Of a stretch of 64,000 bases of DNA, positions 1 to 64,000 are shown piece by piece. Each line of letters starts with the position of its first letter. The stretch's first letter is position 1. This stretch comes from Synechococcus sp. (lineage in GTDB: Bacteria > Cyanobacteriota > Cyanobacteriia > PCC-6307 > Cyanobiaceae). The position numbers and the translations under genes are program-made. The DNA lies in NCBI GenBank assembly GCA_047285805.1, contig JBJBCN010000002.1, positions 352,001 to 416,000 on the forward strand, read 5' to 3'. The notes under the pieces were generated by a model, which was not told the DNA's origin, made no database searches, and saw only the letters and a list, made by a program, of their open reading frames with translations.

Positions 1-398
1 AAGCAGGGCACCGGCACGCTGCTGCGGCTCTCGCCATGGGCTTGTTTGGGCGCAATCACCAGGGCCAGAAGCCCGTACATCAGGGTTTGCAGCGCCAGCA
101 GTTGCCATCCCTCCAGGCTGTGGCCAACCCGGCTGAAGAGCCCGCCGCCAAAGGCGGCCCCCGCACAGATTGCAATGGCAGCTTGTCTGGGGACCTGACC
201 GCTGCGCCAGTGGGTCAGGCTTCCCGCCATCGTGGTGGGAACGATGGCCAAGGTGCTGGTGGCGAGAGCCTGATGGGGCGGCAGTCCAATCCAGAGCAGC
301 AGTGGCGAGAAAACCAGTCCCCCGCCGATGCCGAGCAATCCCGAGAGCAATCCAGCCAAGAGGCCAAGGGGCAGCAGAGGCAGGAGCTCCCAGGGCAT
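1..398 (-). CDS. Sulfite exporter TauE/SafE family membrane protein (5' part; runs off the window start)
   Basis: Hand translation from ATG 398 gives MPWELLPLLPLGLLAGLLSGLLGIGGGLVFSPLL..., containing the GxxxGLLGIGGG signature. The frame is open to position 1 and is absent from the ORF track. Confidence 0.85.
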   Translation of the reverse strand, partial: MPWELLPLLPLGLLAGLLSGLLGIGGGLVFSPLLLWIGLPPHQALATSTLAIVPTTMAGSLTHWRSGQVPRQAAIAICAGAAFGGGLFSRVGHSLEGWQLLALQTLMYGLLALVIAPKQAHGESRSSVPVPC

Positions 399-440
399 GG
401 CTTCGCCTGCTGCAATGGCCAGGCGCATCCTGTCAGTTCG

Positions 441-1166
441 ATGACCTGGCGTTGGATACCTCCGTTGACGGCTGACGGCCAACTCCAGATGGCCGTAGAT
501 CGCTGGATGCATGCCCGGCAGTGCGACGGCCACGCCTCCCCCATGCTTCGGCTCTACCGCTGGAGTCAGCCGACCCTGTCCATCGGGCGGCATCAACGCC
601 TGATCGAGCCCCACTGGATCGCTCTGGCGGAGCAGGGGCGGTTGCGCTTAATCCGTCGCCCCAGCGGTGGTCGGGCAGTCCTGCATGCAGGAGAGCTCAC
701 CTATGCCTTGGCCTGCCGGCCGAGGACGACCCATCGGCTCACGGCCTACGCCGAGGCCTGTCAGTGGTTGGTAGCTGCCTTCGAGGCCTTGGGGGTGCCG
801 CTGCACTTCGGCTCTGTCAGGGCTGCGGCGGCGGCCCAACGCGGGAATTGTTTCGCCAGCGGGACGGCCGCTGATTTAGTGCAGACCAATGGCGCAAAGC
901 GCATTGGCAGTGCCCAGCTCTGGAGTGGGCCATGCCTGCTGCAGCACGGCAGTGTCTTGCTTCAGCCTCCCCAGGACCTCTGGCAGGAGGTTTTCTCCAG
1001 TCCGGCCCCCACTCTCGAGCCCTTGCCTGAATTGGCGGTGATGGAGGCGTTGCAGCGGGCTGCGCTCGATCACCTCTGCGGCGGACTGCTGCACCACCAA
1101 CCGCTCGGCCCCCAGGACTGGGGGCAGATTGAGGGGCTCGAAGACCAGGCCGCCCTCGGTCTTTAA
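441..1166 (+). CDS. Lipoate-protein ligase A family protein
   Basis: QMAVD, LRLYRWSQPTLSIG, RRPSGGRAVLH and KRIGSAQ motifs. Start moved to ATG 441 because the longer ORF overlaps the TauE gene. Confidence 0.85.
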   Translation: MTWRWIPPLTADGQLQMAVDRWMHARQCDGHASPMLRLYRWSQPTLSIGRHQRLIEPHWIALAEQGRLRLIRRPSGGRAVLHAGELTYALACRPRTTHRLTAYAEACQWLVAAFEALGVPLHFGSVRAAAAAQRGNCFASGTAADLVQTNGAKRIGSAQLWSGPCLLQHGSVLLQPPQDLWQEVFSSPAPTLEPLPELAVMEALQRAALDHLCGGLLHHQPLGPQDWGQIEGLEDQAALGL

Positions 1167-2389
1167 GCCTCGGGATTGCTCTCGATGGTGCGGGCCACCG
1201 GCGGAAGCATCATCCCCAGTGGGTAGACGCCCTGGCGCCGTGCCGCCTCGAGGATGGGAAGGGGCAAGCGGACGCCCATCTCCTTGAGGACCCTTTCCGC
1301 AAGCTCGGGGCGCTCCAGGGTTCCACTGGGTAATCCAGCGGGACCGAGCACCAGCAGGCGATTGACGTCGGGCTGGTCGAGCTGGAGGATCGCCTGCCAA
1401 AGCGGTGTGTTGTCGCGGATCGTCGGCAGCTGATCGAGCGGCTGCAGGTGGTCGCTGATGCACTCCTCATCCCAGCGCTGAACGGGTAGGGCCTGCAGTG
1501 GGGCATCGGTGATGAAGCCCTTCCAGCGGCCCCGATCACAGACCAGCAACCAATCGGCGAGTCCGTTCTCGTCGCTCAGTCGAATCCGGCTCAGCTCCCG
1601 CAGGCTCGCGTCGGCCTCGAGCACCCGGAAGCGCCGTTGCGCGGCATCTTTGACCTGCAGGCGCCTCAGGACACCCTGCAGCGCCAGCATCTGCGATTGG
1701 TTGCGGGCCGCCCCCAGGCCAAACCAGCCCAGCAGCATCAACCAAATCCCAGCGACCCCGGCCCCGCGTATCAGCAGAAAAGCACCCATGCCAATGGCAG
1801 AAAAGGCGAGCAACTTGCCGCTGGCGGTGGCGACCTGGATTCCCTTGCGTTGGCTGCCAGTGAACTGCCAGACCAGGGCCTTGAGGATCAGGCCGCCGTC
1901 CAGCGGCAGTCCGGGCAACAGGTTGAAGAGGGCCAAGATCAGATTCAGGCCCCCCAGTTCACTGACCATTGCACCCAGCAGGGGGGAGGCATGGCTGGCG
2001 CTGTGGCTGCTGAGCAGCAGCAGGGCTGAGAGCGCCAGGCTTACGAGTGGGCCAGCGGCGGCGACCCAGAGGGAGCCCATGGCCGTCGGGCATTCCCGCT
2101 CCACGCTCGCCACCCCGCCCAGGAGGAAGAGGGTGATGCTGCGGACCTTGACCCCCTGGCTGAGGGCGACTAGGGAGTGCCCTAGCTCATGGAGCAGCAC
2201 TGAGAGGAAAAGCAACAGGGCGGTGAGTAGGCCAATCGCCCAGAGCCAGGGCTCCTGGGTTTGGGCTGCGAACTGCTGGCTGTACTGCTGTTGGAAGACC
2301 ACCGTGGCCAGGGCCAAGATCAGAAACCAGCTGGGGTGAATGCGCAGAGGGATGCCCCGGATCCGCATCAGTTGCCAGCCTTCCCCCAC
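1163..2389 (-). CDS. Site-2 protease (M50) with C-terminal CBS-like region
   Basis: HELGH zinc motif, AGP motif, NLLPGLPLDGG. Confidence 0.9.
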   Translation of the reverse strand: MGEGWQLMRIRGIPLRIHPSWFLILALATVVFQQQYSQQFAAQTQEPWLWAIGLLTALLLFLSVLLHELGHSLVALSQGVKVRSITLFLLGGVASVERECPTAMGSLWVAAAGPLVSLALSALLLLSSHSASHASPLLGAMVSELGGLNLILALFNLLPGLPLDGGLILKALVWQFTGSQRKGIQVATASGKLLAFSAIGMGAFLLIRGAGVAGIWLMLLGWFGLGAARNQSQMLALQGVLRRLQVKDAAQRRFRVLEADASLRELSRIRLSDENGLADWLLVCDRGRWKGFITDAPLQALPVQRWDEECISDHLQPLDQLPTIRDNTPLWQAILQLDQPDVNRLLVLGPAGLPSGTLERPELAERVLKEMGVRLPLPILEAARRQGVYPLGMMLPPVARTIESNPEA

Positions 2390-2444
2390 GCGTCCTCGTC
2401 CGCTGGCCTGATCCTAGAAAGGACCTGCTTCCAGGGGCCACGAC

Positions 2445-3149
2445 ATGACGGTGCGTCCAGATTCCCCATTTGGGCCCAAGCCTTGGTTGAAGGTCTGTGG
2501 TCTGCGCACACCTGAGCAGGCCAGCGCCGTGGCCGCCCTGGGTGTGGATGCCATCGGCGTCATCGCCGTGGACGCCTCACCCCGTTGGTTGGCGCCCGCG
2601 GCCAGGCCGGCGTTGTTTGCAGCCGTCCACCAGGCCTCCAGCCGTTGCCTTGGAGTCCTGGTGGTGGCCGACCCCAGTGACGCGGAGCTGCCCGTTCTTG
2701 GCTTTGCAGGGGGGCATCAGGTGCTGCAGCTCCATGGTCAGGAGACCCCTGAGCGTTGTCTGCAGTTGCGGCACGCCCTGGGGCCCGATCTTCTGCTTTG
2801 GAAAGCGCTCCGCATTCGCGAACCCGAGGATTTGCGGCTGGCCGTGGACTTCGGATCGGTGGTCGACGGCCTGCTGCTGGATGCCTGGGTGCCCGATCAG
2901 CTCGGGGGGACTGGCCATCACATCCCAATCGAATGGCTGAGTGGATTTGAGCCCCCGCTGCCCTGGTGGCTGGCGGGTGGTTTGACCCCCGAGCGCATCG
3001 CCCCAGCCCTGGAGGCCCTGCAGGATCAACCTCCCTCTGGTTTGGATGTCTCCAGTGGGGTGGAGCGGGCCCCCGGGGATAAGGACCTCGCCAAAGTGCA
3101 CCAGCTGGTGGCCGCGTTGGTTCCCTTTCGCCAGGATTTGAGCAGTTAG
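2445..3149 (+). CDS. trpF: Phosphoribosylanthranilate isomerase
   Basis: KVCGL, QLHG, LLLDA...GGTG, LAGGL, DVSSGVE motifs. Confidence 0.95.
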   Translation: MTVRPDSPFGPKPWLKVCGLRTPEQASAVAALGVDAIGVIAVDASPRWLAPAARPALFAAVHQASSRCLGVLVVADPSDAELPVLGFAGGHQVLQLHGQETPERCLQLRHALGPDLLLWKALRIREPEDLRLAVDFGSVVDGLLLDAWVPDQLGGTGHHIPIEWLSGFEPPLPWWLAGGLTPERIAPALEALQDQPPSGLDVSSGVERAPGDKDLAKVHQLVAALVPFRQDLSS

Positions 3150-3158
3150 GTCCAGTTC

Positions 3159-3659
3159 ATGGACGCCCAGCGCTCTGCCCCCGTGCTCCTCACCCTCGCC
3201 CTGGCCTCAGGCCTGGCTGTGCAAGCCCAGGACCTGGTGGGCTGCCGATTGGTTGGGGCCAGCCTCCAGTGCATTCCGGGGGGTACGGAGAGCGCCCAGC
3301 AGCAAATCAGCACCTTTCGTGATCAGATCTCCGCGGATCTGGAACTCGAAGGCGCGATCAAGCAGCAGATCAACGGACTCAAGTCGTTGGTGATCGCCGG
3401 TGAGGCGATTGAGGGTGGATTGTTGCAGGCCACAATCCAGGCGGACGACAACGCGTCCCTGGTGTCTCCCCAGTACCACTGGTACCGGAGGAGCCCAGGA
3501 GTGACGACCTGGCTTCTAATCGAGCAAGGCATGGGCACGACCTACGTGCCCGCGCCTGTCGATATCGGTCAACACATCATGGTCTTGGCCGTGGTCAAGC
3601 AGGAAGGTCAGGTGAAACGCATCGCTTCCGCCCCGGTCGGTCCCGTGCTGGCGCGTTAG
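3159..3659 (+). CDS. Hypothetical exported protein
   Basis: 166-aa ORF with a signal-peptide-like N-terminus, filling the gap between trpF and folE. Confidence 0.7.
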   Translation: MDAQRSAPVLLTLALASGLAVQAQDLVGCRLVGASLQCIPGGTESAQQQISTFRDQISADLELEGAIKQQINGLKSLVIAGEAIEGGLLQATIQADDNASLVSPQYHWYRRSPGVTTWLLIEQGMGTTYVPAPVDIGQHIMVLAVVKQEGQVKRIASAPVGPVLAR

Positions 3660-4375
3660 CCAAGCATCGACTCCTGCTGTTTTACCAGTTCAAAGAACTC
3701 GGCTTTGAGGCTGGAGTCATGGCGGAAGTCGCCGCGGACAACGGAGTTCACCATGCTGGTCTGGGGCTCCCTTACGCCGCGCCACTTCATGCAGTAGTGC
3801 TGAGCCTTGACGAGGATGGCCAGGCCCTGCGGCTCGCAGAGGCGCTCAATCTCGTCAGCCAAGATCATCACTGCTTCTTCCTGAATGTGGGGACGGGAGA
3901 AGACCCAGTCGGCCACGCGGGAGAACTTGGATAGACCGATCACGCGCTCGCCTGGTTTGATGCCGATCCAGCAATTGCCCAGGATCGGAACCAGGTGATG
4001 GGAGCAGGCTGAGCGCACCGTGATAGGACCAACCGTGTAGATCTCGTCGAGCTTTTTGACGTTGGGGAAGCTCGCAATCTTGGGTTGGTGGTGATAGCGA
4101 CCCTTGAACACCTCATGGAGGTACATGCGGGCCACACGCTCCGCAGTCTCCTCGGTGTTGTGGTCGTTGTCGATATCGATCACCAAGCTGCGTAGCAGCT
4201 CGCGCACCTTGCCAGCGACCTCGATTTCCAGTTGATCGAGTTCACCGTCGTTGAGGTGCTTGGCGATGTTGTCGTTCGCCAGGAAGGGGACGCCAGCAGA
4301 CTCGAGGCGGTCGCGGATGCGCCGGCTGACAGGAACGAGCTGGCCGGCAATGCTCGAGGGCAGGGTTGAAGTCAT
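3656..4375 (-). CDS. folE: GTP cyclohydrolase I
   Basis: SACSHHLVP, GLSKFSR, HYCMKWRG motifs. Confidence 0.95.
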   Translation of the reverse strand: MTSTLPSSIAGQLVPVSRRIRDRLESAGVPFLANDNIAKHLNDGELDQLEIEVAGKVRELLRSLVIDIDNDHNTEETAERVARMYLHEVFKGRYHHQPKIASFPNVKKLDEIYTVGPITVRSACSHHLVPILGNCWIGIKPGERVIGLSKFSRVADWVFSRPHIQEEAVMILADEIERLCEPQGLAILVKAQHYCMKWRGVREPQTSMVNSVVRGDFRHDSSLKAEFFELVKQQESMLG

Positions 4376-4398
4376 GAACTTATATTACAGGACCTTAT

Positions 4399-5130
4399 TC
4401 AAAGGACGCCCGCCGCGGGCATAAGGGTGATGTCCTCCACAAGGTTGGAGGAAGGTTGCTGGGCCAAAGACAGTAGAGCCTCGGCCACGCGGTCTGGACT
4501 GAGCATGGCATGCCGGTCGAAAGAACTGTGGACGGTTTCGCTGTCCCATAGGGGCGTATTGACCGCACCCAAGGTGAGGGTCGATACACGGATTCCGTGC
4601 TGTCGTTCCTCCTCAGCGAGGCAGCGGCTAAAGGAGGCGAGTGCCGCCTTGGTTGTGCAGTAGGCCCCCCACTCCGGGAAGGCATTGCGGGCCGCGTGGC
4701 TGCTGACATTGATTATCAGGCCGCGGGTCTGGCGTAGGGCTGGCAGGACAGCTTGGCAGGTTTGAACCACGCTTGTGAGGTTGAGCTGCAGCAACCACTG
4801 CCACTGGTCCAGCGGCATCTGAGCGAGAGCACCCGTGTAGGCCGCTCCGGCGTTGTTGATCAGGACCGTAGGAACGAGTCCGCAGTTGAGCAGGTCCTCA
4901 AGAGCCGGACTGATGGCCTGGGGATTAGAGAGATCGACGGCGATCGTCTCGACCCGGCAGGTAGGACTGCGGAGCTCAGCGGCCAGCTGCTCGAGGTCCG
5001 GCTTGGACCTCGCCAAGAGCAAGAGCTGATAGCCCGCCTGGGCAAAGGACCGGGCCGCGGCAGCGCCAATGCCCCTGGAGGCCCCGGTGATCAGGGCTAC
5101 GGGGGGTGGGGCGGATGCGGAGGAGCTCAA
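4399..5130 (-). CDS. SDR family oxidoreductase
   Basis: TGASRGIG, NNAG and YxxxK (YCTTK). Confidence 0.92.
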   Translation of the reverse strand: MSSSASAPPPVALITGASRGIGAAAARSFAQAGYQLLLLARSKPDLEQLAAELRSPTCRVETIAVDLSNPQAISPALEDLLNCGLVPTVLINNAGAAYTGALAQMPLDQWQWLLQLNLTSVVQTCQAVLPALRQTRGLIINVSSHAARNAFPEWGAYCTTKAALASFSRCLAEEERQHGIRVSTLTLGAVNTPLWDSETVHSSFDRHAMLSPDRVAEALLSLAQQPSSNLVEDITLMPAAGVL

Positions 5131-5175
5131 CGGCGCGCGTGGGCCGCAGGGGCCCCAAGGAAACCGTGGAAAACC

Positions 5176-6165
5176 TTAAGTGCTCAGGCTTGCGTCTTGG
5201 GCCCCGGACTCTAGGAAGCGCCCCATCCGGCGGAACTTGGCGTAGCGCTGGTCCACGAGCTTCTCTTCGCTGAGGGCCTGCAGCGGTGAGAGCTGGTGCA
5301 GGAGTGCCGCCTTGAGGTTCTCGGCCGCCTGGCGCGGGGCCCAGTGGTTGCCCCCGGAGGGTTCAGGAATGATCTCGTCGATGATTCCGAGCTTGAGCAG
5401 ATCCGGTGCGGTGATTTTCAGTGCTTCTGCGGCCACGGGTGCCTTGCCGGCATCGCGCCAGAGGATCGAGGCGCAGGCCTCTGGGCTGGCCACGGTGTAA
5501 ACGCTGTGCTGGAACATCAGCAGCCGGTCGGCAACGCCGATGCCCAGGGCTCCGCCGGAGCCGCCTTCACCTATGACGGTGGCCAAGATCGGAACCCGCA
5601 GTTTGAACATCTCCCGCAGATTTACGGCGATCGCTTCCCCTTGGCCCTGTTCTTCGGCTAGCAGACCGGCATAGGCGCCAGGGGTATCGATGAAGCTCAG
5701 GATCGGCAGCCGGAAACGATCGGCATGCTCCATCAGTCGCATCGCCTTGCGATAGCCCCCGGGTGAGGCCATCCCGAAATTGCGGCGAACGTTTTCCTTG
5801 GTGTCCCGACCTTTTTGGTGACCGAGCAGGACAACACCCTGGTCTCCAATGCGGCCCACACCACCTACGAGGGCCTGGTCGTTGCTGCCACGACGGTCCC
5901 CATGCAGTTCGATGAACTCATCGGTCAGCACCTGGATGTAATCGAGGGTGCTGGGTCGCTGGGGGTGGCGGGCGACCTGAATCTTCTGCGCTGGGCTCAG
6001 ATTGCAGAAGATCTCCTCGCGACGACGGGCCGCCAGGGTCTCGAGTTGAAGCAGCTGCTGACTGACGTCAACTTCAGAGTCTTTGGCCAGCTGCCGGATT
6101 TGGTCGATCTGCTCCTCCAGCTCCACCAGGGGCTTCTCGAAGTCGAGCAGGGGACGACGGGCCAT
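5176..6165 (-). CDS. accA: Acetyl-CoA carboxylase carboxyltransferase alpha subunit
   Basis: [31 protein letters not shown]. Confidence 0.97.
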
Positions 6166-6203
6166 GGCAGCGGGTGTAAGGGACAGGCGTTGAACCGGAA
6201 GGC

Positions 6204-7268
6204 CTAGGCAGCGGCCAGTTCCAGGTCGGGGTTGCCGGAGCTGTTGGGGGATTGGTTCAGACCAATGGAGCGGAAACCATGCCGCAGGGAGGCCTCACCA
6301 ATGAGCTCCATGTTTGCGATTGAAATGCGATTGCGTCCCCAGCTGAAGTTGGTGTGAATGCCTTCAAATTCCAGCAGCATTGCCTCCGCAAAGCAAGCGA
6401 ACAACTGGCGTTTGGGGTTCTCCATCTCCACAACTTCCATCATCTGCCAGCTGATGTCCTGCCAGAACTCAACGATTCCGCCCTTGAGGACATGGACTCC
6501 CTCGCCGGCCACCTTGGCGTCCAGGTTCTTGGGGTAGCCGCCGTCAACCATCAGGCAGGGTTTCCGCAGGCTCCCCTGATCAATGGTCAGGGTCTGGGGA
6601 AGGCTCGCGACCCAAACCACTACATCTGCTTCAGGCAGCGCCTCTTCGAGGGTCAGTATTCGCCCGCCGCCCAGGGACTCCTGCAAGTCCGTGAGCCGCT
6701 GTTGCTGACGGGCTACCAGCATCAGTTCGCCGACGCCGGTTTTCTGCGTGAGCCAGCGGCACACGGCACTGCCGATGTCACCGGTGGCACCTACCACGGC
6801 CACCTTGGCTTGGCTCAGATCAATGCCCAGCAGCGGTGCATTGGTTTCGACCTGTTGGCAGATCACCCAAGCGGTGTGGGTGTTTCCGGTGGTGAACCGC
6901 TCCCACTCAAGGGTGGTGTTGCGGATTTGCTGGAACTTCGAGAGGTCGTAATTCTCGAAAATGATCGAGGTGAATCCGCCCAGGGCTGTGACGTTGATGC
7001 CGTTCTTCTGCGCCAATTCCATGGCGTTCTGAACCTTTCGGGTCGCTGTCTTGAAGCGACTCAGCATCTCCGGCACGAAGCAGGAGTCGATGTAGGTCCC
7101 TTGGATGGTGGCACCGGTCTTGCTGGTGACCTCAAAGGTCTCCAGCAGCTGGGGAGGGGCCGAACACCAGGAGAGGAGGTCCGCCTCGGCCATCTCCTCA
7201 AGCCCCAAGTCAAGGGCCTTTTCCTGGGCCTGCGCAAAGCTGCTGGAGTGACCGATCAGACCAAACAT
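6204..7268 (-). CDS. aar: Long-chain acyl-ACP reductase (alkane biosynthesis)
   Basis: MFGLIGH start, [25 protein letters not shown]; adjacent to ado and accA. Confidence 0.95.
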
Positions 7269-7346
7269 TCCTAGGGGCTCTCCTGGTGGGACACCGGCCA
7301 AGACACCTGATTAAAGGGCAGCGCCGGCTCGTTCAGGCTGGTGGCT

Positions 7347-8060
7347 TCAGCCGACCAGAGCGGCGGCCGCCATGCGGGCGATTTCGCGTGTGCTGAAACC
7401 GATCTCGGTCAGGGCTTCCTGGTAGGCGATCAGGAAGTCTTCGATCAGGTCCTCCTTGTCCATGTGCAGTACTGCTGCATCACCAGCAACCTCATCCAGC
7501 ATCCTGCGGATCAGGGGCAGGTTCTCGCGGTTGGCTTTCTCAAGTTCGTCGCGGCAGGTCTCGAGATTGGCCTTGAGCCAGACCTCGCCGTAATTGAGGT
7601 GGGTGTATTCGTCCTTCACCACCCCTTCGGTGATCTTGCGGGCGAAGGGGTCGGCGACAGGGATATAGATGTGATAGGCGGAGATGGCGAAGGCCTCGAT
7701 CAGCAGGGCCTGGATCAGCAGACAGGTCGCCACCTTGCCCTCGGCGAGGGCCTTCTGGAAGTTGCCGTGGAGGGGGGCAAAGAATTCCTTCGCGAACGCC
7801 ATGTCGGCGGTGACACCAAGGTTGTTGGCACAGGCGGTGAAACCCTTCATGTGCTTCATCTCCATCCGAGCCAACTTGGTCAGCTCATCGGCCTGGTCGG
7901 GAAGCAGGGTGCCAATCGAGATGTAGTTGTCGTGGGCTTCCTGCTCGCCTTCGATCACGATCGCGTTGATCCGGCTGTAGGCGTCCTTGTAGTTCGCGCA
8001 GGTGAAATCGGGAAGCGAAGCGCCCGCCGTAGGCACATCAGTGGCTTCAAGGGTCGCCAT
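7347..8060 (-). CDS. ado: Aldehyde-deformylating oxygenase
   Basis: [20 protein letters not shown] and EYTHLNYGE di-iron motifs; start set at ATG 8060. Confidence 0.96.
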
Positions 8061-8167
8061 GGCTACCGAGAACACGTTGCAATGGGGTTGACTGTAACCA
8101 TCCCCACAAGCCCAAGACGGGGTTTGGCTGCTTTTGCGCACCTCCCTTTGTCTGCAGGCGGTGTTCT

Positions 8168-8992
8168 TCAGGGTTGGGTTCCGGCCTTCCGAGGGGGCCA
8201 ATCGCTGTTCAGCAGTGTCATGAAGAGGCCGCTCCAGCCCTGCACAAGCCTTGCTTGAAGCGCTTCCCCCAAGGCCCCGCTGGCTTGGCGGGCATCGCCG
8301 ATGACGCCGCTGGCGCTGAGGTCCTGGGTCAGCCAGGCATTTGGTACGGCTCCCTCCAGGCTCCAACCCTGGGGAGGCTGGTCGACCTGAAAACCATCGA
8401 TGGGCCGCTCCGGGCCGACCAATTCAGGCTGCAGCTGCAGCATCAGGCTGGTCTCGGCCTGCCCCGCGTGTAGCCCCTGGTGGCGCTCGGGCTCAGGAAT
8501 CAAGCTGCTGAGTCCTTGAGGGCCACTCCAGAGGAAACAAGGCAGCACCCCAAGGGACGGGTGGGCAGCCCTGAGTTGGCGCGCGGCCACCTGGAGTAGG
8601 GCGGTCTGTCCGCCGTGCCCGTTGAAGAGCACCAGGCGTTGGAAGCCGGCGGCCGCCAGCTGGCTTCCGATCGCCTCGATGCTGCCCAGGAGTATTTCCG
8701 CCGGCAGGCTCAGGCTGCCGGGAAAGCCGAGGTGCTCAGGCGAGAAGCCCAGGCTTTGAACCGGGAGACGCCAGATCGGGGCCTGCGGCGGCAGGAACTC
8801 GAGCACTTGATCGAGGATCTGCTCGGCGAAGAGCGCATCGGTCCCCAGGGGAAGGTGCGGCCCGTGTTGCTCCACGGCACCAAAGGGCCAGACAACGGTG
8901 CTACCCGGAGTTTGGGCGGCGGCTTGAACCGCGGGCCAGTTCAGGTGGTCGAGGCGACGAGACCCCTGCCAGGAGTGTGCGTCTTCGCCCAT
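8168..8992 (-). CDS. Creatininase family protein
   Basis: [20 protein letters not shown], HAGxxETS. Confidence 0.9.
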
Positions 8993-9055
8993 TGAGCCGT
9001 CTTCAACCAAGAAGGGTCCTCCCTACAGTGTGACGGTGTGCGTCTTTGCTTGGTC

Positions 9056-10408
9056 ATGGCCGGTTCCGGCACTCCCCAGCCCTCCCAGCCCTCTGCCAAG
9101 CAGCAACCAGCCTCGGCCCGTCCGATGCCCCCATCGCCGCAGCGTTCCGCCGCCGAGCCGCCGCCGGTTCGCAAGCCTCCCCAGGTTCTGCAGATCAATA
9201 AGAAAGAAGAGCAGCTGCGTTTAGAGCGCGAAGCAGCTGAAGCCCGTGTCACCGCCGAAGCTGCTGCCCAGCGCGCTGCGGAACTTGAAGACGCCGCCCG
9301 GGCGGCCCGCGGTGAGGCACCGGTTGCCCCCCAACGGCCCGCTTCTTCTCCCCCCAGCAACAGCAGTGACGACGAGCTGTTTGACATGAGCGGCTTGGAG
9401 GGCCTGAGCATGGCCGACCTGCTCGGTCCCGATGACCGCAACAAGGGTCGTCGCTCCGGCGGATCCCGCATGGCGGTTCCCCAGACGAAGCCTGCGGCTG
9501 TCCCCTCCCGCTCGGTCGACGATTTCGACTTCGATGAGGAGGCCTTCCTGGCGGCCCTCGATGAGCAGGATTTCGTCGGCACCACCGGTGAAGTGGTTAC
9601 CGGCACCGTCATCGCCATGGAGAGCGACGGCGTCTATGTCGATATCGGTGGCAAGGCCCCTGGCTTCATGCCGAAGAAGGAATGCGCCCTTGGGGTCATC
9701 ACCAACCTCAAGGAGCGTTTCCCTAAAGGCCTGACCGTCGAGGTGCTCGTCACCCGCGAGCAGAACGCCGATGGCATGGTCACCATCAGTGCCCGTGCCC
9801 TGGCCCTGCGTCAAAGCTGGGAGAAGGTCCGCGCCCTGGAGAAAGAGGGCAAAGTCCTGCAGGTCAAGGTCAACGGCTTTAACCGCGGCGGCATCACCTG
9901 CGACGTCGAAGGTCTGCGCGGCTTCGTACCCCGCTCCCAGCTTCAGGAGGGTGAAAACCACGAGACACTCGTTGGTAAAACCCTTGGGGTGGCTTTCCTG
10001 GAGGTCAATCCCGATACCCGCAAGCTGGTGCTCTCTGAGAAGAAGGCGGCCACCGCATCCCTCTTCCAGAACCTTGAGGTGGGTCAGTTGGTAGAGGGTC
10101 AGGTGGTGGCAATCAAGCCCTACGGCTTGTTTGTTGATCTGGGTGGAGTTAGCGGCCTGTTGCACCACTCGGTGATCACCGGCGGTCAGATGCGTGATCT
10201 GCGTGAGGTTTTTGGCCAGGGCGATCGCGTCAAGGCGTTGATCACTGAGTTGGATCCCGGTCGCGGCCGCATCGCACTTAACACGGCCCTGCTCGAAGGT
10301 CAGCCCGGTGAGTTGTTGATCGAGCGCGACAAAGTCATGGCCGAAGCCGCCGATCGCGCCAACAGGGCTCGTAACGTGCTGCGTCACCAGGAACAATCCG
10401 CCGGATGA
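9056..10408 (+). CDS. rps1b: S1 RNA-binding domain protein (ribosomal protein S1 homolog B)
   Basis: Three S1 repeats (VDIGGKAPGF, GLRGFVPRSQ, YGLFVDLGG) after a low-complexity N-terminus. Confidence 0.88.
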   Translation: MAGSGTPQPSQPSAKQQPASARPMPPSPQRSAAEPPPVRKPPQVLQINKKEEQLRLEREAAEARVTAEAAAQRAAELEDAARAARGEAPVAPQRPASSPPSNSSDDELFDMSGLEGLSMADLLGPDDRNKGRRSGGSRMAVPQTKPAAVPSRSVDDFDFDEEAFLAALDEQDFVGTTGEVVTGTVIAMESDGVYVDIGGKAPGFMPKKECALGVITNLKERFPKGLTVEVLVTREQNADGMVTISARALALRQSWEKVRALEKEGKVLQVKVNGFNRGGITCDVEGLRGFVPRSQLQEGENHETLVGKTLGVAFLEVNPDTRKLVLSEKKAATASLFQNLEVGQLVEGQVVAIKPYGLFVDLGGVSGLLHHSVITGGQMRDLREVFGQGDRVKALITELDPGRGRIALNTALLEGQPGELLIERDKVMAEAADRANRARNVLRHQEQSAG

Positions 10409-11304
10409 TTCAGGCCACCGAGCCCGCGAGTCCTGCACGCCTGCAGGCTGATTGGGAGCTGGATTACTACTCCCGGCCAATCCTTGAAGAGGATGGAAAG
10501 AAGCGTTGGGAGCTTTTGATCTGCAGTTCCCCCTCCGGCGCCAAACCGGAGCGCTCCTTTCGGTGGGTCATGAACTGCCCCGCCTCCAGCGTGAACTCCC
10601 AGTGGCTGAAGACCGCCCTGGAGCAGGCCATTGAGCAGGCTGATGCCGAGGGGTTCGATCCCCCGCGCAAGATTCGCTGCTGGCGTTCGTCCATGCGCAC
10701 GATGGTGCAACGGGCCGCTGATCAGCTTGGCCTGGAGCTGGTTCCCAGCCGCCGCTGTTATGCCCTGGTGGAATGGCTCCAGGAGCGTCAGGCCACGGTT
10801 TACCCCGAGGAAGAGGGCTACTTGGCTGGCCCTCTCGCCCCCCCTCCGCAGCCGATTCAGCCCGTCGCTGTTCCCCTGCCGGAGGCTGCCCGTGGTGATA
10901 GCTGGTCGTGGGCATCCCTGCAGATCGGCGTCCTTCGCGAGGCGATGACCTGGGATACGAGCTTCTCGGGGCTCGTCCCCTTGCCGGCTTCCCTGGACGA
11001 TGAGCTCATTGTCAGTGGCCTGCGCCTGTTCAGCGCGAGCCGCTCCCTGGCCATTGCTGGTTGGGTCTCCGGCCTTGAGCCGGTGCGGTTGGAGGTCTCT
11101 GGAGCGCAATTGGTGCTGGAGGCGGGGCAGGAAGATCGCTGGCTTCTTGGTCAACTGGAATCCGAGGAGGCTGAAGCCGCTGCTGCAGCGTTCCTAGCCG
11201 CCCGCAGCCAAGCCGGTGGTGTGCAATTCCTGGCGGTGCAATCCAGTCCAGATCAACCCGGTTTTGATGGCTTCTGGATTCTCCGGGACCTTCCCGATGC
11301 CTAA
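10405..11304 (+). CDS. Tab2/Atab2 family RNA-binding protein
   Basis: WELDYYSRPILEEDGKKRWELLIC N-terminal signature. Confidence 0.9.
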   Translation: MIQATEPASPARLQADWELDYYSRPILEEDGKKRWELLICSSPSGAKPERSFRWVMNCPASSVNSQWLKTALEQAIEQADAEGFDPPRKIRCWRSSMRTMVQRAADQLGLELVPSRRCYALVEWLQERQATVYPEEEGYLAGPLAPPPQPIQPVAVPLPEAARGDSWSWASLQIGVLREAMTWDTSFSGLVPLPASLDDELIVSGLRLFSASRSLAIAGWVSGLEPVRLEVSGAQLVLEAGQEDRWLLGQLESEEAEAAAAAFLAARSQAGGVQFLAVQSSPDQPGFDGFWILRDLPDA

Positions 11305-11312
11305 CGGGCTCC

Positions 11313-12137
11313 ATGGCTGAGGCCCTCGATGTGCCCTTCAACCGCCCCGATGCTGGTTTCAATGCCCTGGAGGGCTGGACTTGGATCGGCTGCTATGGGG
11401 GCTATTACTTGCAGTCCAACCTCTTTGAAGCCTTTGAACATGGCTTCTTCACCCGCCAGTGGCATGGCCGGGGCCCTGATGTGTTGGCGGGTTATCTCAG
11501 CGCTGGGGTCAGCGTTCACCTCCCCCAGCAGGTCCATAGCGCTCTTGTTCTGCCGGCGAGCCAGGCCTCTTCAGAACCTTGGCCAGAGGCCGACGGCCTG
11601 GTCGCCGATGCCGGCGCTCAGAGCCTTTGGGTCTGTGGTGCCGACTGCACCCCGGTTCTGTTGGCGGATCCCCGATCCGGCCAAGTGGCGGCTTGCCATG
11701 CCGGTTGGCGCGGGGTGGCCGGCGGGATTGTTCTCGAGGCAATCCGCCAGTTGGAGCAGCGCGGTTGCCATCGCACCGACCTGCTGATTGCGCTGGGTCC
11801 AGCAATCAGCGGTGCTGAGTATCAAGTGGAGCCGTCCGTCCCTGTGGCTATTGCCGAGCAGCTGCAGCAGCTCGATGGGGCCCTCTCTGTGGATGCCGCC
11901 CTGGCTGCTCTGGAGGACTGCGCTGCGCTCAAGCCGGATCCCGATCCCACTCGTCAGCGCTTGGATCTGCGTTTGGCGACTCGTCTGCTGTTGGCGCGGG
12001 CCGGAGTTCCCGTGGATCAGATCAGCGTTTGCCCGCTTTGTACGGCCTCCGAGCCCCTGCTGTTCCATTCCTGGCGCCGTGATCAGGTGAAGGCGGTGCA
12101 GTGGAGCGGCATCGTCTCCCAGCAGTTGCCTAGCTGA
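11313..12137 (+). CDS. pgeF: Peptidoglycan editing factor PgeF (YfiH family)
   Basis: QVH, ADCTPVLL, HAGWRG, GPAI, FHSWRR motifs. Confidence 0.9.
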   Translation: MAEALDVPFNRPDAGFNALEGWTWIGCYGGYYLQSNLFEAFEHGFFTRQWHGRGPDVLAGYLSAGVSVHLPQQVHSALVLPASQASSEPWPEADGLVADAGAQSLWVCGADCTPVLLADPRSGQVAACHAGWRGVAGGIVLEAIRQLEQRGCHRTDLLIALGPAISGAEYQVEPSVPVAIAEQLQQLDGALSVDAALAALEDCAALKPDPDPTRQRLDLRLATRLLLARAGVPVDQISVCPLCTASEPLLFHSWRRDQVKAVQWSGIVSQQLPS

Positions 12138-13824
12138 GATCGAAGCTCAGCTGTCCCTCGGCGGCTTTGCTGCGGCGCGATGGTCGCGTGTTGGCCCGCC
12201 GGCGCCGGGGTTCGCGTTCCGCATCCTCAATTGTTTCGGCGGAGCGCCGGAGGCTGAACCAGCTCAACAACATCATCCAGCCCTCTTGGTCGAGCCGATC
12301 GAGGTCGACCGCTTCGGGGTAGAGCTCCGGTGAGCGCTCTTGGGCCCAGAGCACCTGGCTACCGGCAATGCGATCGCTGCCAAATGGAGTCAAGTCCTCC
12401 GGTAGGCGCGCCATGGCTAGCGGGATGGCTCCGATGCCTTGGCATGAGCTGCTGAACCTCTCCAGCCGCACCTGTCTCGCCTGTTCGTAGTTCAGGACTG
12501 GGGCCGGATAATCCGCCAAGGCCGGCGGCTCTCCCAGTTGGTCGTTGGTGACTCGCTCGAGCTGCGGCAGCCAGCGACGAATGAAGAGGCCATGGGGATC
12601 GCAGCGATTCACCGCGACTTGGCCCGGGTGATAGATCCGTGTCCAGGCCTTTGTGCCCCGATAGGTCGCTCCTGCCTGCATTGCCCATTGGTAGTGGTCG
12701 ATCGGACAGTCCCCATCGATCAGGTGCCGCATGAAATGCAGGGCCCCGTAGCGCCAATCGATGCCGCAGAGGTTGCTGAGAAAGCTGGCGTAGATCGCGC
12801 GGCTACGGAAGTTCAGCTCCAACCAGCCACCGCCACCCCGCAGGCAATGGGCTGCGGCGTCCACGATTGGAAAACCGGTGCGTCCCTCTTTCCAGGCCTC
12901 GTAGTGCTCCGTTTGCTCTGCTGTGAGAGGGGTGTTGTCATCGAAGGCGTTCCAGAGGGAGCGCAATTCCAGTTGCGGTAAATAGCGAAAGCGCTGATGC
13001 ATCGAGCAGCCCCAACGCAGCCGGCTGAAGAGTTGCTGGATGCTGCGCAGGCGACTGCGGTCGGCCTGTTCCCGCGCCCGTTGACCGGCGGCCGTGAGTC
13101 GCTGGAGGCATTGCCTGGGGCTGACGATGCCGAACTTCAGGTAAGGGCTGAGCCCGGAGGTCACCTTGGCGGAGGGATAGCTCAGTTCCCAGTAGTAGGT
13201 CCGCGATTCGGGACCCTCGAGGAACCGATCCAGCCGCTGTAGGGCTGTTGAGGTGCCGGCTTCGGGAATCGGTTTACCATCGCTGAATAGCCCCAGGTCA
13301 CGCAGGTCAGGGACCGGGTTGTCCGGGACCTGCTCGGGTACGACAACGCGTTGCGGTTCGGGCACGAGCGCTGCGGCCATCGCCCCATGCCATTGCCGGT
13401 TCCAGGCGCCGTAGGACTGGAGCTCGGCGCTAGCCCCCGCCGGCTCGATCCACTCCAGGGTGACGCCGTTCCCCTGTAGAGCGCGGCTGACGCGGGCATC
13501 ACGGACCCGCCCAACGAGGCGCTCGCTGTCGGTATGGGCCAGGACGTGACGGCACCTTTGGCTACGGGCAAGGCGAGGAAGAACCTCTTCCGGTTGTCCA
13601 TGCTCAACAATTAATCGCCCCCCCAGTGCACGCAAACGTGCATCTAAGGCACGCAGGGAATGAAGCAAAAACTCAACACGAGCGACGGCAGTCTCAGGGT
13701 GAAACAGCAAGGCGTCATCCAGTACAAATAATGGGATGACAGAGCCTCTTGAGCAGGCCTTCGCCAGCGGTTCGTGATCTTGCGTGCGCAAATCACGGCG
13801 ATACCAAACCAGCGTCGGCGGCAT
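12130..13824 (-). CDS. DNA photolyase/cryptochrome family FAD-binding protein
   Basis: WYRRDLRxxD, SGLSPYLKFG, WKEGRTGFPIVDA, HLIDGD. Confidence 0.88.
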   Translation of the reverse strand: MPPTLVWYRRDLRTQDHEPLAKACSRGSVIPLFVLDDALLFHPETAVARVEFLLHSLRALDARLRALGGRLIVEHGQPEEVLPRLARSQRCRHVLAHTDSERLVGRVRDARVSRALQGNGVTLEWIEPAGASAELQSYGAWNRQWHGAMAAALVPEPQRVVVPEQVPDNPVPDLRDLGLFSDGKPIPEAGTSTALQRLDRFLEGPESRTYYWELSYPSAKVTSGLSPYLKFGIVSPRQCLQRLTAAGQRAREQADRSRLRSIQQLFSRLRWGCSMHQRFRYLPQLELRSLWNAFDDNTPLTAEQTEHYEAWKEGRTGFPIVDAAAHCLRGGGGWLELNFRSRAIYASFLSNLCGIDWRYGALHFMRHLIDGDCPIDHYQWAMQAGATYRGTKAWTRIYHPGQVAVNRCDPHGLFIRRWLPQLERVTNDQLGEPPALADYPAPVLNYEQARQVRLERFSSSCQGIGAIPLAMARLPEDLTPFGSDRIAGSQVLWAQERSPELYPEAVDLDRLDQEGWMMLLSWFSLRRSAETIEDAEREPRRRRANTRPSRRSKAAEGQLSFDLS

Positions 13825-13928
13825 TGATTGAAAAAAAACTCCTGAAAAGTCCGCAAATTGGAGACGATCAGCCTTGTGCAATCGCAGGCTGAGTGTGATG
13901 ATGCAGAAGTTGCATAACTATTTCTCTC

Positions 13929-14294
13929 ATGCTCACCGGAGCTGACCTGCTCGCCAAGGTCAAAGAAATGGGCGACGTGAGCAAATCGGACGTCGTACGT
14001 GCTTGTGGATATGTCTCCACGAAGAAAGACGGCAGCGAACGGCTGAATTTCACGGCGTTCTACGAAGCACTGCTCAACGCGAAGGGCGTTGATTTTGGCA
14101 GTTCCACCGCCAAAGTTGGCAAAGGTGGCCGTAAGCTCAGCTTCACCACTAAGGTGCAATTCAATGGCAACTTGATGGTGGGCAAGGCCTACACCGCCCT
14201 GCTGGACCTCAAGCCCGGTGACGAATTCGAGATCAAGCTGGGTCGCAAGCAGATCCGCTTGGTTCCCCTGGGCGCTCCTGACGAAGAAGAGTGA
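13929..14294 (+). CDS. Cyanobacterial AbrB-like transcriptional regulator
   Basis: LTGADLLAKVK...NFTAFYEALL...GRKLSF...GNLMVGKAYT...PGDEFEIKLG. Confidence 0.93.
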   Translation: MLTGADLLAKVKEMGDVSKSDVVRACGYVSTKKDGSERLNFTAFYEALLNAKGVDFGSSTAKVGKGGRKLSFTTKVQFNGNLMVGKAYTALLDLKPGDEFEIKLGRKQIRLVPLGAPDEEE

Positions 14295-15927
14295 GGCCAA
14301 TGGCTTCCGCGATGCGGATGCCATCTATTGCCGCTGACAGGATTCCACCGGCAAAGCCGGCCCCCTCTCCAGCCGGATAAAGCCCTGGTGTGTTTACGCT
14401 CTCCAGGGCTTTTGTTCTGGGAATTCGCACTGGCGAGGAGGTGCGGGTTTCAACGCCGGTCAGCAGCGCATCATCCATGGCGTAGCCCGGGATGGACTGG
14501 TGGAACTGCGGTAGCGCCTCCCGAATGGCCTCGACCACAAAGGAAGGCAATGCTTGCCCCAGGTCCGCCGGCACCACGCCGGGGTTGTAGGAGGGCTTGA
14601 CCGTCCCAAGCGCAGTTGGTGCGGTGTTGCTTTCGGCGAGGAAGTCGCCCAGTCTCTGCCCCGGTGCGGCATAGCTACTGCCACCTAGCTCAAAGGCCTT
14701 AGCCTCCCAGTGCCGCTGAAAGGCAATGCCCGCCAAGGGGTCCCCGGGGTAGGCGCCGTAGCTCTCGACATCATCGGTCTCGATGTTGACGACGATGCCG
14801 CTGTTTGCATTGCGCTCGTTGCGGGAGTGTTGACTCATCCCGTTGGTGACAACTCGGCCCACCTCCGAGGTGGCTCCCACGACGAGGCCGCCCGGACACA
14901 TGCAGAAGCTGTAAACGCAGCGGCCGTTGCTGACGTGTTTGACCAATTTGTATTCCGCGGCCCCCAGCCGGGGGTGGCCTGCTCTCTCCCCCCAGCGGGC
15001 GGCATCGATCAACGGTTGTGGGTGCTCGATGCGAAAGCCCACGGAGAAGGCTTTGCGTTCCAGGGTCACCCCCTGCTCGTGGAGCATGGCGAAAGTGTCC
15101 CGAGCGCTGTGGCCCACTGCAAGCACCACCTGTCGAGCATCGATGAGCTGGCCGTCCGCCAGCTCTACGCCGCAGAGGCGTCTGCCGCCCTCCACCGGCT
15201 CAAAACAGAGCCGATTGACCCGGCTTTCGAAGCGAATCTCCCCACCTAGCTCTGTGATCTTGAGGCGTAGGCCCCGAACCACCGTGGCCAACTTGAAGGT
15301 GCCGATATGGGGATGGTTTTTGACCAGGATTTCCGGGTTGGCGCCCGCCGCCACGAGTTCCTCGAGCACCTTGCGCCCGAGGTGCTTCGGGTCCCGGACC
15401 TGGCTGTAAAGCTTCCCGTCGGAGAAGGTACCCGCACCCCCTTCGCCGAATTGCGCGTTGGATTCGGGGTTAAACGGTTGAGTCCGTCTCCAGAAGCCAA
15501 AGGTGTCTGCCGTTCGTTCCTTGACTGGCTTGCCGCGTTCCAGTAGCAGGGGCCTAAGCCCCATCTCTGCCAGGACGAGTGCGCAGAAATAGCCGCAGGG
15601 GCCGGCGCCGACCACCACCGGCCGCTGGGGAGTCGGGCTTCCCGGGCTGATCTCGCCAACGAGGCGGTAGCGGGTGTCGCTGGCCGGCTGCAGGTGCGGG
15701 TCACGCTTGAAGCGTTTGAGCAGTTGGCGCTCCAGTTCCGGTTGGAGTTCCAGCTCGAGGCTGTAGGCGATTTGAATTGCCGACTTGCGACGGGCATCCA
15801 CGCTTTCTTTGACCACGCGGTGCGTGAGCAGCCCAACCGGATCGATCTTGAGGCGTTTGCAGATGGCTGGAGCGAGATCCTCCTCCTCGTGATCGAGCGG
15901 CAGTTTCAACTCGCTCAGTCGCAGCAC
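14233..15927 (-). CDS. NAD(P)/FAD-dependent oxidoreductase
   Basis: VVGAGPCG, GEGGAGTFSDGKL, FCMCPGG, GEGAGFAGGI; likely GTG start (MLRLSELKL). Confidence 0.9.
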   Translation of the reverse strand: MLRLSELKLPLDHEEEDLAPAICKRLKIDPVGLLTHRVVKESVDARRKSAIQIAYSLELELQPELERQLLKRFKRDPHLQPASDTRYRLVGEISPGSPTPQRPVVVGAGPCGYFCALVLAEMGLRPLLLERGKPVKERTADTFGFWRRTQPFNPESNAQFGEGGAGTFSDGKLYSQVRDPKHLGRKVLEELVAAGANPEILVKNHPHIGTFKLATVVRGLRLKITELGGEIRFESRVNRLCFEPVEGGRRLCGVELADGQLIDARQVVLAVGHSARDTFAMLHEQGVTLERKAFSVGFRIEHPQPLIDAARWGERAGHPRLGAAEYKLVKHVSNGRCVYSFCMCPGGLVVGATSEVGRVVTNGMSQHSRNERNANSGIVVNIETDDVESYGAYPGDPLAGIAFQRHWEAKAFELGGSSYAAPGQRLGDFLAESNTAPTALGTVKPSYNPGVVPADLGQALPSFVVEAIREALPQFHQSIPGYAMDDALLTGVETRTSSPVRIPRTKALESVNTPGLYPAGEGAGFAGGILSAAIDGIRIAEAIGLTLLRQERPGEPSGSACDPA

Positions 15928-16014
15928 CACAGGTTCTGAGCCTCCTGGCTGTATTCCAGCACCGCACTTCGCCGGCTTCCGCTGCTTAGCCTCCCCGGCA
16001 GTTGTGTTGACGCC

Positions 16015-16797
16015 GTGGAAGCGACCTATTTCGGGGCCAATGGTTGGTTGCTGCAATGGTCCGGACTGCGGGTGCTGGTTGACCCCTGGTTTCGCGGTCC
16101 GCTGGTGTTTCCTCCAGGGCCTTGGTTTTTTCAGGGGGAATTGTCCCAGGCGTTGGAAGTGCCAGGGGAGCTCGACCTTCTGCTCCTGACCCAGGGCTTG
16201 GATGACCATGCCCATCCCGAGACCCTGGACCTGCTGCCCCGCTCCCTGCCGGTGGTGGGGTCGCTGAGTGCGACCAAGAAGGTGCAGCAGTTGGGCTTCA
16301 CCCAGGTCAAGGGATTGCGCCCCGGCGAGACCACAGCCGTCGGTGAGCTTGTCATTCAAGCCACGGCTGGTGCGCCGGTGCCCCAGGTCGAGAATGGCTA
16401 CTTGCTGCGCCACCCCGAAGCCAGCCTCTATCTCGAGCCCCATGGCTATCTTGCGGCGGATCTGCCGCCGGAACCTCTGGATGCCGTGATCACACCGGTC
16501 GTGGATCTGGGACTTCCCGTCGCCGGGGCCTTTGTGCGTGGTCAGAGCGTCTTGCTGGAACTGGTGCAGCGCTTCTCTCCGCGAATGGTCTTGGCGAGCA
16601 CGACCGGAGGCGAGGTGCGCTTCAGCGGATGGCTGAACCGTTGGCTCTGGCAAAAGGGAAGCTCCGCCGAGGCCAAGCAGGCCCTGGGGTCAGCCGCTCA
16701 GTTGATTGATCCTGTCCCCGGCGCCCGCTATGCCCTGGGGAGTGGTCATGGGGCGCACCGTCCTGATCCGCTGTTGTCTTTGCTGGGTTCTGACTAG
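16015..16797 (+). CDS. MBL-fold metallo-hydrolase
   Basis: VLVDPW and LTQGLDDHAH (MBL-type motif). Confidence 0.85.
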   Translation: MEATYFGANGWLLQWSGLRVLVDPWFRGPLVFPPGPWFFQGELSQALEVPGELDLLLLTQGLDDHAHPETLDLLPRSLPVVGSLSATKKVQQLGFTQVKGLRPGETTAVGELVIQATAGAPVPQVENGYLLRHPEASLYLEPHGYLAADLPPEPLDAVITPVVDLGLPVAGAFVRGQSVLLELVQRFSPRMVLASTTGGEVRFSGWLNRWLWQKGSSAEAKQALGSAAQLIDPVPGARYALGSGHGAHRPDPLLSLLGSD

Positions 16798-16821
16798 GGT
16801 TGCTGTTTCTTAACGGACCGC

Positions 16822-17583
16822 ATGCTCTCGCGCTTTCCCGCTTGGTTGAAGCCGATGGTCCGTCAAGCGGCCTCCCTGTTGGCCCCCGTCGCCGTCCTGG
16901 GCGCCATGGTTGCCGGTCCGGCGCTTGCCATCCCCGAAGCCGAGGCCATCAAGAAGCTTCAGGTGATCCCGGTTTTTGTGATCACCGACGCCAATGGCAT
17001 TCCCCTGCCGATCCCCCGGGATGAGGCCCTGGTCCTGCCCCTCTATCTCGAGAGTGATCGGGCCAACGCCGAACTCAAGGCGCTGCTGAAATCGAACCCG
17101 AGCCTGAAGGCCAACGTCACCCCCGTTCCACTCAACGTGATGAACGAGAAGGTCGTGGAGCTCAACAAGCAGCTCAAGGACAAGAGCAAGCCGCTGGTGG
17201 CCCCGGTGGTCATGAATGACGCCGACATGAAGCAGGCCTACACCCTGCTGAAGCAGGAGGGCCTCAGCGACGAGGAGATCAAGAAGGGCCTCAACGTGGC
17301 CGTGTTCTTCACCCAGCCCTTCCTGACCCTGAACACGCCTGACGGCCCCAGGGGTGTCTTCTTCCTGAGCTATGACGAACTGCAGAAGGCCCTCGCGAAC
17401 GTGCCCCAAGCCGAGCGCGGCAAGCTCAAGCCTCGTGTGGCTGATCTCACCGCGGTGATCTCCCAGATCAGCAAGGCCAAGGAAGACAGCTTCGTGATCT
17501 TTCCCACCCGCGAATATTTCCGTCTCGTGGAAGAAGGCCGGACCAAGGCTCAGTCCACCCCTCAGACCAAGCCCGCTAAGTAG
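16822..17583 (+). CDS. Tic22-like periplasmic protein
   Basis: Signal peptide followed by EAIKKLQVIPVFVITDANGIPL; strong host-like codon bias. Confidence 0.75.
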   Translation: MLSRFPAWLKPMVRQAASLLAPVAVLGAMVAGPALAIPEAEAIKKLQVIPVFVITDANGIPLPIPRDEALVLPLYLESDRANAELKALLKSNPSLKANVTPVPLNVMNEKVVELNKQLKDKSKPLVAPVVMNDADMKQAYTLLKQEGLSDEEIKKGLNVAVFFTQPFLTLNTPDGPRGVFFLSYDELQKALANVPQAERGKLKPRVADLTAVISQISKAKEDSFVIFPTREYFRLVEEGRTKAQSTPQTKPAK

Positions 17584-17596
17584 GACTCTGCTGAGG

Positions 17597-17824
17597 TCAG
17601 GCTTCGTTCTCAGCCCCGACCTCAGGAGACCCGGCTTCGGGTTCCGGCTCGCGCATCAGTTGCACGAGCAGCCCGGCTGCGATCAGAACACAACCCACAA
17701 TGATGGCGATCGGCTTGTTCTCAGCGGCCGACGCGGGCCCCCAGACTGCCGTCGCCAGAAACGCACTGCCGAGTAAGAGGGTTGGCACCAAGACGATGCC
17801 CTTGGCTGCCCGATTGATTCCCAA
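17597..17824 (-). CDS. Small membrane protein (GIVxVP type)
   Basis: NRAAKGIVLVP followed by two hydrophobic segments. Confidence 0.75.
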   Translation of the reverse strand: MGINRAAKGIVLVPTLLLGSAFLATAVWGPASAAENKPIAIIVGCVLIAAGLLVQLMREPEPEAGSPEVGAENEA

Positions 17825-17830
17825 CGGCCG

Positions 17831-18199
17831 TCAGCAGGATCCCGATGACGAGGCTAGGCCGGATTCAATCAGCTCGGTTCCGAGGTCGTGGTTGCCTTGG
17901 CCATCTAGGTGGTTGATGTGGGCAATCAGGACACCATCGGCGCTGCCGGTGGGGCGCAGGTTGACCTTGCTGCGACGCGGCAGCTGCTTGCGAATCCAGT
18001 CCACGGCCTTCGCGTCATCGGCGGGATCCACCACGACGCAGGCCAGTTGAACGCTGTAGGTGCGGTTGCGGTCACCAATTTGCAGCAGCGTGCCGCTGCG
18101 CACCTGCAACACCTCGGCCGCGTCGACTGGACTGGACCAGAGCAGCAGGCAGGTGGCCGCTGCCGCGCAGAGGAAGCGACGGATCAGCCTGAGGTTCAC
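17831..18199 (-). CDS. Thermonuclease (SNase)-like exported protein
   Basis: [19 protein letters not shown]; the GTG start overlaps the ilvB stop (GTGA). Confidence 0.65.
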
Positions 18200-20049
18200 A
18201 GCTTGGCGCCGCAGTTGGGGCAGTAGAGGCTCGAGCTGGAGGTGGTGTGGTGGCAGCTGTGGCACTCACGATTGGTGTCGATCGCCAGTTCCGGATGGGA
18301 GGGCAGACCCACCATCTGGGCGTTGCTGGCACCGGGGGGAACCATCGGGTAGCAGTTTTCGTTGCGGCGAACCTTCACCTCGATGAAGGCGGGACCGGGG
18401 TGGGCAAGGGCTTCGGCGAGCTTGCTGCGCAGCTCCTGTCGGCCTTGGATCTGCACCCCTTTGACCCCAAAGGCTTCAGAGAGTGCTGGGAAGTTGGGCA
18501 TCCCACCGGTCATCTCCGAGGCGCTGTAGCGCTCGCCATAGAAGCTTTCCTGCCACTGACGAACCATGCCCTGCCAGCCGTTGTTGAGCACCACGACCTT
18601 CACGGGCAGGTGGTACTGGCTGAGGGTGCCCAGCTCCTGGATGTTCATCAGGATGCTCGCGTCGCCGGCTACGCAGATCACCGGCTCCTCGGGGAAGGCG
18701 CACTGCACCCCCATCGCAGCCGGCATGCCGAAGCCCATGGTCCCCAAGCCCGCCGAGCTGATCCAACGCCGCGGAAGGGTGTGTAGGAATTGTGCGGCCC
18801 ACATCTGGTGCTGGCCGACGTCTGTCGTGAAGAAGGCCTTCGGGGAGAGCTCTTGCAACATCGAGACCACCTCCTGGGGGGCGATGTCGCCTTCGGGAGC
18901 GGGCACTACCAAGGGGTAGTGCTGCTTCCACTGGGCAATTCGCTCCAGCCAGGCTTCGGTGCGGCCTCGGGAGTCTTCTTGGCTTGAAGCCGCCAGCAGG
19001 GCTTCCACGGCCAGTTTGACGTCAGCCACCACAGCGACGTCCGGCAGACGGGTTTTGCCCATCTCGGCGGCGTCAATGTCGATGTGGATGACCTGGGCCC
19101 GCGGGGCAAAACCATCCAGACGTCCGGTGACGCGGTCGTCAAAACGGGCGCCCACCGCGATCAGTAGGTCGCAATCGGTCACGGCGAAGTTCGCATAGGC
19201 GGTGCCGTGCATCCCAAGCATCCCCACCGAGAGGGGGTGGAGCTCATCGAAGGCGCCCTTGCCCATCAAGGTGGTGGTCACGGGCAGCTGGAAGCGCTCA
19301 GCCAGGGTGTAGATGACCGAGTGGGCGCCACTGCTGATGGCGCCGCCACCGACGTAGAGCAGTGGACGCCTGGCCAGGCGAATCAGCTCGAGAGAGGCCT
19401 CGATGGCACTGTGGTCCGCTGCGGGCGGCAGCTTGAAACCGGGGGGAATCGCTGCGCCGGGTTCAACCGGGACGTAGTCAAATTCCTCGACACCCACGTC
19501 CTTGGGCACGTCGATCAGGACGGGACCCGGCCTCCCGCTGGAGGCGATCAGGAAGGCTTCCGAGACGATGCGGGCGATGTCCCTCGGATCGCGCACAACC
19601 CAGGAGTGCTTCACGATCGGCAGGGTGATGCCGAAGATGTCGGTCTCTTGGAAGGCGTCCGTGCCGATCGCAGCCCGCGGCACCTGCCCTGTGATCACCA
19701 CCATGGGCACTGAGTCCATGTGGGCGGTGGCAATGCCCGTCACCAAATTGGTAGCGCCAGGGCCGGAGGTGCCAAAGCAGACGCCAACCTTTCCGGTGGC
19801 TCGTGCGTAGGCGTCAGCAGCATGAGTGCCACCCTGCTCGTGGCGGACCAGGATGTGCTTAAGCCAACCCCGGGACTCGGCTTTGTGAAGTTCGTCGTAG
19901 ATCGGAAGGATGGCGCCGCCCGGATAGCCAAAGATCGTCTCGACGCAATGGCGCCTCAGTGCATCCATCAGGGCGTAGCCGCCACTCACCCGGGTGGGGG
20001 TGGAGTGTTCAGCGGCGGTGGCCGCTTTCGAAACGGACGTCACGGTCAC
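18196..20049 (-). CDS. ilvB: Acetolactate synthase large subunit (biosynthetic)
   Basis: [30 protein letters not shown] and GDAS...NN TPP motif; start uncertain. Confidence 0.96.
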
Positions 20050-20289
20050 GGCGGCGGCGGACAGCGTATTCAGATCCAATCACCCTAAGGTCTGGTCTGA
20101 GAAATGGGCGCTTCAACCCTCTGGCGTCAGTCATTGCTCGCAGCACGACCACCGGGTCCAGCCAGCGGTTCCTTATCTTCACCCCCCAGTGCAGGTGTGG
20201 GCCGCTGCTGCGGCCGCTGACACCAATGGCGCCTAGACGCTCACCGGTTCTCACCATGGAGCCTTGCCGCAGTTCTACCGCTCCTAGGT
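20009..20289 (-). pseudogene. M23 family metallopeptidase, displaced 3' half
   Basis: LGAVELRQGSMVRTGERLGAIGVSGRSSGPHLHWGVK...WLDP is a typical M23 C-terminal segment with HxH. No M23 N-terminus lies directly upstream. Confidence 0.85.
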
Positions 20290-20381
20290 ATGCATCGGGA
20301 ATACCGCTGCAACTCCTGAACTTCTCTTGATCTGACGGTCGGGCTGCTTTCCAAAGCACGCTCCGACCTCGGAAATAGGGG

Positions 20382-20405
20382 ACCCCGAGATTGCCGTCTC
20401 GGGGT
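20382..20405. repeat. 9-bp perfect inverted repeat near the left end of the element
   Basis: ACCCCGAGA-ttgccg-TCTCGGGGT. Confidence 0.7.
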
Positions 20406-20524
20406 TGTTCCTCAGGAATAAAGCACGGAAGACCACGCTAAACCAGAGCAACTAACAGCGGTTTTCTACCCGAGGAACGGCGTCAGGGGCAACCCACGTA
20501 GCGCTCCAGTGGAGTGCGCAACAG

Positions 20525-21136
20525 TTGAACCGCACTACCTATCGCTCCCTCGACGCCGAGGTCGGCTGCCTGCAGGCTTCGATCTTCAAAGAGATCCGTC
20601 GTTGCCTACGACTCAACGGCGGCACCGTCGATGCCAACGGCATCAAGTGGGTCTGGCGCAGCGCCGTCTCGCTGGCCGAGCTCTTCGGCGTCAACGAGAA
20701 AACGATCCGCCGTCACCTGAAAGCACTGGTCAGCCTGGGCTGGCTGAAGCGCGACAAGCTCCAACGCAAGTGGGGTTGGCAGGTCTACCACTACTCATTG
20801 GGCGACAACGCTCCTTTGAAGGGAGTGCCGCATCAACCAGAACAGAAGGCCCGCACTGATGCGGACATGGTGTCTGCTTCTATAAACAGCAAGACCACTT
20901 CCCAGAAAATTCACCACCAGCGCCGAACAGCCAGTCGACCTTCGGTCTCCCAACAGCCGAGAACGGAGCAGTCCCGAGTGGTGACGGCCAAGGCTCTGGC
21001 GACAACCGGAAACTGCTGCCCGGTGCCCAGCGACTGGCCTGAGCTCGATCTGTATGCAACGGCCCTGGCCATCGAAAACACCCGCAATCAATTCCCGCTG
21101 CTGCGCCGCAGGGCTGTCGGATTCGGAGCCGCCTGA
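20525..21136 (+). CDS. Winged-helix/HTH protein, replication-initiator-like
   Basis: WVWRSAVSLAELFGVNEKTIRRHLKALVSLGWL HTH followed by a low-complexity C-terminus. Confidence 0.7.
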   Translation: MNRTTYRSLDAEVGCLQASIFKEIRRCLRLNGGTVDANGIKWVWRSAVSLAELFGVNEKTIRRHLKALVSLGWLKRDKLQRKWGWQVYHYSLGDNAPLKGVPHQPEQKARTDADMVSASINSKTTSQKIHHQRRTASRPSVSQQPRTEQSRVVTAKALATTGNCCPVPSDWPELDLYATALAIENTRNQFPLLRRRAVGFGAA

Positions 21137-21573
21137 GAACAGGCATCAACCCCCCCCCCTGCAGCGCAAGGGATCTTGTTTCAACTGACAGGAGTCAACC
21201 AATGACCGCCATCACCGGAAAGGCCCTGCTCTTCACGGAGTTCCTGGAGCTAATACCCCAACGCTCACAACACTCCTGCAACGTCAGATCAGGAGTACCC
21301 ATCGAAGTTGTCACTGCTGTCACCGCACTGCTGGCACTGATGGCATCGACAACAGGGGCCAGTTGCCAACTGCAGAGGGCAGTGCTGTCACTGGCGGCAG
21401 CGTTTTTGTTGATGGCTCAGGCAGCTATTGCGTGAAGAGCCGGTGATGGGTTCAGGTGCTCAATCATTCACAGTGGAGAGTATCAATCCTCCTCGTCTGA
21501 TTCACCGTACGGAAACAGCTTGACCTACTTGCGGCTGAGCTTGATGTTGGAATTAACTCAGCTGTCAACACAG

Positions 21574-22512
21574 TTATTGATGTTCATGGCAGTGTTGATG
21601 GTTGGTCTCAAGTTGCAGGGTGCTCTTTCGAATACCAATCTTTGCCAGAGACTGCCTGGCGATGCCGATCACGCGTTCCCCGTCAACGGCGTCGTTCTCA
21701 AGAACGAGATGGGCTGTTAGGGCCGTTCTGGCGGTGCTGATACCCCAGACATGCAGCTCCTCCACGGCCGCCACGCCGGGTAGCTGTTGGAGCAGTGATT
21801 CGACAGCGCCCAGATCCACCCCCCGCGGAGCCGCATCGAGATTGAGCGCAACCGCCTCCCGCAGCAGATCAATTGCGCTCCAGATCACGGCGGCGCCAAC
21901 GCCGATGGCAGTGATCGCATCGAGCCACAGCCAGCCGGTGAAGCCCACCAGCAGGGCACTCACCAACACCGCAACAGACACCGCTGCATCCGTGAGCAGA
22001 TGCAACACCGCCGCCCGTTGATTCAGATCGTGGTGGTGGTCGTGGCCAAACAACTTGGCTGAGAACAGGTTGATCACGATGCCTGCAGCGGCAGCCCAGG
22101 CCACAGGGGCCGCGATCAAAGGCACAGGGTTAGCAAGCCGTTGGATGGCTTCCACGACCACCACCACACCAGCCGAGAAGATCAGCAGACCGTTGATCAG
22201 TGAGGCCATCTGGGTGCTGCGCCCGAAGCCATAGGTGAAACGGCCCTTTGGCGGCCGCAGGCTGAGCCATTCAGCGCCCCCGCCGAGCACCAGGCCGATC
22301 ACATCGCCGAGGTTGTGGAGGGCATCGCCAACCAAGGCGAGGGATCCAAACCCGAAGCCGATCACCAGCTGCAAGGCGGTGAGACCGCTGTTAAGCGCGA
22401 TGCTCCAGCGGAAGGCTGCACCAGCAGTGCGCTGAACACGATGGTCATGGCTGTGGGCATGATCATGACCTTGCTGATCGTGGCCGTGGTGATGGCGGTG
22501 TCCAGCTCCCAT
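21574..22512 (-). CDS. Cation diffusion facilitator (CzcD/ZitB-like) exporter
   Basis: His-rich N-terminus; SLALVGDALHNLGD, FTYG, HLLTD, LHVW motifs. Confidence 0.93.
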   Translation of the reverse strand: MGAGHRHHHGHDQQGHDHAHSHDHRVQRTAGAAFRWSIALNSGLTALQLVIGFGFGSLALVGDALHNLGDVIGLVLGGGAEWLSLRPPKGRFTYGFGRSTQMASLINGLLIFSAGVVVVVEAIQRLANPVPLIAAPVAWAAAAGIVINLFSAKLFGHDHHHDLNQRAAVLHLLTDAAVSVAVLVSALLVGFTGWLWLDAITAIGVGAAVIWSAIDLLREAVALNLDAAPRGVDLGAVESLLQQLPGVAAVEELHVWGISTARTALTAHLVLENDAVDGERVIGIARQSLAKIGIRKSTLQLETNHQHCHEHQ

Positions 22513-22515
22513 CGC

Positions 22516-22716
22516 TCAACCCTCCGCCTGAGCCGCTAGGTAGGCGGCGATCATCTCGTTCATGCCTTGCTGGGTACGGCCGTGGGGCCGGTATCCCTTG
22601 GCCGCCCAAACGCGATCGAGCTCCATGCGCAGCTCGGGTGTGATCCAACAGGAGAGCAACACCTTGCCCTCCCGGCTGGAGGTGCAACGCTTGGTGGCCA
22701 CTGGGCGTTCGCTCAT
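22516..22716 (-). CDS. Small hypothetical protein
   Basis: 66-aa ATG ORF ending 3 bp before the CDF start, suggesting co-transcription. Confidence 0.5.
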   Translation of the reverse strand: MSERPVATKRCTSSREGKVLLSCWITPELRMELDRVWAAKGYRPHGRTQQGMNEMIAAYLAAQAEG

Positions 22717-22791
22717 GTCACAGTTAATGTATACAAGTGCTCAGTGGGTTTTGCTCTCCCCCTGGCAGTTGGGTTTGGAGTCCCCTGTTGG

Positions 22792-23043
22792 GCCGTGGAC
22801 AAGTTCCAGGGTCAAGAGGCCCCGGTTTCCATCCTGTCGTTGACGGCGAGCAGCGCAGAGGAGGCGCCGCGTGGCCTGGGTTTCCTGCTCTCGGCCAACC
22901 GCCTGAATGTGGCGATGAGCCGGGCGCAATGCCTCTCGATCGTGGTCGGCTCACCGACGCTGGCGGCAGGATCGGCGAACAACGTCGAGGAGGCGGAGCA
23001 ACTCAACAGCCTCTGCCGAATCATTCAGGCCAGTCAGACCTGA
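22792..23043 (+). pseudogene. C-terminal fragment of a superfamily 1 (Upf1/DNA2-like) helicase
   Basis: VDKFQGQE and NRLNVAMSRA (motifs V and VI); no Walker A or other N-terminal motifs. Confidence 0.8.
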
Positions 23044-23058
23044 GCCGATCCCCCTCGA

Positions 23059-23556
23059 CTAGGACTCGGCAGTGAGGACCTGCTGCGTGACCGGGAAAGA
23101 GCGGCAGGTCAGTGGAAAGTTCGTGAGCTGCGCCCGGCGTGCAACAAAGCCAGAGAGCGAATCGAGGTTGATGACCAGGCTGTTGGGGATGACATACAGC
23201 AGCGTCAGACGCTGGTCGTCGCGGATCGGAACCGGTGTGATGTGCAGCTCATCGTCCCTGAAGGTGTAACTGAAACGCCTCTTGTCGTCTGCGTCTCGCT
23301 TAAAGGACGGTGGTAGGGGAGCGAGCTTGTTGTGTTCGCGATCAAAGGCATAGAGGCGCTTGGCCTGCTTGGAGTAGGTCCAGCCCTGGCCTTGGTCGGA
23401 CGCAAATGTCTTGCTGGCCTCGTCGGTGAAGCCGTTCTCATCCTGCAAGCAGACCACTCGTTGGATGTCTTGGTCTGTCGACAAGGGTCCAGGGCTGCCA
23501 GAGCAACCGACAAGCAAGGCAGCTGTCACTGCGAGGAACAAAGGACGTGGCGGCAT
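23059..23556 (-). CDS. Hypothetical lipoprotein
   Basis: Signal peptide with LVGC lipobox; 165 aa. Confidence 0.7.
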   Translation of the reverse strand: MPPRPLFLAVTAALLVGCSGSPGPLSTDQDIQRVVCLQDENGFTDEASKTFASDQGQGWTYSKQAKRLYAFDREHNKLAPLPPSFKRDADDKRRFSYTFRDDELHITPVPIRDDQRLTLLYVIPNSLVINLDSLSGFVARRAQLTNFPLTCRSFPVTQQVLTAES

Positions 23557-23954
23557 GTCAGCGACAGAGAACTGAGCCCAACCACTTGAAGAGAACTGCC
23601 AGCAGGGAGGGGCAGATCAAGAGTGGGACGTCATTCCTCGCACGGCACAAGCTTGAGAGCAGAACCAAGCTCGTCGCTCCCTCTCCTCTTGCGTTAGAAG
23701 CGCCAGCAGGGCCATAACCACTAAGGACACGGTCGAGTGATTCCCCGTGATCCGAGACGGGGGAGTGCCAAGCTCCCCCACCTCAATGCTCCTAGCTGGG
23801 CGCTGAGGGGAAGTGACGTGTTCGCGTTCAACCTCCACTCTCACTGGAAACAGGCCATCAGGTCCGCTCTCAGCGGCCGGGAGGCATCGCCGGCAAGAAG
23901 TTTCGTCAAGGATTAGCAGTAAATACCTTCCGCCGTGGGAAAGTTCACAGTCAT

Positions 23955-24116
23955 ATGCACGATCTACAGACTCCCTTTGGGTTCTTTGGAGAACTGGTCG
24001 TCGGATCCGCCTTGCTCCTCATGGCTCGATCACTCAAAGAAGTCGGATTACTCGCTGCAGCGTTCTTGGTCGGCTTCGTCGCCCTCGAAACCTGTTTGCG
24101 CATGAACGGTCTGTAA
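23955..24116 (+). CDS. Possible small membrane protein (53 aa)
   Basis: Hand translation: MHDLQTPFGFFGELVVGSALLLMARSLKEVGLLAAAFLVGFVALETCLRMNGL. Confidence 0.3.
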   Translation: MHDLQTPFGFFGELVVGSALLLMARSLKEVGLLAAAFLVGFVALETCLRMNGL

Positions 24117-24159
24117 GGGAACCAGCCCCCTCCCTGTAACCGCGATACCACTGCGCTTC

Positions 24160-24369
24160 ATGACTGAATGGCTTAAGAGCCCAAGCGGCAATAGGGTTGC
24201 CCGCTTTTCTGGTACTGGTCTAGGCCGAGCTGAGGTCACAAAAGCGCGTAAAGCGGGTTGGTCTGATCCTCTGGTCGAGCGGCACGATGTGATGAGTCAG
24301 TCGCAAGCCCAACTGCAGTGGCATGGGTTACGCAGTGAGGGATGGACGGTCACTAACCCACAGTGGTGA
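24160..24369 (+). CDS. DUF1651-like small picocyanobacterial protein
   Basis: WL.SP.G...F N-terminus and W..L...GW....PQW C-terminus; family recalled from memory. Confidence 0.55.
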   Translation: MTEWLKSPSGNRVARFSGTGLGRAEVTKARKAGWSDPLVERHDVMSQSQAQLQWHGLRSEGWTVTNPQW

Positions 24370-24944
24370 AACCAGGGCGGGCAGAAAACTGGACTTGAGA
24401 GCTGAGGGAAGGAAGTAACTCAGGCAACTGTCGTGTCGGTCCTGGAAGTAACAGCTCCTGGGTCGGGCTAGGGGAGGAAGCCGCGTAGGGGGAGCTGCAC
24501 TTTCACCATCAGGTGTTTCCCCAAAAAAGCAGCACTGGCGATTACTGCTTTCTCGGGCAGCATTTCACATGGAAAGCGTCCGCGCGCTGTGCGCAAATCT
24601 TCTTAACTAATGCGATCTCGGATCCATGTTGGAGCGGTTAATCAATCCGCTTTTGCTGTAAGCCTAAAAACCACAGGTCGCTCATCTTCTGGATCAGTGC
24701 AAGCGTTAACGACTCTGTTCTTGCAAAAAGCAATAAGTTTGTTTTGCGCCTTGCCTTGGATAGGCCAGTTTTAGGTTGAATGCTTTTGGCGCCTTCACTG
24801 ATACCTATTCTGTTGATTGGTTGCGAGTTGGGCACGCTCTTGATCGAAGCGGCCAGCTGGTCCTCTCCCGGTTACCCGGCGCTTCGTTCCGCCGTTAAGA
24901 GTTCAAGGGATCAGCGGGTGTGAAGACTGTTCTCGTGTAGTTTG

Positions 24945-25070
24945 CGGGCCTGGTTTCAGCAGTGATCAGCTGCTGAAGGAAACGGGGAAAGTCCGGTGGA
25001 AATCCGGCGCTGTCCCGCAGCTGTGAAGCGGCTTCAACAGATGCCGTCAGTCAGAACGCCCGCCAGTTCA
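24945..25070 (+). promoter_or_regulatory. Cobalamin (B12) riboswitch
   Basis: GGGGAAAGTCCGGTGGAAATCCGGCGCTGTCCCGCAGCTGTGA core and AGTCAGAACGCCCGCC B12 box, directly upstream of hupE/ureJ. Confidence 0.92.
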
Positions 25071-25087
25071 ACACGACGAGGATCGAA

Positions 25088-25717
25088 ATGACTAAGGACT
25101 TGCGCGGCCAGCGCTCAGGCCTTGCACTGGCTTTTTGTGGCGCCACAGTCGTCCTGAGCTGCAGTCCAGCTCTGGCGCACCATCCCTTTGGAATGGGCGA
25201 CTCAAGCAATTTGACTGCTCTTCAAGGCCTATTGAGCGGAATCGGTCATCCCCTGCTTGGACCCGACCACCTGCTCTTTTTGATTGCGATCGCTTTTATT
25301 GGCCTTCGCAAGCCAACAGCTTGGGTTCTCCCCCTTCTGGCAACAGGTCTTCTGGGCAGCCTTGCATCCCAGATCGTGCCTCTTCCAGATGCAGTCGCAC
25401 CGTGGGCAGAAGCGATTGTTTCCTTGAGCTTGGCGCTTGAAGGCTTGATTGCCTTGAACAAGCTCCCGGCCAATCTTCTTCTGCCCCTAGTCGGCCTACA
25501 TGGCTTTTTGCTCGGCAGCACGATCGTTGGAGCAGAACCAACCCCGTTGTTGACCTATTTCATTGGTCTTCTGGTTGGCCAGGGTGCTCTGCTTCTTGCT
25601 GTGTGTGCGGGTGCATCACGTTTGCGTGAATGGCTAGGTGCAAACGGCCAAAGGCTTGCTGCGGGAATCTGGATGGGTATTGGTATGGCCTTTGCCTGGG
25701 TGGCCCTCATCGACTGA
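25088..25717 (+). CDS. hupE: HupE/UreJ family Co/Ni transporter
   Basis: ALAHHP, GIGHPLLGPDHLL, GLHGF motifs; located behind a B12 riboswitch. Confidence 0.9.
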   Translation: MTKDLRGQRSGLALAFCGATVVLSCSPALAHHPFGMGDSSNLTALQGLLSGIGHPLLGPDHLLFLIAIAFIGLRKPTAWVLPLLATGLLGSLASQIVPLPDAVAPWAEAIVSLSLALEGLIALNKLPANLLLPLVGLHGFLLGSTIVGAEPTPLLTYFIGLLVGQGALLLAVCAGASRLREWLGANGQRLAAGIWMGIGMAFAWVALID

Positions 25718-25761
25718 ACTCAGTTTGACGTTGATGTTCAGCACGATGAATTAAGTCAGTC

Positions 25762-26559
25762 ATGTGGAATGTGCATGAGCAAGAACTCTTTGCTTTCTTG
25801 CTCACACTTGGTGCTGGTTTATCGACCGGTATCGGCAGTTGGCTCGGGGTGCTCAGTCGCCGTTTCAGCCCAGGCCTGCTGACCACCGCTTTGAGTTTTT
25901 CTGCCGGCGTGATGATCTTTGTCTCCTTCGTGGAGATCTTCCCGAAGGCGCGTCAGTCCCTGACCCCTGCGCTGGGCACTAGCACCGCTTACTTGGTGAC
26001 GGTCCTGGCGTTTTTTGCAGGGATGTTGGCGCTGGCGCTGATCGATCGGCTGCTGCCGTCCCATGAGCTGGCGATCCTGCCGTTGCGGGAAGGGTCTGAT
26101 TCCTCGGCCCTGATGCGCACGGGCTTGTTCTCGGCCCTCGCCATCGCGATCCATAACTTCCCCGAGGGGCTCGCCACCTTTGTGGCGGCTCTGTCTGAGC
26201 CCCGGCTTGGCATTGGCATCGCCATTGCCATCGCCATCCACAACATTCCTGAGGGGCTGGCGGTGTCAGCCCCCGTCTATTACGCGACCGGCAGCCGCAC
26301 TCAGGCCTTCTGGATTTCCTTTGCCTCCGGATTGGCGGAACCGCTCGGAGCGCTCATCGGTTACGTCTTTCTCCGCTCGTTCCTCAACGACGTGGTCCTC
26401 GGTCTGGTCTTCGCCAGCGTCGCCGGAATCATGATCTACATCTGCTTTGACGAGCTGCTGCCGGCGGCGCAGCGCACTGGTGCGAAGCACCATCTGATGA
26501 TGGTTGGCGTCACTGCCGGCATGTTGGTGATGAGCATCAGCTTGGTGATGCTCGCCTGA
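25762..26559 (+). CDS. zupT: ZIP family divalent metal transporter
   Basis: AGLSTGIG, HNFPEG, HNIPEG, SGLAEPLGA, DELLP. Confidence 0.92.
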   Translation: MWNVHEQELFAFLLTLGAGLSTGIGSWLGVLSRRFSPGLLTTALSFSAGVMIFVSFVEIFPKARQSLTPALGTSTAYLVTVLAFFAGMLALALIDRLLPSHELAILPLREGSDSSALMRTGLFSALAIAIHNFPEGLATFVAALSEPRLGIGIAIAIAIHNIPEGLAVSAPVYYATGSRTQAFWISFASGLAEPLGALIGYVFLRSFLNDVVLGLVFASVAGIMIYICFDELLPAAQRTGAKHHLMMVGVTAGMLVMSISLVMLA

Positions 26560-26584
26560 AGGCGGACCACTAATTTTCTCCTGT

Positions 26585-26605
26585 CGAAAAGAATCAATCT
26601 TTTCG
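26585..26605. promoter_or_regulatory. Palindrome upstream of the porin gene (candidate operator or terminator)
   Basis: CGAAAAGA-atcaa-TCTTTTCG in an AT-rich intergenic stretch. Confidence 0.4.
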
Positions 26606-26658
26606 TTTAAAGCCTCTATTAATCGCAGTTAATTACTTTTCCCCACTCCCTCTTAAAA

Positions 26659-28215
26659 ATGAGAAGCTTTCAAAACTTTCTCCTCGCGCCTGCAGCTCTG
26701 GGCCTTCTGGCTCCTGTTGCTGCAAACGCCGCTGACGTCAACATCGCCGGCCTGAGCCAGTACGGCACCGAAGAGCAGGTGACTTCGATCACCCAGTTCT
26801 CCGACGTGCAGCCCACCGACTGGGCTTATCAGGCACTGAGCAACCTGATCGAGCGCTACGGCTGCGTCGCTGGTTACCCCAACGGCACCTACCGCGGCAA
26901 CCGTGCGATGACCCGCTATGAAGCGGCCGCACTGCTGAACGCTTGCCTCGACCGGATCACTGAAGTGACCGACGAGCTCAAGCGCCTGATGAAGGAATTC
27001 GAGCGTGAGCTGGCTGTGCTCCGCGGCCGCGTGGACGGCCTCGAGGCTCGCGTCGGCGAACTGGAAGCCTCTCAGTTCTCCACCACCACCAAGCTGCGTG
27101 GTCTGGCCACCTTCGTTGTGGGTGCCAACAACTTCAGCGGCAATGCTCGGCAACTTGTTGATGAGAACAAGGGAAAATTTGCTGCAGCGACATTTAACTA
27201 CGATTTGCAGTTGAATATTGACACCAGTTTTACTGGTAGAGATTTACTGCGTAGCACACTTCGCGGCGGAAACTTTGACGGGACCTGGAATTCATTTGGC
27301 GGAGCCGGCCCAAGCAGCTTGTCACAACTAGAGGTTGCTTTCCAGGAGGAAGGTGGAGCAGATGTCGTAGGAATTGACAGGCTTTTCTATCAGTTCCCTA
27401 TGAATGACTTTATTTTCTCTGTGGGACCTCGGGTTGCGCAAGAGGACATGCTTCCCATTTGGCCATCGATTTATCCCGCAAGTGCAGTCCTGGACCTTCT
27501 GACGCTAGGAGGCGCGCCTGGGGCATACAACAAAAATCTAGGTTCTGGTGCTGGTATCTCTTGGCAATCCAATGGATATGCAGTCGGAGCTAACTATGTT
27601 GCTGCGAATGGTCGCAACGGAGATCCTTCTCAAGGAGGAATTGCCACCGCAGGATCTGGTGGAACAGGGTCTGTTCAGCTGGGTTATGCATCTGGAGAGT
27701 GGGGCATAGCCGCCCTTTACTCGCGACTTCAGAATGCAAATGACCTGTTCGTATATGGAACAGACTTCACCCTCGAAAGTTATTCCAAACCTGGCACCAC
27801 AAATGCTTTCGGTGTAAGTTCTTACTGGCAGCCACAGACGACAACTTGGATTCCGTCGATCAGTGGAGGCTGGGGCATCAACTCAACCAGTTACGCAAGC
27901 TCTGTTGTCAGTCGTGGGCTGACAGCCATCAGCCAGTCTTGGAGCGTTGGTCTTCAGTGGAGTGAGGTCCTGCGTCAGGGGAACTCTTTAGGAATGGCTG
28001 TTGGCCAGGCTCCTTTTAGTACCGAACTCGTGGGAGGGGAATCTCTCACTGATGGAAACTTTGCTTGGGAGTGGTGGTACAACTATCAGGTTTCAGACAA
28101 CATCTCCATTACCCCGGCACTCTTTTACCTGAGCCGGCCATTAGGTGATGCAACTCCAAGCAATACAAGCTTCAATCAGCTTGGCGGCCTAGTCAAGACG
28201 AGCTTCAGGTTCTGA
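26659..28215 (+). CDS. Cyanobacterial outer-membrane porin (SLH + OprB-type barrel, Som family)
   Basis: FSDVQPTDWAYQAL SLH domain, coiled coil, QFSTTTKL, terminal F. Confidence 0.93.
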   Translation: MRSFQNFLLAPAALGLLAPVAANAADVNIAGLSQYGTEEQVTSITQFSDVQPTDWAYQALSNLIERYGCVAGYPNGTYRGNRAMTRYEAAALLNACLDRITEVTDELKRLMKEFERELAVLRGRVDGLEARVGELEASQFSTTTKLRGLATFVVGANNFSGNARQLVDENKGKFAAATFNYDLQLNIDTSFTGRDLLRSTLRGGNFDGTWNSFGGAGPSSLSQLEVAFQEEGGADVVGIDRLFYQFPMNDFIFSVGPRVAQEDMLPIWPSIYPASAVLDLLTLGGAPGAYNKNLGSGAGISWQSNGYAVGANYVAANGRNGDPSQGGIATAGSGGTGSVQLGYASGEWGIAALYSRLQNANDLFVYGTDFTLESYSKPGTTNAFGVSSYWQPQTTTWIPSISGGWGINSTSYASSVVSRGLTAISQSWSVGLQWSEVLRQGNSLGMAVGQAPFSTELVGGESLTDGNFAWEWWYNYQVSDNISITPALFYLSRPLGDATPSNTSFNQLGGLVKTSFRF

Positions 28216-28217
28216 TC

Positions 28218-28610
28218 TCATTGATCAGAAGCATGGTGTTCACTGCAGGGCATCCATAAAGAGCCCATCGCGTGAGCACCATTGCAGCCCAATTCTGCGG
28301 CCTTCTCCAGTGCAATCTTTTTGCTGGGGTAGGCCATTAATTGCTTTTGTTCAGAGAAATTTGCATGGTGTTCATGAGTGTTGCTGGGTGCAAGTGACCA
28401 AAGGCCCATCGCATTGATGCCCGTGACCGCAATACCCATCCCCACCACGCAAGCGTTGAGGATTCCCATGCCAACCACGCCGAGGCTGATAGCGCCCATT
28501 GGCACCACGCCAATACTCACCACCCCCATTGGCACTACGCCGATCGAAACGATCCCTAGTGGAGCTATCCCAATAGCGAGTAGCTTTGGAGGCTCATTGC
28601 AACTGGACAT
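28218..28610 (-). CDS. Membrane protein with 10-aa Gly-rich repeats and a C-terminal DUF3721-like domain
   Basis: PxGxxSxGVV repeats, then GCNGAHAMGSLWMPCSEH. Confidence 0.7.
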   Translation of the reverse strand: MSSCNEPPKLLAIGIAPLGIVSIGVVPMGVVSIGVVPMGAISLGVVGMGILNACVVGMGIAVTGINAMGLWSLAPSNTHEHHANFSEQKQLMAYPSKKIALEKAAELGCNGAHAMGSLWMPCSEHHASDQ

Positions 28611-28619
28611 GGCTTCTTT

Positions 28620-28886
28620 TTAGTGATTCGTTGCGGCTGAGTGGGTTCCCATTTCGTGGGATTTGCACGGCATCCATAGCTCCCCCATGCGATGAGCGCC
28701 TGTGCAGTTGAAATGCTTTTTGGCTGCTTCCTCTGCTTCGGTTTTTGTTGCATACATTGCTGGCACTCCCAAAGTATTGGCATTGGCGCTCTGTAAAAGG
28801 AGAAAAGACGACGCAGCTACTATCAATGCGGCAGCAGTGCTCTCAACTTTCCCGCAAGGGCTATTGAAATAAGTTATAGTCAGCAC
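28620..28886 (-). CDS. DUF3721-like exported Cys/His protein
   Basis: MYATKTEAEEAA...CTGAHRMGELWMPCKSH; start uncertain. Confidence 0.7.
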   Translation of the reverse strand: MLTITYFNSPCGKVESTAAALIVAASSFLLLQSANANTLGVPAMYATKTEAEEAAKKHFNCTGAHRMGELWMPCKSHEMGTHSAATNH

Positions 28887-29240
28887 GATTAGTCAAAGCA
28901 AATCTAAAGGCATTTTGTACTTGCAGGCAGATGGTGTTCATGTAAAGACACTCGCGCAGCTTTCACGCGTCCCCTCCAAATTAGCAAGGATCAAAAATTC
29001 CCTAGTCTTTTCGAGGGAGGCGCTCCGCAGGTCAGACGGAGCGGCGAGACTAACTCCACCGCTGCACACACAGTGCCTAAAACAATCTCGAAGACTAACG
29101 CCAAAAAGCTGCACAGTTTCGATGCGGCTTATTCGCGATCATGAAAGCTGGAGGCGACAAAAGAGGGGCAAGAGAAGACTTATTCCCTGCAGCCCATTGC
29201 AAGCGGAGAATGATCAGTCAAACTATACATAGACAACCTT

Positions 29241-29627
29241 GTGGCCATGATAGTTGAACAACGACGCTACAAGCGTCCGCTCAAAGATCTCTCCCCAATC
29301 GAATACCAGCTCCGCAAGACCAATCGAGTCCTGGAGAAACTCCGCCGTCACGAACGCGATCTACTCGCTCTGCCTCACTCCCGATCCAAACCCGAACGCC
29401 TACGCCGTTGCCGTCAGCGCATTGCTGATCAACGTCGTATGTATCGAGCCTTCCAGATCGCTGCTTACCTCCTCGGCCTCAAGGTTTGGCCTAAACCCAC
29501 CCAACGTGAACTCAACCCCTGGGCTGAAACAAACAAACCAAACACAATTCCGTCTCCTCCCTCTTGGTTGACTGATCAATTCGATGACTTCAACATTAAT
29601 GCAGATCTAGATGACATCGCAGCATGA
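29241..29627 (+). CDS. Hypothetical basic helical protein
   Basis: 128-aa Arg-rich ORF; start uncertain. Confidence 0.55.
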   Translation: MAMIVEQRRYKRPLKDLSPIEYQLRKTNRVLEKLRRHERDLLALPHSRSKPERLRRCRQRIADQRRMYRAFQIAAYLLGLKVWPKPTQRELNPWAETNKPNTIPSPPSWLTDQFDDFNINADLDDIAA

Positions 29628-29791
29628 CAACATCTCTAACCAGTCATACTCAAACACTCATCCGTAATGGCGAATCCACCCGTTGGGTCAACGTCATTGC
29701 CTCAACTAACGATCACCTCACCATCTCCATCCCAGGTGCTGGTATCCAACGCATCCCAGCCTCTCTAGCCGTCCCTCAATCCACCTCCTAA
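29624..29791 (+). CDS. Small hypothetical protein (55 aa)
   Basis: ATGA overlap with the previous stop; MTTSLTSHTQTLIRNGESTRWVNVIAST...; followed by a terminator. Confidence 0.5.
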   Translation: MTTSLTSHTQTLIRNGESTRWVNVIASTNDHLTISIPGAGIQRIPASLAVPQSTS

Positions 29792-29817
29792 CTTCAATCC
29801 GTAGAAGCAGGTCCCAC

Positions 29818-29850
29818 GCCCTCACGCTCGCCATCGCGTGGGGGCTTTTT
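29818..29850 (+). terminator. Intrinsic terminator
   Basis: GCCCTCACGC-tcgccatc-GCGTGGGGGC stem (one G-U pair) followed by TTTTT. Confidence 0.75.
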
Positions 29851-30477
29851 ATTGCTCTCTCCCTCTCTGCTTCCTTGATGCACTCCCGATGCATTAGTGA
29901 TGCATTGGTGTGGGGGATTTTGCTGCTTTTCTATGAGCGGCTTCACGTACATACATACGGGCGCAGTCGCCCCCCGTGGGGGTCGGCGGCAAGGCCTGGG
30001 GGTGGGGATACGGATGAAGGTCACGTCGTCCGGCTGGCCAGGGCGCCGTTGGCCTGCGTCGTCCACGCCATAAAAGGGTTGGGGCGCGTAGAAAAAAAGC
30101 GTTCCGACCTGCCGCTGAAATTCAACGGTGTGCCCTTCAACCAAAGACGAGACGCCCGCGCGTTTCCTTTAAGGGCCAAGGCTGGCCAACCGGTTCCGAT
30201 CGGTGTTGATGGCGGCAATGACTGAGAGAGCACTGCCGATTGCACCGATGGCGTCACTGGTGGCAGTGGACTGATGGCACTGACAGCAGGGCCACCACAA
30301 CCCAACGGTTTCGGCGGGGCGCCACAACCTGGGGCCTGGCCACCGCCACAACAGGGATTGAAGGCCAGCGAAACGGTCCTTCGCCTTGATCCAGCGAAAG
30401 GGTGTGCTGTATGGTTTCGGTGGGCCAGCGCAGCGCCAACTGCCTGACCCGTGATCAATCCAGATGGAGCTGGACCG

Positions 30478-31068
30478 ATGACTAAGAGTTTGAGCAGTGG
30501 CCAGTGCATTGGCTATGCACGGGTCTCAACAAAGAGCCAGAGCGTTGAAGCCCAGGTGGCTGAGTTGAAGGCTGCAGGGGCCACGAAGGTCTTTGCAGAG
30601 CGCATCAGCACAAGGACAGCTGACAAGGACAGAACACAGCTGCAGGCCTGTCTGGCGTCACTACACAAGGGAGATGAGCTGGTGATCACCAAGCTCGACC
30701 GCCTTGGCAGGACTCAACGGGAGGTCATCAACCGACTGTGTGAGCTGCAGGAAGCAGGGATCAACGTCAGAACACTCGACAACCTGATCAACACCGCAGC
30801 ACTGGGGAAGATGGCTCCGCTGGTGGTTGGCCTGCTCACTGGTCTTGCTGAGGTTGAGCGTGAGCTGATCCGCGAGCGGACCCTGGCCTCTGTTGAGCAC
30901 CGCAGGGCAACTGGCGGGAAGCTCGGGGGAAGGCCTGCCAGCTTCACTCCAGAGCAGGCGCAGCAGGTCCATCGGATGCTGTTGGAGGGCATGTCCCTGG
31001 CCGCTGTAGCCCGAGGGACAGGGCTCTCGGAATCAACCTGCAGACGAATCAGGAAGCAAGCAGTTTGA
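30478..31068 (+). CDS. Small serine recombinase (resolvase/invertase) with C-terminal HTH
   Basis: GYARVST, GDELVITKLDRLGR, AEVERELIRERT, GGRP and an HTH. Confidence 0.93.
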   Translation: MTKSLSSGQCIGYARVSTKSQSVEAQVAELKAAGATKVFAERISTRTADKDRTQLQACLASLHKGDELVITKLDRLGRTQREVINRLCELQEAGINVRTLDNLINTAALGKMAPLVVGLLTGLAEVERELIRERTLASVEHRRATGGKLGGRPASFTPEQAQQVHRMLLEGMSLAAVARGTGLSESTCRRIRKQAV

Positions 31069-31084
31069 GGCCCTCCGAGGAGGT

Positions 31085-31120
31085 CAATCAACGTCAGATC
31101 AACCATCAATGCGTTGATTG
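31085..31120. repeat. 9-bp perfect inverted repeat downstream of the resolvase
   Basis: CAATCAACG (31085-31093) and CGTTGATTG (31112-31120), flanked by GAGG/CCTC. Confidence 0.7.
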
Positions 31121-31324
31121 CCTCGCAACAGGAGGGATCCATGCTCACAACGGCGAGAAAGGCGAGGCTTCAGCCCTTCCTCAACGCTCTTCAGCTCAGG
31201 ATTTCGCTCACAAACACATGTACGAGTAACGACCCAGCTCTGGAGGGGCTTTATTGCTGCATTTGATGCTCCGGGGAGCGCTACGGGGAAGGGCGCAACA
31301 GAGAAGCCTCCAGGAAGCTGTTTA

Positions 31325-31399
31325 AGAGGCTCCTAGAGGCTGAATCGAGGCGATAGAGGCGAAAGGAGCTCTAGAGGCCTTGTAGAGGCTTTTAGAGGC
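31325..31399 (+). repeat. Helically phased (TA)GAGGC direct repeats
   Basis: GAGGC starts at 31326, 31336, 31347, 31356, 31374, 31385 and 31395. Confidence 0.8.
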
Positions 31400-31412
31400 C
31401 GATTAGGAGTCT

Positions 31413-31643
31413 TTAGCGATCAACAGGGAGTTGTTCGATCTGATCGAAGCGTTCTTGGAGGCCAGGGTTGTTCTGAGGGTCGGTGACGAGGCCGTGTACG
31501 CGGCGGAGCGTCCATTCAGCGTTGAAGAGTTGCCAGAGGCGCTGTTCTGGTGTTTCGCGGTGGATGCCTGTGTAGGGGCGGTCTTCCGGGGGGAAGTGGC
31601 TATAGCCAGGGCGTTCAATACGCGTTGCAGGCTGATGAGACAT
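31413..31643 (-). CDS. Small hypothetical protein
   Basis: 76-aa ATG ORF co-oriented with the upstream Rep-like gene. Confidence 0.5.
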   Translation of the reverse strand: MSHQPATRIERPGYSHFPPEDRPYTGIHRETPEQRLWQLFNAEWTLRRVHGLVTDPQNNPGLQERFDQIEQLPVDR

Positions 31644-31759
31644 ATGCGCTATGCAGCTTGATCAACGATAGCGAGGCAGGGAGCAAGTGACACCTGATCA
31701 ACATCAACACAACAAGACTCATTTGTCTTGAGGTCAACAACAGTGCAGCGTTCATTCTC

Positions 31760-32788
31760 TCAGTCGTATGAAGTCACAACACAGTGACGATCATTCAACA
31801 AAACCTTGTCACCAGGCATGAGGCTGGAAGGCTTTGGAGTCAACAAGTGATTGTTATCAACAACAGCAGGACGATCATGGATACCCCTGATCTTGATATT
31901 CGCTGCTGATCTTGAGCTGGGGGCTTTGGAGCGCTCAACACCGCCCCCGAGGAAGTACCGAACGAATGGTTGCTCGGGGTCGAGGAGGTTCTGGGGCAGG
32001 GCGTAGCGATTGCCCGAGCCGTGGCAGAGAACAACGCACTGATCAACAGGGCGCTGCCCTTCAACCAAAAAGCGCTGATCCCTGAGCATGAGCTCCTCGT
32101 GATTGCCGAAGGCTGATTTCAACAAAGCCCTGAGCTCTTTAGAGCAGGGCTCAACACCAGCGAGGCTTTCAACCCGATTGAGGAAGGGGAAGGCCTCGAG
32201 AACGGGATCAACCTCAACCGATTGGGGTGTGTTGACCTCTGATTCCGGCTGTTGGGCTGCTTCCCTCTTAAGAGAACTTTTTTCTGGAGTCTCTAAGACT
32301 CTTAGTGGTGACCCCTCATTGGGGGTCAGGGGGTGACCCTTCTGGGGGGTCAGGTGGGGTGACCCCTCATTAGGGGTCAGGGGGTGACCCTTCTGAGGGG
32401 TCAGGTCTGCTGATTTCCGTGCTTTGGCCCACGGCCAGCGAACGTCTTTCGCACGTGCTTGGTTGCGGTGCTCTTGCAACAGCAGCTCAAAGCGATCGGA
32501 CTCAACAGCGGGGCCAAGCTGCAGGGTGCTGGGCTTGCCTGGGATCTTGATTTCGGTGAGCAGGCCAGCCTTCACCAGGGCGGCCTTGATCTCGCCAGGG
32601 CGTCGGCGGTTGATGTCGAAGGCGACGGCCTCGGAGGCCACGCTGATGGATCGTGAACCGTTGGTTGATGTATCAACCATGCCGAGTAGGTGCATGGCGA
32701 TGTTGAGTTGATCGCGTGACTTCGCGTTGATCAACCAAGCAACAGCGAACTGCTGGTCAACGGGGTTGAAGAAGAAGCTGCGGGACAT
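31760..32788 (-). CDS. Putative replication initiator with internal iteron-like repeats
   Basis: HTH-like N-terminus (...IKAALVKAGLL...) and a central duplicated TPQKGHPLTPNEGSP encoded by palindromic DNA repeats. Confidence 0.6.
   Translation of the reverse strand: MSRSFFFNPVDQQFAVAWLINAKSRDQLNIAMHLLGMVDTSTNGSRSISVASEAVAFDINRRRPGEIKAALVKAGLLTEIKIPGKPSTLQLGPAVESDRFELLLQEHRNQARAKDVRWPWAKARKSADLTPQKGHPLTPNEGSPHLTPQKGHPLTPNEGSPLRVLETPEKSSLKREAAQQPESEVNTPQSVEVDPVLEAFPFLNRVESLAGVEPCSKELRALLKSAFGNHEELMLRDQRFLVEGQRPVDQCVVLCHGSGNRYALPQNLLDPEQPFVRYFLGGGVERSKAPSSRSAANIKIRGIHDRPAVVDNNHLLTPKPSSLMPGDKVLLNDRHCVVTSYD
32309..32403. repeat. Four palindromic TGACCC-N7/8-GGGTCA sites (51-bp tandem duplication), candidate iterons
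   Basis: Sites at 32309-32328, 32334-32352, 32360-32379 and 32385-32403, next to an AT-richer tract at about 32266-32305. Confidence 0.85.
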
Positions 32789-33131
32789 CGGTTGGCATGA
32801 GCGTTGTGGGGATATGGCGTTACGATTCCAAGGTGCTCTTTTGCTATTCCCGACTGAGCTCTAAAGGCGTCGTCTTGGGTGGGCGGCACCTTTTTTAATG
32901 GGAGCTTGGAGTGACCCTGGCGACAAGGAATGAGCAGGGCAACTAACCGATAAGTAGAGCTAATAAAGCCCGCTGTTTCAGTACTTTGGGCTTGCCGATT
33001 GTTGTTGATTGATTCCATCCAATAGCTGCACTGCAGCGTGAGGATCAACGCCGCCATGCATTGCGGGTATCAACAATGCGTTGTCGGTTGATGCTGCCCC
33101 TGGTGAGGCTTGGGGAGGGTGTCAGCTGGGC

Positions 33132-34739
33132 TTATCCGCCTCTCCTGAGCCCTCTTAGGCGCCTTTCCTCGGGAGGCGTGGCGATGTCCTTTGCGTTGGC
33201 ATCCACGGCCTCCCACCACTCAAACGTCCTGCTCAGCGCCACGTTGTCGCTGATGCCTTCCTCGAGGCCGAGCTGAATCCGCTGGTCTTCGGGGCTGAGG
33301 CTGTCATCGTTGAGCTCAAAGCGTTCCTTTTTCGTCGCTGGATCGAAGCTCCACTTGAACCCGAAGCGACCGCTGGCGACTTCAATCACCCAACGGTTTT
33401 CAACGCGAGCCCCGAGTTCGGCGTCGTCGATGGCTTCGAGCAGTTGTTGGTCCGTCAGCTCCCATGGCTGCGCGAGCAACGGGGTGAGTCGTTCGATCAG
33501 CTGAGCGGTGGTGACCTGCGAGCCATGCATCCTGCTGACTTCCTGCTCGATCGCCTTTTCCTTTTCCGCGATCAGCGGGCCGGTGCCATCAATGTTGAGA
33601 GCCCTCAGTGCGGTCAAATCCGATCTCAGCTTGAGCAGCTCCTTTGATTCCACGGCCTCGCGGCTGGCCATAGCGGCCTTGAGCGGAGCCAACCGCTGGA
33701 CCAACGCCGGGCCCATCCATTCAATGGCGCGGCAGATCGAGGCTCTGGCGCTGGCATCGAGGATCGAGTTGGCGCCGTACCGCTGAGAGCAGTCGGCGGT
33801 GATGCAGCGGAGCCGACCATGGTGGCGCCCCATACGGATGCCGCACTCATGGCAACGGAAGTGCCCTGTTCGCCAGCTGCGTTGGGTTGATTGCCTGTGA
33901 GCGGAAGCGCCTCGAGCAGTGGAGGCTTCGAGCGCCCGTTCAACCTCAGTCCAGGTTGCTCTGGGGATCAATCCCTGGTGGCGGTCCCATTCGATGGAGT
34001 CATAGACGCCAGGCCTTGGGCCTTTGCGCTTGCGGGTGCCATCGGGCAGCGTCACCCAGGTGCCAGCGCAGCGGCCAATGCCGCCAGCGATGGCTGGGTT
34101 CTTCAACCAATTTCGGAAACTCAGCCTTGGCTTGTGGATCCCGTGGGTTCGGTTGAGCCAGAGCACGGTTTCTTGGATGCTCCGGCTTCTGAGGAAGTGC
34201 TCGATTGCTCCGCGAGAGACCTCCTCGAGTTCGGGGTCAACCACCAGGCCCAGGCCATCGGGCGCTCGCAGGAAGCCCCATGGAGGTTTGCCACCGTGGC
34301 CTCCTTTGCTCTGGCGGTGTGCTCTGCCGTGGGCGACGCGCTCGGCCAAGCGTTCAACTTCACCGGCATTGACCGCCGAGAGCAGTCGGGCTGTCATGCG
34401 CCCGGCAACGGTTGAAACGTCGAGGCCGTCGTCCAGCAGTCGGAGGTTGGCGGTGCCTTCCCGAGCAAAGAAGTCGAGCAGCTTTTCGTTGAACTTGGGG
34501 CTTCGGGTGATCCGATCCAGCCGGGTGGCGATCAGGGTGTCTTCGGGGCCCAGCAGAGCCAGGGCTTTCTTGAGTTCGGGCCGGTTGTCCTGCGTCCCGC
34601 TCTGCACATCAGAAAAGATTTCAGTGCAGCCAGCGGCGACAAGGCGAGCTTTCTGCTGCTCGAACGCCGAGGAATCGCGGGCCTGCTCCAGGCTCGAGAC
34701 TCTGGCGTAGCCGATCAGCGACATTCCCCCTTGCAGCAT
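33132..34739 (-). CDS. Large serine recombinase (integrase)
   Basis: GYARVSS catalytic motif, TRLDRITR, KPPWG recombinase domain, CHEC...C...C zinc ribbon and coiled coil; 535 aa. Confidence 0.93.
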   Translation of the reverse strand: MLQGGMSLIGYARVSSLEQARDSSAFEQQKARLVAAGCTEIFSDVQSGTQDNRPELKKALALLGPEDTLIATRLDRITRSPKFNEKLLDFFAREGTANLRLLDDGLDVSTVAGRMTARLLSAVNAGEVERLAERVAHGRAHRQSKGGHGGKPPWGFLRAPDGLGLVVDPELEEVSRGAIEHFLRSRSIQETVLWLNRTHGIHKPRLSFRNWLKNPAIAGGIGRCAGTWVTLPDGTRKRKGPRPGVYDSIEWDRHQGLIPRATWTEVERALEASTARGASAHRQSTQRSWRTGHFRCHECGIRMGRHHGRLRCITADCSQRYGANSILDASARASICRAIEWMGPALVQRLAPLKAAMASREAVESKELLKLRSDLTALRALNIDGTGPLIAEKEKAIEQEVSRMHGSQVTTAQLIERLTPLLAQPWELTDQQLLEAIDDAELGARVENRWVIEVASGRFGFKWSFDPATKKERFELNDDSLSPEDQRIQLGLEEGISDNVALSRTFEWWEAVDANAKDIATPPEERRLRGLRRGG

Positions 34740-34797
34740 GGGTAATCATCATGTTACTCTCCCGCTGCGTAGCCGGCCGTCCTCGACGCTTCCCAGG

Positions 34798-35044
34798 GGT
34801 GCTCGTAGTTGCCCGAGCGGATCGCCAGGCCGATACCGCAGCTCTCGTCATCGATGAGCCTGTCCACGCAGTCGCCCCACCAACTGAGCGCGGGGGACCC
34901 CAGCGGCGCGGCAATGTCCAGGCCACGGTGGGTGCGTGAGCCTCTGGCCCGCCAGCCGAAATGGCTGGTGTAGCCGCTGAACTGCGGGACCTGGAACTGG
35001 GCCAGGCGCCACTGGTTGGCCTGAACCGGAGAGGCAACCAGCAC
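34798..35044 (-). pseudogene. M23 family metallopeptidase, 5' half
   Basis: YTSHFGWR...THRGLDIAAPLGSP...CGIGLAIRSGNYEH (HxxxD motif); M23 similarity stops abruptly after EH. Confidence 0.88.
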
Positions 35045-35058
35045 GGCGGTGGCCAGAC

Positions 35059-36234
35059 TTAGAGGAGCCCGATGGCATGAAGCGGCCCGCGTCCGCTTAG
35101 GAGTTCAAGGAGGAAAGCAGAGAAGCCGAGCATGGCCAAGCGCCCGTTCCAGACCTCAGAGCTGTTGTTCCAACCCCAGGCCCACTTGTCCTGGGGATAG
35201 AGCTTGACCTTGGTGGGTAGAGCGGCGGCTTGATCGAGGTTGACCTCGGGTCCTTCTAGGGCGTGTTGGACGAGGTTGGCCAGACCATCAATAAAGGAGG
35301 GGGTGGTGTCGAGTGCGGGTACGCGGCGGAAGTTGGTGATGCCGGCTTCCGTTGCGATCTCGCGGTACTCGATATCGATTTCCTCGAGGGTTTCGATGTG
35401 CTCGCTGACAAAGCTGATGGGGACGACGACGAGGTCCTTGACGCCGGATTCACCGAGCTCATTGAGTGCTTCATCGGTGTAGGGCTTGAGCCACTCGACC
35501 GGGCCGACACGGCTTTGGTAGGCCAGGGTGAATGGATTGGCGTGGCCGAGATCGGTGGCCAGCTTGTCCATGATCAGCTGGGAGCAGGTTTCGATTTCCT
35601 TTTGATAGGGGTCACCGGCTTCCTCGACGTAGCTCTTGGGGACGCCGTGGGCGGAGAAGAAGACGTGGGCGTCAGCGGGGTTGGGGCAGGCCCGTATCTC
35701 TTTGCCGATCAGTTCGGCCATGGCGCCGATGTAACCGGGGTCGTTGTAGTAGCTGCGGATGCAGCGGATGGGGAGATTGGAGAAGGAGGGATCGCCCTGG
35801 CGTAGGCGTTGCAGTTCGCGGAAGCTGGAGCCGCTGGTGCTGATGGAGAAGTGGGGATAGAGAGGAAGGACGACCACTTCATCAATGCCGTCGGCCTTGA
35901 TGTCGGCGACGGCGGATTCCGTGAAGGGGTGCCAGTAGCGCATGGCCACGTAGCTGGTGGCCTCGATGCCGCGCTGGCGCAGGGTGCTCTGCAGTTCCCG
36001 TGCCTGCTGCTCGGTGATGCGCCGCAACGGGGAGCCACCGCCGATGGAACGATAGGCGGCCTGTGATTTGCCGGACCGCAGGCTGCTGATGAGCCAGGCG
36101 AGGGGTTTTTGGAGTGCTGGATTAGGGAGCCGGATGATCTCCGGGTCCGCGAAGAGGTTGTAAAGGAAGGGGCCGACGTCCTGGATGCGTTCAGGGCCGC
36201 CGAGGTTCAGCAACACAACGCCGACCTTGGCCAT
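35059..36234 (-). CDS. hemH: Ferrochelatase with C-terminal CAB-like helix
   Basis: [37 protein letters not shown]. Confidence 0.97.
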
Positions 36235-36363
36235 GCACCGCTTCATCGCAAAACAACACTGGCGAGCGTAACGCTGCCGGCCTGGGCCTGGTCGCTCTGG
36301 CTCAATCTCGATAGGGTCGGCCGGACCTCTTTATGTGACGAGATCAGCCTCGAACAGCTCGAT

Positions 36364-37524
36364 TTGGCCCTTCGCGAACACAACGCGTTGCTGGCAGGCA
36401 GCGGTGTCTCGTTGCGGCTGGAACGGCGCGGGTCCCGGCTTGGCTTGAGGGGCTCCCTGCCCTGCCGCAGTGGTGGGCCGTCCCAGCGGGTTCAACGGAT
36501 TAGCCTCGGTCTGGAGGCCAATATGGCGGGCCTGGAGCAGGCCCGCGCCCAGCTGAAGCAAGTGCTACATCAGCTCCAGCAGCAACGCTTCCGTTGGCAG
36601 GACTGGGGGGCAAGCCCCCAACCAAGCGAGGCCCCTTCGGACCGACTGACCCCTGCGCTCAACACGCCGATTGGGCCCCGGCTAGAGCGCTTTGAGCAGG
36701 CATTCTTCAACGACCCGCGCCGCCGCCGCAACCCATCGGGTGCTCGGACCACCTGGAGCAGCGCCTATCAGCCGTATCTCAGGCGCCTCAAGCGCCTGGC
36801 CGAGGACCAGGCCCTTGATTGGGGACTCCCCCTGCTTGAGGTTGTTCTCGAGAGTTATCGCGTGGCTTCGCGGGGGCGACAGCAATGCGGCACCACCTTG
36901 GCGGCCCTCGCCCGCTCTGAGGGGTTGGTGTTGCCCTCCGACTGGAGTGAGCGGGCCGCTGGCTATGGCCTCCATGCCGCTCAGTTCCGTCAGCTCCCCA
37001 GTGATCAGCAGATCCTGGACTGGCTGGAGCGCATTCCCAATCCCGCTTGGCGTTTGGCCTATGGGTTGATGGCCACCTACGGCCTACGCAACCACGAGGT
37101 TTTCTTCACCGATCTCTCCGCCCTGGCCCCTGGGGGCGATCGGGTGATCCGCGTCTTGCCGACGAGCAAAACAGGCGAACACCAGGTCTGGCCCTTCCAG
37201 CCGCAGTGGGTGGAGCGCTTCGGCCTGGAGCAACTCGGGGCCCAGCGTCAGTTGCTCCCGACGGTCTGCACGGACCTGAGGCGCACCACACTGCAGCAGG
37301 TTGGACGGCGGGTGGCGGAGCAGTTTCGGCGCTACGACCTGCCGTTAACCCCCTATGACCTGCGCCATGCTTGGGCGGTCCGCACCATCCACATCGGCCT
37401 GCCCGACACCGTGGCGGCGCGAATGATGGGCCACTCGGTGGCGATCCATACCCGTACCTATCACCACTGGATCACCCGCCGGGACCAACAGCAAGCGGTC
37501 GACAACGCCCTGGCCCGCCATTAG
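36364..37524 (+). CDS. Tyrosine recombinase family protein
   Basis: YGLRNHE, KTG, YDLRHAWA, MGHS..IH..TY; start uncertain. Confidence 0.85.
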   Translation: MALREHNALLAGSGVSLRLERRGSRLGLRGSLPCRSGGPSQRVQRISLGLEANMAGLEQARAQLKQVLHQLQQQRFRWQDWGASPQPSEAPSDRLTPALNTPIGPRLERFEQAFFNDPRRRRNPSGARTTWSSAYQPYLRRLKRLAEDQALDWGLPLLEVVLESYRVASRGRQQCGTTLAALARSEGLVLPSDWSERAAGYGLHAAQFRQLPSDQQILDWLERIPNPAWRLAYGLMATYGLRNHEVFFTDLSALAPGGDRVIRVLPTSKTGEHQVWPFQPQWVERFGLEQLGAQRQLLPTVCTDLRRTTLQQVGRRVAEQFRRYDLPLTPYDLRHAWAVRTIHIGLPDTVAARMMGHSVAIHTRTYHHWITRRDQQQAVDNALARH

Positions 37525-37566
37525 GCGGTGGCGACCTGACCTTGACAGATTGGAAGGACACTCCGC

Positions 37567-38244
37567 ATGGTCGCCGTGCCTGATCCCAACGCCCTTGACC
37601 AGACGGCCTCGCAGCTCGGGATGGGCGGTGATCTGGCCCCTGAGGCCACCGCCGATGCCTACCAACGACGCATGGCCCGTCGCAAGGAGGTGCAGCAGCA
37701 ACGGGTTGGCGAGCGCTCCTTAGAGAAGGGATTGGTGCTCGTCTTCACAGGCGATGGCAAAGGAAAGACCACCGCGGCTTTGGGGTTGGTGCTGCGGACC
37801 TTGGGCCATGGGGAGCAGGTGGCGGTGGTTCAGTTCATCAAGGGCGGCTGGCAACCCGGCGAGGCCAAGGCGCTTGAGGCCTTTGGAGAGTCACTGCATT
37901 GGCATGCCCTCGGTGAGGGGTTCACCTGGGAAACCCAGGACCGCGAACGGGATCGTGCCTTGGTCCAGGAGGCCTGGAATCGCTCTTGCAACTATCTCGC
38001 GGATCCGAGTCGCAAATTGGTCGTGCTCGACGAGGTGAATGTGGCGTTGAAGTTGGGCTACCTTGATGTGGAGGATCTGTTAGAAGGCCTCAAGTTGAGA
38101 CCACCGCTGACCCATGTGGCCTTGACTGGCCGCGGTGCTCCGCCGGCCTTGATTGAACGGGCTGATCTGGTTACGGAGATGAAGCTCGTGCGCCATCCAT
38201 TCCGGGAACAGGGTGTGAAAGCCCAAGCTGGGATCGAGTTCTAG
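37567..38244 (+). CDS. cobO: Cob(I)yrinic acid a,c-diamide adenosyltransferase
   Basis: TGDGKGKTTAALG, QFIKG, LDE, TGRGAP. Confidence 0.95.
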   Translation: MVAVPDPNALDQTASQLGMGGDLAPEATADAYQRRMARRKEVQQQRVGERSLEKGLVLVFTGDGKGKTTAALGLVLRTLGHGEQVAVVQFIKGGWQPGEAKALEAFGESLHWHALGEGFTWETQDRERDRALVQEAWNRSCNYLADPSRKLVVLDEVNVALKLGYLDVEDLLEGLKLRPPLTHVALTGRGAPPALIERADLVTEMKLVRHPFREQGVKAQAGIEF

Positions 38245-38471
38245 GAGTTGGCATTGGCCTGGACCATGGCCAATGCACTCATCAGAACCGACAGCCCACT
38301 AATGAGTAGAGCCCGGTGAACGACCGGCTCTCGCCAGGCGCTGGGGTCTTCGGTGAGCTGTTCCACTGCTGAGAGGGTGAGCCGGGCCATGAGGCCGCTG
38401 CGGCAGAAGCTGCCTGGGGCAATGGGTTGGTCTTGATGCCTGTCCATCCAGCACTGCCATCTCTCGGTCAT
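38241..38471 (-). CDS. Small hypothetical protein
   Basis: Short ORF with a hydrophobic C-terminus (WREPVVHRALLISGLSVL). Confidence 0.45.
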   Translation of the reverse strand: MTERWQCWMDRHQDQPIAPGSFCRSGLMARLTLSAVEQLTEDPSAWREPVVHRALLISGLSVLMSALAMVQANANS

Positions 38472-38548
38472 CGAAGCGCTCCTCGCCAGCGTCGGCAAGG
38501 GATCTCACGCTTGCTACTGTTCGGCCAACGAAGCTGTAGCACGAAGGG

Positions 38549-39262
38549 ATGGCCTATCAGCGCGTGTTGCTGAAGCTCAGTGGCGAAGCCCTAATGGGCG
38601 AACAGGGCTACGGCATCGACCCTGCGGTAGTGGATGCGATCTCCAAGGACGTGGCCGCGGTAGTGGCTGACGGCAGCCAGCTGGCGATTGTGGTGGGCGG
38701 CGGCAACATCTTCCGCGGGCTCAAGGGCTCAGCGGCTGGCATGGATCGGGCCACGGCTGACTACGTCGGCATGCTCGCCACCGTGATGAATGCCATCACC
38801 CTCCAGGACGGACTTGAGCGGGCCGGCATTCCGACGCGGGTGCAGAGCGCCATCTCGATGCAAGAGGTTGCGGAGCCCTACATCCGGCGCAAGGCCATTC
38901 GCCACATGGAGAAGGGTCGGGTGGTGATCTTTGCGGCTGGTACCGGCAATCCCTTCTTCACGACCGACACCACTGCAGCGCTGCGTGCGGCGGAGATCGG
39001 GGCCGATGTGGTCTTCAAGGCCACCAAGGTCGATGGGGTGTACGACAAAGACCCCAACAAAAATGCCGACGCGGTGCGCTACGACAGCCTCTCGTTCATG
39101 GATGTCCTCAGCAAAGAGCTTGAGGTCATGGACAGCACGGCGATCGCCCTCTGCAAGGACAACGCCATCCCAATCGTGGTGTTTGATCTCTTTGGTTCCG
39201 GCAACATTGGCCGGGCGGTGCGTGGTGAACCGATCGGCACCAGCATCCTTCCTTCGGCCTAA
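38549..39262 (+). CDS. pyrH: UMP kinase
   Basis: [27 protein letters not shown]. Confidence 0.97.
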
Positions 39263-39306
39263 CGGGTCGGTCCTGTTCTTTTCTTCAGCGACTCTCTTTT
39301 CTCGCC

Positions 39307-39846
39307 ATGGATCTCGAAGCCAGCATGCGCAAGTCGGTGGATTCCACCCAGCGCACCTTCAACACGATTCGCACAGGCCGAGCGAATTCCTCGCTTCTCG
39401 ACAAGATCCAGGTGGAGTACTACGGCGCCGATACGCCCCTGAAGTCCCTGGCCACGATCAGCACCCCGGACTCCACCACGATTCAGCTCCAGCCTTTCGA
39501 CATGAGCTCCTTGGCTCTGATCGAAAAGGCGATCGCTATGAGTGATCTGGGCTTGACCTGCAACAACGACGGCAAGCTGATTCGCATCAACATTCCGCCA
39601 CTCACCGAGGACCGCCGAAAGGACCTCTGCAAGTTGGCGTCGAAGTATGCCGAGGAGGGCAAGGTTGCCCTACGCAACATTCGCCGCGATGCCATCGACA
39701 AGGTGAAAAAGCAGGAGAAGGAAGGCGATTTCTCCGAGGACCAGAGCCGCGATGAGCAGGACAAGGTTCAGAAGCTCACCGACAAATTCATTGCGGAGAT
39801 TGAGAAGCTTCTGGCGGAGAAGGAAGCGGACATCCTCAAGGTGTGA
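39307..39846 (+). CDS. frr: Ribosome recycling factor
   Basis: [22 protein letters not shown]. Confidence 0.97.
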
Positions 39847-40991
39847 GCCAAGCCCACTGTTTTGATGTTGCCGTCGTCGGTGCCGGTGCGGCGGGTGCAG
39901 CGGCGGCTTATCACCTAGCGGCTCGTGGCCGCCGAGTGCTGCTCCTGGAGTCCCAGGCGTTGCCCCGCCCGAAACCCTGCGGCGGCGGCATGGCAGCGTC
40001 GGTGCAGCGCTGGTTCCCCTTTGATCTGCAGCCGACCGTCGATCGGGTGATCACCCAGGTCAAGTTCACCTGGTGCCTGGAGGATCCAGTGGTGGCAGTG
40101 CTGCCGGGAGATTCCCCGTTCTGGATTGTTCAGCGCTCCAAGCTCGACCACTATCTCGTCCAGCAGGCCGTGGTAGAGGGCGCCGAGCTGCTTGATGACT
40201 CAGAAGTGTCGACGATTCAGCGGGATGGCGACCAGTGGTCTCTCAATGCTGGAGGGCACAGCTACCGGGCGCGAGCCGTCGTGATCGCCGATGGCTCCAA
40301 TTCGCTTTTCGCTGGGCCCATGGGCCTTGGCCCGAGCCAGCCTCGCTTTGCCGAGGCGTTGGCCGCGGAGGTGGATGCTGATGTCCTCGAGGGGGACACG
40401 GCACGCTTTGAGTTTGGTCTGGTGCGCCATGGGTTCTGCTGGGCCTTCCCTCGACAGGGCGGGTACAGCATTGGTGTTGGCACCTTCATTGGCCGCGATG
40501 CGGCTGATGCGGATGCGGTCTTGGCTGAACTGTTGCCGTCATTGGGACTGCCCCCGGATGCTGGGCTGCGGCGACGCTCCCCGCTGCGGGTCTGGGATGG
40601 TCATCACCCGTTGCATGTCCCCGGGGCGGTCGCGGTTGGTGATGCGGCCTCCCTGTGTGACCCCTTCCTGGCGGAAGGGTTGCGCCCGGCCCTGATGAGT
40701 GGGGTCCGCGCCGCAGAGGCGGTCGACCGTTTCTTGGGGTGCTCCGCGCCAGATGAGGCACTGCAGGCCTTGGCCCAGTACAGCGCTGACATGCGCCAGC
40801 AGTGGGGAGACTCCATGGCCTGGGGCCGACGTATCGCCCAGGTCTTCTATAGGGTTCCCAAGGTTGGCTATCAGTTGGGAATCAAGCGCCCCACCGCACC
40901 ACAACGGATCGCTCAGATCCTCTCCGGTGAGATGGGCTATGGCGACATCGCCCAGCGCGTCATTAAACGCTTGCTGTTCAAGCGGGGCTGA
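39843..40991 (+). CDS. Geranylgeranyl reductase family FAD oxidoreductase
   Basis: [21 protein letters not shown]. Confidence 0.88.
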
Positions 40992-40995
40992 GTCC

Positions 40996-41376
40996 CTAGC
41001 CGACCTTCGTGCAGTCCTTGAGTTGGCGGAGGCGTTGATCGATGGAGCCGAGCAGCTCGATGGCAAACATCGGCGACTCCTGGACCGCGAAGAGGAATTT
41101 CTCGCGATTCATCTTCAGCAGTTTGCAGTCGCTGACCGCTTTGGCGTTGCCATAGCGGCGATGCTCCGCCGTGACCAATGCGCCGGCCCCAAAGACGTCT
41201 CCGGCCTGGATCACCTCATGGCCGACCTCATCGTTCCAGGTGAGTTCGACGGTCCCTTCGAGAACGCCAAACATGCAATCGCCGGTCTCTCCGGACGAGA
41301 AGATCGACCCGCCCGCTGGAGCCTGAATCACCTCGCCCTGGCTCGCCAGGGCGCGCATGGTTTCGAGGGCGTTCAC
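40996..41376 (-). CDS. Stand-alone cyclic nucleotide-binding domain protein
   Basis: IFSSGETGDCMF...GDVFG...R pattern of a cNMP-binding domain. Confidence 0.85.
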   Translation of the reverse strand: MNALETMRALASQGEVIQAPAGGSIFSSGETGDCMFGVLEGTVELTWNDEVGHEVIQAGDVFGAGALVTAEHRRYGNAKAVSDCKLLKMNREKFLFAVQESPMFAIELLGSIDQRLRQLKDCTKVG

Positions 41377-41408
41377 GTAGGGGTACCACGGTGATGCTGG
41401 ACTTTAGT

Positions 41409-42578
41409 TCAGGTGTTAAGAGCAAGTGCCGCCCCGAGGCCGCCACGGATGTCGTTAGGCAAGAGGCGCCCATCGTGGTCGGTATCCAGGGCGTCAAAGA
41501 CGGCATCGCTCCCCAACCACTCTTCGCGGGTGATGCAGCCATCGCCATCAAGGTCGTTTAGCAGGAAGATTTCCTGGGCGGCATGTTGGAAGGCGCCTGC
41601 GCCCTCCAGTTCTCCGAGGCGGTGAGCGAGCTGGGCTTCGAGGGTTTCGATGGCTTTGGTGAAGCCGCGGATGCCTTCATCCAGCTTTTCGGTAGCCATC
41701 GGATCCTCGGCCATCATCCCCTTGAAGCCCGAAGCATCCAGATGAATCTGTTGCTCGGTTGTCGCCGGGTCGAATGGGTTGAGTTTGCGCTGCAGATCGC
41801 CCTGAGTGTTGCGCAGTTGATCGAGCAGCTTGGGGGAGATGGTCAGTAGATCGCAGCCCGCCAATTCGACGATCTCGTCGATGTTTCGGAAGCTCGCCCC
41901 CATCACCTCGGTTTTGTAGCCGAAGGTCTTGAAGTAGTTGAAGATCTTGGTGACTGACAGGACGCCGGGGTCCTCGTGGCCGGGGTAGCTCTCGCGGCCG
42001 GTGCTCTTTTTGTACCAGTCGAGGATGCGACCGACGAAGGGGGAGATCAAGGTCACCCCGGCTTCAGCGGCAGCGACCGCCTGGGCAAAGCTGAAGAGCA
42101 GGGTCAAGTTGCAGTGAATGCCCTCTTTCTCAAGCACCTCGGCGGCTTTGATGCCTTCCCAGGTAGAGGCGATCTTGATCAGGACCCGATCGCGGCCGAT
42201 GCCGGCTTGGCGATAGAGGCCAATTAGCTTGCGGGCTTTGGTGATCGTGGCTTCGGTGTCAAAGCTCAGGCGGGCATCGACTTCGGTGGAGACGCGGCCA
42301 GGGACGATCTTGAGGATTTCTTTGCCGAAGCTGACGCATATCTCGTCGAGGGCTTCGCGCACCACCTCTTCGGCGGGAGCAGTTGGGCCGCAGACCTCAC
42401 GGGATTCGCGCAAGGAGGTGTCGATCAGGTTCTGGTAGGCCGGAATCTGGGCCGCCGCCAGGATCAACGAGGGGTTGGTGGTGGCGTCCCGGGGGGTGAA
42501 CTGCTGGATCGCATCGATATCTCCAGTGTCGGCGACCACAACGGTCATCGCGGCCAGTTGGTCGAGGAGATTGGCCAT
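41409..42578 (-). CDS. tal: Transaldolase with C-terminal EF-hands
   Basis: [35 protein letters not shown] and DTDHDGRL loops. Confidence 0.96.
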
Positions 42579-42655
42579 GCCGGGCACCAAAGGTGATTTC
42601 AAGCTAGCGATGCAAAACGGGGACAGAACCCCGTTGTCACCAAGCGGTCATCGAT

Positions 42656-44479
42656 TCAGTTGGATTGTCGTGCTGTCGCGGGCACAGCACGGCTTGGGGG
42701 AATTTTTTCCAGGACCAGCAAGGCTTCGATGATCTGTTTGGCAACCGGGACGGCCACGGTGGAGCCATAGGCGTTCTCTCCTTTCGGCTCGTCAATGACG
42801 ACCAAGACCACGTAGCGAGGTTTGTTGATCGGCAGATGGGCGATGAAGCTCGTGATCTTGGCCCCAGCGACATAAACCCCATTGCGGGCCTTTTGGGCCG
42901 TTCCGGTTTTGCCGCCAATTCGGTGACCGGGGATTTGAACGCCGCGTCCACTGCCTTTCTCCACAACAGTCTCCATCCAATTCAGGATGGTCTGCGCGAT
43001 CTCGGGACGGATCAATTGCACCCCAGAAGCGGGCGGCGCGCTAGCCAGGTCGTCGCCTGAGCGCAGTCCCCGGGTGATGTGTGGACTAACCAGCCTGCCG
43101 CCGTTGGCCAACATGGCGTGCAGCTGTATCAGTTTCAGCGGCGTCAGGTTGAACCCCTGGCCGAACGCTGCCGTCGCTGGTTCGATCGGTTGGGTCTTGA
43201 AGGTTTCGAGGGTTTTCAGCTGGCCCGCAACAGCGCCGGGAAGGTCGGTGTCGGGGGTGTTGTCGATCCCTAGGGTGTGAAGCCAATGCCAGAACCGCGC
43301 GGGCTGGACGCGCCGCATCGCCTCGACCATTCCAACATTGCTGGAAACCTGCAGCACCGTCGGGAAGTCGATGATCCCGTTGGCTTTGCGGTCATGGTTG
43401 TTGATCGGCCAGCCACCAATGGTGAGCTTGCCGGAGTCGTTGACTTTGCCGGAGGGATCAATGGCGTTCTCCTGCAGGGCGATTGCCAGGTTGATCGGTT
43501 TGAACGTTGAGCCGGGCTCGTAGAGGTCTTGGACCGACCATTCCCGAAACAGCCCGGGCTTGAACTTCCAGAACTGGTTGGGGTTGTAGGTCGGTGTGGA
43601 GGCCAGAGCCAGCAGTTCACCGTTTCTGACGTCCATGACCAGAGCAGCTCCGCGCTGGGCTTTCCACTTCTTCACCTGCTTGGCTAAAGCCATCTGGGCC
43701 ACCTGCTGCAGGCGCGCATCCAGGGTGAGTTGAAGCTTGAGGTCATCGCCATAGAGAACCCCCGGCTTAAGCCCGTCGGGAAGAGGGGTGCCATCGGCTC
43801 CGCGCCGGAGACTTCGGGAGGCTTCTTGGCGACGGAGGTCGCGATCACGGCTCTGCTCGAGTCCGGCCTGCGGAATCCGCTCCAGGTTCAGGAAGCCAAC
43901 GACGTTGGCGAAAAGCCCGGCCTGCGGATAGACCCGCTGCGGGTACGCCTCGAGGTCGACACCACTGATGCCGAGTTCACGCACCCGCTGGGCGGTTTCG
44001 GGATCCAGTTCGCTGGCGAGTCTGACGCCCGATTTCCGGCCATCCATCGCCTTGAGCAGCTCCCCCATCGGCTTGGCGAGCACCGGGGAGAGCTTGCGGG
44101 CCACATCCAAGGGGCTCCGCAGGCGTCCGATGTCGTCGCCAGGGAAGGAGAAGTAGCGGGGGTGGGCCCAGACGGTGAGGCGCTCTTCGTCCAGGGCCAC
44201 CAGGCGGCCTTGGCGATCGACGATGGTTCGGCGCCGACCCAGGGGTGTGATCGTCTGGGTTTGGATCGCCCGAGCTCGGTTCAGCAGCTCGTTGCCTTGA
44301 ATCACCTGGACCCAAGCCAGGCGGAGAGCTAGACCACTCAACCCGGCCGCCAAGAGGCCATAGACGATCCAGAGCCGCCGCGGCGGGACCGGCTGGAAGT
44401 CCACAACCTGGTTGCGCCTGGGCCGGCGACCTTCCCGTGGAGCAGAGGCTCGGCGGCCTTGCAGCCCCTTGGATCCCAT
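42656..44479 (-). CDS. ftsI: Class B penicillin-binding protein (FtsI/PBP3)
   Basis: EPGSTFK (SxxK), SSN, KTGT. Confidence 0.9.
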   Translation of the reverse strand: MGSKGLQGRRASAPREGRRPRRNQVVDFQPVPPRRLWIVYGLLAAGLSGLALRLAWVQVIQGNELLNRARAIQTQTITPLGRRRTIVDRQGRLVALDEERLTVWAHPRYFSFPGDDIGRLRSPLDVARKLSPVLAKPMGELLKAMDGRKSGVRLASELDPETAQRVRELGISGVDLEAYPQRVYPQAGLFANVVGFLNLERIPQAGLEQSRDRDLRRQEASRSLRRGADGTPLPDGLKPGVLYGDDLKLQLTLDARLQQVAQMALAKQVKKWKAQRGAALVMDVRNGELLALASTPTYNPNQFWKFKPGLFREWSVQDLYEPGSTFKPINLAIALQENAIDPSGKVNDSGKLTIGGWPINNHDRKANGIIDFPTVLQVSSNVGMVEAMRRVQPARFWHWLHTLGIDNTPDTDLPGAVAGQLKTLETFKTQPIEPATAAFGQGFNLTPLKLIQLHAMLANGGRLVSPHITRGLRSGDDLASAPPASGVQLIRPEIAQTILNWMETVVEKGSGRGVQIPGHRIGGKTGTAQKARNGVYVAGAKITSFIAHLPINKPRYVVLVVIDEPKGENAYGSTVAVPVAKQIIEALLVLEKIPPSRAVPATARQSN

Positions 44480-44925
44480 CAGTAGCCCGGGAGGATTTGG
44501 CCGGGGTTGACCTGGGCGAGTAAGGCCTCAAAACTCGGGCCGGTTCTGGCAGCCGGGGACGCAACGTAGACCAGTTTTTCGCTGCTCGTGGGCTCCAGCA
44601 GGCTGGGTTTGCGGGTCATTGAGAGGTGGTGCTGCTCGAGCACCGCCGCCGACTCCTGCAGGCGGTGCTCGAGGCGCTGGGTGGCTTCGAGGGATTGGAA
44701 ACTGCTGGTCCAGCGGCCTTGCCAGTGCAGGGTAAGCGCGCTGAGCCCAACCACGGCGACCCCAAGACCCACGAGGCTTCCGTCGGCAATGCGATGGAGA
44801 TTTCCCAGCCAAGGGGCTTGACGATCGAGCTTGCGGGCGAGCAGGGAGCCCTGGATCAGCTCGAGGGACCTCCTGGAGCGGTTGCTCTTCGCTCGATTGC
44901 TCTGTTGGAGCGGAACGGCAACCAC
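44479..44925 (-). CDS. Hypothetical single-pass membrane protein upstream of ftsI (possibly FtsL-like)
   Basis: One TM segment plus a short coiled coil; coupled to the ftsI start. Confidence 0.6.
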   Translation of the reverse strand: MVAVPLQQSNRAKSNRSRRSLELIQGSLLARKLDRQAPWLGNLHRIADGSLVGLGVAVVGLSALTLHWQGRWTSSFQSLEATQRLEHRLQESAAVLEQHHLSMTRKPSLLEPTSSEKLVYVASPAARTGPSFEALLAQVNPGQILPGY

Positions 44926-44984
44926 AACTACCTGCGAGGTCTTCGCAAGTCAACCACGCGAGAGCGCTTCCAGCAATGGGGTTT

Positions 44985-46382
44985 TCACCAACCCAGTACA
45001 ACCAGATTGAAGAACGTCAGGCTGTTCCAGAGGGCGTGCATCAAGACGCAGCTGCCAAGTCGTCCCCTCTGCCACCGCAACCAGCCCAATCCGAGCCCCA
45101 GCACCATCAAGGGAGGGAATTCGCCGAGGCTGGAATGGGCCACCGCAAAGACTGCGGCGCTGGCCACTATTCCCCAAGACGATCCCCAATAACGCGCGGC
45201 CACCGGCAGGAGCACGCCACGAAAGATCGTCTCCTCAAAGAGGGGCGCCATCACGATCGCCGTCACGCCAAAGCAGGCCAGGGCTGGGACGTTGTGGCCA
45301 TTCAGTACGAGCTCCAGCAGCGGATTGCTGCCGCCTGGATCGCCAAAGAGCTTTCCCTGCAGCCAGCCGACAAGGCTCACCAAGGGCAGCACCATCAAGA
45401 ACCCCTTCATGGCTTGGCCGAAGCAGAGTTGGGGTGGTGACCAACGAAATTGCAGCCATCCCCCCTGTGGGCCTGGACCCAACGACTTGAGCAGGAGCCG
45501 CAGGATCACGAGCGGACCGGCCATCAAGGCGCCATAGAGCGCGACCACGCTGATGCCCTGTTTGAGCACCGCATCGATCGGCAAGTCCTGCAGCAGGCGG
45601 GTCAGCAGCGGTACCACCAGGAGTGGGGTCAGCAATTCACCGACCACGACAAAGCCGCCGGCCACCAGGAGGACGGTGTCGAGTCCCGAGAGATTGGGGC
45701 CCTGCCAGGGAGCGGCTTTAGGGGCCTTGCCACCCCAGCGCCGCCACAGCTCCCACAGCAGCAGGGCGATGCCTGCGATGAGTCCGACTCCAGGCAGGAG
45801 CGTGACGCAGAGCAGTTGAGCGCTGGCCCGCCGTGCCACCGCCTCACCATTGCAGCCTCCCTCCCCCAGAAGGGCCTCGCAGCTCCATTGCTGCAGCAGT
45901 GTTGATCCTTTGAGTTGGGCCAGCAATGCTTCTCGCTCGCTCCGGTTGGTCTGACTCGGCGCCAGCAGGGCGGCGGCAATGACTGAGATGTCCTCGGTTC
46001 CAGCGCTGAGGCGCTCTAGGACGCCCCTGGCCTGATCGGCCTGCCCGGTGCGCTCCAGCAGCAATGCCTGCTCAAGCAAGAGCTCAGGGGAGGGCGTCCG
46101 TCCGTCTTCCTCGCTGCTTTTGATCGCGCTCTGCAGGCTCTCCTGGAGGGTCGGCAGTGGATCGCCGGAGCTCAGGAGCGGGCGGATTGGATCACTCAGG
46201 TTGCCTTGGGCGAGCACCGTCAACTCGAGTTGCCGCCGACTGAGGTCATCGCCAACGGAGGGGCGCTGCAAGCTGCTGACCAGCCCGTTCAGCCAGAGCA
46301 GAAGGCTTAAGGCCAGGCTGATGAGGGCGAGGGCTGATTTCCAGCTGGGGGTCTGATTGTTGGACTCGTGTTCCGCGCTCAC
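44985..46382 (-). CDS. CPBP (CAAX protease/Abi) family intramembrane metalloprotease
   Basis: APLFEETIFRG, FAVAH, HALWN. Confidence 0.9.
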   Translation of the reverse strand: MSAEHESNNQTPSWKSALALISLALSLLLWLNGLVSSLQRPSVGDDLSRRQLELTVLAQGNLSDPIRPLLSSGDPLPTLQESLQSAIKSSEEDGRTPSPELLLEQALLLERTGQADQARGVLERLSAGTEDISVIAAALLAPSQTNRSEREALLAQLKGSTLLQQWSCEALLGEGGCNGEAVARRASAQLLCVTLLPGVGLIAGIALLLWELWRRWGGKAPKAAPWQGPNLSGLDTVLLVAGGFVVVGELLTPLLVVPLLTRLLQDLPIDAVLKQGISVVALYGALMAGPLVILRLLLKSLGPGPQGGWLQFRWSPPQLCFGQAMKGFLMVLPLVSLVGWLQGKLFGDPGGSNPLLELVLNGHNVPALACFGVTAIVMAPLFEETIFRGVLLPVAARYWGSSWGIVASAAVFAVAHSSLGEFPPLMVLGLGLGWLRWQRGRLGSCVLMHALWNSLTFFNLVVLGW

Positions 46383-46478
46383 CCCACTGCCCCGTGGTTC
46401 GTGTTGGAGGCATTCTGTCGGCTCGGGCAGAAGCAAAAGACCACTCCAATACGATGCTTTTCCGTTAAGGAAGTGCCC

Positions 46479-47843
46479 GTGTCCCTCCGGATCCTGCTGG
46501 TTCGCCACGGCCTGAGCAGCTTTAACCTCGAGCACCGCATCCAGGGCCGCGATGACCTTTCCAGCCTCACCGAGGCTGGCTCGAAACAGGCTTTGGCCAC
46601 CGGTGAATCCCTGCGGGGTTTGACGATTGATGCGGCCTACAGCTCCCCGCTTCGGCGGGCCCACGACACCGCCCGGGCACTGTTGGCCGCCCAGGGCTCG
46701 AGCGTCGAGCTGCAGCTCAGTGATGACCTGCTGGAAGTGGACCTGGCGCCCTGGAGCGGTCTGCTGAGCACGGAGGTTCAAGCCCAATTTCCAGGGGATT
46801 ACGCCACCTGGAAGCAGCAGCCTGAGCAGCTCCAGTTGAAGCGTGCCGATGGTTCGTCCTATGCGCCGATCACTGAATTGATTGAGCAGGCCCAACGCTT
46901 CCTGGATCGTTTGCTAGCGGCCCATGACCCCGCCGCCGGAGCGGACCAGACCTTGCTCGTGGTTGGGCACAACGCCATCCTGCGCTGCTTGGTGCTCGCC
47001 TTGTTGGGGCTGGATGCCTCTGGCTTCCGTCGTTTGCGGTTGGAGAACGCTTCGCTTTCGGTCTTCAACGTCAGTCCGGCCCCCTCCGGCTCCGTCGCGA
47101 AGCCCTGGGCCGTGCAAATTGAATCCCTGAACGGCACCACCCACCTGCAGCCCGAGGTGTGCGGCAGCAGTCTGCCGAGCAAAGTACATGGCCCCCGTTT
47201 GCTGTTGGTGCGCCATGGTGAGACCGACTGGAACCGCCAGGGCCGCTTCCAAGGCCAAATTGATATTCCCTTGAACGAGAATGGCCGCGCCCAGGCCGCG
47301 GCGGCGGGTGAGTTCCTGCGCAAACTCAGTTTTGATAGGGCCTATTCCAGCTCTATGTCACGGCCCCGCCAGACGGCGGAGGGGATCTTGAAGCACCATC
47401 CCGGCGTGCCCCTCACCAGCGTCTCAGACCTCGTTGAAATTGGTCACGGCGAATGGGAAGGTCGCCTCGAGGACGAGATCTCGGACACTTGGGCGGATCT
47501 ATTGGCTGACTGGAAACGGGCACCGGAAACGGTGCAGATGCCACAGGGGGAGACCATTCAGGATGTCTGGCAGCGCTCCCTTCGGGGCTGGAACACCATC
47601 GCGGCCAACTTGGCCGCTGAGGAGACGGCCTTGGTTGTCGCCCACGATGCTGTCAACAAGACCATCCTCTGTGCCTTGCTCGGTTTGACCCCGGCGGATA
47701 TCTGGGCGGTCAAGCAGGGTAACGGTGGTGTCACCGTGATCGACTACCCCAATGGAGCCGATCAAGCTCCCGTGGTGGTTTGTTTGAACCAGACGGCGCA
47801 TCTTGGAGGAGTGATCGACCGCACCGCAGCCGGTGCTCTCTGA
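46479..47843 (+). CDS. Histidine phosphatase family protein, two domains
   Basis: Two LVRHG motifs. Confidence 0.92.
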   Translation: MSLRILLVRHGLSSFNLEHRIQGRDDLSSLTEAGSKQALATGESLRGLTIDAAYSSPLRRAHDTARALLAAQGSSVELQLSDDLLEVDLAPWSGLLSTEVQAQFPGDYATWKQQPEQLQLKRADGSSYAPITELIEQAQRFLDRLLAAHDPAAGADQTLLVVGHNAILRCLVLALLGLDASGFRRLRLENASLSVFNVSPAPSGSVAKPWAVQIESLNGTTHLQPEVCGSSLPSKVHGPRLLLVRHGETDWNRQGRFQGQIDIPLNENGRAQAAAAGEFLRKLSFDRAYSSSMSRPRQTAEGILKHHPGVPLTSVSDLVEIGHGEWEGRLEDEISDTWADLLADWKRAPETVQMPQGETIQDVWQRSLRGWNTIAANLAAEETALVVAHDAVNKTILCALLGLTPADIWAVKQGNGGVTVIDYPNGADQAPVVVCLNQTAHLGGVIDRTAAGAL

Positions 47844-47867
47844 TCGTCTGAGCCCCCAGCGTTAACG

Positions 47868-49151
47868 ATGTCCATGTTTCTCCCCCAAGCCCTGGTGTTG
47901 CGCCAGGTTCAGCTTTTGGAGGGACCGGGTCAGGCGCCACGCCGCACCGACGTCCGCCTGGACGACGGCCGGATCAGTGCTTGGGGTGAGGGTTGTCTCG
48001 ACGCCTCTATCCCGCAGATCGAGGCTGCAGGGCTGCTCCTGGCTCCCCCACTTGTGGATCCCCATTCATGTTTGGAGGATCCACAAGTGGGGGTGGCCGA
48101 GACCCGGGCGTCTCTTGAGCGCTCCGCTATTGCAGCGGGGTATGGAACCGTCGCCCTTCTTCCGGACGCCACCCCTTGGCGCGACAATCCCGAGTGGCTC
48201 CAGGCCCTGCGCGCCGCTCCCACTGGGGGACTGCAGTTGTTGCTCTGGGGCAGCTTCAGCTTGGCGGGCGCCGGGCTTGAGCTGGCTCCCCATGGCGATC
48301 AACTCGCGAGCGGTGCCTTTGGCCTCGCCGATGGCTCCCAGAGACCATCGCTTCCCCTGCTGGAGCGTGGCCTGAGCCTGGCGGAAATGGATCAGGCTCC
48401 TGTGCTCTTGGCCCCAAGAGATCGGAGCTTGGCCCAGGAGGGTTTCGTTCGGGAGGGGGTGGAGGCGCTGCGGGCCGGATGGCCCATGGATCCCTATACG
48501 AGCGAAACACTTCCCCTCCGCAGCCTCCTGGATTTGGCGGCGCGTTATCCCTCGGTTCGTCTGCAACTGATGAACCTCTCCACCGCGGACTCCGTTGCAC
48601 TCCTTGGCACCCTGCCTGTGGATCAGCGCCCTCCCGCCACGGTGTGCTGGTGGCATCTCTTGGCGGATTCCGCCAGTTTGGATCCGATTGCGGAAGGTTG
48701 GAGGGTGGAGCCGCCCCTGGGATCCGCCCAGGACCGCCTGCGGCTCAAGCAAGGACTACGGGATGGATTGATCGCGGCGGTGGCCGTTCACCATCAAGCC
48801 CTGGATCCAGAGGAGCAACTCTTGCCTGTCGATCAGCGCCGTCCTGGGGTGGCGGGCCATCGCTTTGTCCTGCCTGCGCTCTGGCAGGAACTCGTCGAAG
48901 GGGATGGCTGGAGTCCCGATCAGCTTTGGCAGGTGCTTTGTTTTGGCCCCGCTGCCCTGCTGGGTCTTGAACCCCCAACGCTCCAACGAGGCAGCGATCG
49001 CTGGGTGCTGTTTGATCCCTTGCAGGCCTGGACGGCCCAGGATGATCCCTATGCCCCGATGGCCGCCAATCAGCCACTTGGCCGATCCACCCTGAATGGT
49101 CAGGTGGTCGCCACGGGGCTCAACCCCCTGCTTTGGCGCCGGAAGTCTTGA
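47868..49151 (+). CDS. Dihydroorotase-like protein
   Basis: LVDPHS...AAGYGTV..LP amidohydrolase fold; metal ligands are partly degenerate. Confidence 0.8.
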   Translation: MSMFLPQALVLRQVQLLEGPGQAPRRTDVRLDDGRISAWGEGCLDASIPQIEAAGLLLAPPLVDPHSCLEDPQVGVAETRASLERSAIAAGYGTVALLPDATPWRDNPEWLQALRAAPTGGLQLLLWGSFSLAGAGLELAPHGDQLASGAFGLADGSQRPSLPLLERGLSLAEMDQAPVLLAPRDRSLAQEGFVREGVEALRAGWPMDPYTSETLPLRSLLDLAARYPSVRLQLMNLSTADSVALLGTLPVDQRPPATVCWWHLLADSASLDPIAEGWRVEPPLGSAQDRLRLKQGLRDGLIAAVAVHHQALDPEEQLLPVDQRRPGVAGHRFVLPALWQELVEGDGWSPDQLWQVLCFGPAALLGLEPPTLQRGSDRWVLFDPLQAWTAQDDPYAPMAANQPLGRSTLNGQVVATGLNPLLWRRKS

Positions 49152-49881
49152 GCGGATCGCTGATGGTCAGAGCCCCTGAGGTGGACAAGGGCCAGAAGCG
49201 CCAGAAGGCCCGGCCAATGATCTCCTTCTCGGGTAGGAAGGCCCCGCCCGGCCAGAAGCGACCATCCCAGCTATTGGCCCGGTTGTCGCCCAGGACCAGG
49301 ACATGGTCGGGGGGCACCACGGCGTTGAGCGTGCGGCACTGCCCCATGCCCAGCGCATCAACAGGGCAGTAGCGCTGAACGTAGGGCTCCTTGAGCCAGG
49401 TGCCGTTGATTTTGACCTCGCCGCGGGGATTGACCACAACCCGATCGCCGGCGACGGCGACGACCCGTTTGATGTAGGCGTCACAGGCTGGGTCGGCGAC
49501 ACCGGGGATACTGTTGACGATCGGCAGGTGGGCGAGGACACAACCCAGGGGGCCGACCATTCGATCGGCGCTTAGGACCGGATCGAAATGGTGCGGGGCA
49601 TGGAAGATCACAATCTCGCCCCGTTGCGGCGCGCGGCTGCGCAGGGAGAGTTTCTCCACCAGCAAGCGATCCTGAAGCTGCAGCCCAGGAAGCATCGAAC
49701 CAGAGGGGATGTAGCGCGCCTCCAGGACGTAATGGCGTACCCCTAGGGCGACGCCCAGGGTGATCAGAACCCCTCGCCAGAACACCCAGGGGCTTTCTTG
49801 GGGTGGTTGTTGTCCGCCGCCTTCCGGTTCTGAGCCCCCGGTCTTTCCGCTTGAAGCTTGTGTTGGATCGTGCGAAGACAA
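49120..49881 (-). CDS. lepB: Signal peptidase I
   Basis: IPSGSM, YIKRV, GDNRANSWDGR. Confidence 0.95.
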   Translation of the reverse strand: MSSHDPTQASSGKTGGSEPEGGGQQPPQESPWVFWRGVLITLGVALGVRHYVLEARYIPSGSMLPGLQLQDRLLVEKLSLRSRAPQRGEIVIFHAPHHFDPVLSADRMVGPLGCVLAHLPIVNSIPGVADPACDAYIKRVVAVAGDRVVVNPRGEVKINGTWLKEPYVQRYCPVDALGMGQCRTLNAVVPPDHVLVLGDNRANSWDGRFWPGGAFLPEKEIIGRAFWRFWPLSTSGALTISDPLKTSGAKAGG

Positions 49882-49943
49882 GGACGGGGCTGCCAGCTGG
49901 GGGTTCGGCTAGGGAAGATTAGGCCGGTCACCTCGCTTCATCG

Positions 49944-51437
49944 ATGGTTCGTCCGCGTTGGTTGTCTGTTCAGCAAACCGCCGCGGCGCGCAGCTGGTTG
50001 ATGTGGGATCGCTCTATTGCTCTTTGGGCAACCGTCAACTTGGTCTGGGTGGCCTTTGACATCACCTATGTCCCCTTTCGCACCTTCTGGCTGCAGCGGA
50101 ATCTGACGCCGATTCCCCAGGTGCCCCTGGTGGTTCCCCTCAAGGTGCTGCCAAACATCACTCCCCTCTATGACCCGCTGAAGGGCATTGAGCCCCACCG
50201 GGAGACCCAGGCCTACCTGCAGCACTTCGATCAATTGGATGCAGCCTTGTCGCAGGCCGCTCCGTTACCCGGCTCGGCTGTGCTGCGTCGCCAGCAGGTG
50301 CAGTTGACCGAGGCGATGATTAACGAGAACCCGTTTTCCGCATCAGGCAACAGCGGGACGCTCGAGAAGATCAAGAACCGCCTGCGCCATCGCGCTGGCT
50401 TGGATTCGGCGAAGCAGTCGGCGGAGCTCCTCCTCTCCGATCGCTGGTTGCAGAACCACACCTGGAAGGAGGAGCGCCGCTTCTGGCAGCAGCAGATATT
50501 GCCGCTGGTGGCGACCAGCTACTGGCGCTCCATCGATGAGAACGGCAGGCCGAGCGATCACTTCTGGCGTTACGACCTTCTGCTGTTCCAGAGCGTCTTT
50601 GCCTTTGACATCCTGCTGCGGATGTTGCGCCTGAGGCGCCGCTTCCCCGGTTTGAGCTGGCGCGATGCCTTACTTCGCCGTTGGATTGACCTACCCCTGC
50701 TGCTGCCGTTTTGGCGTTGGATGCGGCTTGCCCCGGTGGTGGAGCGTCTCAGTCAGACCGGCATGATCAACGTAGAGCCGCTCCGGGCGGTCATCAGCCG
50801 TGGTGTGGTCTCGCTGTTGGCTCTGGAGCTGTTTGAGGTGCTGGCCTTGCAGTTAGTCGATGGCACCCAGTCGCTGATCCGCTCCCCCCAGTGGCCGCGC
50901 ATGATTCGCAGTCTGCGCAGCCATCAGAGTGTCAGCGCCCTGCCGCCGCAGCTGGAGCAGCCAATGTTGGGCTTGCTGCAGCTCTGGGGGCCGATGGTCC
51001 TAGGCCAGGTCACCCCGCGGTTGACCCCAGAGCTCCAGTCCCTGTTGAGCCATGCCCTCGAACAGAGCCTGCGGGAGGTTCCCGGCGGAGCGGTGGTTCC
51101 TTCGGCTCTCGCCCGGCAGCTCACGGCCAGCATGGTCGAAACCGTTGTTGAGCTCTCCAGGACAACGGCCGATCGTTTGGCCCAAACTGACGACCGGCAA
51201 GCGGAGCTGCTTCAGCGTTTCGGTGATCGTTTTTGGGAGGAGTTGGCCGCGGCCCTGGAGCGCGGTGACACCCTGGAACGCAGCCAGGAGCTGCTCTGTG
51301 GTCTGCTGCAGCAGGTAAAACTGAACTACATCGCACAGGTCAACCGGGCTGGAATCGGAGCCCTGATGGAGGAGCTCGACGAATTGATGTCCCCTAGTGC
51401 TACTTCCCCAGAGCCGCCTGCCACTCCTCCGGCTTGA
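49944..51437 (+). CDS. Conserved hypothetical membrane protein
   Basis: 497-aa ORF with host-like codon usage and hydrophobic segments. Confidence 0.75.
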   Translation: MVRPRWLSVQQTAAARSWLMWDRSIALWATVNLVWVAFDITYVPFRTFWLQRNLTPIPQVPLVVPLKVLPNITPLYDPLKGIEPHRETQAYLQHFDQLDAALSQAAPLPGSAVLRRQQVQLTEAMINENPFSASGNSGTLEKIKNRLRHRAGLDSAKQSAELLLSDRWLQNHTWKEERRFWQQQILPLVATSYWRSIDENGRPSDHFWRYDLLLFQSVFAFDILLRMLRLRRRFPGLSWRDALLRRWIDLPLLLPFWRWMRLAPVVERLSQTGMINVEPLRAVISRGVVSLLALELFEVLALQLVDGTQSLIRSPQWPRMIRSLRSHQSVSALPPQLEQPMLGLLQLWGPMVLGQVTPRLTPELQSLLSHALEQSLREVPGGAVVPSALARQLTASMVETVVELSRTTADRLAQTDDRQAELLQRFGDRFWEELAAALERGDTLERSQELLCGLLQQVKLNYIAQVNRAGIGALMEELDELMSPSATSPEPPATPPA

Positions 51438-51777
51438 AGCCCACCAGGGCTGTGCCTGATGCGGTAATGGCGAAGGGGCGCTTTATCAGCTTCCCGTCGG
51501 CAGCAAGGGCCTCCAGGGCTTCTTCATCGCTGAGGGCAGCGACGGCGGCTGCCCCTAGGGCGCGGTAGCTCTGGCCACTGGTGTTGAAGAGGCGTTTGCG
51601 CCCCAAGTAGTTGAAGGCCAGCCGAACCTCCTCTAGAGCGGGGGGCTCCAGGCTGATGTCGATCAGCTCGAGGGTGCCCTCCCCAACAGAAAAACCATGC
51701 TGGTCAAGCCATTTCAGGGCTTTGCGACACGTTCCGCACTTGGGGTAACTGAAGAGCCGAAGTCGGCTGGTGCTCAC
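51400..51777 (-). CDS. ArsC/Spx/MgsR family protein
   Basis: YPKCGTCRKA, FNTSG, LIKRP. Confidence 0.9.
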   Translation of the reverse strand: MSTSRLRLFSYPKCGTCRKALKWLDQHGFSVGEGTLELIDISLEPPALEEVRLAFNYLGRKRLFNTSGQSYRALGAAAVAALSDEEALEALAADGKLIKRPFAITASGTALVGFKPEEWQAALGK

Positions 51778-52133
51778 TTGCCCAGCAGGTTCTTGATGGC
51801 GCCGACGAGGCTGTTGGAGCCGCTGCCGCTTCCGCCCTGGGGCCTGGTGCGAACGGTCACATCGCCGTTGACGCTGGTGCGGCAGCTCAGCCGGTAGTTG
51901 GCGGGACGGTCAGCCAGGTAGACCTGCTCGACGTCGCTGCGGGGGGACAGGTTTTGCATGCCTTCCACGACTTCAACGACGCAAGTGCCGCACTGACCAA
52001 CGCCACCACAGTTGTTGAGGTTGCTCAGACCGCCGTAGGGGTTGACCCCTGCATCTACAGCTGCCTTGCGGAGGTTGGCCCCTTCAATGCAACCGACCTG
52101 CTGGCCTTCCTGTTCAAAACGGATGGTGGGCAC
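51774..52133 (-). CDS. 2Fe-2S ferredoxin
   Basis: CGGVGQCGTC...RLSC; GTG start (MPTIRF). Confidence 0.9.
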   Translation of the reverse strand: MPTIRFEQEGQQVGCIEGANLRKAAVDAGVNPYGGLSNLNNCGGVGQCGTCVVEVVEGMQNLSPRSDVEQVYLADRPANYRLSCRTSVNGDVTVRTRPQGGSGSGSNSLVGAIKNLLGK

Positions 52134-52259
52134 GGTCGGACGGGGATCTTCGGCGCCGACAAACTTACCTGGCCGGCGCCGATCGTTGACGTTTTTTGCT
52201 TTGGCTGACACTAAATGCAGCGTCCTGACGGCCTGAATTGGGCTGCCTAGGATTGATTT

Positions 52260-52943
52260 TTGTCGACTGAAACGGTGCATCCATCGGGTTACGACCGTCT
52301 CCAGAGCCAGGTCATTCCTGGCTACGGAAGCTTGGCCCGGCTGGCGGTAGCCCTCCTCAGCTGTTCATCCCAAGCTGAGAGGCAGGGTTCGTCTGTCCTG
52401 GTGGTGGGCTGCGGCACTGGTGCAGAACTGCTGGAGGCGGTGGCCCAGCGACCCGATTGGCAGCTCACAGCCCTGGATCCGAGTAACGAGATGCTCAGAG
52501 CCTCGCGCGAGCGGCTCGCCGACGTTCCCTCGATTCGTTGGCATCAGGCCACCGTTGAGGACTTTGTTGCCGGGGAGGCCGCGGCTGGTGGCTTCAGCGG
52601 TGCTCTCTCGGTTCTGGTGCTTCAATCCCTGCCCGATGACGGCAGCAAACTGGCCTATCTCAGTGCCCTGGCGAAGTGTCTGCAGCCCGGGGCTCAATTG
52701 GTCTTGGTTGATCTGATGCGCAGCTCCCTGACCTCCCTGCAGCCCCAGATCGAGGCGGCTTGGGAGGGCTTTCAGCGGGCTAGTGGCTTGGAGGTGACCC
52801 AAGATCAGTTGCCGTCCGTGAGCCTGCATCCGATTGGTCTGGCCCGTCTCACCAGCTTGGTGAATGCGGCCGGCTTCGGCGATCCGGCGAGGGTCTTTCA
52901 AGCCTTGGGATTTGAGGGCTTCTTGCTGCAGCGTCAGGGTTAG
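52260..52943 (+). CDS. Class I SAM-dependent methyltransferase
   Basis: [18 protein letters not shown]. Confidence 0.85.
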
Positions 52944-53455
52944 GCCTGTTGGGCAGCCTTGCTGCAGCGCTCAATCAGCGCTGGGACGGCGTCCACATCC
53001 AACCAATCGAGGATCTCAACGACCCGTCCTTCCATGCTCTTGTAGGTCCGGAAGAACTCGGCGACCTCCTCAAGCTGGACCGGAGCGATCTGGCGAATGC
53101 TCTTGATTCCCCGTTGATTGGGATCCGCGGCTGGAACGCAGAGGAGCTTGCCGTCATTGGCCCCCTCATCCAGCATGTCCAAGATGCCAATCGGACGGGC
53201 TTCGATCAGGCAGCCCGCAAAGGTTGGCTCGTGCATGATCACCATCGCGTCGAGGGGTGCTCCGTCCTCCGCCAGGGTGTTAGGGACAAACCCGTAATCG
53301 AAGGGATAGCGAACCGAGGAGTGGAGGACCCGATCAAGGGCCATTACTCCGGCGCCCGCGTTGAATTCATATTTATTGCGGCTGCCAGCCGGAATCTCCA
53401 CCACTAGGTTCACCAGCCCTGGCTGCGGGGAGGCCTGCAGACTGCGCAAGTCCAT
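52940..53455 (-). CDS. ppa: Inorganic pyrophosphatase
   Basis: EIP.GS.NKYE, YPFDYG, DGAPLD. Confidence 0.95.
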
Positions 53456-53744
53456 GGCTGGGGTGCTCAATCACGCGGGAGGGGGGAGCCGCCACGACAG
53501 GCTGGTTCGGTCGATTACCAAGGACGCTGGCCAGTGGAATGACCATCGTGCAGATCGCGACCACGAAGCCCAGGAGAGGGGCGACCGTGTCGTAAATCGG
53601 GCTGGAACTGAAGGGTTCCTCGCTCGATTCACTAGGTATAGAGGTGGATCTGCTGCTGGCGGCTTGGGGCGGAGCTGGGGGACGTTCCGCTGGGGAGCTC
53701 GCTAGGGCGGATCCTCTGGTTCGGGGAGGGGGGTCTGAGTCCAT
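53373..53744 (-). CDS. Hypothetical small membrane protein
   Basis: One TM segment ([20 protein letters not shown]); the 3' end overlaps ppa. Confidence 0.4.
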
Positions 53745-53824
53745 TCAGGGGGTTAATGAAAACCCTCGGTACAGATTAGTAATTGCATCCTGACATCCAG
53801 ACCGTTGGGTGTCAGGTGTGCTGG

Positions 53825-54271
53825 CTACGCCGCAGGGCGTTCTTGCTCGTGCTGGTCGCGCCGGCTGTCGAGGGTGGTAGGGCTGATGTTGCTGGAATCA
53901 AGCAGCTCACGAATGCCCCGCAGTTCATCGAGGATGGATCCCAAAAGCTGTTGGGTTGCTGTCGAGGGGGAATTCAGCACCTCAACGGTGACTTCCTTGA
54001 TCCGCAGGACATCACGGGCGAAACGAGCCACCTCGTTGGGGTGGAACATCAGAGGTTCCTTTTGGTCACTCCGGTACTCGGGATTGAGCTTGCGGGGATT
54101 GAAAGGGGGGTTGAGATTGCGGGGGTCGGTGTTGGTGTAGCGGTAGACCGAGGCGCGCGAACGATTCAGGGAGCGCTGAACCTCATCGATACCGATCAGG
54201 TTTTCCGACTGCTCAGAGGTGTTGGCTGCACCTTCGGCGTTGCCTTCGATTGCAGCTGCTGCGTTCGCCAT
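53825..54271 (-). CDS. Conserved cyanobacterial HTH-like protein
   Basis: LIGIDEVQRSLNRSRASVYRYTNT. Confidence 0.75.
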   Translation of the reverse strand: MANAAAAIEGNAEGAANTSEQSENLIGIDEVQRSLNRSRASVYRYTNTDPRNLNPPFNPRKLNPEYRSDQKEPLMFHPNEVARFARDVLRIKEVTVEVLNSPSTATQQLLGSILDELRGIRELLDSSNISPTTLDSRRDQHEQERPAA

Positions 54272-54512
54272 GGCTTGACCCATTCCTGCTGAGAACGAAT
54301 GGGGGGCCATGAGACGTACTTGCGACAAATTGGAATTGAATGGAAGTTAGCAGGCTTTCCTCTCTGCAACTGAAATTTTTTCTTGATTCCAGCCGCGCTT
54401 GTGGCGCTTTTTCAAGCGGGTGCGACGGAGGGCTGCGCTGGTCCTCCGTCGCTGAACCGGCCCTCGCGCGAGCAGGTGATAGCTTCCGGCCTCGTTCCCC
54501 CCTCTCGATCCG

Positions 54513-56339
54513 ATGCGCGTCTCCCGCCTGATGCTGGTGACGCTGCGGGACGACCCCGCCGAGGCTGAGATTGCTTCCCACAAATTGCTGCTTCGTGCCG
54601 GATACATCCGGCGGGTCGGCAGTGGTATTTATGCCTATTTGCCCCTCCTCTGGCGCGTCCTTCAGAAGATCTCTGCTGTTGTTCGCGAGGAGCTCAATGC
54701 TGCCGGGGCCTTGGAGACGCTCCTGCCCCAGCTTCAGCCAGCGGAACTATGGCAGCGCAGCGGCCGTTGGGCGGGCTATACCGACGGCGAGGGGATCATG
54801 TTTCACCTCGAGGACCGACAAGAGCGTGAGCTGGGCCTGGGTCCGACCCACGAGGAGGTGATCACCGCACTAGCTGGTGATCTGCTGCGCTCCTACAAGC
54901 AGCTTCCGGTGAACCTGTATCAGGTTCAGACCAAGTTTCGCGATGAGATTCGTCCCCGCTTTGGCCTGATGCGCGGGCGTGAATTCATCATGAAGGACGC
55001 CTATTCCTTCCATGCCAATGAGGACTGCCTCAAGCAGACCTATGGCCAGATGGATCAGGCCTACCGCCGCATTTTTCAGCGTTGCGGCCTGCGGGCCGTG
55101 GCCGTTGAGGCCGACAGTGGTCCGATCGGTGGCTCCGCGAGCCAAGAGTTCATGGTCACGGCGGACTCGGGTGAGGATCTGATCCTGGCGGCAGGCGACG
55201 GTCGCTACGCCGCCAATCAGGAGCGGGCCATCTCCCTGGCCCCCGAGGCACAACCTCTGGTGTCGGCATCGCCAGTGGAGCGAATCCAGACCCCTGGACA
55301 ATCCAGCATTGAGTCCCTCTGCGAGGCCCAGGGTTGGCATGCCACGCAAGTTCTCAAGGTTCTGCTGTTGCTGGCCAGGTTTGAGGATGGGTTGCAGCAG
55401 CCCGTCCTCGTTAGCTTGCGTGGTGATCAGCAGCTCAATGACGTGAAGTTGAGCAATGCCCTGAGCCGACGCCTCTCCGCCGAGCACGGCACCCTCCTGG
55501 ACGTGCAGCCGTTGCTGCCCGATGAGGCGGCCAAGCAGGGCCTGCAGACCATTCCGTTTGGATTCCTCGGCCCAGATCTCAGCGATGCGGTGCTCTCCGG
55601 GGCCAAGTCTTGGGCTCCGCGATTTGAGCGGTTGGCCGATGCCACCGCCACGGATTTGGCTTCCTTTATCTGTGGCGGCAACCACCGCGATGAGCACTGC
55701 CTCGGAGCCCGTTGGCAGGACTGTGGTGGCGACCTGGTCCCGGAGGACCTGCGCTGCGCTCAGTCCGGTGATCGCTGTGTGCACGACCCCAGCCAAATCC
55801 TGGAGGCCAGTCGAGGCATTGAGGTGGGTCACATCTTCCAGCTTGGTCGGAAGTACTCGACGGCCCTGGGCGCCACATTCACCAACGATTCCGGCGCGGA
55901 GGAGCCGCTCTGGATGGGCTGCTACGGCATTGGTGTTTCCCGATTGGCCCAAGCCGCGGTGGAGCAGCACCACGACGCCAGTGGCATCTGTTGGCCGACG
56001 GCGATTGCTCCCTTCGAGGTGATCGTGCTGATCGCCAACGTCAAGGAGGCCGCCCAGGTCGAGCTGGCGGAGCGCCTCTATGGCCAGCTCCACTCCGCCG
56101 GTGTTGATGTGCTTCTCGACGATCGCCCTGAGCGGGCAGGCGTCAAATTCAAGGACTCAGACCTGCTGGGGATCCCCTGGCGTGTTGTTGTGGGTCGCGG
56201 TGCGGCCGATGGAGAGGTAGAGCTCGTCCAGCGCTCCACAGGGGATAAGCAAGATCTCTCGGCCGATGTCCTGGAGAGCACGCTGCTGGCCCAGCTCCAA
56301 CTGGAGCGTCAAGGGCTTCTTGCGGTGGAGGCCCCCTAG
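54513..56339 (+). CDS. proS: Proline--tRNA ligase
   Basis: GPTHEE, FRDEIRPRFGLMRGREF, GIEVGHIF, GCYGIGVSR. Confidence 0.97.
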   Translation: MRVSRLMLVTLRDDPAEAEIASHKLLLRAGYIRRVGSGIYAYLPLLWRVLQKISAVVREELNAAGALETLLPQLQPAELWQRSGRWAGYTDGEGIMFHLEDRQERELGLGPTHEEVITALAGDLLRSYKQLPVNLYQVQTKFRDEIRPRFGLMRGREFIMKDAYSFHANEDCLKQTYGQMDQAYRRIFQRCGLRAVAVEADSGPIGGSASQEFMVTADSGEDLILAAGDGRYAANQERAISLAPEAQPLVSASPVERIQTPGQSSIESLCEAQGWHATQVLKVLLLLARFEDGLQQPVLVSLRGDQQLNDVKLSNALSRRLSAEHGTLLDVQPLLPDEAAKQGLQTIPFGFLGPDLSDAVLSGAKSWAPRFERLADATATDLASFICGGNHRDEHCLGARWQDCGGDLVPEDLRCAQSGDRCVHDPSQILEASRGIEVGHIFQLGRKYSTALGATFTNDSGAEEPLWMGCYGIGVSRLAQAAVEQHHDASGICWPTAIAPFEVIVLIANVKEAAQVELAERLYGQLHSAGVDVLLDDRPERAGVKFKDSDLLGIPWRVVVGRGAADGEVELVQRSTGDKQDLSADVLESTLLAQLQLERQGLLAVEAP

Positions 56340-56367
56340 GATCCCGCTCTAATTGAATCTGAGACCG

Positions 56368-56778
56368 ATGGCAGCTGGTTGGCGTCGAATCAAAGCAGCC
56401 TTGCTGGCTGTCTGCCTGGGCCTGACCCTGTTGGTCACGGCTTGCTCCGGTAGCGGTGGTCCCCTCACGGGCAACTACGTCGAAGACACCGTCACGGTTG
56501 CGGATCAACTCATCGCCACCATCTCCATCGCTGCCGATGATCCGGGCCGCAGCGAGGCGGAGACCTCGGCTCGGGCCCTAATCAATGACTACATGGCCCG
56601 TTACCGCCCACAGCCCAAGTTCAATGGTCTGGCGTCCTTCACCACGATGCAGACGGCCCTGAATTCCCTGGCGGGCCACTACGCAAACTACCCGAACCGC
56701 CCCGTTCCCGATGCGCTGAAGGATCGCTTGAACAAGGAACTCAAGAAGGCCGAAACCGGTGTCGTTCGCGGCGCTTGA
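56368..56778 (+). CDS. psb27: Photosystem II assembly lipoprotein Psb27
   Basis: Lipobox VTAC, LTGNYVEDT, SFTTMQTALNSLAGHY. Confidence 0.93.
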   Translation: MAAGWRRIKAALLAVCLGLTLLVTACSGSGGPLTGNYVEDTVTVADQLIATISIAADDPGRSEAETSARALINDYMARYRPQPKFNGLASFTTMQTALNSLAGHYANYPNRPVPDALKDRLNKELKKAETGVVRGA

Positions 56779-56804
56779 TTGAGGCCCGTCGACTCGTTCG
56801 ACGC

Positions 56805-56831
56805 AAAAGCGGCCCATTTGGGCCGCTTTTT
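56805..56831. terminator. Intrinsic terminator, possibly bidirectional
   Basis: AAAAGCGGCCC-attt-GGGCCGCTTTTT. Confidence 0.85.
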
Positions 56832-56902
56832 CTATCAACACACTTTTGTGATTGTTTTGACGGAGGGTCACCCCATCTGAGATCCTTGATCCTTGTGCTT
56901 AG

Positions 56903-58240
<1,338 letters not shown>

Positions 58241-58245
58241 TTCCC

Positions 58246-59241
58246 ATGCCTGAACAGAAGACCCTGGACGTTGTCGGCATCGGCAACGCCATTGTTGATG
58301 TGCTCGTCCAGGCCGACGATGATGTCATCGAAGGCTTTGGCCTGACCAAGGGGACGATGGCCCTGATCGATCTGGACCAGGCCGAGACCCTCTACGCCAA
58401 GTTGGGCCCAGGTCTGGAAACTTCGGGGGGTTCCGCCGCGAACACCCTGGCCGGGATTGCCCAATTGGGAGGTCGTGCCGGATTCATCGGCCGCGTTCAC
58501 GACGACCAACTCGGCTCGATCTTTGCCCACGACATCCGTGCGGTCGGTACCCGCTACGAGACCCCCGCCGCGACGACGGGTGCCTCCACCGCCCGTTGCC
58601 TCATCCTGGTTTCGCCCGATGCACAGCGCACGATGTGCACCTATCTGGGCGCTTCAGTCGGTCTCGATCCCAGTGATCTCAACCTGGACATGGTGGCCCA
58701 GGCCAAGGTGCTGTACCTCGAGGGCTACCTTTGGGATAGCGACGCGGCCAAGGCGGCGTTTCTCGCGGCCGCCAAGGTTGCCAAGGAGAACGGGGCTGAG
58801 GTGGCCCTGAGCCTCTCGGATGCCTTCTGTGTTGAACGCCATCGCGACAGCTTTTTGGAGCTGGTCGATGGTCACGTCGACATCCTCTTTGCCAATGAGA
58901 TGGAGATCACCTCCCTCTACAAGGCCAACAGTTTTGAGGAGGCAGTCCAGGCGGTGCGTGGCCAGTGCCGCATCGCGGCCCTGACCCGCAGTGAGCAAGG
59001 GTCCGTTGTTCTCAGTGGCGATCAGTCCATCGCGATCCAGCCCTTCAACCTTGGCGCGCTGCTGGACACCACCGGTGCCGGTGATCTCTATGCCGGTGGT
59101 TTCCTGCACGCCTACACCCAAGGCGAGTCTCTGGAGCGTTGCGGCCAGCTTGCTTCCCTCTGTGCCGGTCAGGTGGTGACCCAGCTGGGTCCCCGTTCCC
59201 AGGTGGACCTCAAGGCCCTCGCTCAGATCCATCTCAGCTGA
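58246..59241 (+). CDS. PfkB family (adenosine) kinase
   Basis: GGSAAN, DTTGAGD. Confidence 0.9.
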   Translation: MPEQKTLDVVGIGNAIVDVLVQADDDVIEGFGLTKGTMALIDLDQAETLYAKLGPGLETSGGSAANTLAGIAQLGGRAGFIGRVHDDQLGSIFAHDIRAVGTRYETPAATTGASTARCLILVSPDAQRTMCTYLGASVGLDPSDLNLDMVAQAKVLYLEGYLWDSDAAKAAFLAAAKVAKENGAEVALSLSDAFCVERHRDSFLELVDGHVDILFANEMEITSLYKANSFEEAVQAVRGQCRIAALTRSEQGSVVLSGDQSIAIQPFNLGALLDTTGAGDLYAGGFLHAYTQGESLERCGQLASLCAGQVVTQLGPRSQVDLKALAQIHLS

Positions 59242-59548
59242 GAACGGATCGGGCCCAATTGGCGTAATCATTGCTGGCCTTGGCTGGCCAGCAGAGGAAT
59301 TCTGGGGTCTCGTAGCTGTGGTGCGCCCGCACCGCAGCCTCCAGGGCCTCCTGTTGGTCGGGACGGGCCTTCATCAGAAGCTGGACCTCCTCGCTGGCTT
59401 CAATCTGGTCTTCCCACCAGTAGAGGGCCCGTTGGGGTTGCAGCGCGACGCAGGCGGCGAGGCCTTGCTCGAGCAACGTCCGGGCGAGCGCTTCGGCTTG
59501 CTCTTGGCTGGCCTCAGTCGTGAGAGCCAGGATCAACGCTTCACTCAT
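59234..59548 (-). CDS. cutA: Divalent-cation tolerance protein CutA
   Basis: LAACV, YWWE, HSYETPE. Confidence 0.9.
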   Translation of the reverse strand: MSEALILALTTEASQEQAEALARTLLEQGLAACVALQPQRALYWWEDQIEASEEVQLLMKARPDQQEALEAAVRAHHSYETPEFLCWPAKASNDYANWARSVLS

Positions 59549-60356
59549 TAGGTCCCTTCGGCTCCCCAACCTGGCGCAGGATCGCCTCCCGGGTGAGGCC
59601 CTTCTCGGCAGCGTCTGTTGGCGGTTTGATCTGTATCAAGCGCAGGCCCAGCTCCTGACTGAGGGATTGCCAGATCTTCTGGGTCAGCCCTCCGGACTGC
59701 CTGCAGAGCACTGCGCTGACTCTCCAGCGCCGGCAGAGCGCGCGCTCAATGGCCCCCTCCGGGAGAAGTCCTGGCCTGACGCAGGCGAGCTGCTCCGGCG
59801 GTAAGCCTGCGGCGAGGGCGAGGCGCAGGCTCTCCGGGTTGTCGAGGACCCGGGCGAAGTGCTGCGAGGCGGAGCTGAAGCGCAAGGCCGTGGCCAGATG
59901 CCGTGAGCCAATCGCCAGCAGCAGCAGCTCGCCTGAGAGCGGCAGGCCTTGCAGCTCCTCGAGCTGGTTGATGCTCGCGCTGGAGCCGTCGAAGGAGGCA
60001 TCCCGTTGGAGCCGGAGTAGCGGCTGGCGTTGGGCGTGGCAGCAGCGCTGTAGCCGGCTGCTGATCACCGCTGCAAAGGGGTGGGTGGCATCGATGACCC
60101 AGCGCGGCCTGTGGCGTTGCAGCAGCAGATCGACGTCCTCGGCGCTTTGGAGTGCCCCCACCTGAAAGTGGAGAGCAGGGTCTGTGCGGTAGGTCCGAGT
60201 GGCTGCCTCGCTGACCACGCTCACAAGGACTGACCAGCCACGCTCCAGCAGGGACTGGGCCAGGCGCGGCCCATCGCCGGTGCCGGAGACCAACAAAATC
60301 GTCTTGGCCGCGTCAGAGGTCGAGGAATCCCCCTGGTGAAATTCCAGACGTTGCAT
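59541..60356 (-). CDS. cobK: Precorrin-6A/cobalt-precorrin-6A reductase
   Basis: SGTGDG, VIDATHPFA, RQSGG. Confidence 0.9.
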   Translation of the reverse strand: MQRLEFHQGDSSTSDAAKTILLVSGTGDGPRLAQSLLERGWSVLVSVVSEAATRTYRTDPALHFQVGALQSAEDVDLLLQRHRPRWVIDATHPFAAVISSRLQRCCHAQRQPLLRLQRDASFDGSSASINQLEELQGLPLSGELLLLAIGSRHLATALRFSSASQHFARVLDNPESLRLALAAGLPPEQLACVRPGLLPEGAIERALCRRWRVSAVLCRQSGGLTQKIWQSLSQELGLRLIQIKPPTDAAEKGLTREAILRQVGEPKGPNE

Positions 60357-60376
60357 CAGGATATGGCCCTCTGTCC

Positions 60377-60865
60377 ATGAGCGTTCCTGTGAACCATTGC
60401 TTGCTGGAGGTAGAGGTGCTGGAGGCGCCTCAGGTGCGCTACACCCAGGACAACCAAACTCCAGTGGCGGAGATGGCCGTTCAATTCGATGGCCTGCGTC
60501 CTGATGATCCCGCGGGTCAGCTCAAGGTGGTCGGCTGGGGAAGTCTTGCTCAGGACCTTCAGAACCGGGTTCAGGTTGGTCAGCGTCTAATGGTCGAGGG
60601 CCGTTTGCGCATGAACACCGTGAGCCGTCAGGACGGTGTGAAGGAGAAGCGCGCTGAATTCACCCTCTCCCGTCTGCATCCTCTGAGTGTTGCTGCTGCC
60701 CGTCCCGCATCCCCAGCGCCGGGCTCCTCGGCCCCTGCTCCGGTTCGTGCGGCGGCTCCGGCTCCCGTTGCGGTGGCCGCTGCAGCCCAACAGCAACCCC
60801 CTACCTGGAACGCGTCGCCCCTGGTGCCCGACCTGCCCGAGGGTGAGGACGAGATTCCGTTCTGA
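60377..60865 (+). CDS. ssb: Single-stranded DNA-binding protein (cyanobacterial paralog)
   Basis: OB fold (RYTQDNQTPVAE...VEGRL) and acidic DEIPF tail. Confidence 0.85.
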   Translation: MSVPVNHCLLEVEVLEAPQVRYTQDNQTPVAEMAVQFDGLRPDDPAGQLKVVGWGSLAQDLQNRVQVGQRLMVEGRLRMNTVSRQDGVKEKRAEFTLSRLHPLSVAAARPASPAPGSSAPAPVRAAAPAPVAVAAAAQQQPPTWNASPLVPDLPEGEDEIPF

Positions 60866-60887
60866 CCACCTGACTCGATGAGTGGGC

Positions 60888-61067
60888 TCAGTTGCTCGGA
60901 CTGATCAACTCTTCGGCCTGCTCGAGCAGTTGACCCAGTTCACGCTCAAGGGCGGCCAAATCCAAACGCAGCTCGGGCCAGCGCCCCTGATCCAGTTGCT
61001 GCAGCAACCAAAGCCGGTCCCGCTGCATCTCCTCAATCAACTCCTCTGTGCTGGGGGCATCATGCAC
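60888..61067 (-). CDS. Small conserved hypothetical protein
   Basis: DRLWLLQQLDQGRWPELRLDLAALERE; start uncertain. Confidence 0.55.
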   Translation of the reverse strand: MHDAPSTEELIEEMQRDRLWLLQQLDQGRWPELRLDLAALERELGQLLEQAEELISPSN

Positions 61068-61107
61068 AGGGTTTGGCTGTTGCCCCCCGTTGACCGAAGA
61101 TGCCCGC

Positions 61108-61650
61108 ATGCTCGCAATCGCTTCCCCCGGCAGCCTAGTCACCTTGGCTGGTGCTGCTCTCTCGGTTATTGGCTGGGTTGGCTATGCCACCTCCAATCCG
61201 AACCTCAGCCTACCGACGATTTTTTACGGCATCCCCATCCTCTTGGGGGGATTGGCCCTCAAGTCCTCGGAGCTCCCCCCTGCAGAGTTGCTGCCGGCCC
61301 AGGCCGATGCCGTCGCCCTCCGGGAGGAGGCATCCAGCAAGACCCTGCGGAAGTTGGTGAAAGATGTGACCCGCTGGCGCTATGGCCAGAAGGCACACCT
61401 CGAGAGCTCCCTGGAGGCCCTGAAGCTCTGGGACGAAGATCAACCGCCCCAGCTGATCAGCGTTGCTGAGAGGGCCGTGGATGGTCGCTACGCCGTGACC
61501 ATTCGTTTCCGTTGTGAGGGCGTTCCCTTTGCCCGATGGCAGGAGAAGCAGGACCGTCTGGGCCGCTTCTTTGACCGTGGCCTGCGCGCCGAGCTTAGTG
61601 AGCCCAGCAGCGGCGAGGTCTTGCTTGAGTTGTTGCCCGCTGCTGGCTAA
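61108..61650 (+). CDS. DUF2854-like membrane protein
   Basis: FYGIPILLGGLALKSSEL and DVTRWRYGQKAHL. Confidence 0.8.
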   Translation: MLAIASPGSLVTLAGAALSVIGWVGYATSNPNLSLPTIFYGIPILLGGLALKSSELPPAELLPAQADAVALREEASSKTLRKLVKDVTRWRYGQKAHLESSLEALKLWDEDQPPQLISVAERAVDGRYAVTIRFRCEGVPFARWQEKQDRLGRFFDRGLRAELSEPSSGEVLLELLPAAG

Positions 61651-61717
61651 ACCTTGAGCATTGCCGGTGGGTTGTGTCCCATTGCTTTGCCCCCATTGTT
61701 CGATCTTCGTCCCTCCC

Positions 61718-62602
61718 TTGAGCGAACGTTCTGCTGATCGCACCGACGCCTTGCGGGTGTCGGTCCTGAGTGAAGCCCTTCCCTATATCCAGCGTTTCTC
61801 CGGCCGTCGAGTCGTCGTTAAGTACGGCGGTGCGGCCATGGTCCGTGAAGATCTGCGTGATGCGGTCTATCGCGATTTGGTGCTTCTGGCTTCGGTCGGG
61901 GTGAAGCCCGTGGTGGTCCATGGCGGTGGGCCTGAAATCAATGAGTGGCTGGGGCGCTTGAACATCGAGCCACAATTCCGCAATGGCTTACGGGTGACCT
62001 GCCCCGACACCATGGATGTGGTGGAGATGGTTCTGGTGGGCCGCGTCAATAAGCAAATTGTCAATGGCTTGAATCGCCTCGGTGCTCGGGCCGTTGGCCT
62101 CTCCGGCAGCGATGGGCCGCTGGTGCGGGCCCGCACCTATGGCGACGGTGCCAATGGCCTCGTGGGGGATGTGGCTGCGGTGGATCCCTCGGTGCTCTTC
62201 CCCCTGTTGGACGCTGGCTACATCCCCGTTATCTCCTCGGTGGCCGCTGATGGGGAGGGCCAAGCCCACAACATCAATGCCGACACAGTTGCCGGCGAGT
62301 TGGCTGCGGCCTTGGAAGCGGAGAAGTTGATCCTGCTCACCGACACCCCAGGCATCCTGCGCGACCGGGAGGATCCCAGCTCCCTGATTCGCTCCGTCAG
62401 CCTCTCCGGGGCCCGCGAGCTGATTAGTTCAGGGGTTGTGGCCGGTGGCATGACCCCGAAGACTGAGTGCTGTATTCGCGCCTTGGCTCAGGGCGTCGCC
62501 GCTGCCCACATCGTCGATGGACGAACCCCCCACGCGCTGCTGCTGGAGGTGTTCACCGATGCAGGCATCGGCACGATGGTCACGGGCCGCTCCAACTTCT
62601 AG
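61718..62602 (+). CDS. argB: Acetylglutamate kinase
   Basis: VVKYGG, VHGGGP, NINAD, GGMTPK; start uncertain. Confidence 0.95.
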
Positions 62603-63745
62603 GTGCCTGTGGAGGACCCCAGCTCAGAGCCGGCGGCGGATCCCGCGGCGCTGCTCCCGGCGCGTGCTGCCCTGGAGCGGGGGGACTACGGCAGTTGTGA
62701 GCGGTTGCTGAGCCCCCTCCTGGAGGCCCATGGGCCAGTTACCCCGTTTGGGGGTGAAGTGCGCCTGCTCTTGGCCACGGCCCAACTGGGCCGTGGGGAC
62801 AATCAGGCCGCGGCAGTGACCTGTCGAAGCCTGCGCGCCTGCCGCGACAACACCCTGCGCATCCAGGCCAAGGGGCTTCAGGAGATTCTTGATGCTCCCT
62901 CACTGGTTAGGCCCAGGGAATGGTCCATGACCCTCCCGAGTCTTGGGGAGATGAAACCGCTTGAGGGCGAGCTCAAGGCCATGGCCAGGCAACGGCGCCG
63001 CCGCCGACGTCCCCCTGAGCCGCCGCCGCCGCCCACCGGACCCACCCAGGCCCCATGGGGTTTTGCTGTGGTGGCGATCCTGCTGCTGCTCATCACCGCG
63101 TTGCTCGGGGGCTGCGTTGATCTGGAGACCCGGCTTCACTTCCCGGCCCCGGGGCGTTTGCAGTTCGAGCAACGTAGCCAGTCGTTGACCGATCAGTCCC
63201 TCCCTTGGCAGGCCCAGTGGCGCCAGACGCTTCGCGGCCGCTCCTTGAAGGTGCATCAAGACCATGGACTCCTCGAGGTGCGCTCCCCGGTCTTGCCCGC
63301 TGCTCAAGCCCTCGGGCTCCTCCAGGACACCCTTGCGCAGGGTGCCGAGTTGGCCAATCTCGATCTCCCCGCCCCCGAGTTGCAGCTCAGCGAGCGCAAC
63401 TGGTTGATCGGGGTCCGCCAGCATCTCGTCCTTCGCTTCGACCTGGATGCGCTGCAACCCCTCCCTGGCCTGAAGCTGAGCGTCGACATGGACCCCATGG
63501 CCCTGCGTGCGATCCAGGCCTCGGGTCCGAATCCCGCCGAGGCCATCCGCCGCGCCAAAGACGAGCCCGAGGCCGTCCGCTGGCGCCTGCAGCCAGGCTC
63601 TGTAAACACCCTCCAGCTCTCCTGTTGGCGTTGGAACAAGCTCGGCCTGGGAACCGTTGCGATCACGCTCCTGCTTCTCCTAGTGGCCTTGCTGCAGCGG
63701 TTGCGGTTGGCCGCTGGCTTTGGCCTGCCCCAACTACCGGCCTAG
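62603..63745 (+). CDS. DUF3153-like protein with TPR-like N-terminus
   Basis: ALERGDY, LLGGCV, ERNWLIG motifs; C-terminal TM segment. Confidence 0.7.
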   Translation: MPVEDPSSEPAADPAALLPARAALERGDYGSCERLLSPLLEAHGPVTPFGGEVRLLLATAQLGRGDNQAAAVTCRSLRACRDNTLRIQAKGLQEILDAPSLVRPREWSMTLPSLGEMKPLEGELKAMARQRRRRRRPPEPPPPPTGPTQAPWGFAVVAILLLLITALLGGCVDLETRLHFPAPGRLQFEQRSQSLTDQSLPWQAQWRQTLRGRSLKVHQDHGLLEVRSPVLPAAQALGLLQDTLAQGAELANLDLPAPELQLSERNWLIGVRQHLVLRFDLDALQPLPGLKLSVDMDPMALRAIQASGPNPAEAIRRAKDEPEAVRWRLQPGSVNTLQLSCWRWNKLGLGTVAITLLLLLVALLQRLRLAAGFGLPQLPA

Positions 63746-64000
63746 AGCTCCAGCGGGTCGGGATCGATGGCCAGGCTGACGTCGCCGGGTAAGAGCGCCC
63801 TGAGCTCGGTCTCCATCGGAAGCGGCAGATCGGAGCCGGCGGGTCCATGCAGCAGCAGTTGCCAGCGGCTATTGCCGGCCACCCGTGCCACCGGTGCCGG
63901 AGCCGGCCCGATCAAGAGCCAGCCGTGTTGCATCAGTTGTGTGCGCAGGTGTTCGGCGAGGCTGGAGGCTGCGGTTGCGGTCCGGCTTGCGGAGGGCCCG
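63742..64000 (-). CDS. priA: Primosomal protein N' (3' end; partial)
   Basis: IGPAPAPVARV..RWQLLL...IDPDP C-terminal signature. Confidence 0.85.
   Translation of the reverse strand, partial: GPSASRTATAASSLAEHLRTQLMQHGWLLIGPAPAPVARVAGNSRWQLLLHGPAGSDLPLPMETELRALLPGDVSLAIDPDPLEL

Follow-up and report, generated by a model that had tools for sequence, protein, structure and literature searches.

In the window analyzed here, a 64,000-nucleotide stretch of Synechococcus sp. DNA, a gene for an M23 peptidase is broken into two pieces by an element that carries a serine recombinase, and the question raised by this locus is whether departure of the element would rebuild the gene. Arrangements of this sort are known. 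With SpoIVCA and skin of Bacillus subtilis, and with SPbeta in spsM, a serine-recombinase element splits a gene whose halves both lie on one strand, and once the element has been precisely excised, a terminal cell has an intact functional gene. A preliminary description of the window proposed something comparable, an excisable element gating a cell wall hydrolase. We consider it very likely instead that a mobile metal-homeostasis island integrated into the M23 gene at a GG dinucleotide by means of its own serine recombinase, and that the gene is now a pseudogene.

The split M23 gene and its flanks

The two pieces lie 14.5 kb apart on the minus strand, between hemH and ilvB, and tblastn against the unbroken 213-aa gene of the closest intact relative (genome G023) bore out the earlier view that they are halves of one gene. 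The 5′ piece (34764 to 35065), delimited by tblastn, blastn, and translation, matched residues 18 to 106 over 35065-34799 with 79.8% identity (E = 2e-43). The 3′ piece (20009 to 20282), which contains GPHLH, matches Pfam Peptidase_M23, and overlaps the start of ilvB with its tail, matched residues 123 to 213 over 20284-20012 with 83.5% identity (E = 3e-37). Translation of the 5′ piece gives two frames: frame A (35065-34799), which contains HRGLD, and frame B (34793-34764), which encodes GSVEDGRLRS.

Upstream, hemH (35059 to 36246, minus strand) encodes a ferrochelatase with a C-terminal CAB tail (Pfam Ferrochelatase, E = 8e-118) that is 97.5% identical to the G023 protein; downstream, ilvB (18196 to 20079, minus strand) encodes the large subunit of acetolactate synthase, with the N, M, and C domains of Pfam TPP_enzyme. 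In all relatives compared (14/14), hemH, an unbroken M23 gene, and ilvB are consecutive at this locus, and a homologue search of the protein database turned up no uninterrupted M23 allele with more than 79% identity. The GC content is 50 to 58% within the element, compared to 62 to 65% in the flanks.

Junctions and crossover core

On G023, the overlap between the two host pieces is exactly 2 bp long (GG), and nothing else is lost at the junction (blastn), which places the junction cores at 34763-34762 and 20284-20283. At the recombinase end (34762 to 34763, minus strand), the host arm is followed by GG and then by the element arm GAGAGTAAC..., and matches to metagenome contigs stop at 34763. 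At the far end (20283 to 20284, minus strand), the element arm ...GCATACCTA is followed by GG and the host arm AGCGGTAGAA...; the blastn match to G023 begins there at GGAGCGGT, and fusion proteins in the database change to another host gene directly after ...AYLG. The element measures 14,477 bp, or 14,479 bp with one copy of the core, and the latter length is what precise excision at GG would take out. Tiling on G023 is consistent with recombination at a 2-bp core with neither duplication nor loss of target sequence.

Other placements of the ends were considered and rejected. A GGAG core with one extra G, in which the indels would cancel (net -12), needs a 1-bp insertion relative to G023, and it is also contradicted by the metagenome matches, which begin at 34763, the first G of GG, and continue with the element arm. 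An element end at 20273, with GGAGCGGTAGAA counted as element DNA, would require a 10-bp host deletion at the other junction and is likewise contradicted by the fusion proteins, which have host PVEEPTG immediately after ...AYLG.

Among the assembled contigs of the source culture, from which rare forms drop out, we found no joint of 20284 to 34764, no excised circle, and no empty site. One contig of low depth (9.8 versus about 556) connects 19632 with 35470, its match on one side being just 22 letters long; rather than an excision product, it probably represents a minor related strain or an artefact.

What excision would give

The preliminary description placed the crossover in a shared ACC. 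That join does give an open 174-aa frame upon removal of 14,511 bp, but the alignment to G023 puts the real crossover site at GG. The ACC join skips 16 residues, LYCHLQGSVEDGLLRS, that G023 has, ten of which (GSVEDGRLRS) lie beside the junction in another frame; intact homologues thus carry a segment missing from this join that falls within the 10 to 20 codons named in advance as telling against the proposal.

Excision at GG would not rebuild the frame as had been claimed. A 13-bp deletion (a blastn gap of 13) leaves 5 bases at 34794 to 34798, minus strand, where homologues have 18 coding for [LIT]YCHL[QAS], and it shifts the frame; this block is found in every intact homologue (19/19). A second, independently made assembly of the likely source run does not differ from the window over 19500-23772 and 27096-35084, and since two assemblies agree, an assembly error is unlikely to account for the gap. 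After the GG join, frame 0 ends after ...YEHPWEASRTAGYAAER and the remainder of the gene is in frame 2, so the joined product reads ...NYEHPWEASRTAGYAAER and then meets a stop, 15 codons past the 13-bp deletion and after ...YAAER, a premature end that results from that deletion. A separate 8-bp deletion relative to G023, near 35055, puts the leader and the mature domain in different frames and uncouples the two.

An active M23 metallopeptidase has, within a single frame, HxxxD, the histidine block YxHL in the middle, and HxH. All three had been thought to return on excision; in the rebuilt gene HRGLD and HLH remain, but YCHL has been lost to the deletion, and the halves stand in different frames. 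Because of the two frameshifting deletions, the host gene is now a pseudogene that excision could not restore, and the element is for that reason an ordinary insertion and not a genetic switch. Simple decay of the gene, raised as a caveat in the original proposal, is the better interpretation. The developmental-style switch claimed for a unicellular cyanobacterium does not hold, which spares its pursuit at the bench.

The large serine recombinase

The element does encode a large serine recombinase, as first described (535 aa; 33132 to 34739, minus strand), although its ATG at 34739 is 22 nt inside the junction and not about 60 bp. The catalytic resolvase domain occupies residues 9 to 147 (Pfam PF00239 Resolvase, E = 1.2e-25), PDB profile matches are to Gin and gamma-delta resolvase, and the GYARVSS motif is nearly invariant in 13 aligned relatives. 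PHROG 95 (integrase) matches residues 5 to 404. The NCBIfam XisF model NF041201 aligns to residues 9 to 422 with 224.1 bits, below its equivalog cut-off of 375, and the protein is 34% identical to a record annotated xisF; we describe it as XisF-like. Its C-terminal part has no match to Pfam PF07508 (Recombinase) or PF13408 (zinc-ribbon). Over about 550 columns, an AF2 model (mean pLDDT 75) can be aligned with full-length serine integrases, the best match having E = 3.6e-14; it also matches the C-terminal domain of LI integrase (4kis_B), and C296, C299, C312, and C317 are invariant in the 13 aligned relatives; the predicted structure points to a C-terminal recombinase domain, a zinc ribbon, and a coiled coil. 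No directionality factor was identified.

Twelve relatives of the recombinase in the protein database are 54 to 59% identical to it. Matches at E ≤ 1e-10 were found in 20 of 301 family genomes, the best non-self one at 33% identity, and none of the 19 non-self loci has M23, hemH, or ilvB; the neighborhood in genome G161, examined over 35 kb, proved unrelated. The clade is rare, with one match at E ≤ 1e-60 among 400 other family genomes. When the protein alone was the query, contigs from JGI metagenomes, GTDB genomes, and IMG/VR yielded no relative, while scans with an alignment (A1) returned only distant ones (21 to 41% identity), at three non-cyanobacterial genome loci and one metagenome locus. 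Only distant recombinases are present in the plasmid and phage collections.

Other genes of the element

The cargo of the element is transporters, in scans of 29 open reading frames (ORFs) with Pfam and of 18 with PHROG. A cobalamin riboswitch (24934-25081, plus strand; Rfam RF00174, 59.9 bits, E = 6e-13) precedes, on the same strand, hupE/ureJ (25088-25717; Pfam HupE_UreJ), zupT (25762-26559; Pfam Zip; NCBIfam ZupT, 337 bits with a cut-off of 252), and a gene for a Som-type porin (26659-28215; Pfam OprB and SLH; NCBIfam iron uptake porin, 273 bits with a cut-off of 100). This riboswitch-led operon most likely serves cobalt and zinc uptake. A CDF cation-efflux transporter is encoded at 21574 to 22512, minus strand (Pfam Cation_efflux, E = 5e-38; NCBIfam CDF, 211 bits).

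Near the far end, an HTH protein (20525 to 21136, plus strand; Pfam HTH_36) resembles phage replication initiators (PHROG 428, 270, and 391, E = 2e-10 to 5e-9), a weak assignment by which it may be O-like. The element also encodes two small DUF3721 proteins (28218 to 28886, minus strand; Pfam DUF3721, E = 2.5e-14 and 1.3e-15) and a small serine recombinase of the resolvase/invertase type (205 aa; 30451 to 31068, plus strand; Pfam Resolvase, E = 1e-31, and HTH_7; PHROG 125 DNA invertase, E = 1.5e-49). Two minus-strand ORFs within 31760 to 33057, of 342 aa (31760-32788) and 108 aa (32731-33057), had no Pfam, PHROG, or NCBIfam match under the thresholds used. No tRNA was found in 19500-35500.

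Occurrence elsewhere and a second target

Sequence approximately 96 to 99.8% identical to the element occurs in sea, biofilm, and power-plant metagenome contigs, whose similarity breaks off exactly at the ends of the element, and a fraction of 0.82 of the words of 33000-35200 is present in 10 metagenome runs from seven studies. In three runs that were compared, the match to the contigs spans 20273 to 34763, exact at both ends, beyond which the contigs diverge from the window. In three database proteins (P0038, P0063, and P0064), ...SGIPDAYLG, a peptide from the end of the element, is fused to PVEEPTGVGHW..., which is C-terminal sequence of a Phage_lysozyme plus Peptidase_C39_2 gene that is intact in G023. 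These fusions and the end point of the matches would place the metagenome contigs in this GH24-lysozyme/C39-peptidase gene, the second target of the element; the present genome (G000) has only a 45-residue match to it. A truncated N-terminal lysozyme/C39 product, expected from the other junction, was absent from the 24 matches and from the cluster members listed.

Between the two targets, the host arms agree at 14/24 and 10/24 bases, a likeness that is modest by plain identity. Of the 4,720,700 genome positions scanned, 373 GG-centred ones score equally high against the G023 site. Since related copies occupy a different gene, insertion follows the sequence preference of the recombinase and not regulation of the M23 gene. 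The M23 site is probably a secondary, look-alike target, because the element family also uses the lysozyme/C39 gene, which is absent here. The two natural targets are available for testing the specificity of a new serine integrase.

Origin of the insertion

We propose that the large serine recombinase of the element would have integrated the island by conservative attP × attB recombination at GG, inactivating the M23 host gene at what is probably a look-alike site. The island has the recombinase gene at one end, the replication-initiator-like gene at the other, and a putative metal-homeostasis cargo, the CDF efflux pump with the riboswitch-controlled hupE-zupT-porin operon, and it may still be mobile. 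The order of events could differ: the M23 gene may already have been a pseudogene with both deletions when the element inserted, its nonfunctional sequence still being similar to the preferred target. This order is favored by two independent deletions that break the frame in addition to the insertion, and by the 96 to 99.8% identity to copies elsewhere, which suggests a recent arrival. However, the sequence that follows the 13-bp deletion still codes for GSVEDGRLRSGAVEL, exactly as in homologue P0029, so the decay is recent as well. We regard prior decay as possible though rather doubtful; it differs from our preferred account only in the order of the three events.

A prophage or phage satellite might be suspected from the serine integrase, the O-like replication initiator, and the several unassigned ORFs, but none of the 18 ORFs matches a capsid, terminase, portal, tail, or lysis PHROG family, the recombinase has no IMG/VR match, its best phage matches are Bacillus phage integrases only 24 to 25% identical, and the cargo is transporters, which together make a phage origin very improbable. 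Still harder to credit, to the point of being barely tenable, is a domesticated intervening element like skin or the fdxN element, whose regulated excision would rebuild and so gate the M23 hydrolase. The recombinase at the edge of an interrupted gene, the open frame of the ACC join, and the kinship to XisF, the fdxN-element excisase and nearest curated family, all speak for it. Against it stand the residues that the ACC join omits, the early stop of the true join, the lost YCHL block, the frameshifted leader, the different gene occupied in other populations, and the XisF score below the cut-off. XisH and XisI (PF08814 and PF08869) were also not found in this genome, with the control genomes giving no match either, or among the 29 element ORFs scanned with Pfam.

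Both targets are cut at a G|xVE coding motif, and in both the element end provides an in-frame start, together with a leader of 25 residues, for what follows of the gene. It is conceivable, though quite improbable, that the XisF-like clade preferentially targets peptidoglycan-hydrolase genes and that, in hosts whose lysozyme/C39 target is otherwise intact, reversible integration and excision could turn a cell wall hydrolase on and off or lead to expression of a truncated piece of one. Unicellular picocyanobacteria would then be using a cargo island in a manner that resembles phase variation.

Relation to known elements

Like the XisF/fdxN element of Anabaena/Nostoc, the island interrupts a protein-coding gene and has a cyanobacterial large serine recombinase at its edge; unlike it, the host gene is not restorable and the cargo is transporters. 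The homologues come from sources named Synechococcus and Vulcanococcus, which are unicellular, compared to the heterocyst-forming hosts of the fdxN element. Skin and SPbeta share with the present locus a gene split by a serine-recombinase element with its halves on one strand, but here the rebuilt gene would be frameshifted and would lack the active-site block, and thus the mark of a developmentally excised element, an intact functional host gene after excision, is missing.

The predicted fold of the recombinase matches those of the phage integrases Bxb1, PhiC31, and A118/LI (9dxh, 9iu2, 9rah, and 4kis), which likewise use a 2-bp crossover core without target duplication; the identity is only 12 to 16%, and the island has no phage genes and at least two natural targets. 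The TnpX/TndX transposons Tn4451 and Tn5397 are large-serine-recombinase elements of Firmicutes that use several sites sharing a dinucleotide core (GA) and some similarity, and they carry resistance or conjugation genes. The resemblance, by description and not by sequence, lies in the several dinucleotide-core targets; the GG core and the metal-transport cargo set the island apart.

The element is a tycheposon-like integrative cargo island with an XisF-like integrase, of a kind already known, and not a developmental switch. In marine picocyanobacteria, the tycheposons and cryptic integrative elements of Prochlorococcus bring together an integrase that is site specific, a gene related to replication, and cargo of niche-adaptive value (10.1101/2020.12.28.424599). 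The integrase, the replication gene (weakly assigned here), and the cargo, here transporters, all have counterparts in the island, whereas the island sits within protein-coding genes and not beside a tRNA, as is typical of the tyrosine-recombinase types, and has a Synechococcus-type host and a recombinase of a rare clade. Among the tycheposon-like elements of picocyanobacteria, it is a further example, one with a serine integrase. Its 14.5 kb are sharply bounded, its attachment arms and GG core are defined, and it would carry a cobalt/zinc uptake module under cobalamin-riboswitch control, together with an efflux pump, between Synechococcus-type populations of estuaries and coasts.

Interrupted M23 locus and element boundaries

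On the minus strand, the window holds, in order, hemH (36246-35059), the 5' piece of an M23 peptidase gene, a serine recombinase gene, about 13 kb of other genes, the 3' piece of the M23 gene, and ilvB (20079-18196). The closest relative, G023, has this gene whole (213 aa), and a tblastn search with it aligns residues 18-106 with the 5' piece (35065-34799, minus strand; 79.8% identity, E = 2e-43) and residues 123-213 with the 3' piece (20284-20012, minus strand; 83.5% identity, E = 3e-37). Loci of relatives were retrieved with the 5' piece; in 14 of 14, hemH, one unbroken M23 gene, and ilvB are consecutive, and the GC content is 50-58% between the two pieces, compared to 62-65% outside. Given the matches to G023, the unbroken relatives, and the drop in GC, the split is genuine and well beyond chance, and the preliminary description was right both that the M23 gene is divided by an element and that the element carries a serine recombinase.

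The crossover had been placed at a shared ACC (34800-34798 and 20289-20287), a join that keeps the frame open and removes 14,511 bp. This is the wrong junction: it omits the LYCHLQGSVEDGLLRS of the intact gene, homologues carry 10-20 codons that are absent from it (the outcome that the preliminary description had named as refuting it), and GSVEDGRLRSGRV is found by tblastn directly past the proposed breakpoint, in a different frame (34793-34755). By blastn, the 5' piece tracks G023 as far as ...CTACGCAGCGG and the 3' piece tracks it starting at GGAGCGGT..., and the two overlap on G023 by exactly 2 bases, GG. We therefore place the cores at 34763-34762, on the hemH side, and at 20284-20283, on the ilvB side (the far end). 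The element proper is then 20285-34761, a length of 14,477 bp; its precise excision would delete 14,479 bp. Large serine recombinases leave a 2-bp core, with neither duplication nor loss. The empty site would read host arm ...CTACGCAGC, GG, and then AGCGGTAGAA..., and the circle would read element arm ...GCATACCTA, GG, and then GAGAGTAAC...; the predicted attP has dyad symmetry at 12 of 24 positions, and 22 nt separate the core from the recombinase start (ATG at 34739).

Two features of the flanking genes were also seen. The C-terminal tail of the M23 gene (...LKRPFLRPDLRV...HRR) is, in both the window and G023, in a frame that differs from that of other homologues (...RPETPISQARP); this tail (20009-20110 in the window) overlaps the start of ilvB. 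The frameshift, older and common to both, is evidently tolerated in G023, whose gene is otherwise intact. The C terminus of the ilvB product, the acetolactate synthase large subunit, has a short zinc-ribbon-like extension (18196-18290), CHSCHH...CPNCG, with weak matches to Pfam zinc ribbons.

State of the host gene

Excision was expected to rebuild the M23 frame, but the GG join gives a broken gene. Relative to G023, blastn revealed a 13-bp deletion in the 5' piece, directly past the His codon at 34801-34799; frame 0 of the GG-joined gene runs ...SGNYEHPWEASRTAGYAAER and then meets a stop, and the remainder (GSVEDGRLRSGAVELRQG...GPHLH...) lies in frame 2. The deleted block, [LIT]YCHL[QAS], which in M23 enzymes holds a conserved active-site histidine, is kept in all 19 aligned intact homologues (5 database proteins plus 14 encoded at loci of relatives). 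An 8-bp gap compared to G023, just past the hemH stop, puts the leader (...FMPSGSSK) out of frame with the hydrophobic stretch and the mature domain; a TAA in the window stands at a Ser codon in G023, four codons into the G023 ORF; and the longest ORF of the 5' piece starts at a GTG only eight codons ahead of the mature domain. A second, independent assembly, made from the probable source run X1, is identical to the window over 19500-23772 and 27096-35084, so the lesions are not assembly slips. The host M23 gene, bearing three lesions, is now a pseudogene. No excision joint is present in the assembled contigs, a type of data in which rare forms are lost.

One X1 contig, with a depth of 9.8 compared to ~556 for the chromosome, joins ilvB at 19632 to hemH at 35470, skipping 15,837 bases; one of its sides consists of just 22 letters. 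Either a minor related strain whose locus is uninterrupted or an artifact may account for this contig, and it was rejected as an excision joint.

Recombinase

The recombinase (34739-33132, minus strand; 535 aa) matches the Resolvase catalytic domain (E = 1e-25) and no other domain in Pfam. PHROG 95 (integrase) covers residues 5-404, and the nearest curated family is that of XisF, the fdxN-element excisase, whose model (NF041201) covers residues 9-422 with 224 bits, below its 375-bit cutoff. The top match among plasmid records is a Trichormus variabilis gene annotated xisF (34% identity over residues 1-300). Cysteines C296, C299, C312, and C317 are invariant across thirteen aligned relatives, and the AlphaFold model (pLDDT 75) resembles the full-length serine integrases 9dxh, Bxb1 (9iu2), and PhiC31 (9rah), with a best E value of 3.6e-14, as well as the C-terminal domain of LI integrase (4kis). 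Taken together, the domain, PHROG, XisF-model, cysteine, and structure matches identify the protein as a large serine recombinase, one that belongs to a divergent, XisF-like clade. Members of this clade are rare: across 300 genomes of the family the closest nonself match has 33% identity, a match at E ≤ 1e-60 occurs in 1 of 400 other family genomes, and the protein database yielded twelve recombinases at 54-59% identity plus an 8-member cluster at ≥90% identity. XisH and XisI had no match in the genome, in a search run without a positive control.

Occurrence elsewhere and a second target gene

In ten metagenome runs, which come from seven studies (sea, biofilm, aquatic, freshwater, and power plant), the words sampled from 33000-35200 are present at a fraction of 0.82, approximately the share of that interval lying inside the element. 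In contigs from three metagenome runs, the match to the window starts exactly at 20273 and ends exactly at 34763, with ~96.5-99.8% identity; beyond those positions the contigs diverge from the window, one of them continuing for 414 bases. When the ORF crossing the far junction was used as a query, it found the database protein P0038, whose cluster also contains P0063 and P0064. In each of the three, the element-end peptide (M)LWKAARPSDQEKFRSCSGIPDAYLG comes first and leads into PVEEPTGVGHWSVAIGWDP...; the latter is the C-terminal portion of a Phage_lysozyme + Peptidase_C39_2 gene of 330 aa, intact in G023 (91% identity). The fusion switch point is identical, right past ...CCTA GG, and the uninterrupted lysozyme/C39 site in G023 reads ...CACCAG GG GCCGGTCGAAGAA. 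The end of the contig matches at 20273 would fit the lysozyme/C39 flank, with GAA followed by GAA and not CTG.

The host arms of the M23 and lysozyme/C39 targets have 14/24 and 10/24 bases in common. The M23 site agrees with the second site of G023 at 19 of 32 positions, a score reached by 373 GG-centered positions among the 4,720,700 scanned; as judged by plain identity, the likeness of the targets is real but not unique.

The far end gives its target gene a start codon followed by a leader of 25 residues, which shares its frame with the remainder of M23 beyond the junction here (20009-20359, minus strand) and with that of lysozyme/C39 elsewhere (P0038, P0063, and P0064). Since the leader is in frame with both targets, gene callers predict fusion proteins.

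Nature of the island

We propose that the element is an integrative cargo island mobilized by a serine integrase of its own. Its insertion into the M23 gene is probably due to the likeness of this site to the element's usual target. That target would be the lysozyme/C39 gene, which is absent from this genome, where the sole match is to its N terminus (45 residues, 55.6% identity; contig C2:987469-987594). The preliminary description instead suggested an excisable element that may gate a hydrolase. Its view that the element interrupts the gene holds, whereas rebuilding and gating do not: the gene cannot be restored, no accessory excision factor was seen, and the element occupies a different gene in other populations.

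The island would work in the manner of serine-integrase integrative elements. Its gene content is closest to that of the minority of Prochlorococcus tycheposon-type or cryptic elements that have a large serine recombinase (10.1101/2020.12.28.424599). What defines the skin/fdxN class is that excision restores an intact gene; this trait was tested here and is absent, which puts the island outside that class; its integrase is XisF-like but under the XisF model cutoff. The literature covered, on tycheposons, on serine recombinases, and on zinc biology in Synechococcus, listed no M23-inserted element.

Cargo

The element is present once in the genome and has no tRNA within it, and a PHROGs scan of 18 ORFs gave no match to phage structural families. 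The farthest-end gene encodes an HTH protein (20525-21136) similar to replication initiators of the phage O type and is followed by a CDF efflux transporter (21574-22512) and, inward of it, a helicase fragment plus a DUF1651 ORF. Next is a cobalamin riboswitch (24934-25081; Rfam RF00174, 59.9 bits); directly 3' of it, on the same strand, are hupE/ureJ, zupT (above the NCBIfam cutoff), and a Som-type porin, with two DUF3721 proteins inward of the porin. Then come a small resolvase/invertase (30451-31068) and, past it on the large recombinase side, two ORFs with no assigned function. The set of riboswitch, hupE/ureJ, zupT, and porin (24934-28215) would amount to a mobile, B12-controlled metal-uptake operon; a B12 riboswitch ahead of hupE presumably points to cobalt uptake, a link from comparative genomics. 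The cargo comes from close relatives, since the island zupT (25762-26559) has a 91% identical chromosomal paralogue (C2:493044-493805) and the N-terminal part of the porin (26678-27251) has four copies at 89-96% identity.

A repeat of ~90 bp (23704-23792), at which the source-run assemblies break, recurs at least 10 more times in contigs C2 and C3 (77-100% identity). Beside the small resolvase, at 30015-30278, stretches of 78 and 136 bases are missing or substituted in the metagenome variants X7 and X8, the 136 bases giving way to 12 other letters; this is a variable spot adjoining the second, small serine recombinase.

Follow-up and report, generated by a model that had tools for sequence, protein, structure and literature searches.

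The window (the whole 64-kb stretch of DNA that was analysed) contains an uninterrupted 535-codon reading frame at 33132-34739 on the minus strand, which encodes a large serine recombinase (LSR). A sequence-only reading had likewise described an intact 535-aa recombinase. The gene lies at the right end of a low-GC stretch, an element inserted into an M23 peptidase gene between hemH (ferrochelatase; 35059-36246, minus strand), whose 3' end overlaps the M23 start, and ilvB (18196-20079, minus strand), which is the downstream flank and adjoins the M23 gene in empty loci. Such an interruption had been proposed from the sequence, and it was borne out by relatives that carry hemH - M23 - ilvB uninterrupted. 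Alignment with empty alleles located the 5' remnant of the M23 gene at 34762-35078 (minus strand). The 3' remnant, with the HxH motif, lies at 20100-20282 (minus strand; Peptidase_M23 in Pfam, E 8.7e-8) and is 89-91% identical to the empty alleles. A tyrosine-recombinase-family gene at 36109-37524, divergent from hemH, is kept in relatives (92% in G023), indicating that it is a host gene outside the element. A second hemH was present inside a phycobiliprotein gene cluster (G000:C3:116229-117407; 100% identity over 1,179 nt). Because sequencing run X2 branches at 35055, this hemH duplication looks real and recent. Judging by hemH and the phycobiliprotein genes, the host is probably a picocyanobacterium.

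The left end of the element is a structured non-coding region with several hairpins (20285-20530, plus strand), placed between the LSR and the adjacent HTH gene in the predicted circle. The z-scores of its fold were -4.6 (RNA, plus strand), -2.3 (RNA, minus strand) and -4.4 (DNA). No Rfam match was obtained for 20285-20530, and the region is possibly an origin, a set of terminators or a small RNA. The gene at 20525-21136 (plus strand) encodes an HTH protein like phage replication initiators (HTH_36; PHROG replication initiation, E 1.7e-10). In four cases the longest contigs carrying homologs of the HTH protein and of the LSR were equal in size (13,166, 26,245, 8,861 and 4,609 nt), which suggests, without showing, that the two sets of homologs lie on the same contigs. 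The HTH protein is apparently a constant partner of the LSR clade and is a candidate regulator or directionality factor. Its profile matched 1 of 400 family genomes, in which no LSR was found on that contig.

A replication-initiator-like ORF at 31760-32788 (minus strand; Atlas score of 0.96 to HTH_36/Rep-O clusters) contains four direct repeats of ~25 bp at 32307-32408 and is ended by a TGA; at this codon 5 of 6 cluster members have Trp, and their frames remain open beyond it. The element also encodes a small serine resolvase (30451-31068, plus strand; Resolvase and HTH_7 in Pfam) and contains a fragment of an AAA_12 helicase; neither a primase nor an intact helicase was found in it, and phage genes were likewise absent. 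The cargo consisted of a CDF cation efflux transporter (21574-22512, minus strand), a cobalamin riboswitch (24934-25081, plus strand; RF00174, 59.9 bits vs 31.5), genes for hupE/ureJ, a ZupT (ZIP) transporter and an SLH/OprB porin (25088-28215, plus strand), and two DUF3721 genes (28218-28886, minus strand; Pfam).

Sequence related to the cobalamin riboswitch was also observed at G000:C2:621467, ahead of a second hupE. The ZIP gene (25792-26553) has a second copy at C2:493044 with 91% identity, and the 5' part of the porin gene (26678-27101) is 89-96% identical to four other porins; these second copies suggest exchange between cargo and chromosome. A repeat of ~90 bp at 23704-23792, possibly a small mobile or regulatory element, has four more copies on C2 (77-88%). 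One contig of metagenome run X4 joins 21897 to 30207 and represents a variant without most of the cargo, and both X4 and another run (X8) carry other DNA beyond 21230. These variants indicate that the cargo is exchangeable.

Boundaries of the element and predicted att sites

The M23 alleles of two close relatives (G023 and G033) served as empty-site references. On the right flank both aligned as far as 34762, on the left flank from 20284 onwards, and the two flank alignments overlapped by precisely 2 nt, GG. The integrated element thus spans 20285-34763, a length of 14,479 bp in which the 2-bp core is counted once, and its GC content is 57.2% as against 63.1% in the flanks. The right core (34762-34763, minus strand), where homology to the empty alleles stops, forms the first two bases of an M23 Gly codon, and the left core (20283-20284, minus strand) is where host homology begins; the GG is retained in 46 of 47 intact M23 alleles. 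In accord with these positions, metagenome contigs from three of three independent studies (X4, X6 and X8) all stopped matching at 34763. Furthermore, two relatives of the LSR that are 98.9% identical (P0010 and P0026) diverge upstream 17 codons before the G of GYAR, which is the register of the GG. A 4-bp repeat, GGAG, was ruled out as the core because it leaves one extra nucleotide compared with the empty alleles. On the left, the matches of the metagenome contigs overran the core by 10 nt, to 20273, an overrun that an ungapped simulation reproduced with 0 of 46 M23 alleles and not with the circle either. Neither an empty-site joint nor a circle joint appeared among those listed for four sequencing runs, including the possible source run, in contigs of a kind that drop rare variants. 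We regard the boundaries given here as very probably correct. The exact cut had been called ambiguous in the sequence-only reading, and the empty alleles fix it at GG.

Following the site logic of serine integrases, as outlined in the accessible part of PMC11722253, the predicted attP would consist of arms P' (34741-34761) and P (20285-20305) and the predicted attB of host arms B (34764-34784), which matches the empty alleles, and B' (20262-20282), defined by the empty-allele alignment; all four are on the minus strand. As an inverted pair, the P arms agree in 11 of 21 positions and both have GGTA at -21, and as good a match was reached by 1.1% of random genome pairs and 0.9% of shuffles (p 0.009-0.011). 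The B arms were symmetrical at 5 of 21 positions only. Among 252 alternatives with the same core, the GG cut shares the top arm symmetry (13/25). The symmetry of the predicted sites is modest. Two pattern scans with the att arms, aimed at loci of close homologs, gave 0 matches each. The locus still provides a candidate new integrase/att pair, as had been proposed, with the pair itself corrected to the GG-centred sites.

The earlier proposal had set the ends of the element at a degenerate repeat (9/12), with a crossover near an in-frame ACC, TTCCC/GGGAA arms at the circle junction and a rebuilt M23 frame upon excision. Both 12-mers exist (20282-20293 and 34791-34802), the left one does include the true left core, and the ACC join is in frame. 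As element ends, however, the 12-mers did not hold. Matches to the right 12-mer with three or fewer mismatches numbered 110 in the 64-kb window, compared with 126.5 ± 11 in shuffles, and the repeat is thus at chance level. The right 12-mer (minus strand) is host M23 sequence across a 13-bp deletion and sits 28-40 nt outside the element; the proposed cut site is about 35 bases off the true junction. The 31 nt at 34764-34794, which that model assigns to the circle, coincide with the empty alleles of G023 and G033 at 28/31 and 29/31 positions, respectively; the true element ends reach just 17-18/31 anywhere in these two loci. The GGGAA arm (34790-34794) is host coding sequence, a crossover at ACC drops 16 codons that are present in 4 of the 4 closest empty alleles, and the independent contigs break off at 34763 instead of close to 34798. 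With this evidence against it, the repeat-based model can hardly be maintained; a deletion in the host remnant caused a plausible but wrong att call.

The recombinase among large serine recombinases

The LSR comprises a catalytic domain with the nucleophile S15 inside GYARVSS, a recombinase domain, a Cys4 zinc ribbon, a coiled coil and a clade-specific C-terminal region at about residues 425-515. Of the three domains named earlier, the resolvase-type catalytic domain was recovered directly (PF00239, E 1.2e-25 in Pfam), whereas the other two emerged chiefly through clade members and mostly below the cut-off. PF07508 reached E 0.015 in the LSR itself, below the Pfam cut-off. At E<=1, this domain was recognised in 12 of 13 clade members and the zinc ribbon PF13408 in 6 of 13. 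Residues C296, C299, C312 and C317 were invariant in 13/13 members. The structure model (mean pLDDT 76.9) matched solved serine integrases in Foldseek with E values from 4e-14 (best) to 3e-10. Its residues 132-460 superposed on 4kis with a Z of 14.1 and an rmsd of 6.1 over 280 aligned residues, and helices 366-381 and 387-423 form the coiled coil. In domain order, fold, 2-bp core and near-symmetric attP, the system resembles the SPbeta, Bxb1, phiC31 and LI integrases as presented in the part of PMC11722253 available to us. It is unlike phage serine integrases in that the element has no phage genes and the protein is 12-17% identical to the solved integrases.

Twelve homologs with 54-59% identity were obtained among 20 matches from 7,999 candidates. 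Because they begin at the position of M6, the true start of the LSR is likely M6 (34724), which would give a protein of 530 aa. Residues 425-515 mark the clade: when their profile was run on a set of 216 proteins, it was strong on clade members alone and weak on P0034. Folded alone, the region had a pLDDT of 46, and its Atlas matches were without names.

The closest named family was XisF (NF041201; 224.1 bits, E 3.5e-66, residues 9-422), to which the LSR is about 29% identical, and its score falls short of the curated cut-off of 375 bits. Of the phylogeny once suggested for this enzyme against XisF, SpoIVCA and tycheposon integrases, the XisF part was run, with rows that we picked from profile matches and among which SpoIVCA and tycheposon LSRs did not figure. 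In a 32-row IQ-TREE tree, the LSR clade (100/100) grouped with other picocyanobacterial LSRs (92/90), and the 11 XisF rows formed a group of their own (93/92) apart from it. A 70-row FastTree tree and a 30-row mixture tree (quick search) agreed in placing the clade outside XisF, and a tree forcing the two together was rejected (p-AU 0.027). By these three trees the LSR is placed in a sister lineage of XisF rather than among its members. Pfam gave no match to xisH or xisI in the 20 longer ORFs of the element that were scanned. XisF-family interruption elements supply the closest named family and share their layout with this element. As described in the accessible part of PMC4874684, xis-type genes as a rule sit at the start of the element in the same orientation, and such elements are found in non-heterocystous cyanobacteria too. 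Unlike XisF elements, the present one has an LSR with an extra C-terminal region, and its excision cannot restore the interrupted gene.

Decay of the host gene and expression of the recombinase

The 5' remnant of the M23 gene carries an 8-bp deletion near its start (35058/35059), a premature stop in the shifted frame, and the 13-bp deletion (34794-34799), which takes out a conserved YCHL stretch. A contig of the possible source run, which is not independent, crosses these lesions gap-free, indicating that they are not assembly slips. Lineage-specific changes in M23 numbered 16 synonymous and 18 non-synonymous over 154 codons, compared with 52 and 8 over 452 codons in ilvB (p 7.6e-5); on the relatives' own M23 branches the numbers were 17 to 6, and relaxed selection against these gave p 0.058. 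No other copy of the M23 ortholog was found in the 2.37-Mb, 3-contig assembly. The M23 gene is thus a pseudogene, and the expectation that excision would rebuild M23 was not upheld. Given the lesions, excision cannot restore the protein. Since it would leave a dead M23 gene behind, it would serve the mobility of the cargo, not the restoration of the gene.

The LSR shares the frame of the original M23 reading, with two stop codons ahead of it, and its start is 22 or 37 nt away from the core. This distance leaves no room for a promoter of the LSR, so read-through from the host is likely in the integrated state, and hemH is its likely source because its 3' end overlaps the M23 start. Read-through from hemH/M23 is accordingly a plausible prediction from the gene arrangement. 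Promoter scans returned 0 promoter-like sites on either side, and six RNA runs contained just 8-19% of the words. In the circle, the LSR and the HTH gene would be divergent, in orientations that agree with those given by the sequence-only reading, and the geometry by itself makes a state-dependent promoter switch plausible. The TnpX integrase of Tn4451 is reportedly controlled by a state-dependent promoter, to judge from the title of a reference. According to the accessible part of PMC13023037, the integrases at the ends of ICEKp1, ICEclc and ICEEc1 are driven by a promoter of the host in the integrated state and by one at the element end in the circle. Compared with these, the present locus offers the geometry only, and the host transcript would be that of hemH/M23, not a tRNA.

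From the chemistry of serine integrases, the LSR would be expected to cut on either side of GG and to recombine attP (20285-20305 with 34741-34761) and attB (34764-34784 with 20262-20282). For excision, a directionality factor would be required. While integrated, the LSR would be transcribed by read-through from hemH/M23 only. In the circle, about 280 nt would separate the divergent LSR and HTH genes, and the structured 240-nt left end would supply the LSR promoter.

Nature of the element and choice of target

The layout fits the definition of tycheposons, mobile elements of Prochlorococcus of which 27 of 937 use an LSR (bioRxiv 10.1101/2020.12.28.424599), in a comparison of gene arrangement and gene types. 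Genes for adaptive cargo or for phage interference also belong to that definition. As in the portion of that preprint available to us, the element falls in the range of 10-20 kb, has an inward-facing site-specific integrase at one end (here 22-37 nt inside the right junction), and carries a small replication module, a small serine recombinase and metal/nutrient cargo (here CDF, riboswitch-hupE, ZupT and porin). The replication module of tycheposons adjoins the integrase or the other end, according to the same portion; in the present element, the genes concerned are initiator-like by similarity and one ORF is truncated. Unlike the tycheposons described there, it uses a protein-coding target, not a tRNA, and neither a primase nor an intact helicase was found. 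Integration into coding genes is shared with the LSRs surveyed in PMC10083194, and marine satellites with serine recombinases related to those of tycheposons are described in PMC9618062, each in the part accessible to us.

We consider it probable (about 85%) that a tycheposon-like metal-cargo element was inserted by its own LSR, through exchange at GG, into what is today an M23 pseudogene. This reading stands on features visible in the sequence itself: where the element begins and ends, the overlap of 2 bp, an intact recombinase, the cargo and a decayed host gene. LSRs, 2-bp cores and end-located integrases with borrowed promoters are known already, so the surprise of the mechanism is limited. 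The interest lies in a base-exact attP/attB prediction for an uncharacterised picocyanobacterial LSR clade, in a group with few integration tools, and in a tycheposon-like metal-cargo element that uses a coding gene instead of a tRNA. No earlier description of this element was found in the literature searched; the supplements of the tycheposon preprint may include the clade. 'Synechococcus', 'Cyanobium' and 'M23' were absent from the accessible contents of 8 supplement files of PMC10083194 (long cells in part; 2 of 6 cyanobacterial rows).

XisF being the closest named family (E 3.5e-66) and the layout fitting interruption elements, a programmed switch like those of XisF and SpoIVCA was considered, in which the cell would regain a needed M23 peptidase through excision under certain circumstances. 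The two frameshifting deletions, the stop and the relaxed selection in the remnant speak against it, as does the gap-free recurrence of the lesions in the contig of the possible source run. In addition, four other family genomes (G279, G151, G148 and G291) have independently lost the M23 gene linked to hemH, by frameshift or deletion, without an LSR in the loci fetched. An LSR was equally absent from the loci checked in five genomes with weak-scoring M23, whose orthologs are broken or missing. A programmed switch is thus very improbable. The decay of the host gene bears on the present state of the copy as well. Its long duration, the nonsense codon in the Rep-like gene, the AAA_12 helicase fragment and the dispersed ~90-bp repeat inside the element, and the absence of a joint from the possible source run are what would be seen if the copy were grounded, that is, if the LSR gene were intact but the element no longer excised or replicated and its cargo had become a fixed island. 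The LSR, the HTH gene and both P arms are intact, however, and a metagenome copy whose flanks apparently differ shares 99.97% identity with the right module. Grounding is a possibility to which we give a minor share, and we lean towards present activity of this copy without much assurance.

Homologs of the LSR were expected to sit in M23 genes too, if the M23 site were characteristic of them, and unrelated loci such as tRNAs were the alternative. Relatives were found in the neighbourhoods of comM and tRNA-Phe and not in M23 genes, so an M23 specificity of the clade is refuted, but not the boundaries of this element. In P0026 (54% identical), the first 12 residues are those of antisense comM Walker A (12/12 in 2 of 13 comM genes), and residues 2-12 match it in three more comM genes. 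The match breaks at the junction, indicating that the P0026 element sits in comM, and the register of this comM junction is that of the GG here. The LSR of G180 comes after a comM 5' fragment, comM pieces were present in 4 of 28 XisF-model loci, and tRNA-Phe adjoins two distant LSRs. According to the accessible part of PMC10083194, LSRs most often target the Mg-chelatase (comM) gene, with 12.4% of site-specific integrases. Loci of close homologs were not recovered from genome contigs (3 distant loci), from the 15 of 64 parts of the metagenome contigs that were scanned (1 distant locus) or from viral contigs in two scans (2 and 0 distant loci), and whole-genome searches gave distant LSRs only, in 2 of the 44 genomes of the genus and 5 of the 400 of the family. 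For the peptide upstream of P0024, the matches were unconvincing (E 0.002-0.008, in 3 of 151 genomes). The upstream peptide of P0025 differs from that of the comM-inserted P0026, and the 4.6-kb contig with P0025 may therefore carry a natural attP junction.

These observations raise the alternative that M23 is a secondary or look-alike site and that the recombinase, with relaxed specificity, normally targets another gene such as comM. This alternative is compatible with insertion at GG and refines it. Among the near-identical copies, X6 shows a single difference in 2,999 nt, and X4 runs on for 414 unlike bases past 34763. Because 45 of 46 intact M23 alleles would carry the alignment past 34763, where the contigs of the three studies stop, another target for the same enzyme is hinted at. 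The stop points are those of alignment ends, which counts against this alternative. No second M23-inserted element was found among 401 family genomes, as far as checked, in line with an incidental site. The comM Walker A as flank of the metagenome contigs is unsupported: in only 1 of 13 comM genes does a GG site reach 8/10 to B'. Moreover, DUF4368, which marks multi-targeting LSRs in the accessible part of PMC10083194, was absent from 13/13 clade members. We put the look-alike site at somewhat under an even chance. A bolder version, in which the clade freely retargets, 99.97% identical copies insert at more than one unrelated gene without DUF4368, and the HTH protein acts as a directionality factor of a new type whose linkage to the LSR promoter exists in the circle alone, seems doubtful. 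If near-identical copies do use several targets, the clade would form a natural series for change of LSR specificity.

The genome's own comM is a pseudogene (G000:C2:1366298-1367423) with an internal deletion of ~410 nt from Walker A. The gene is intact in G023, G036 and G156.
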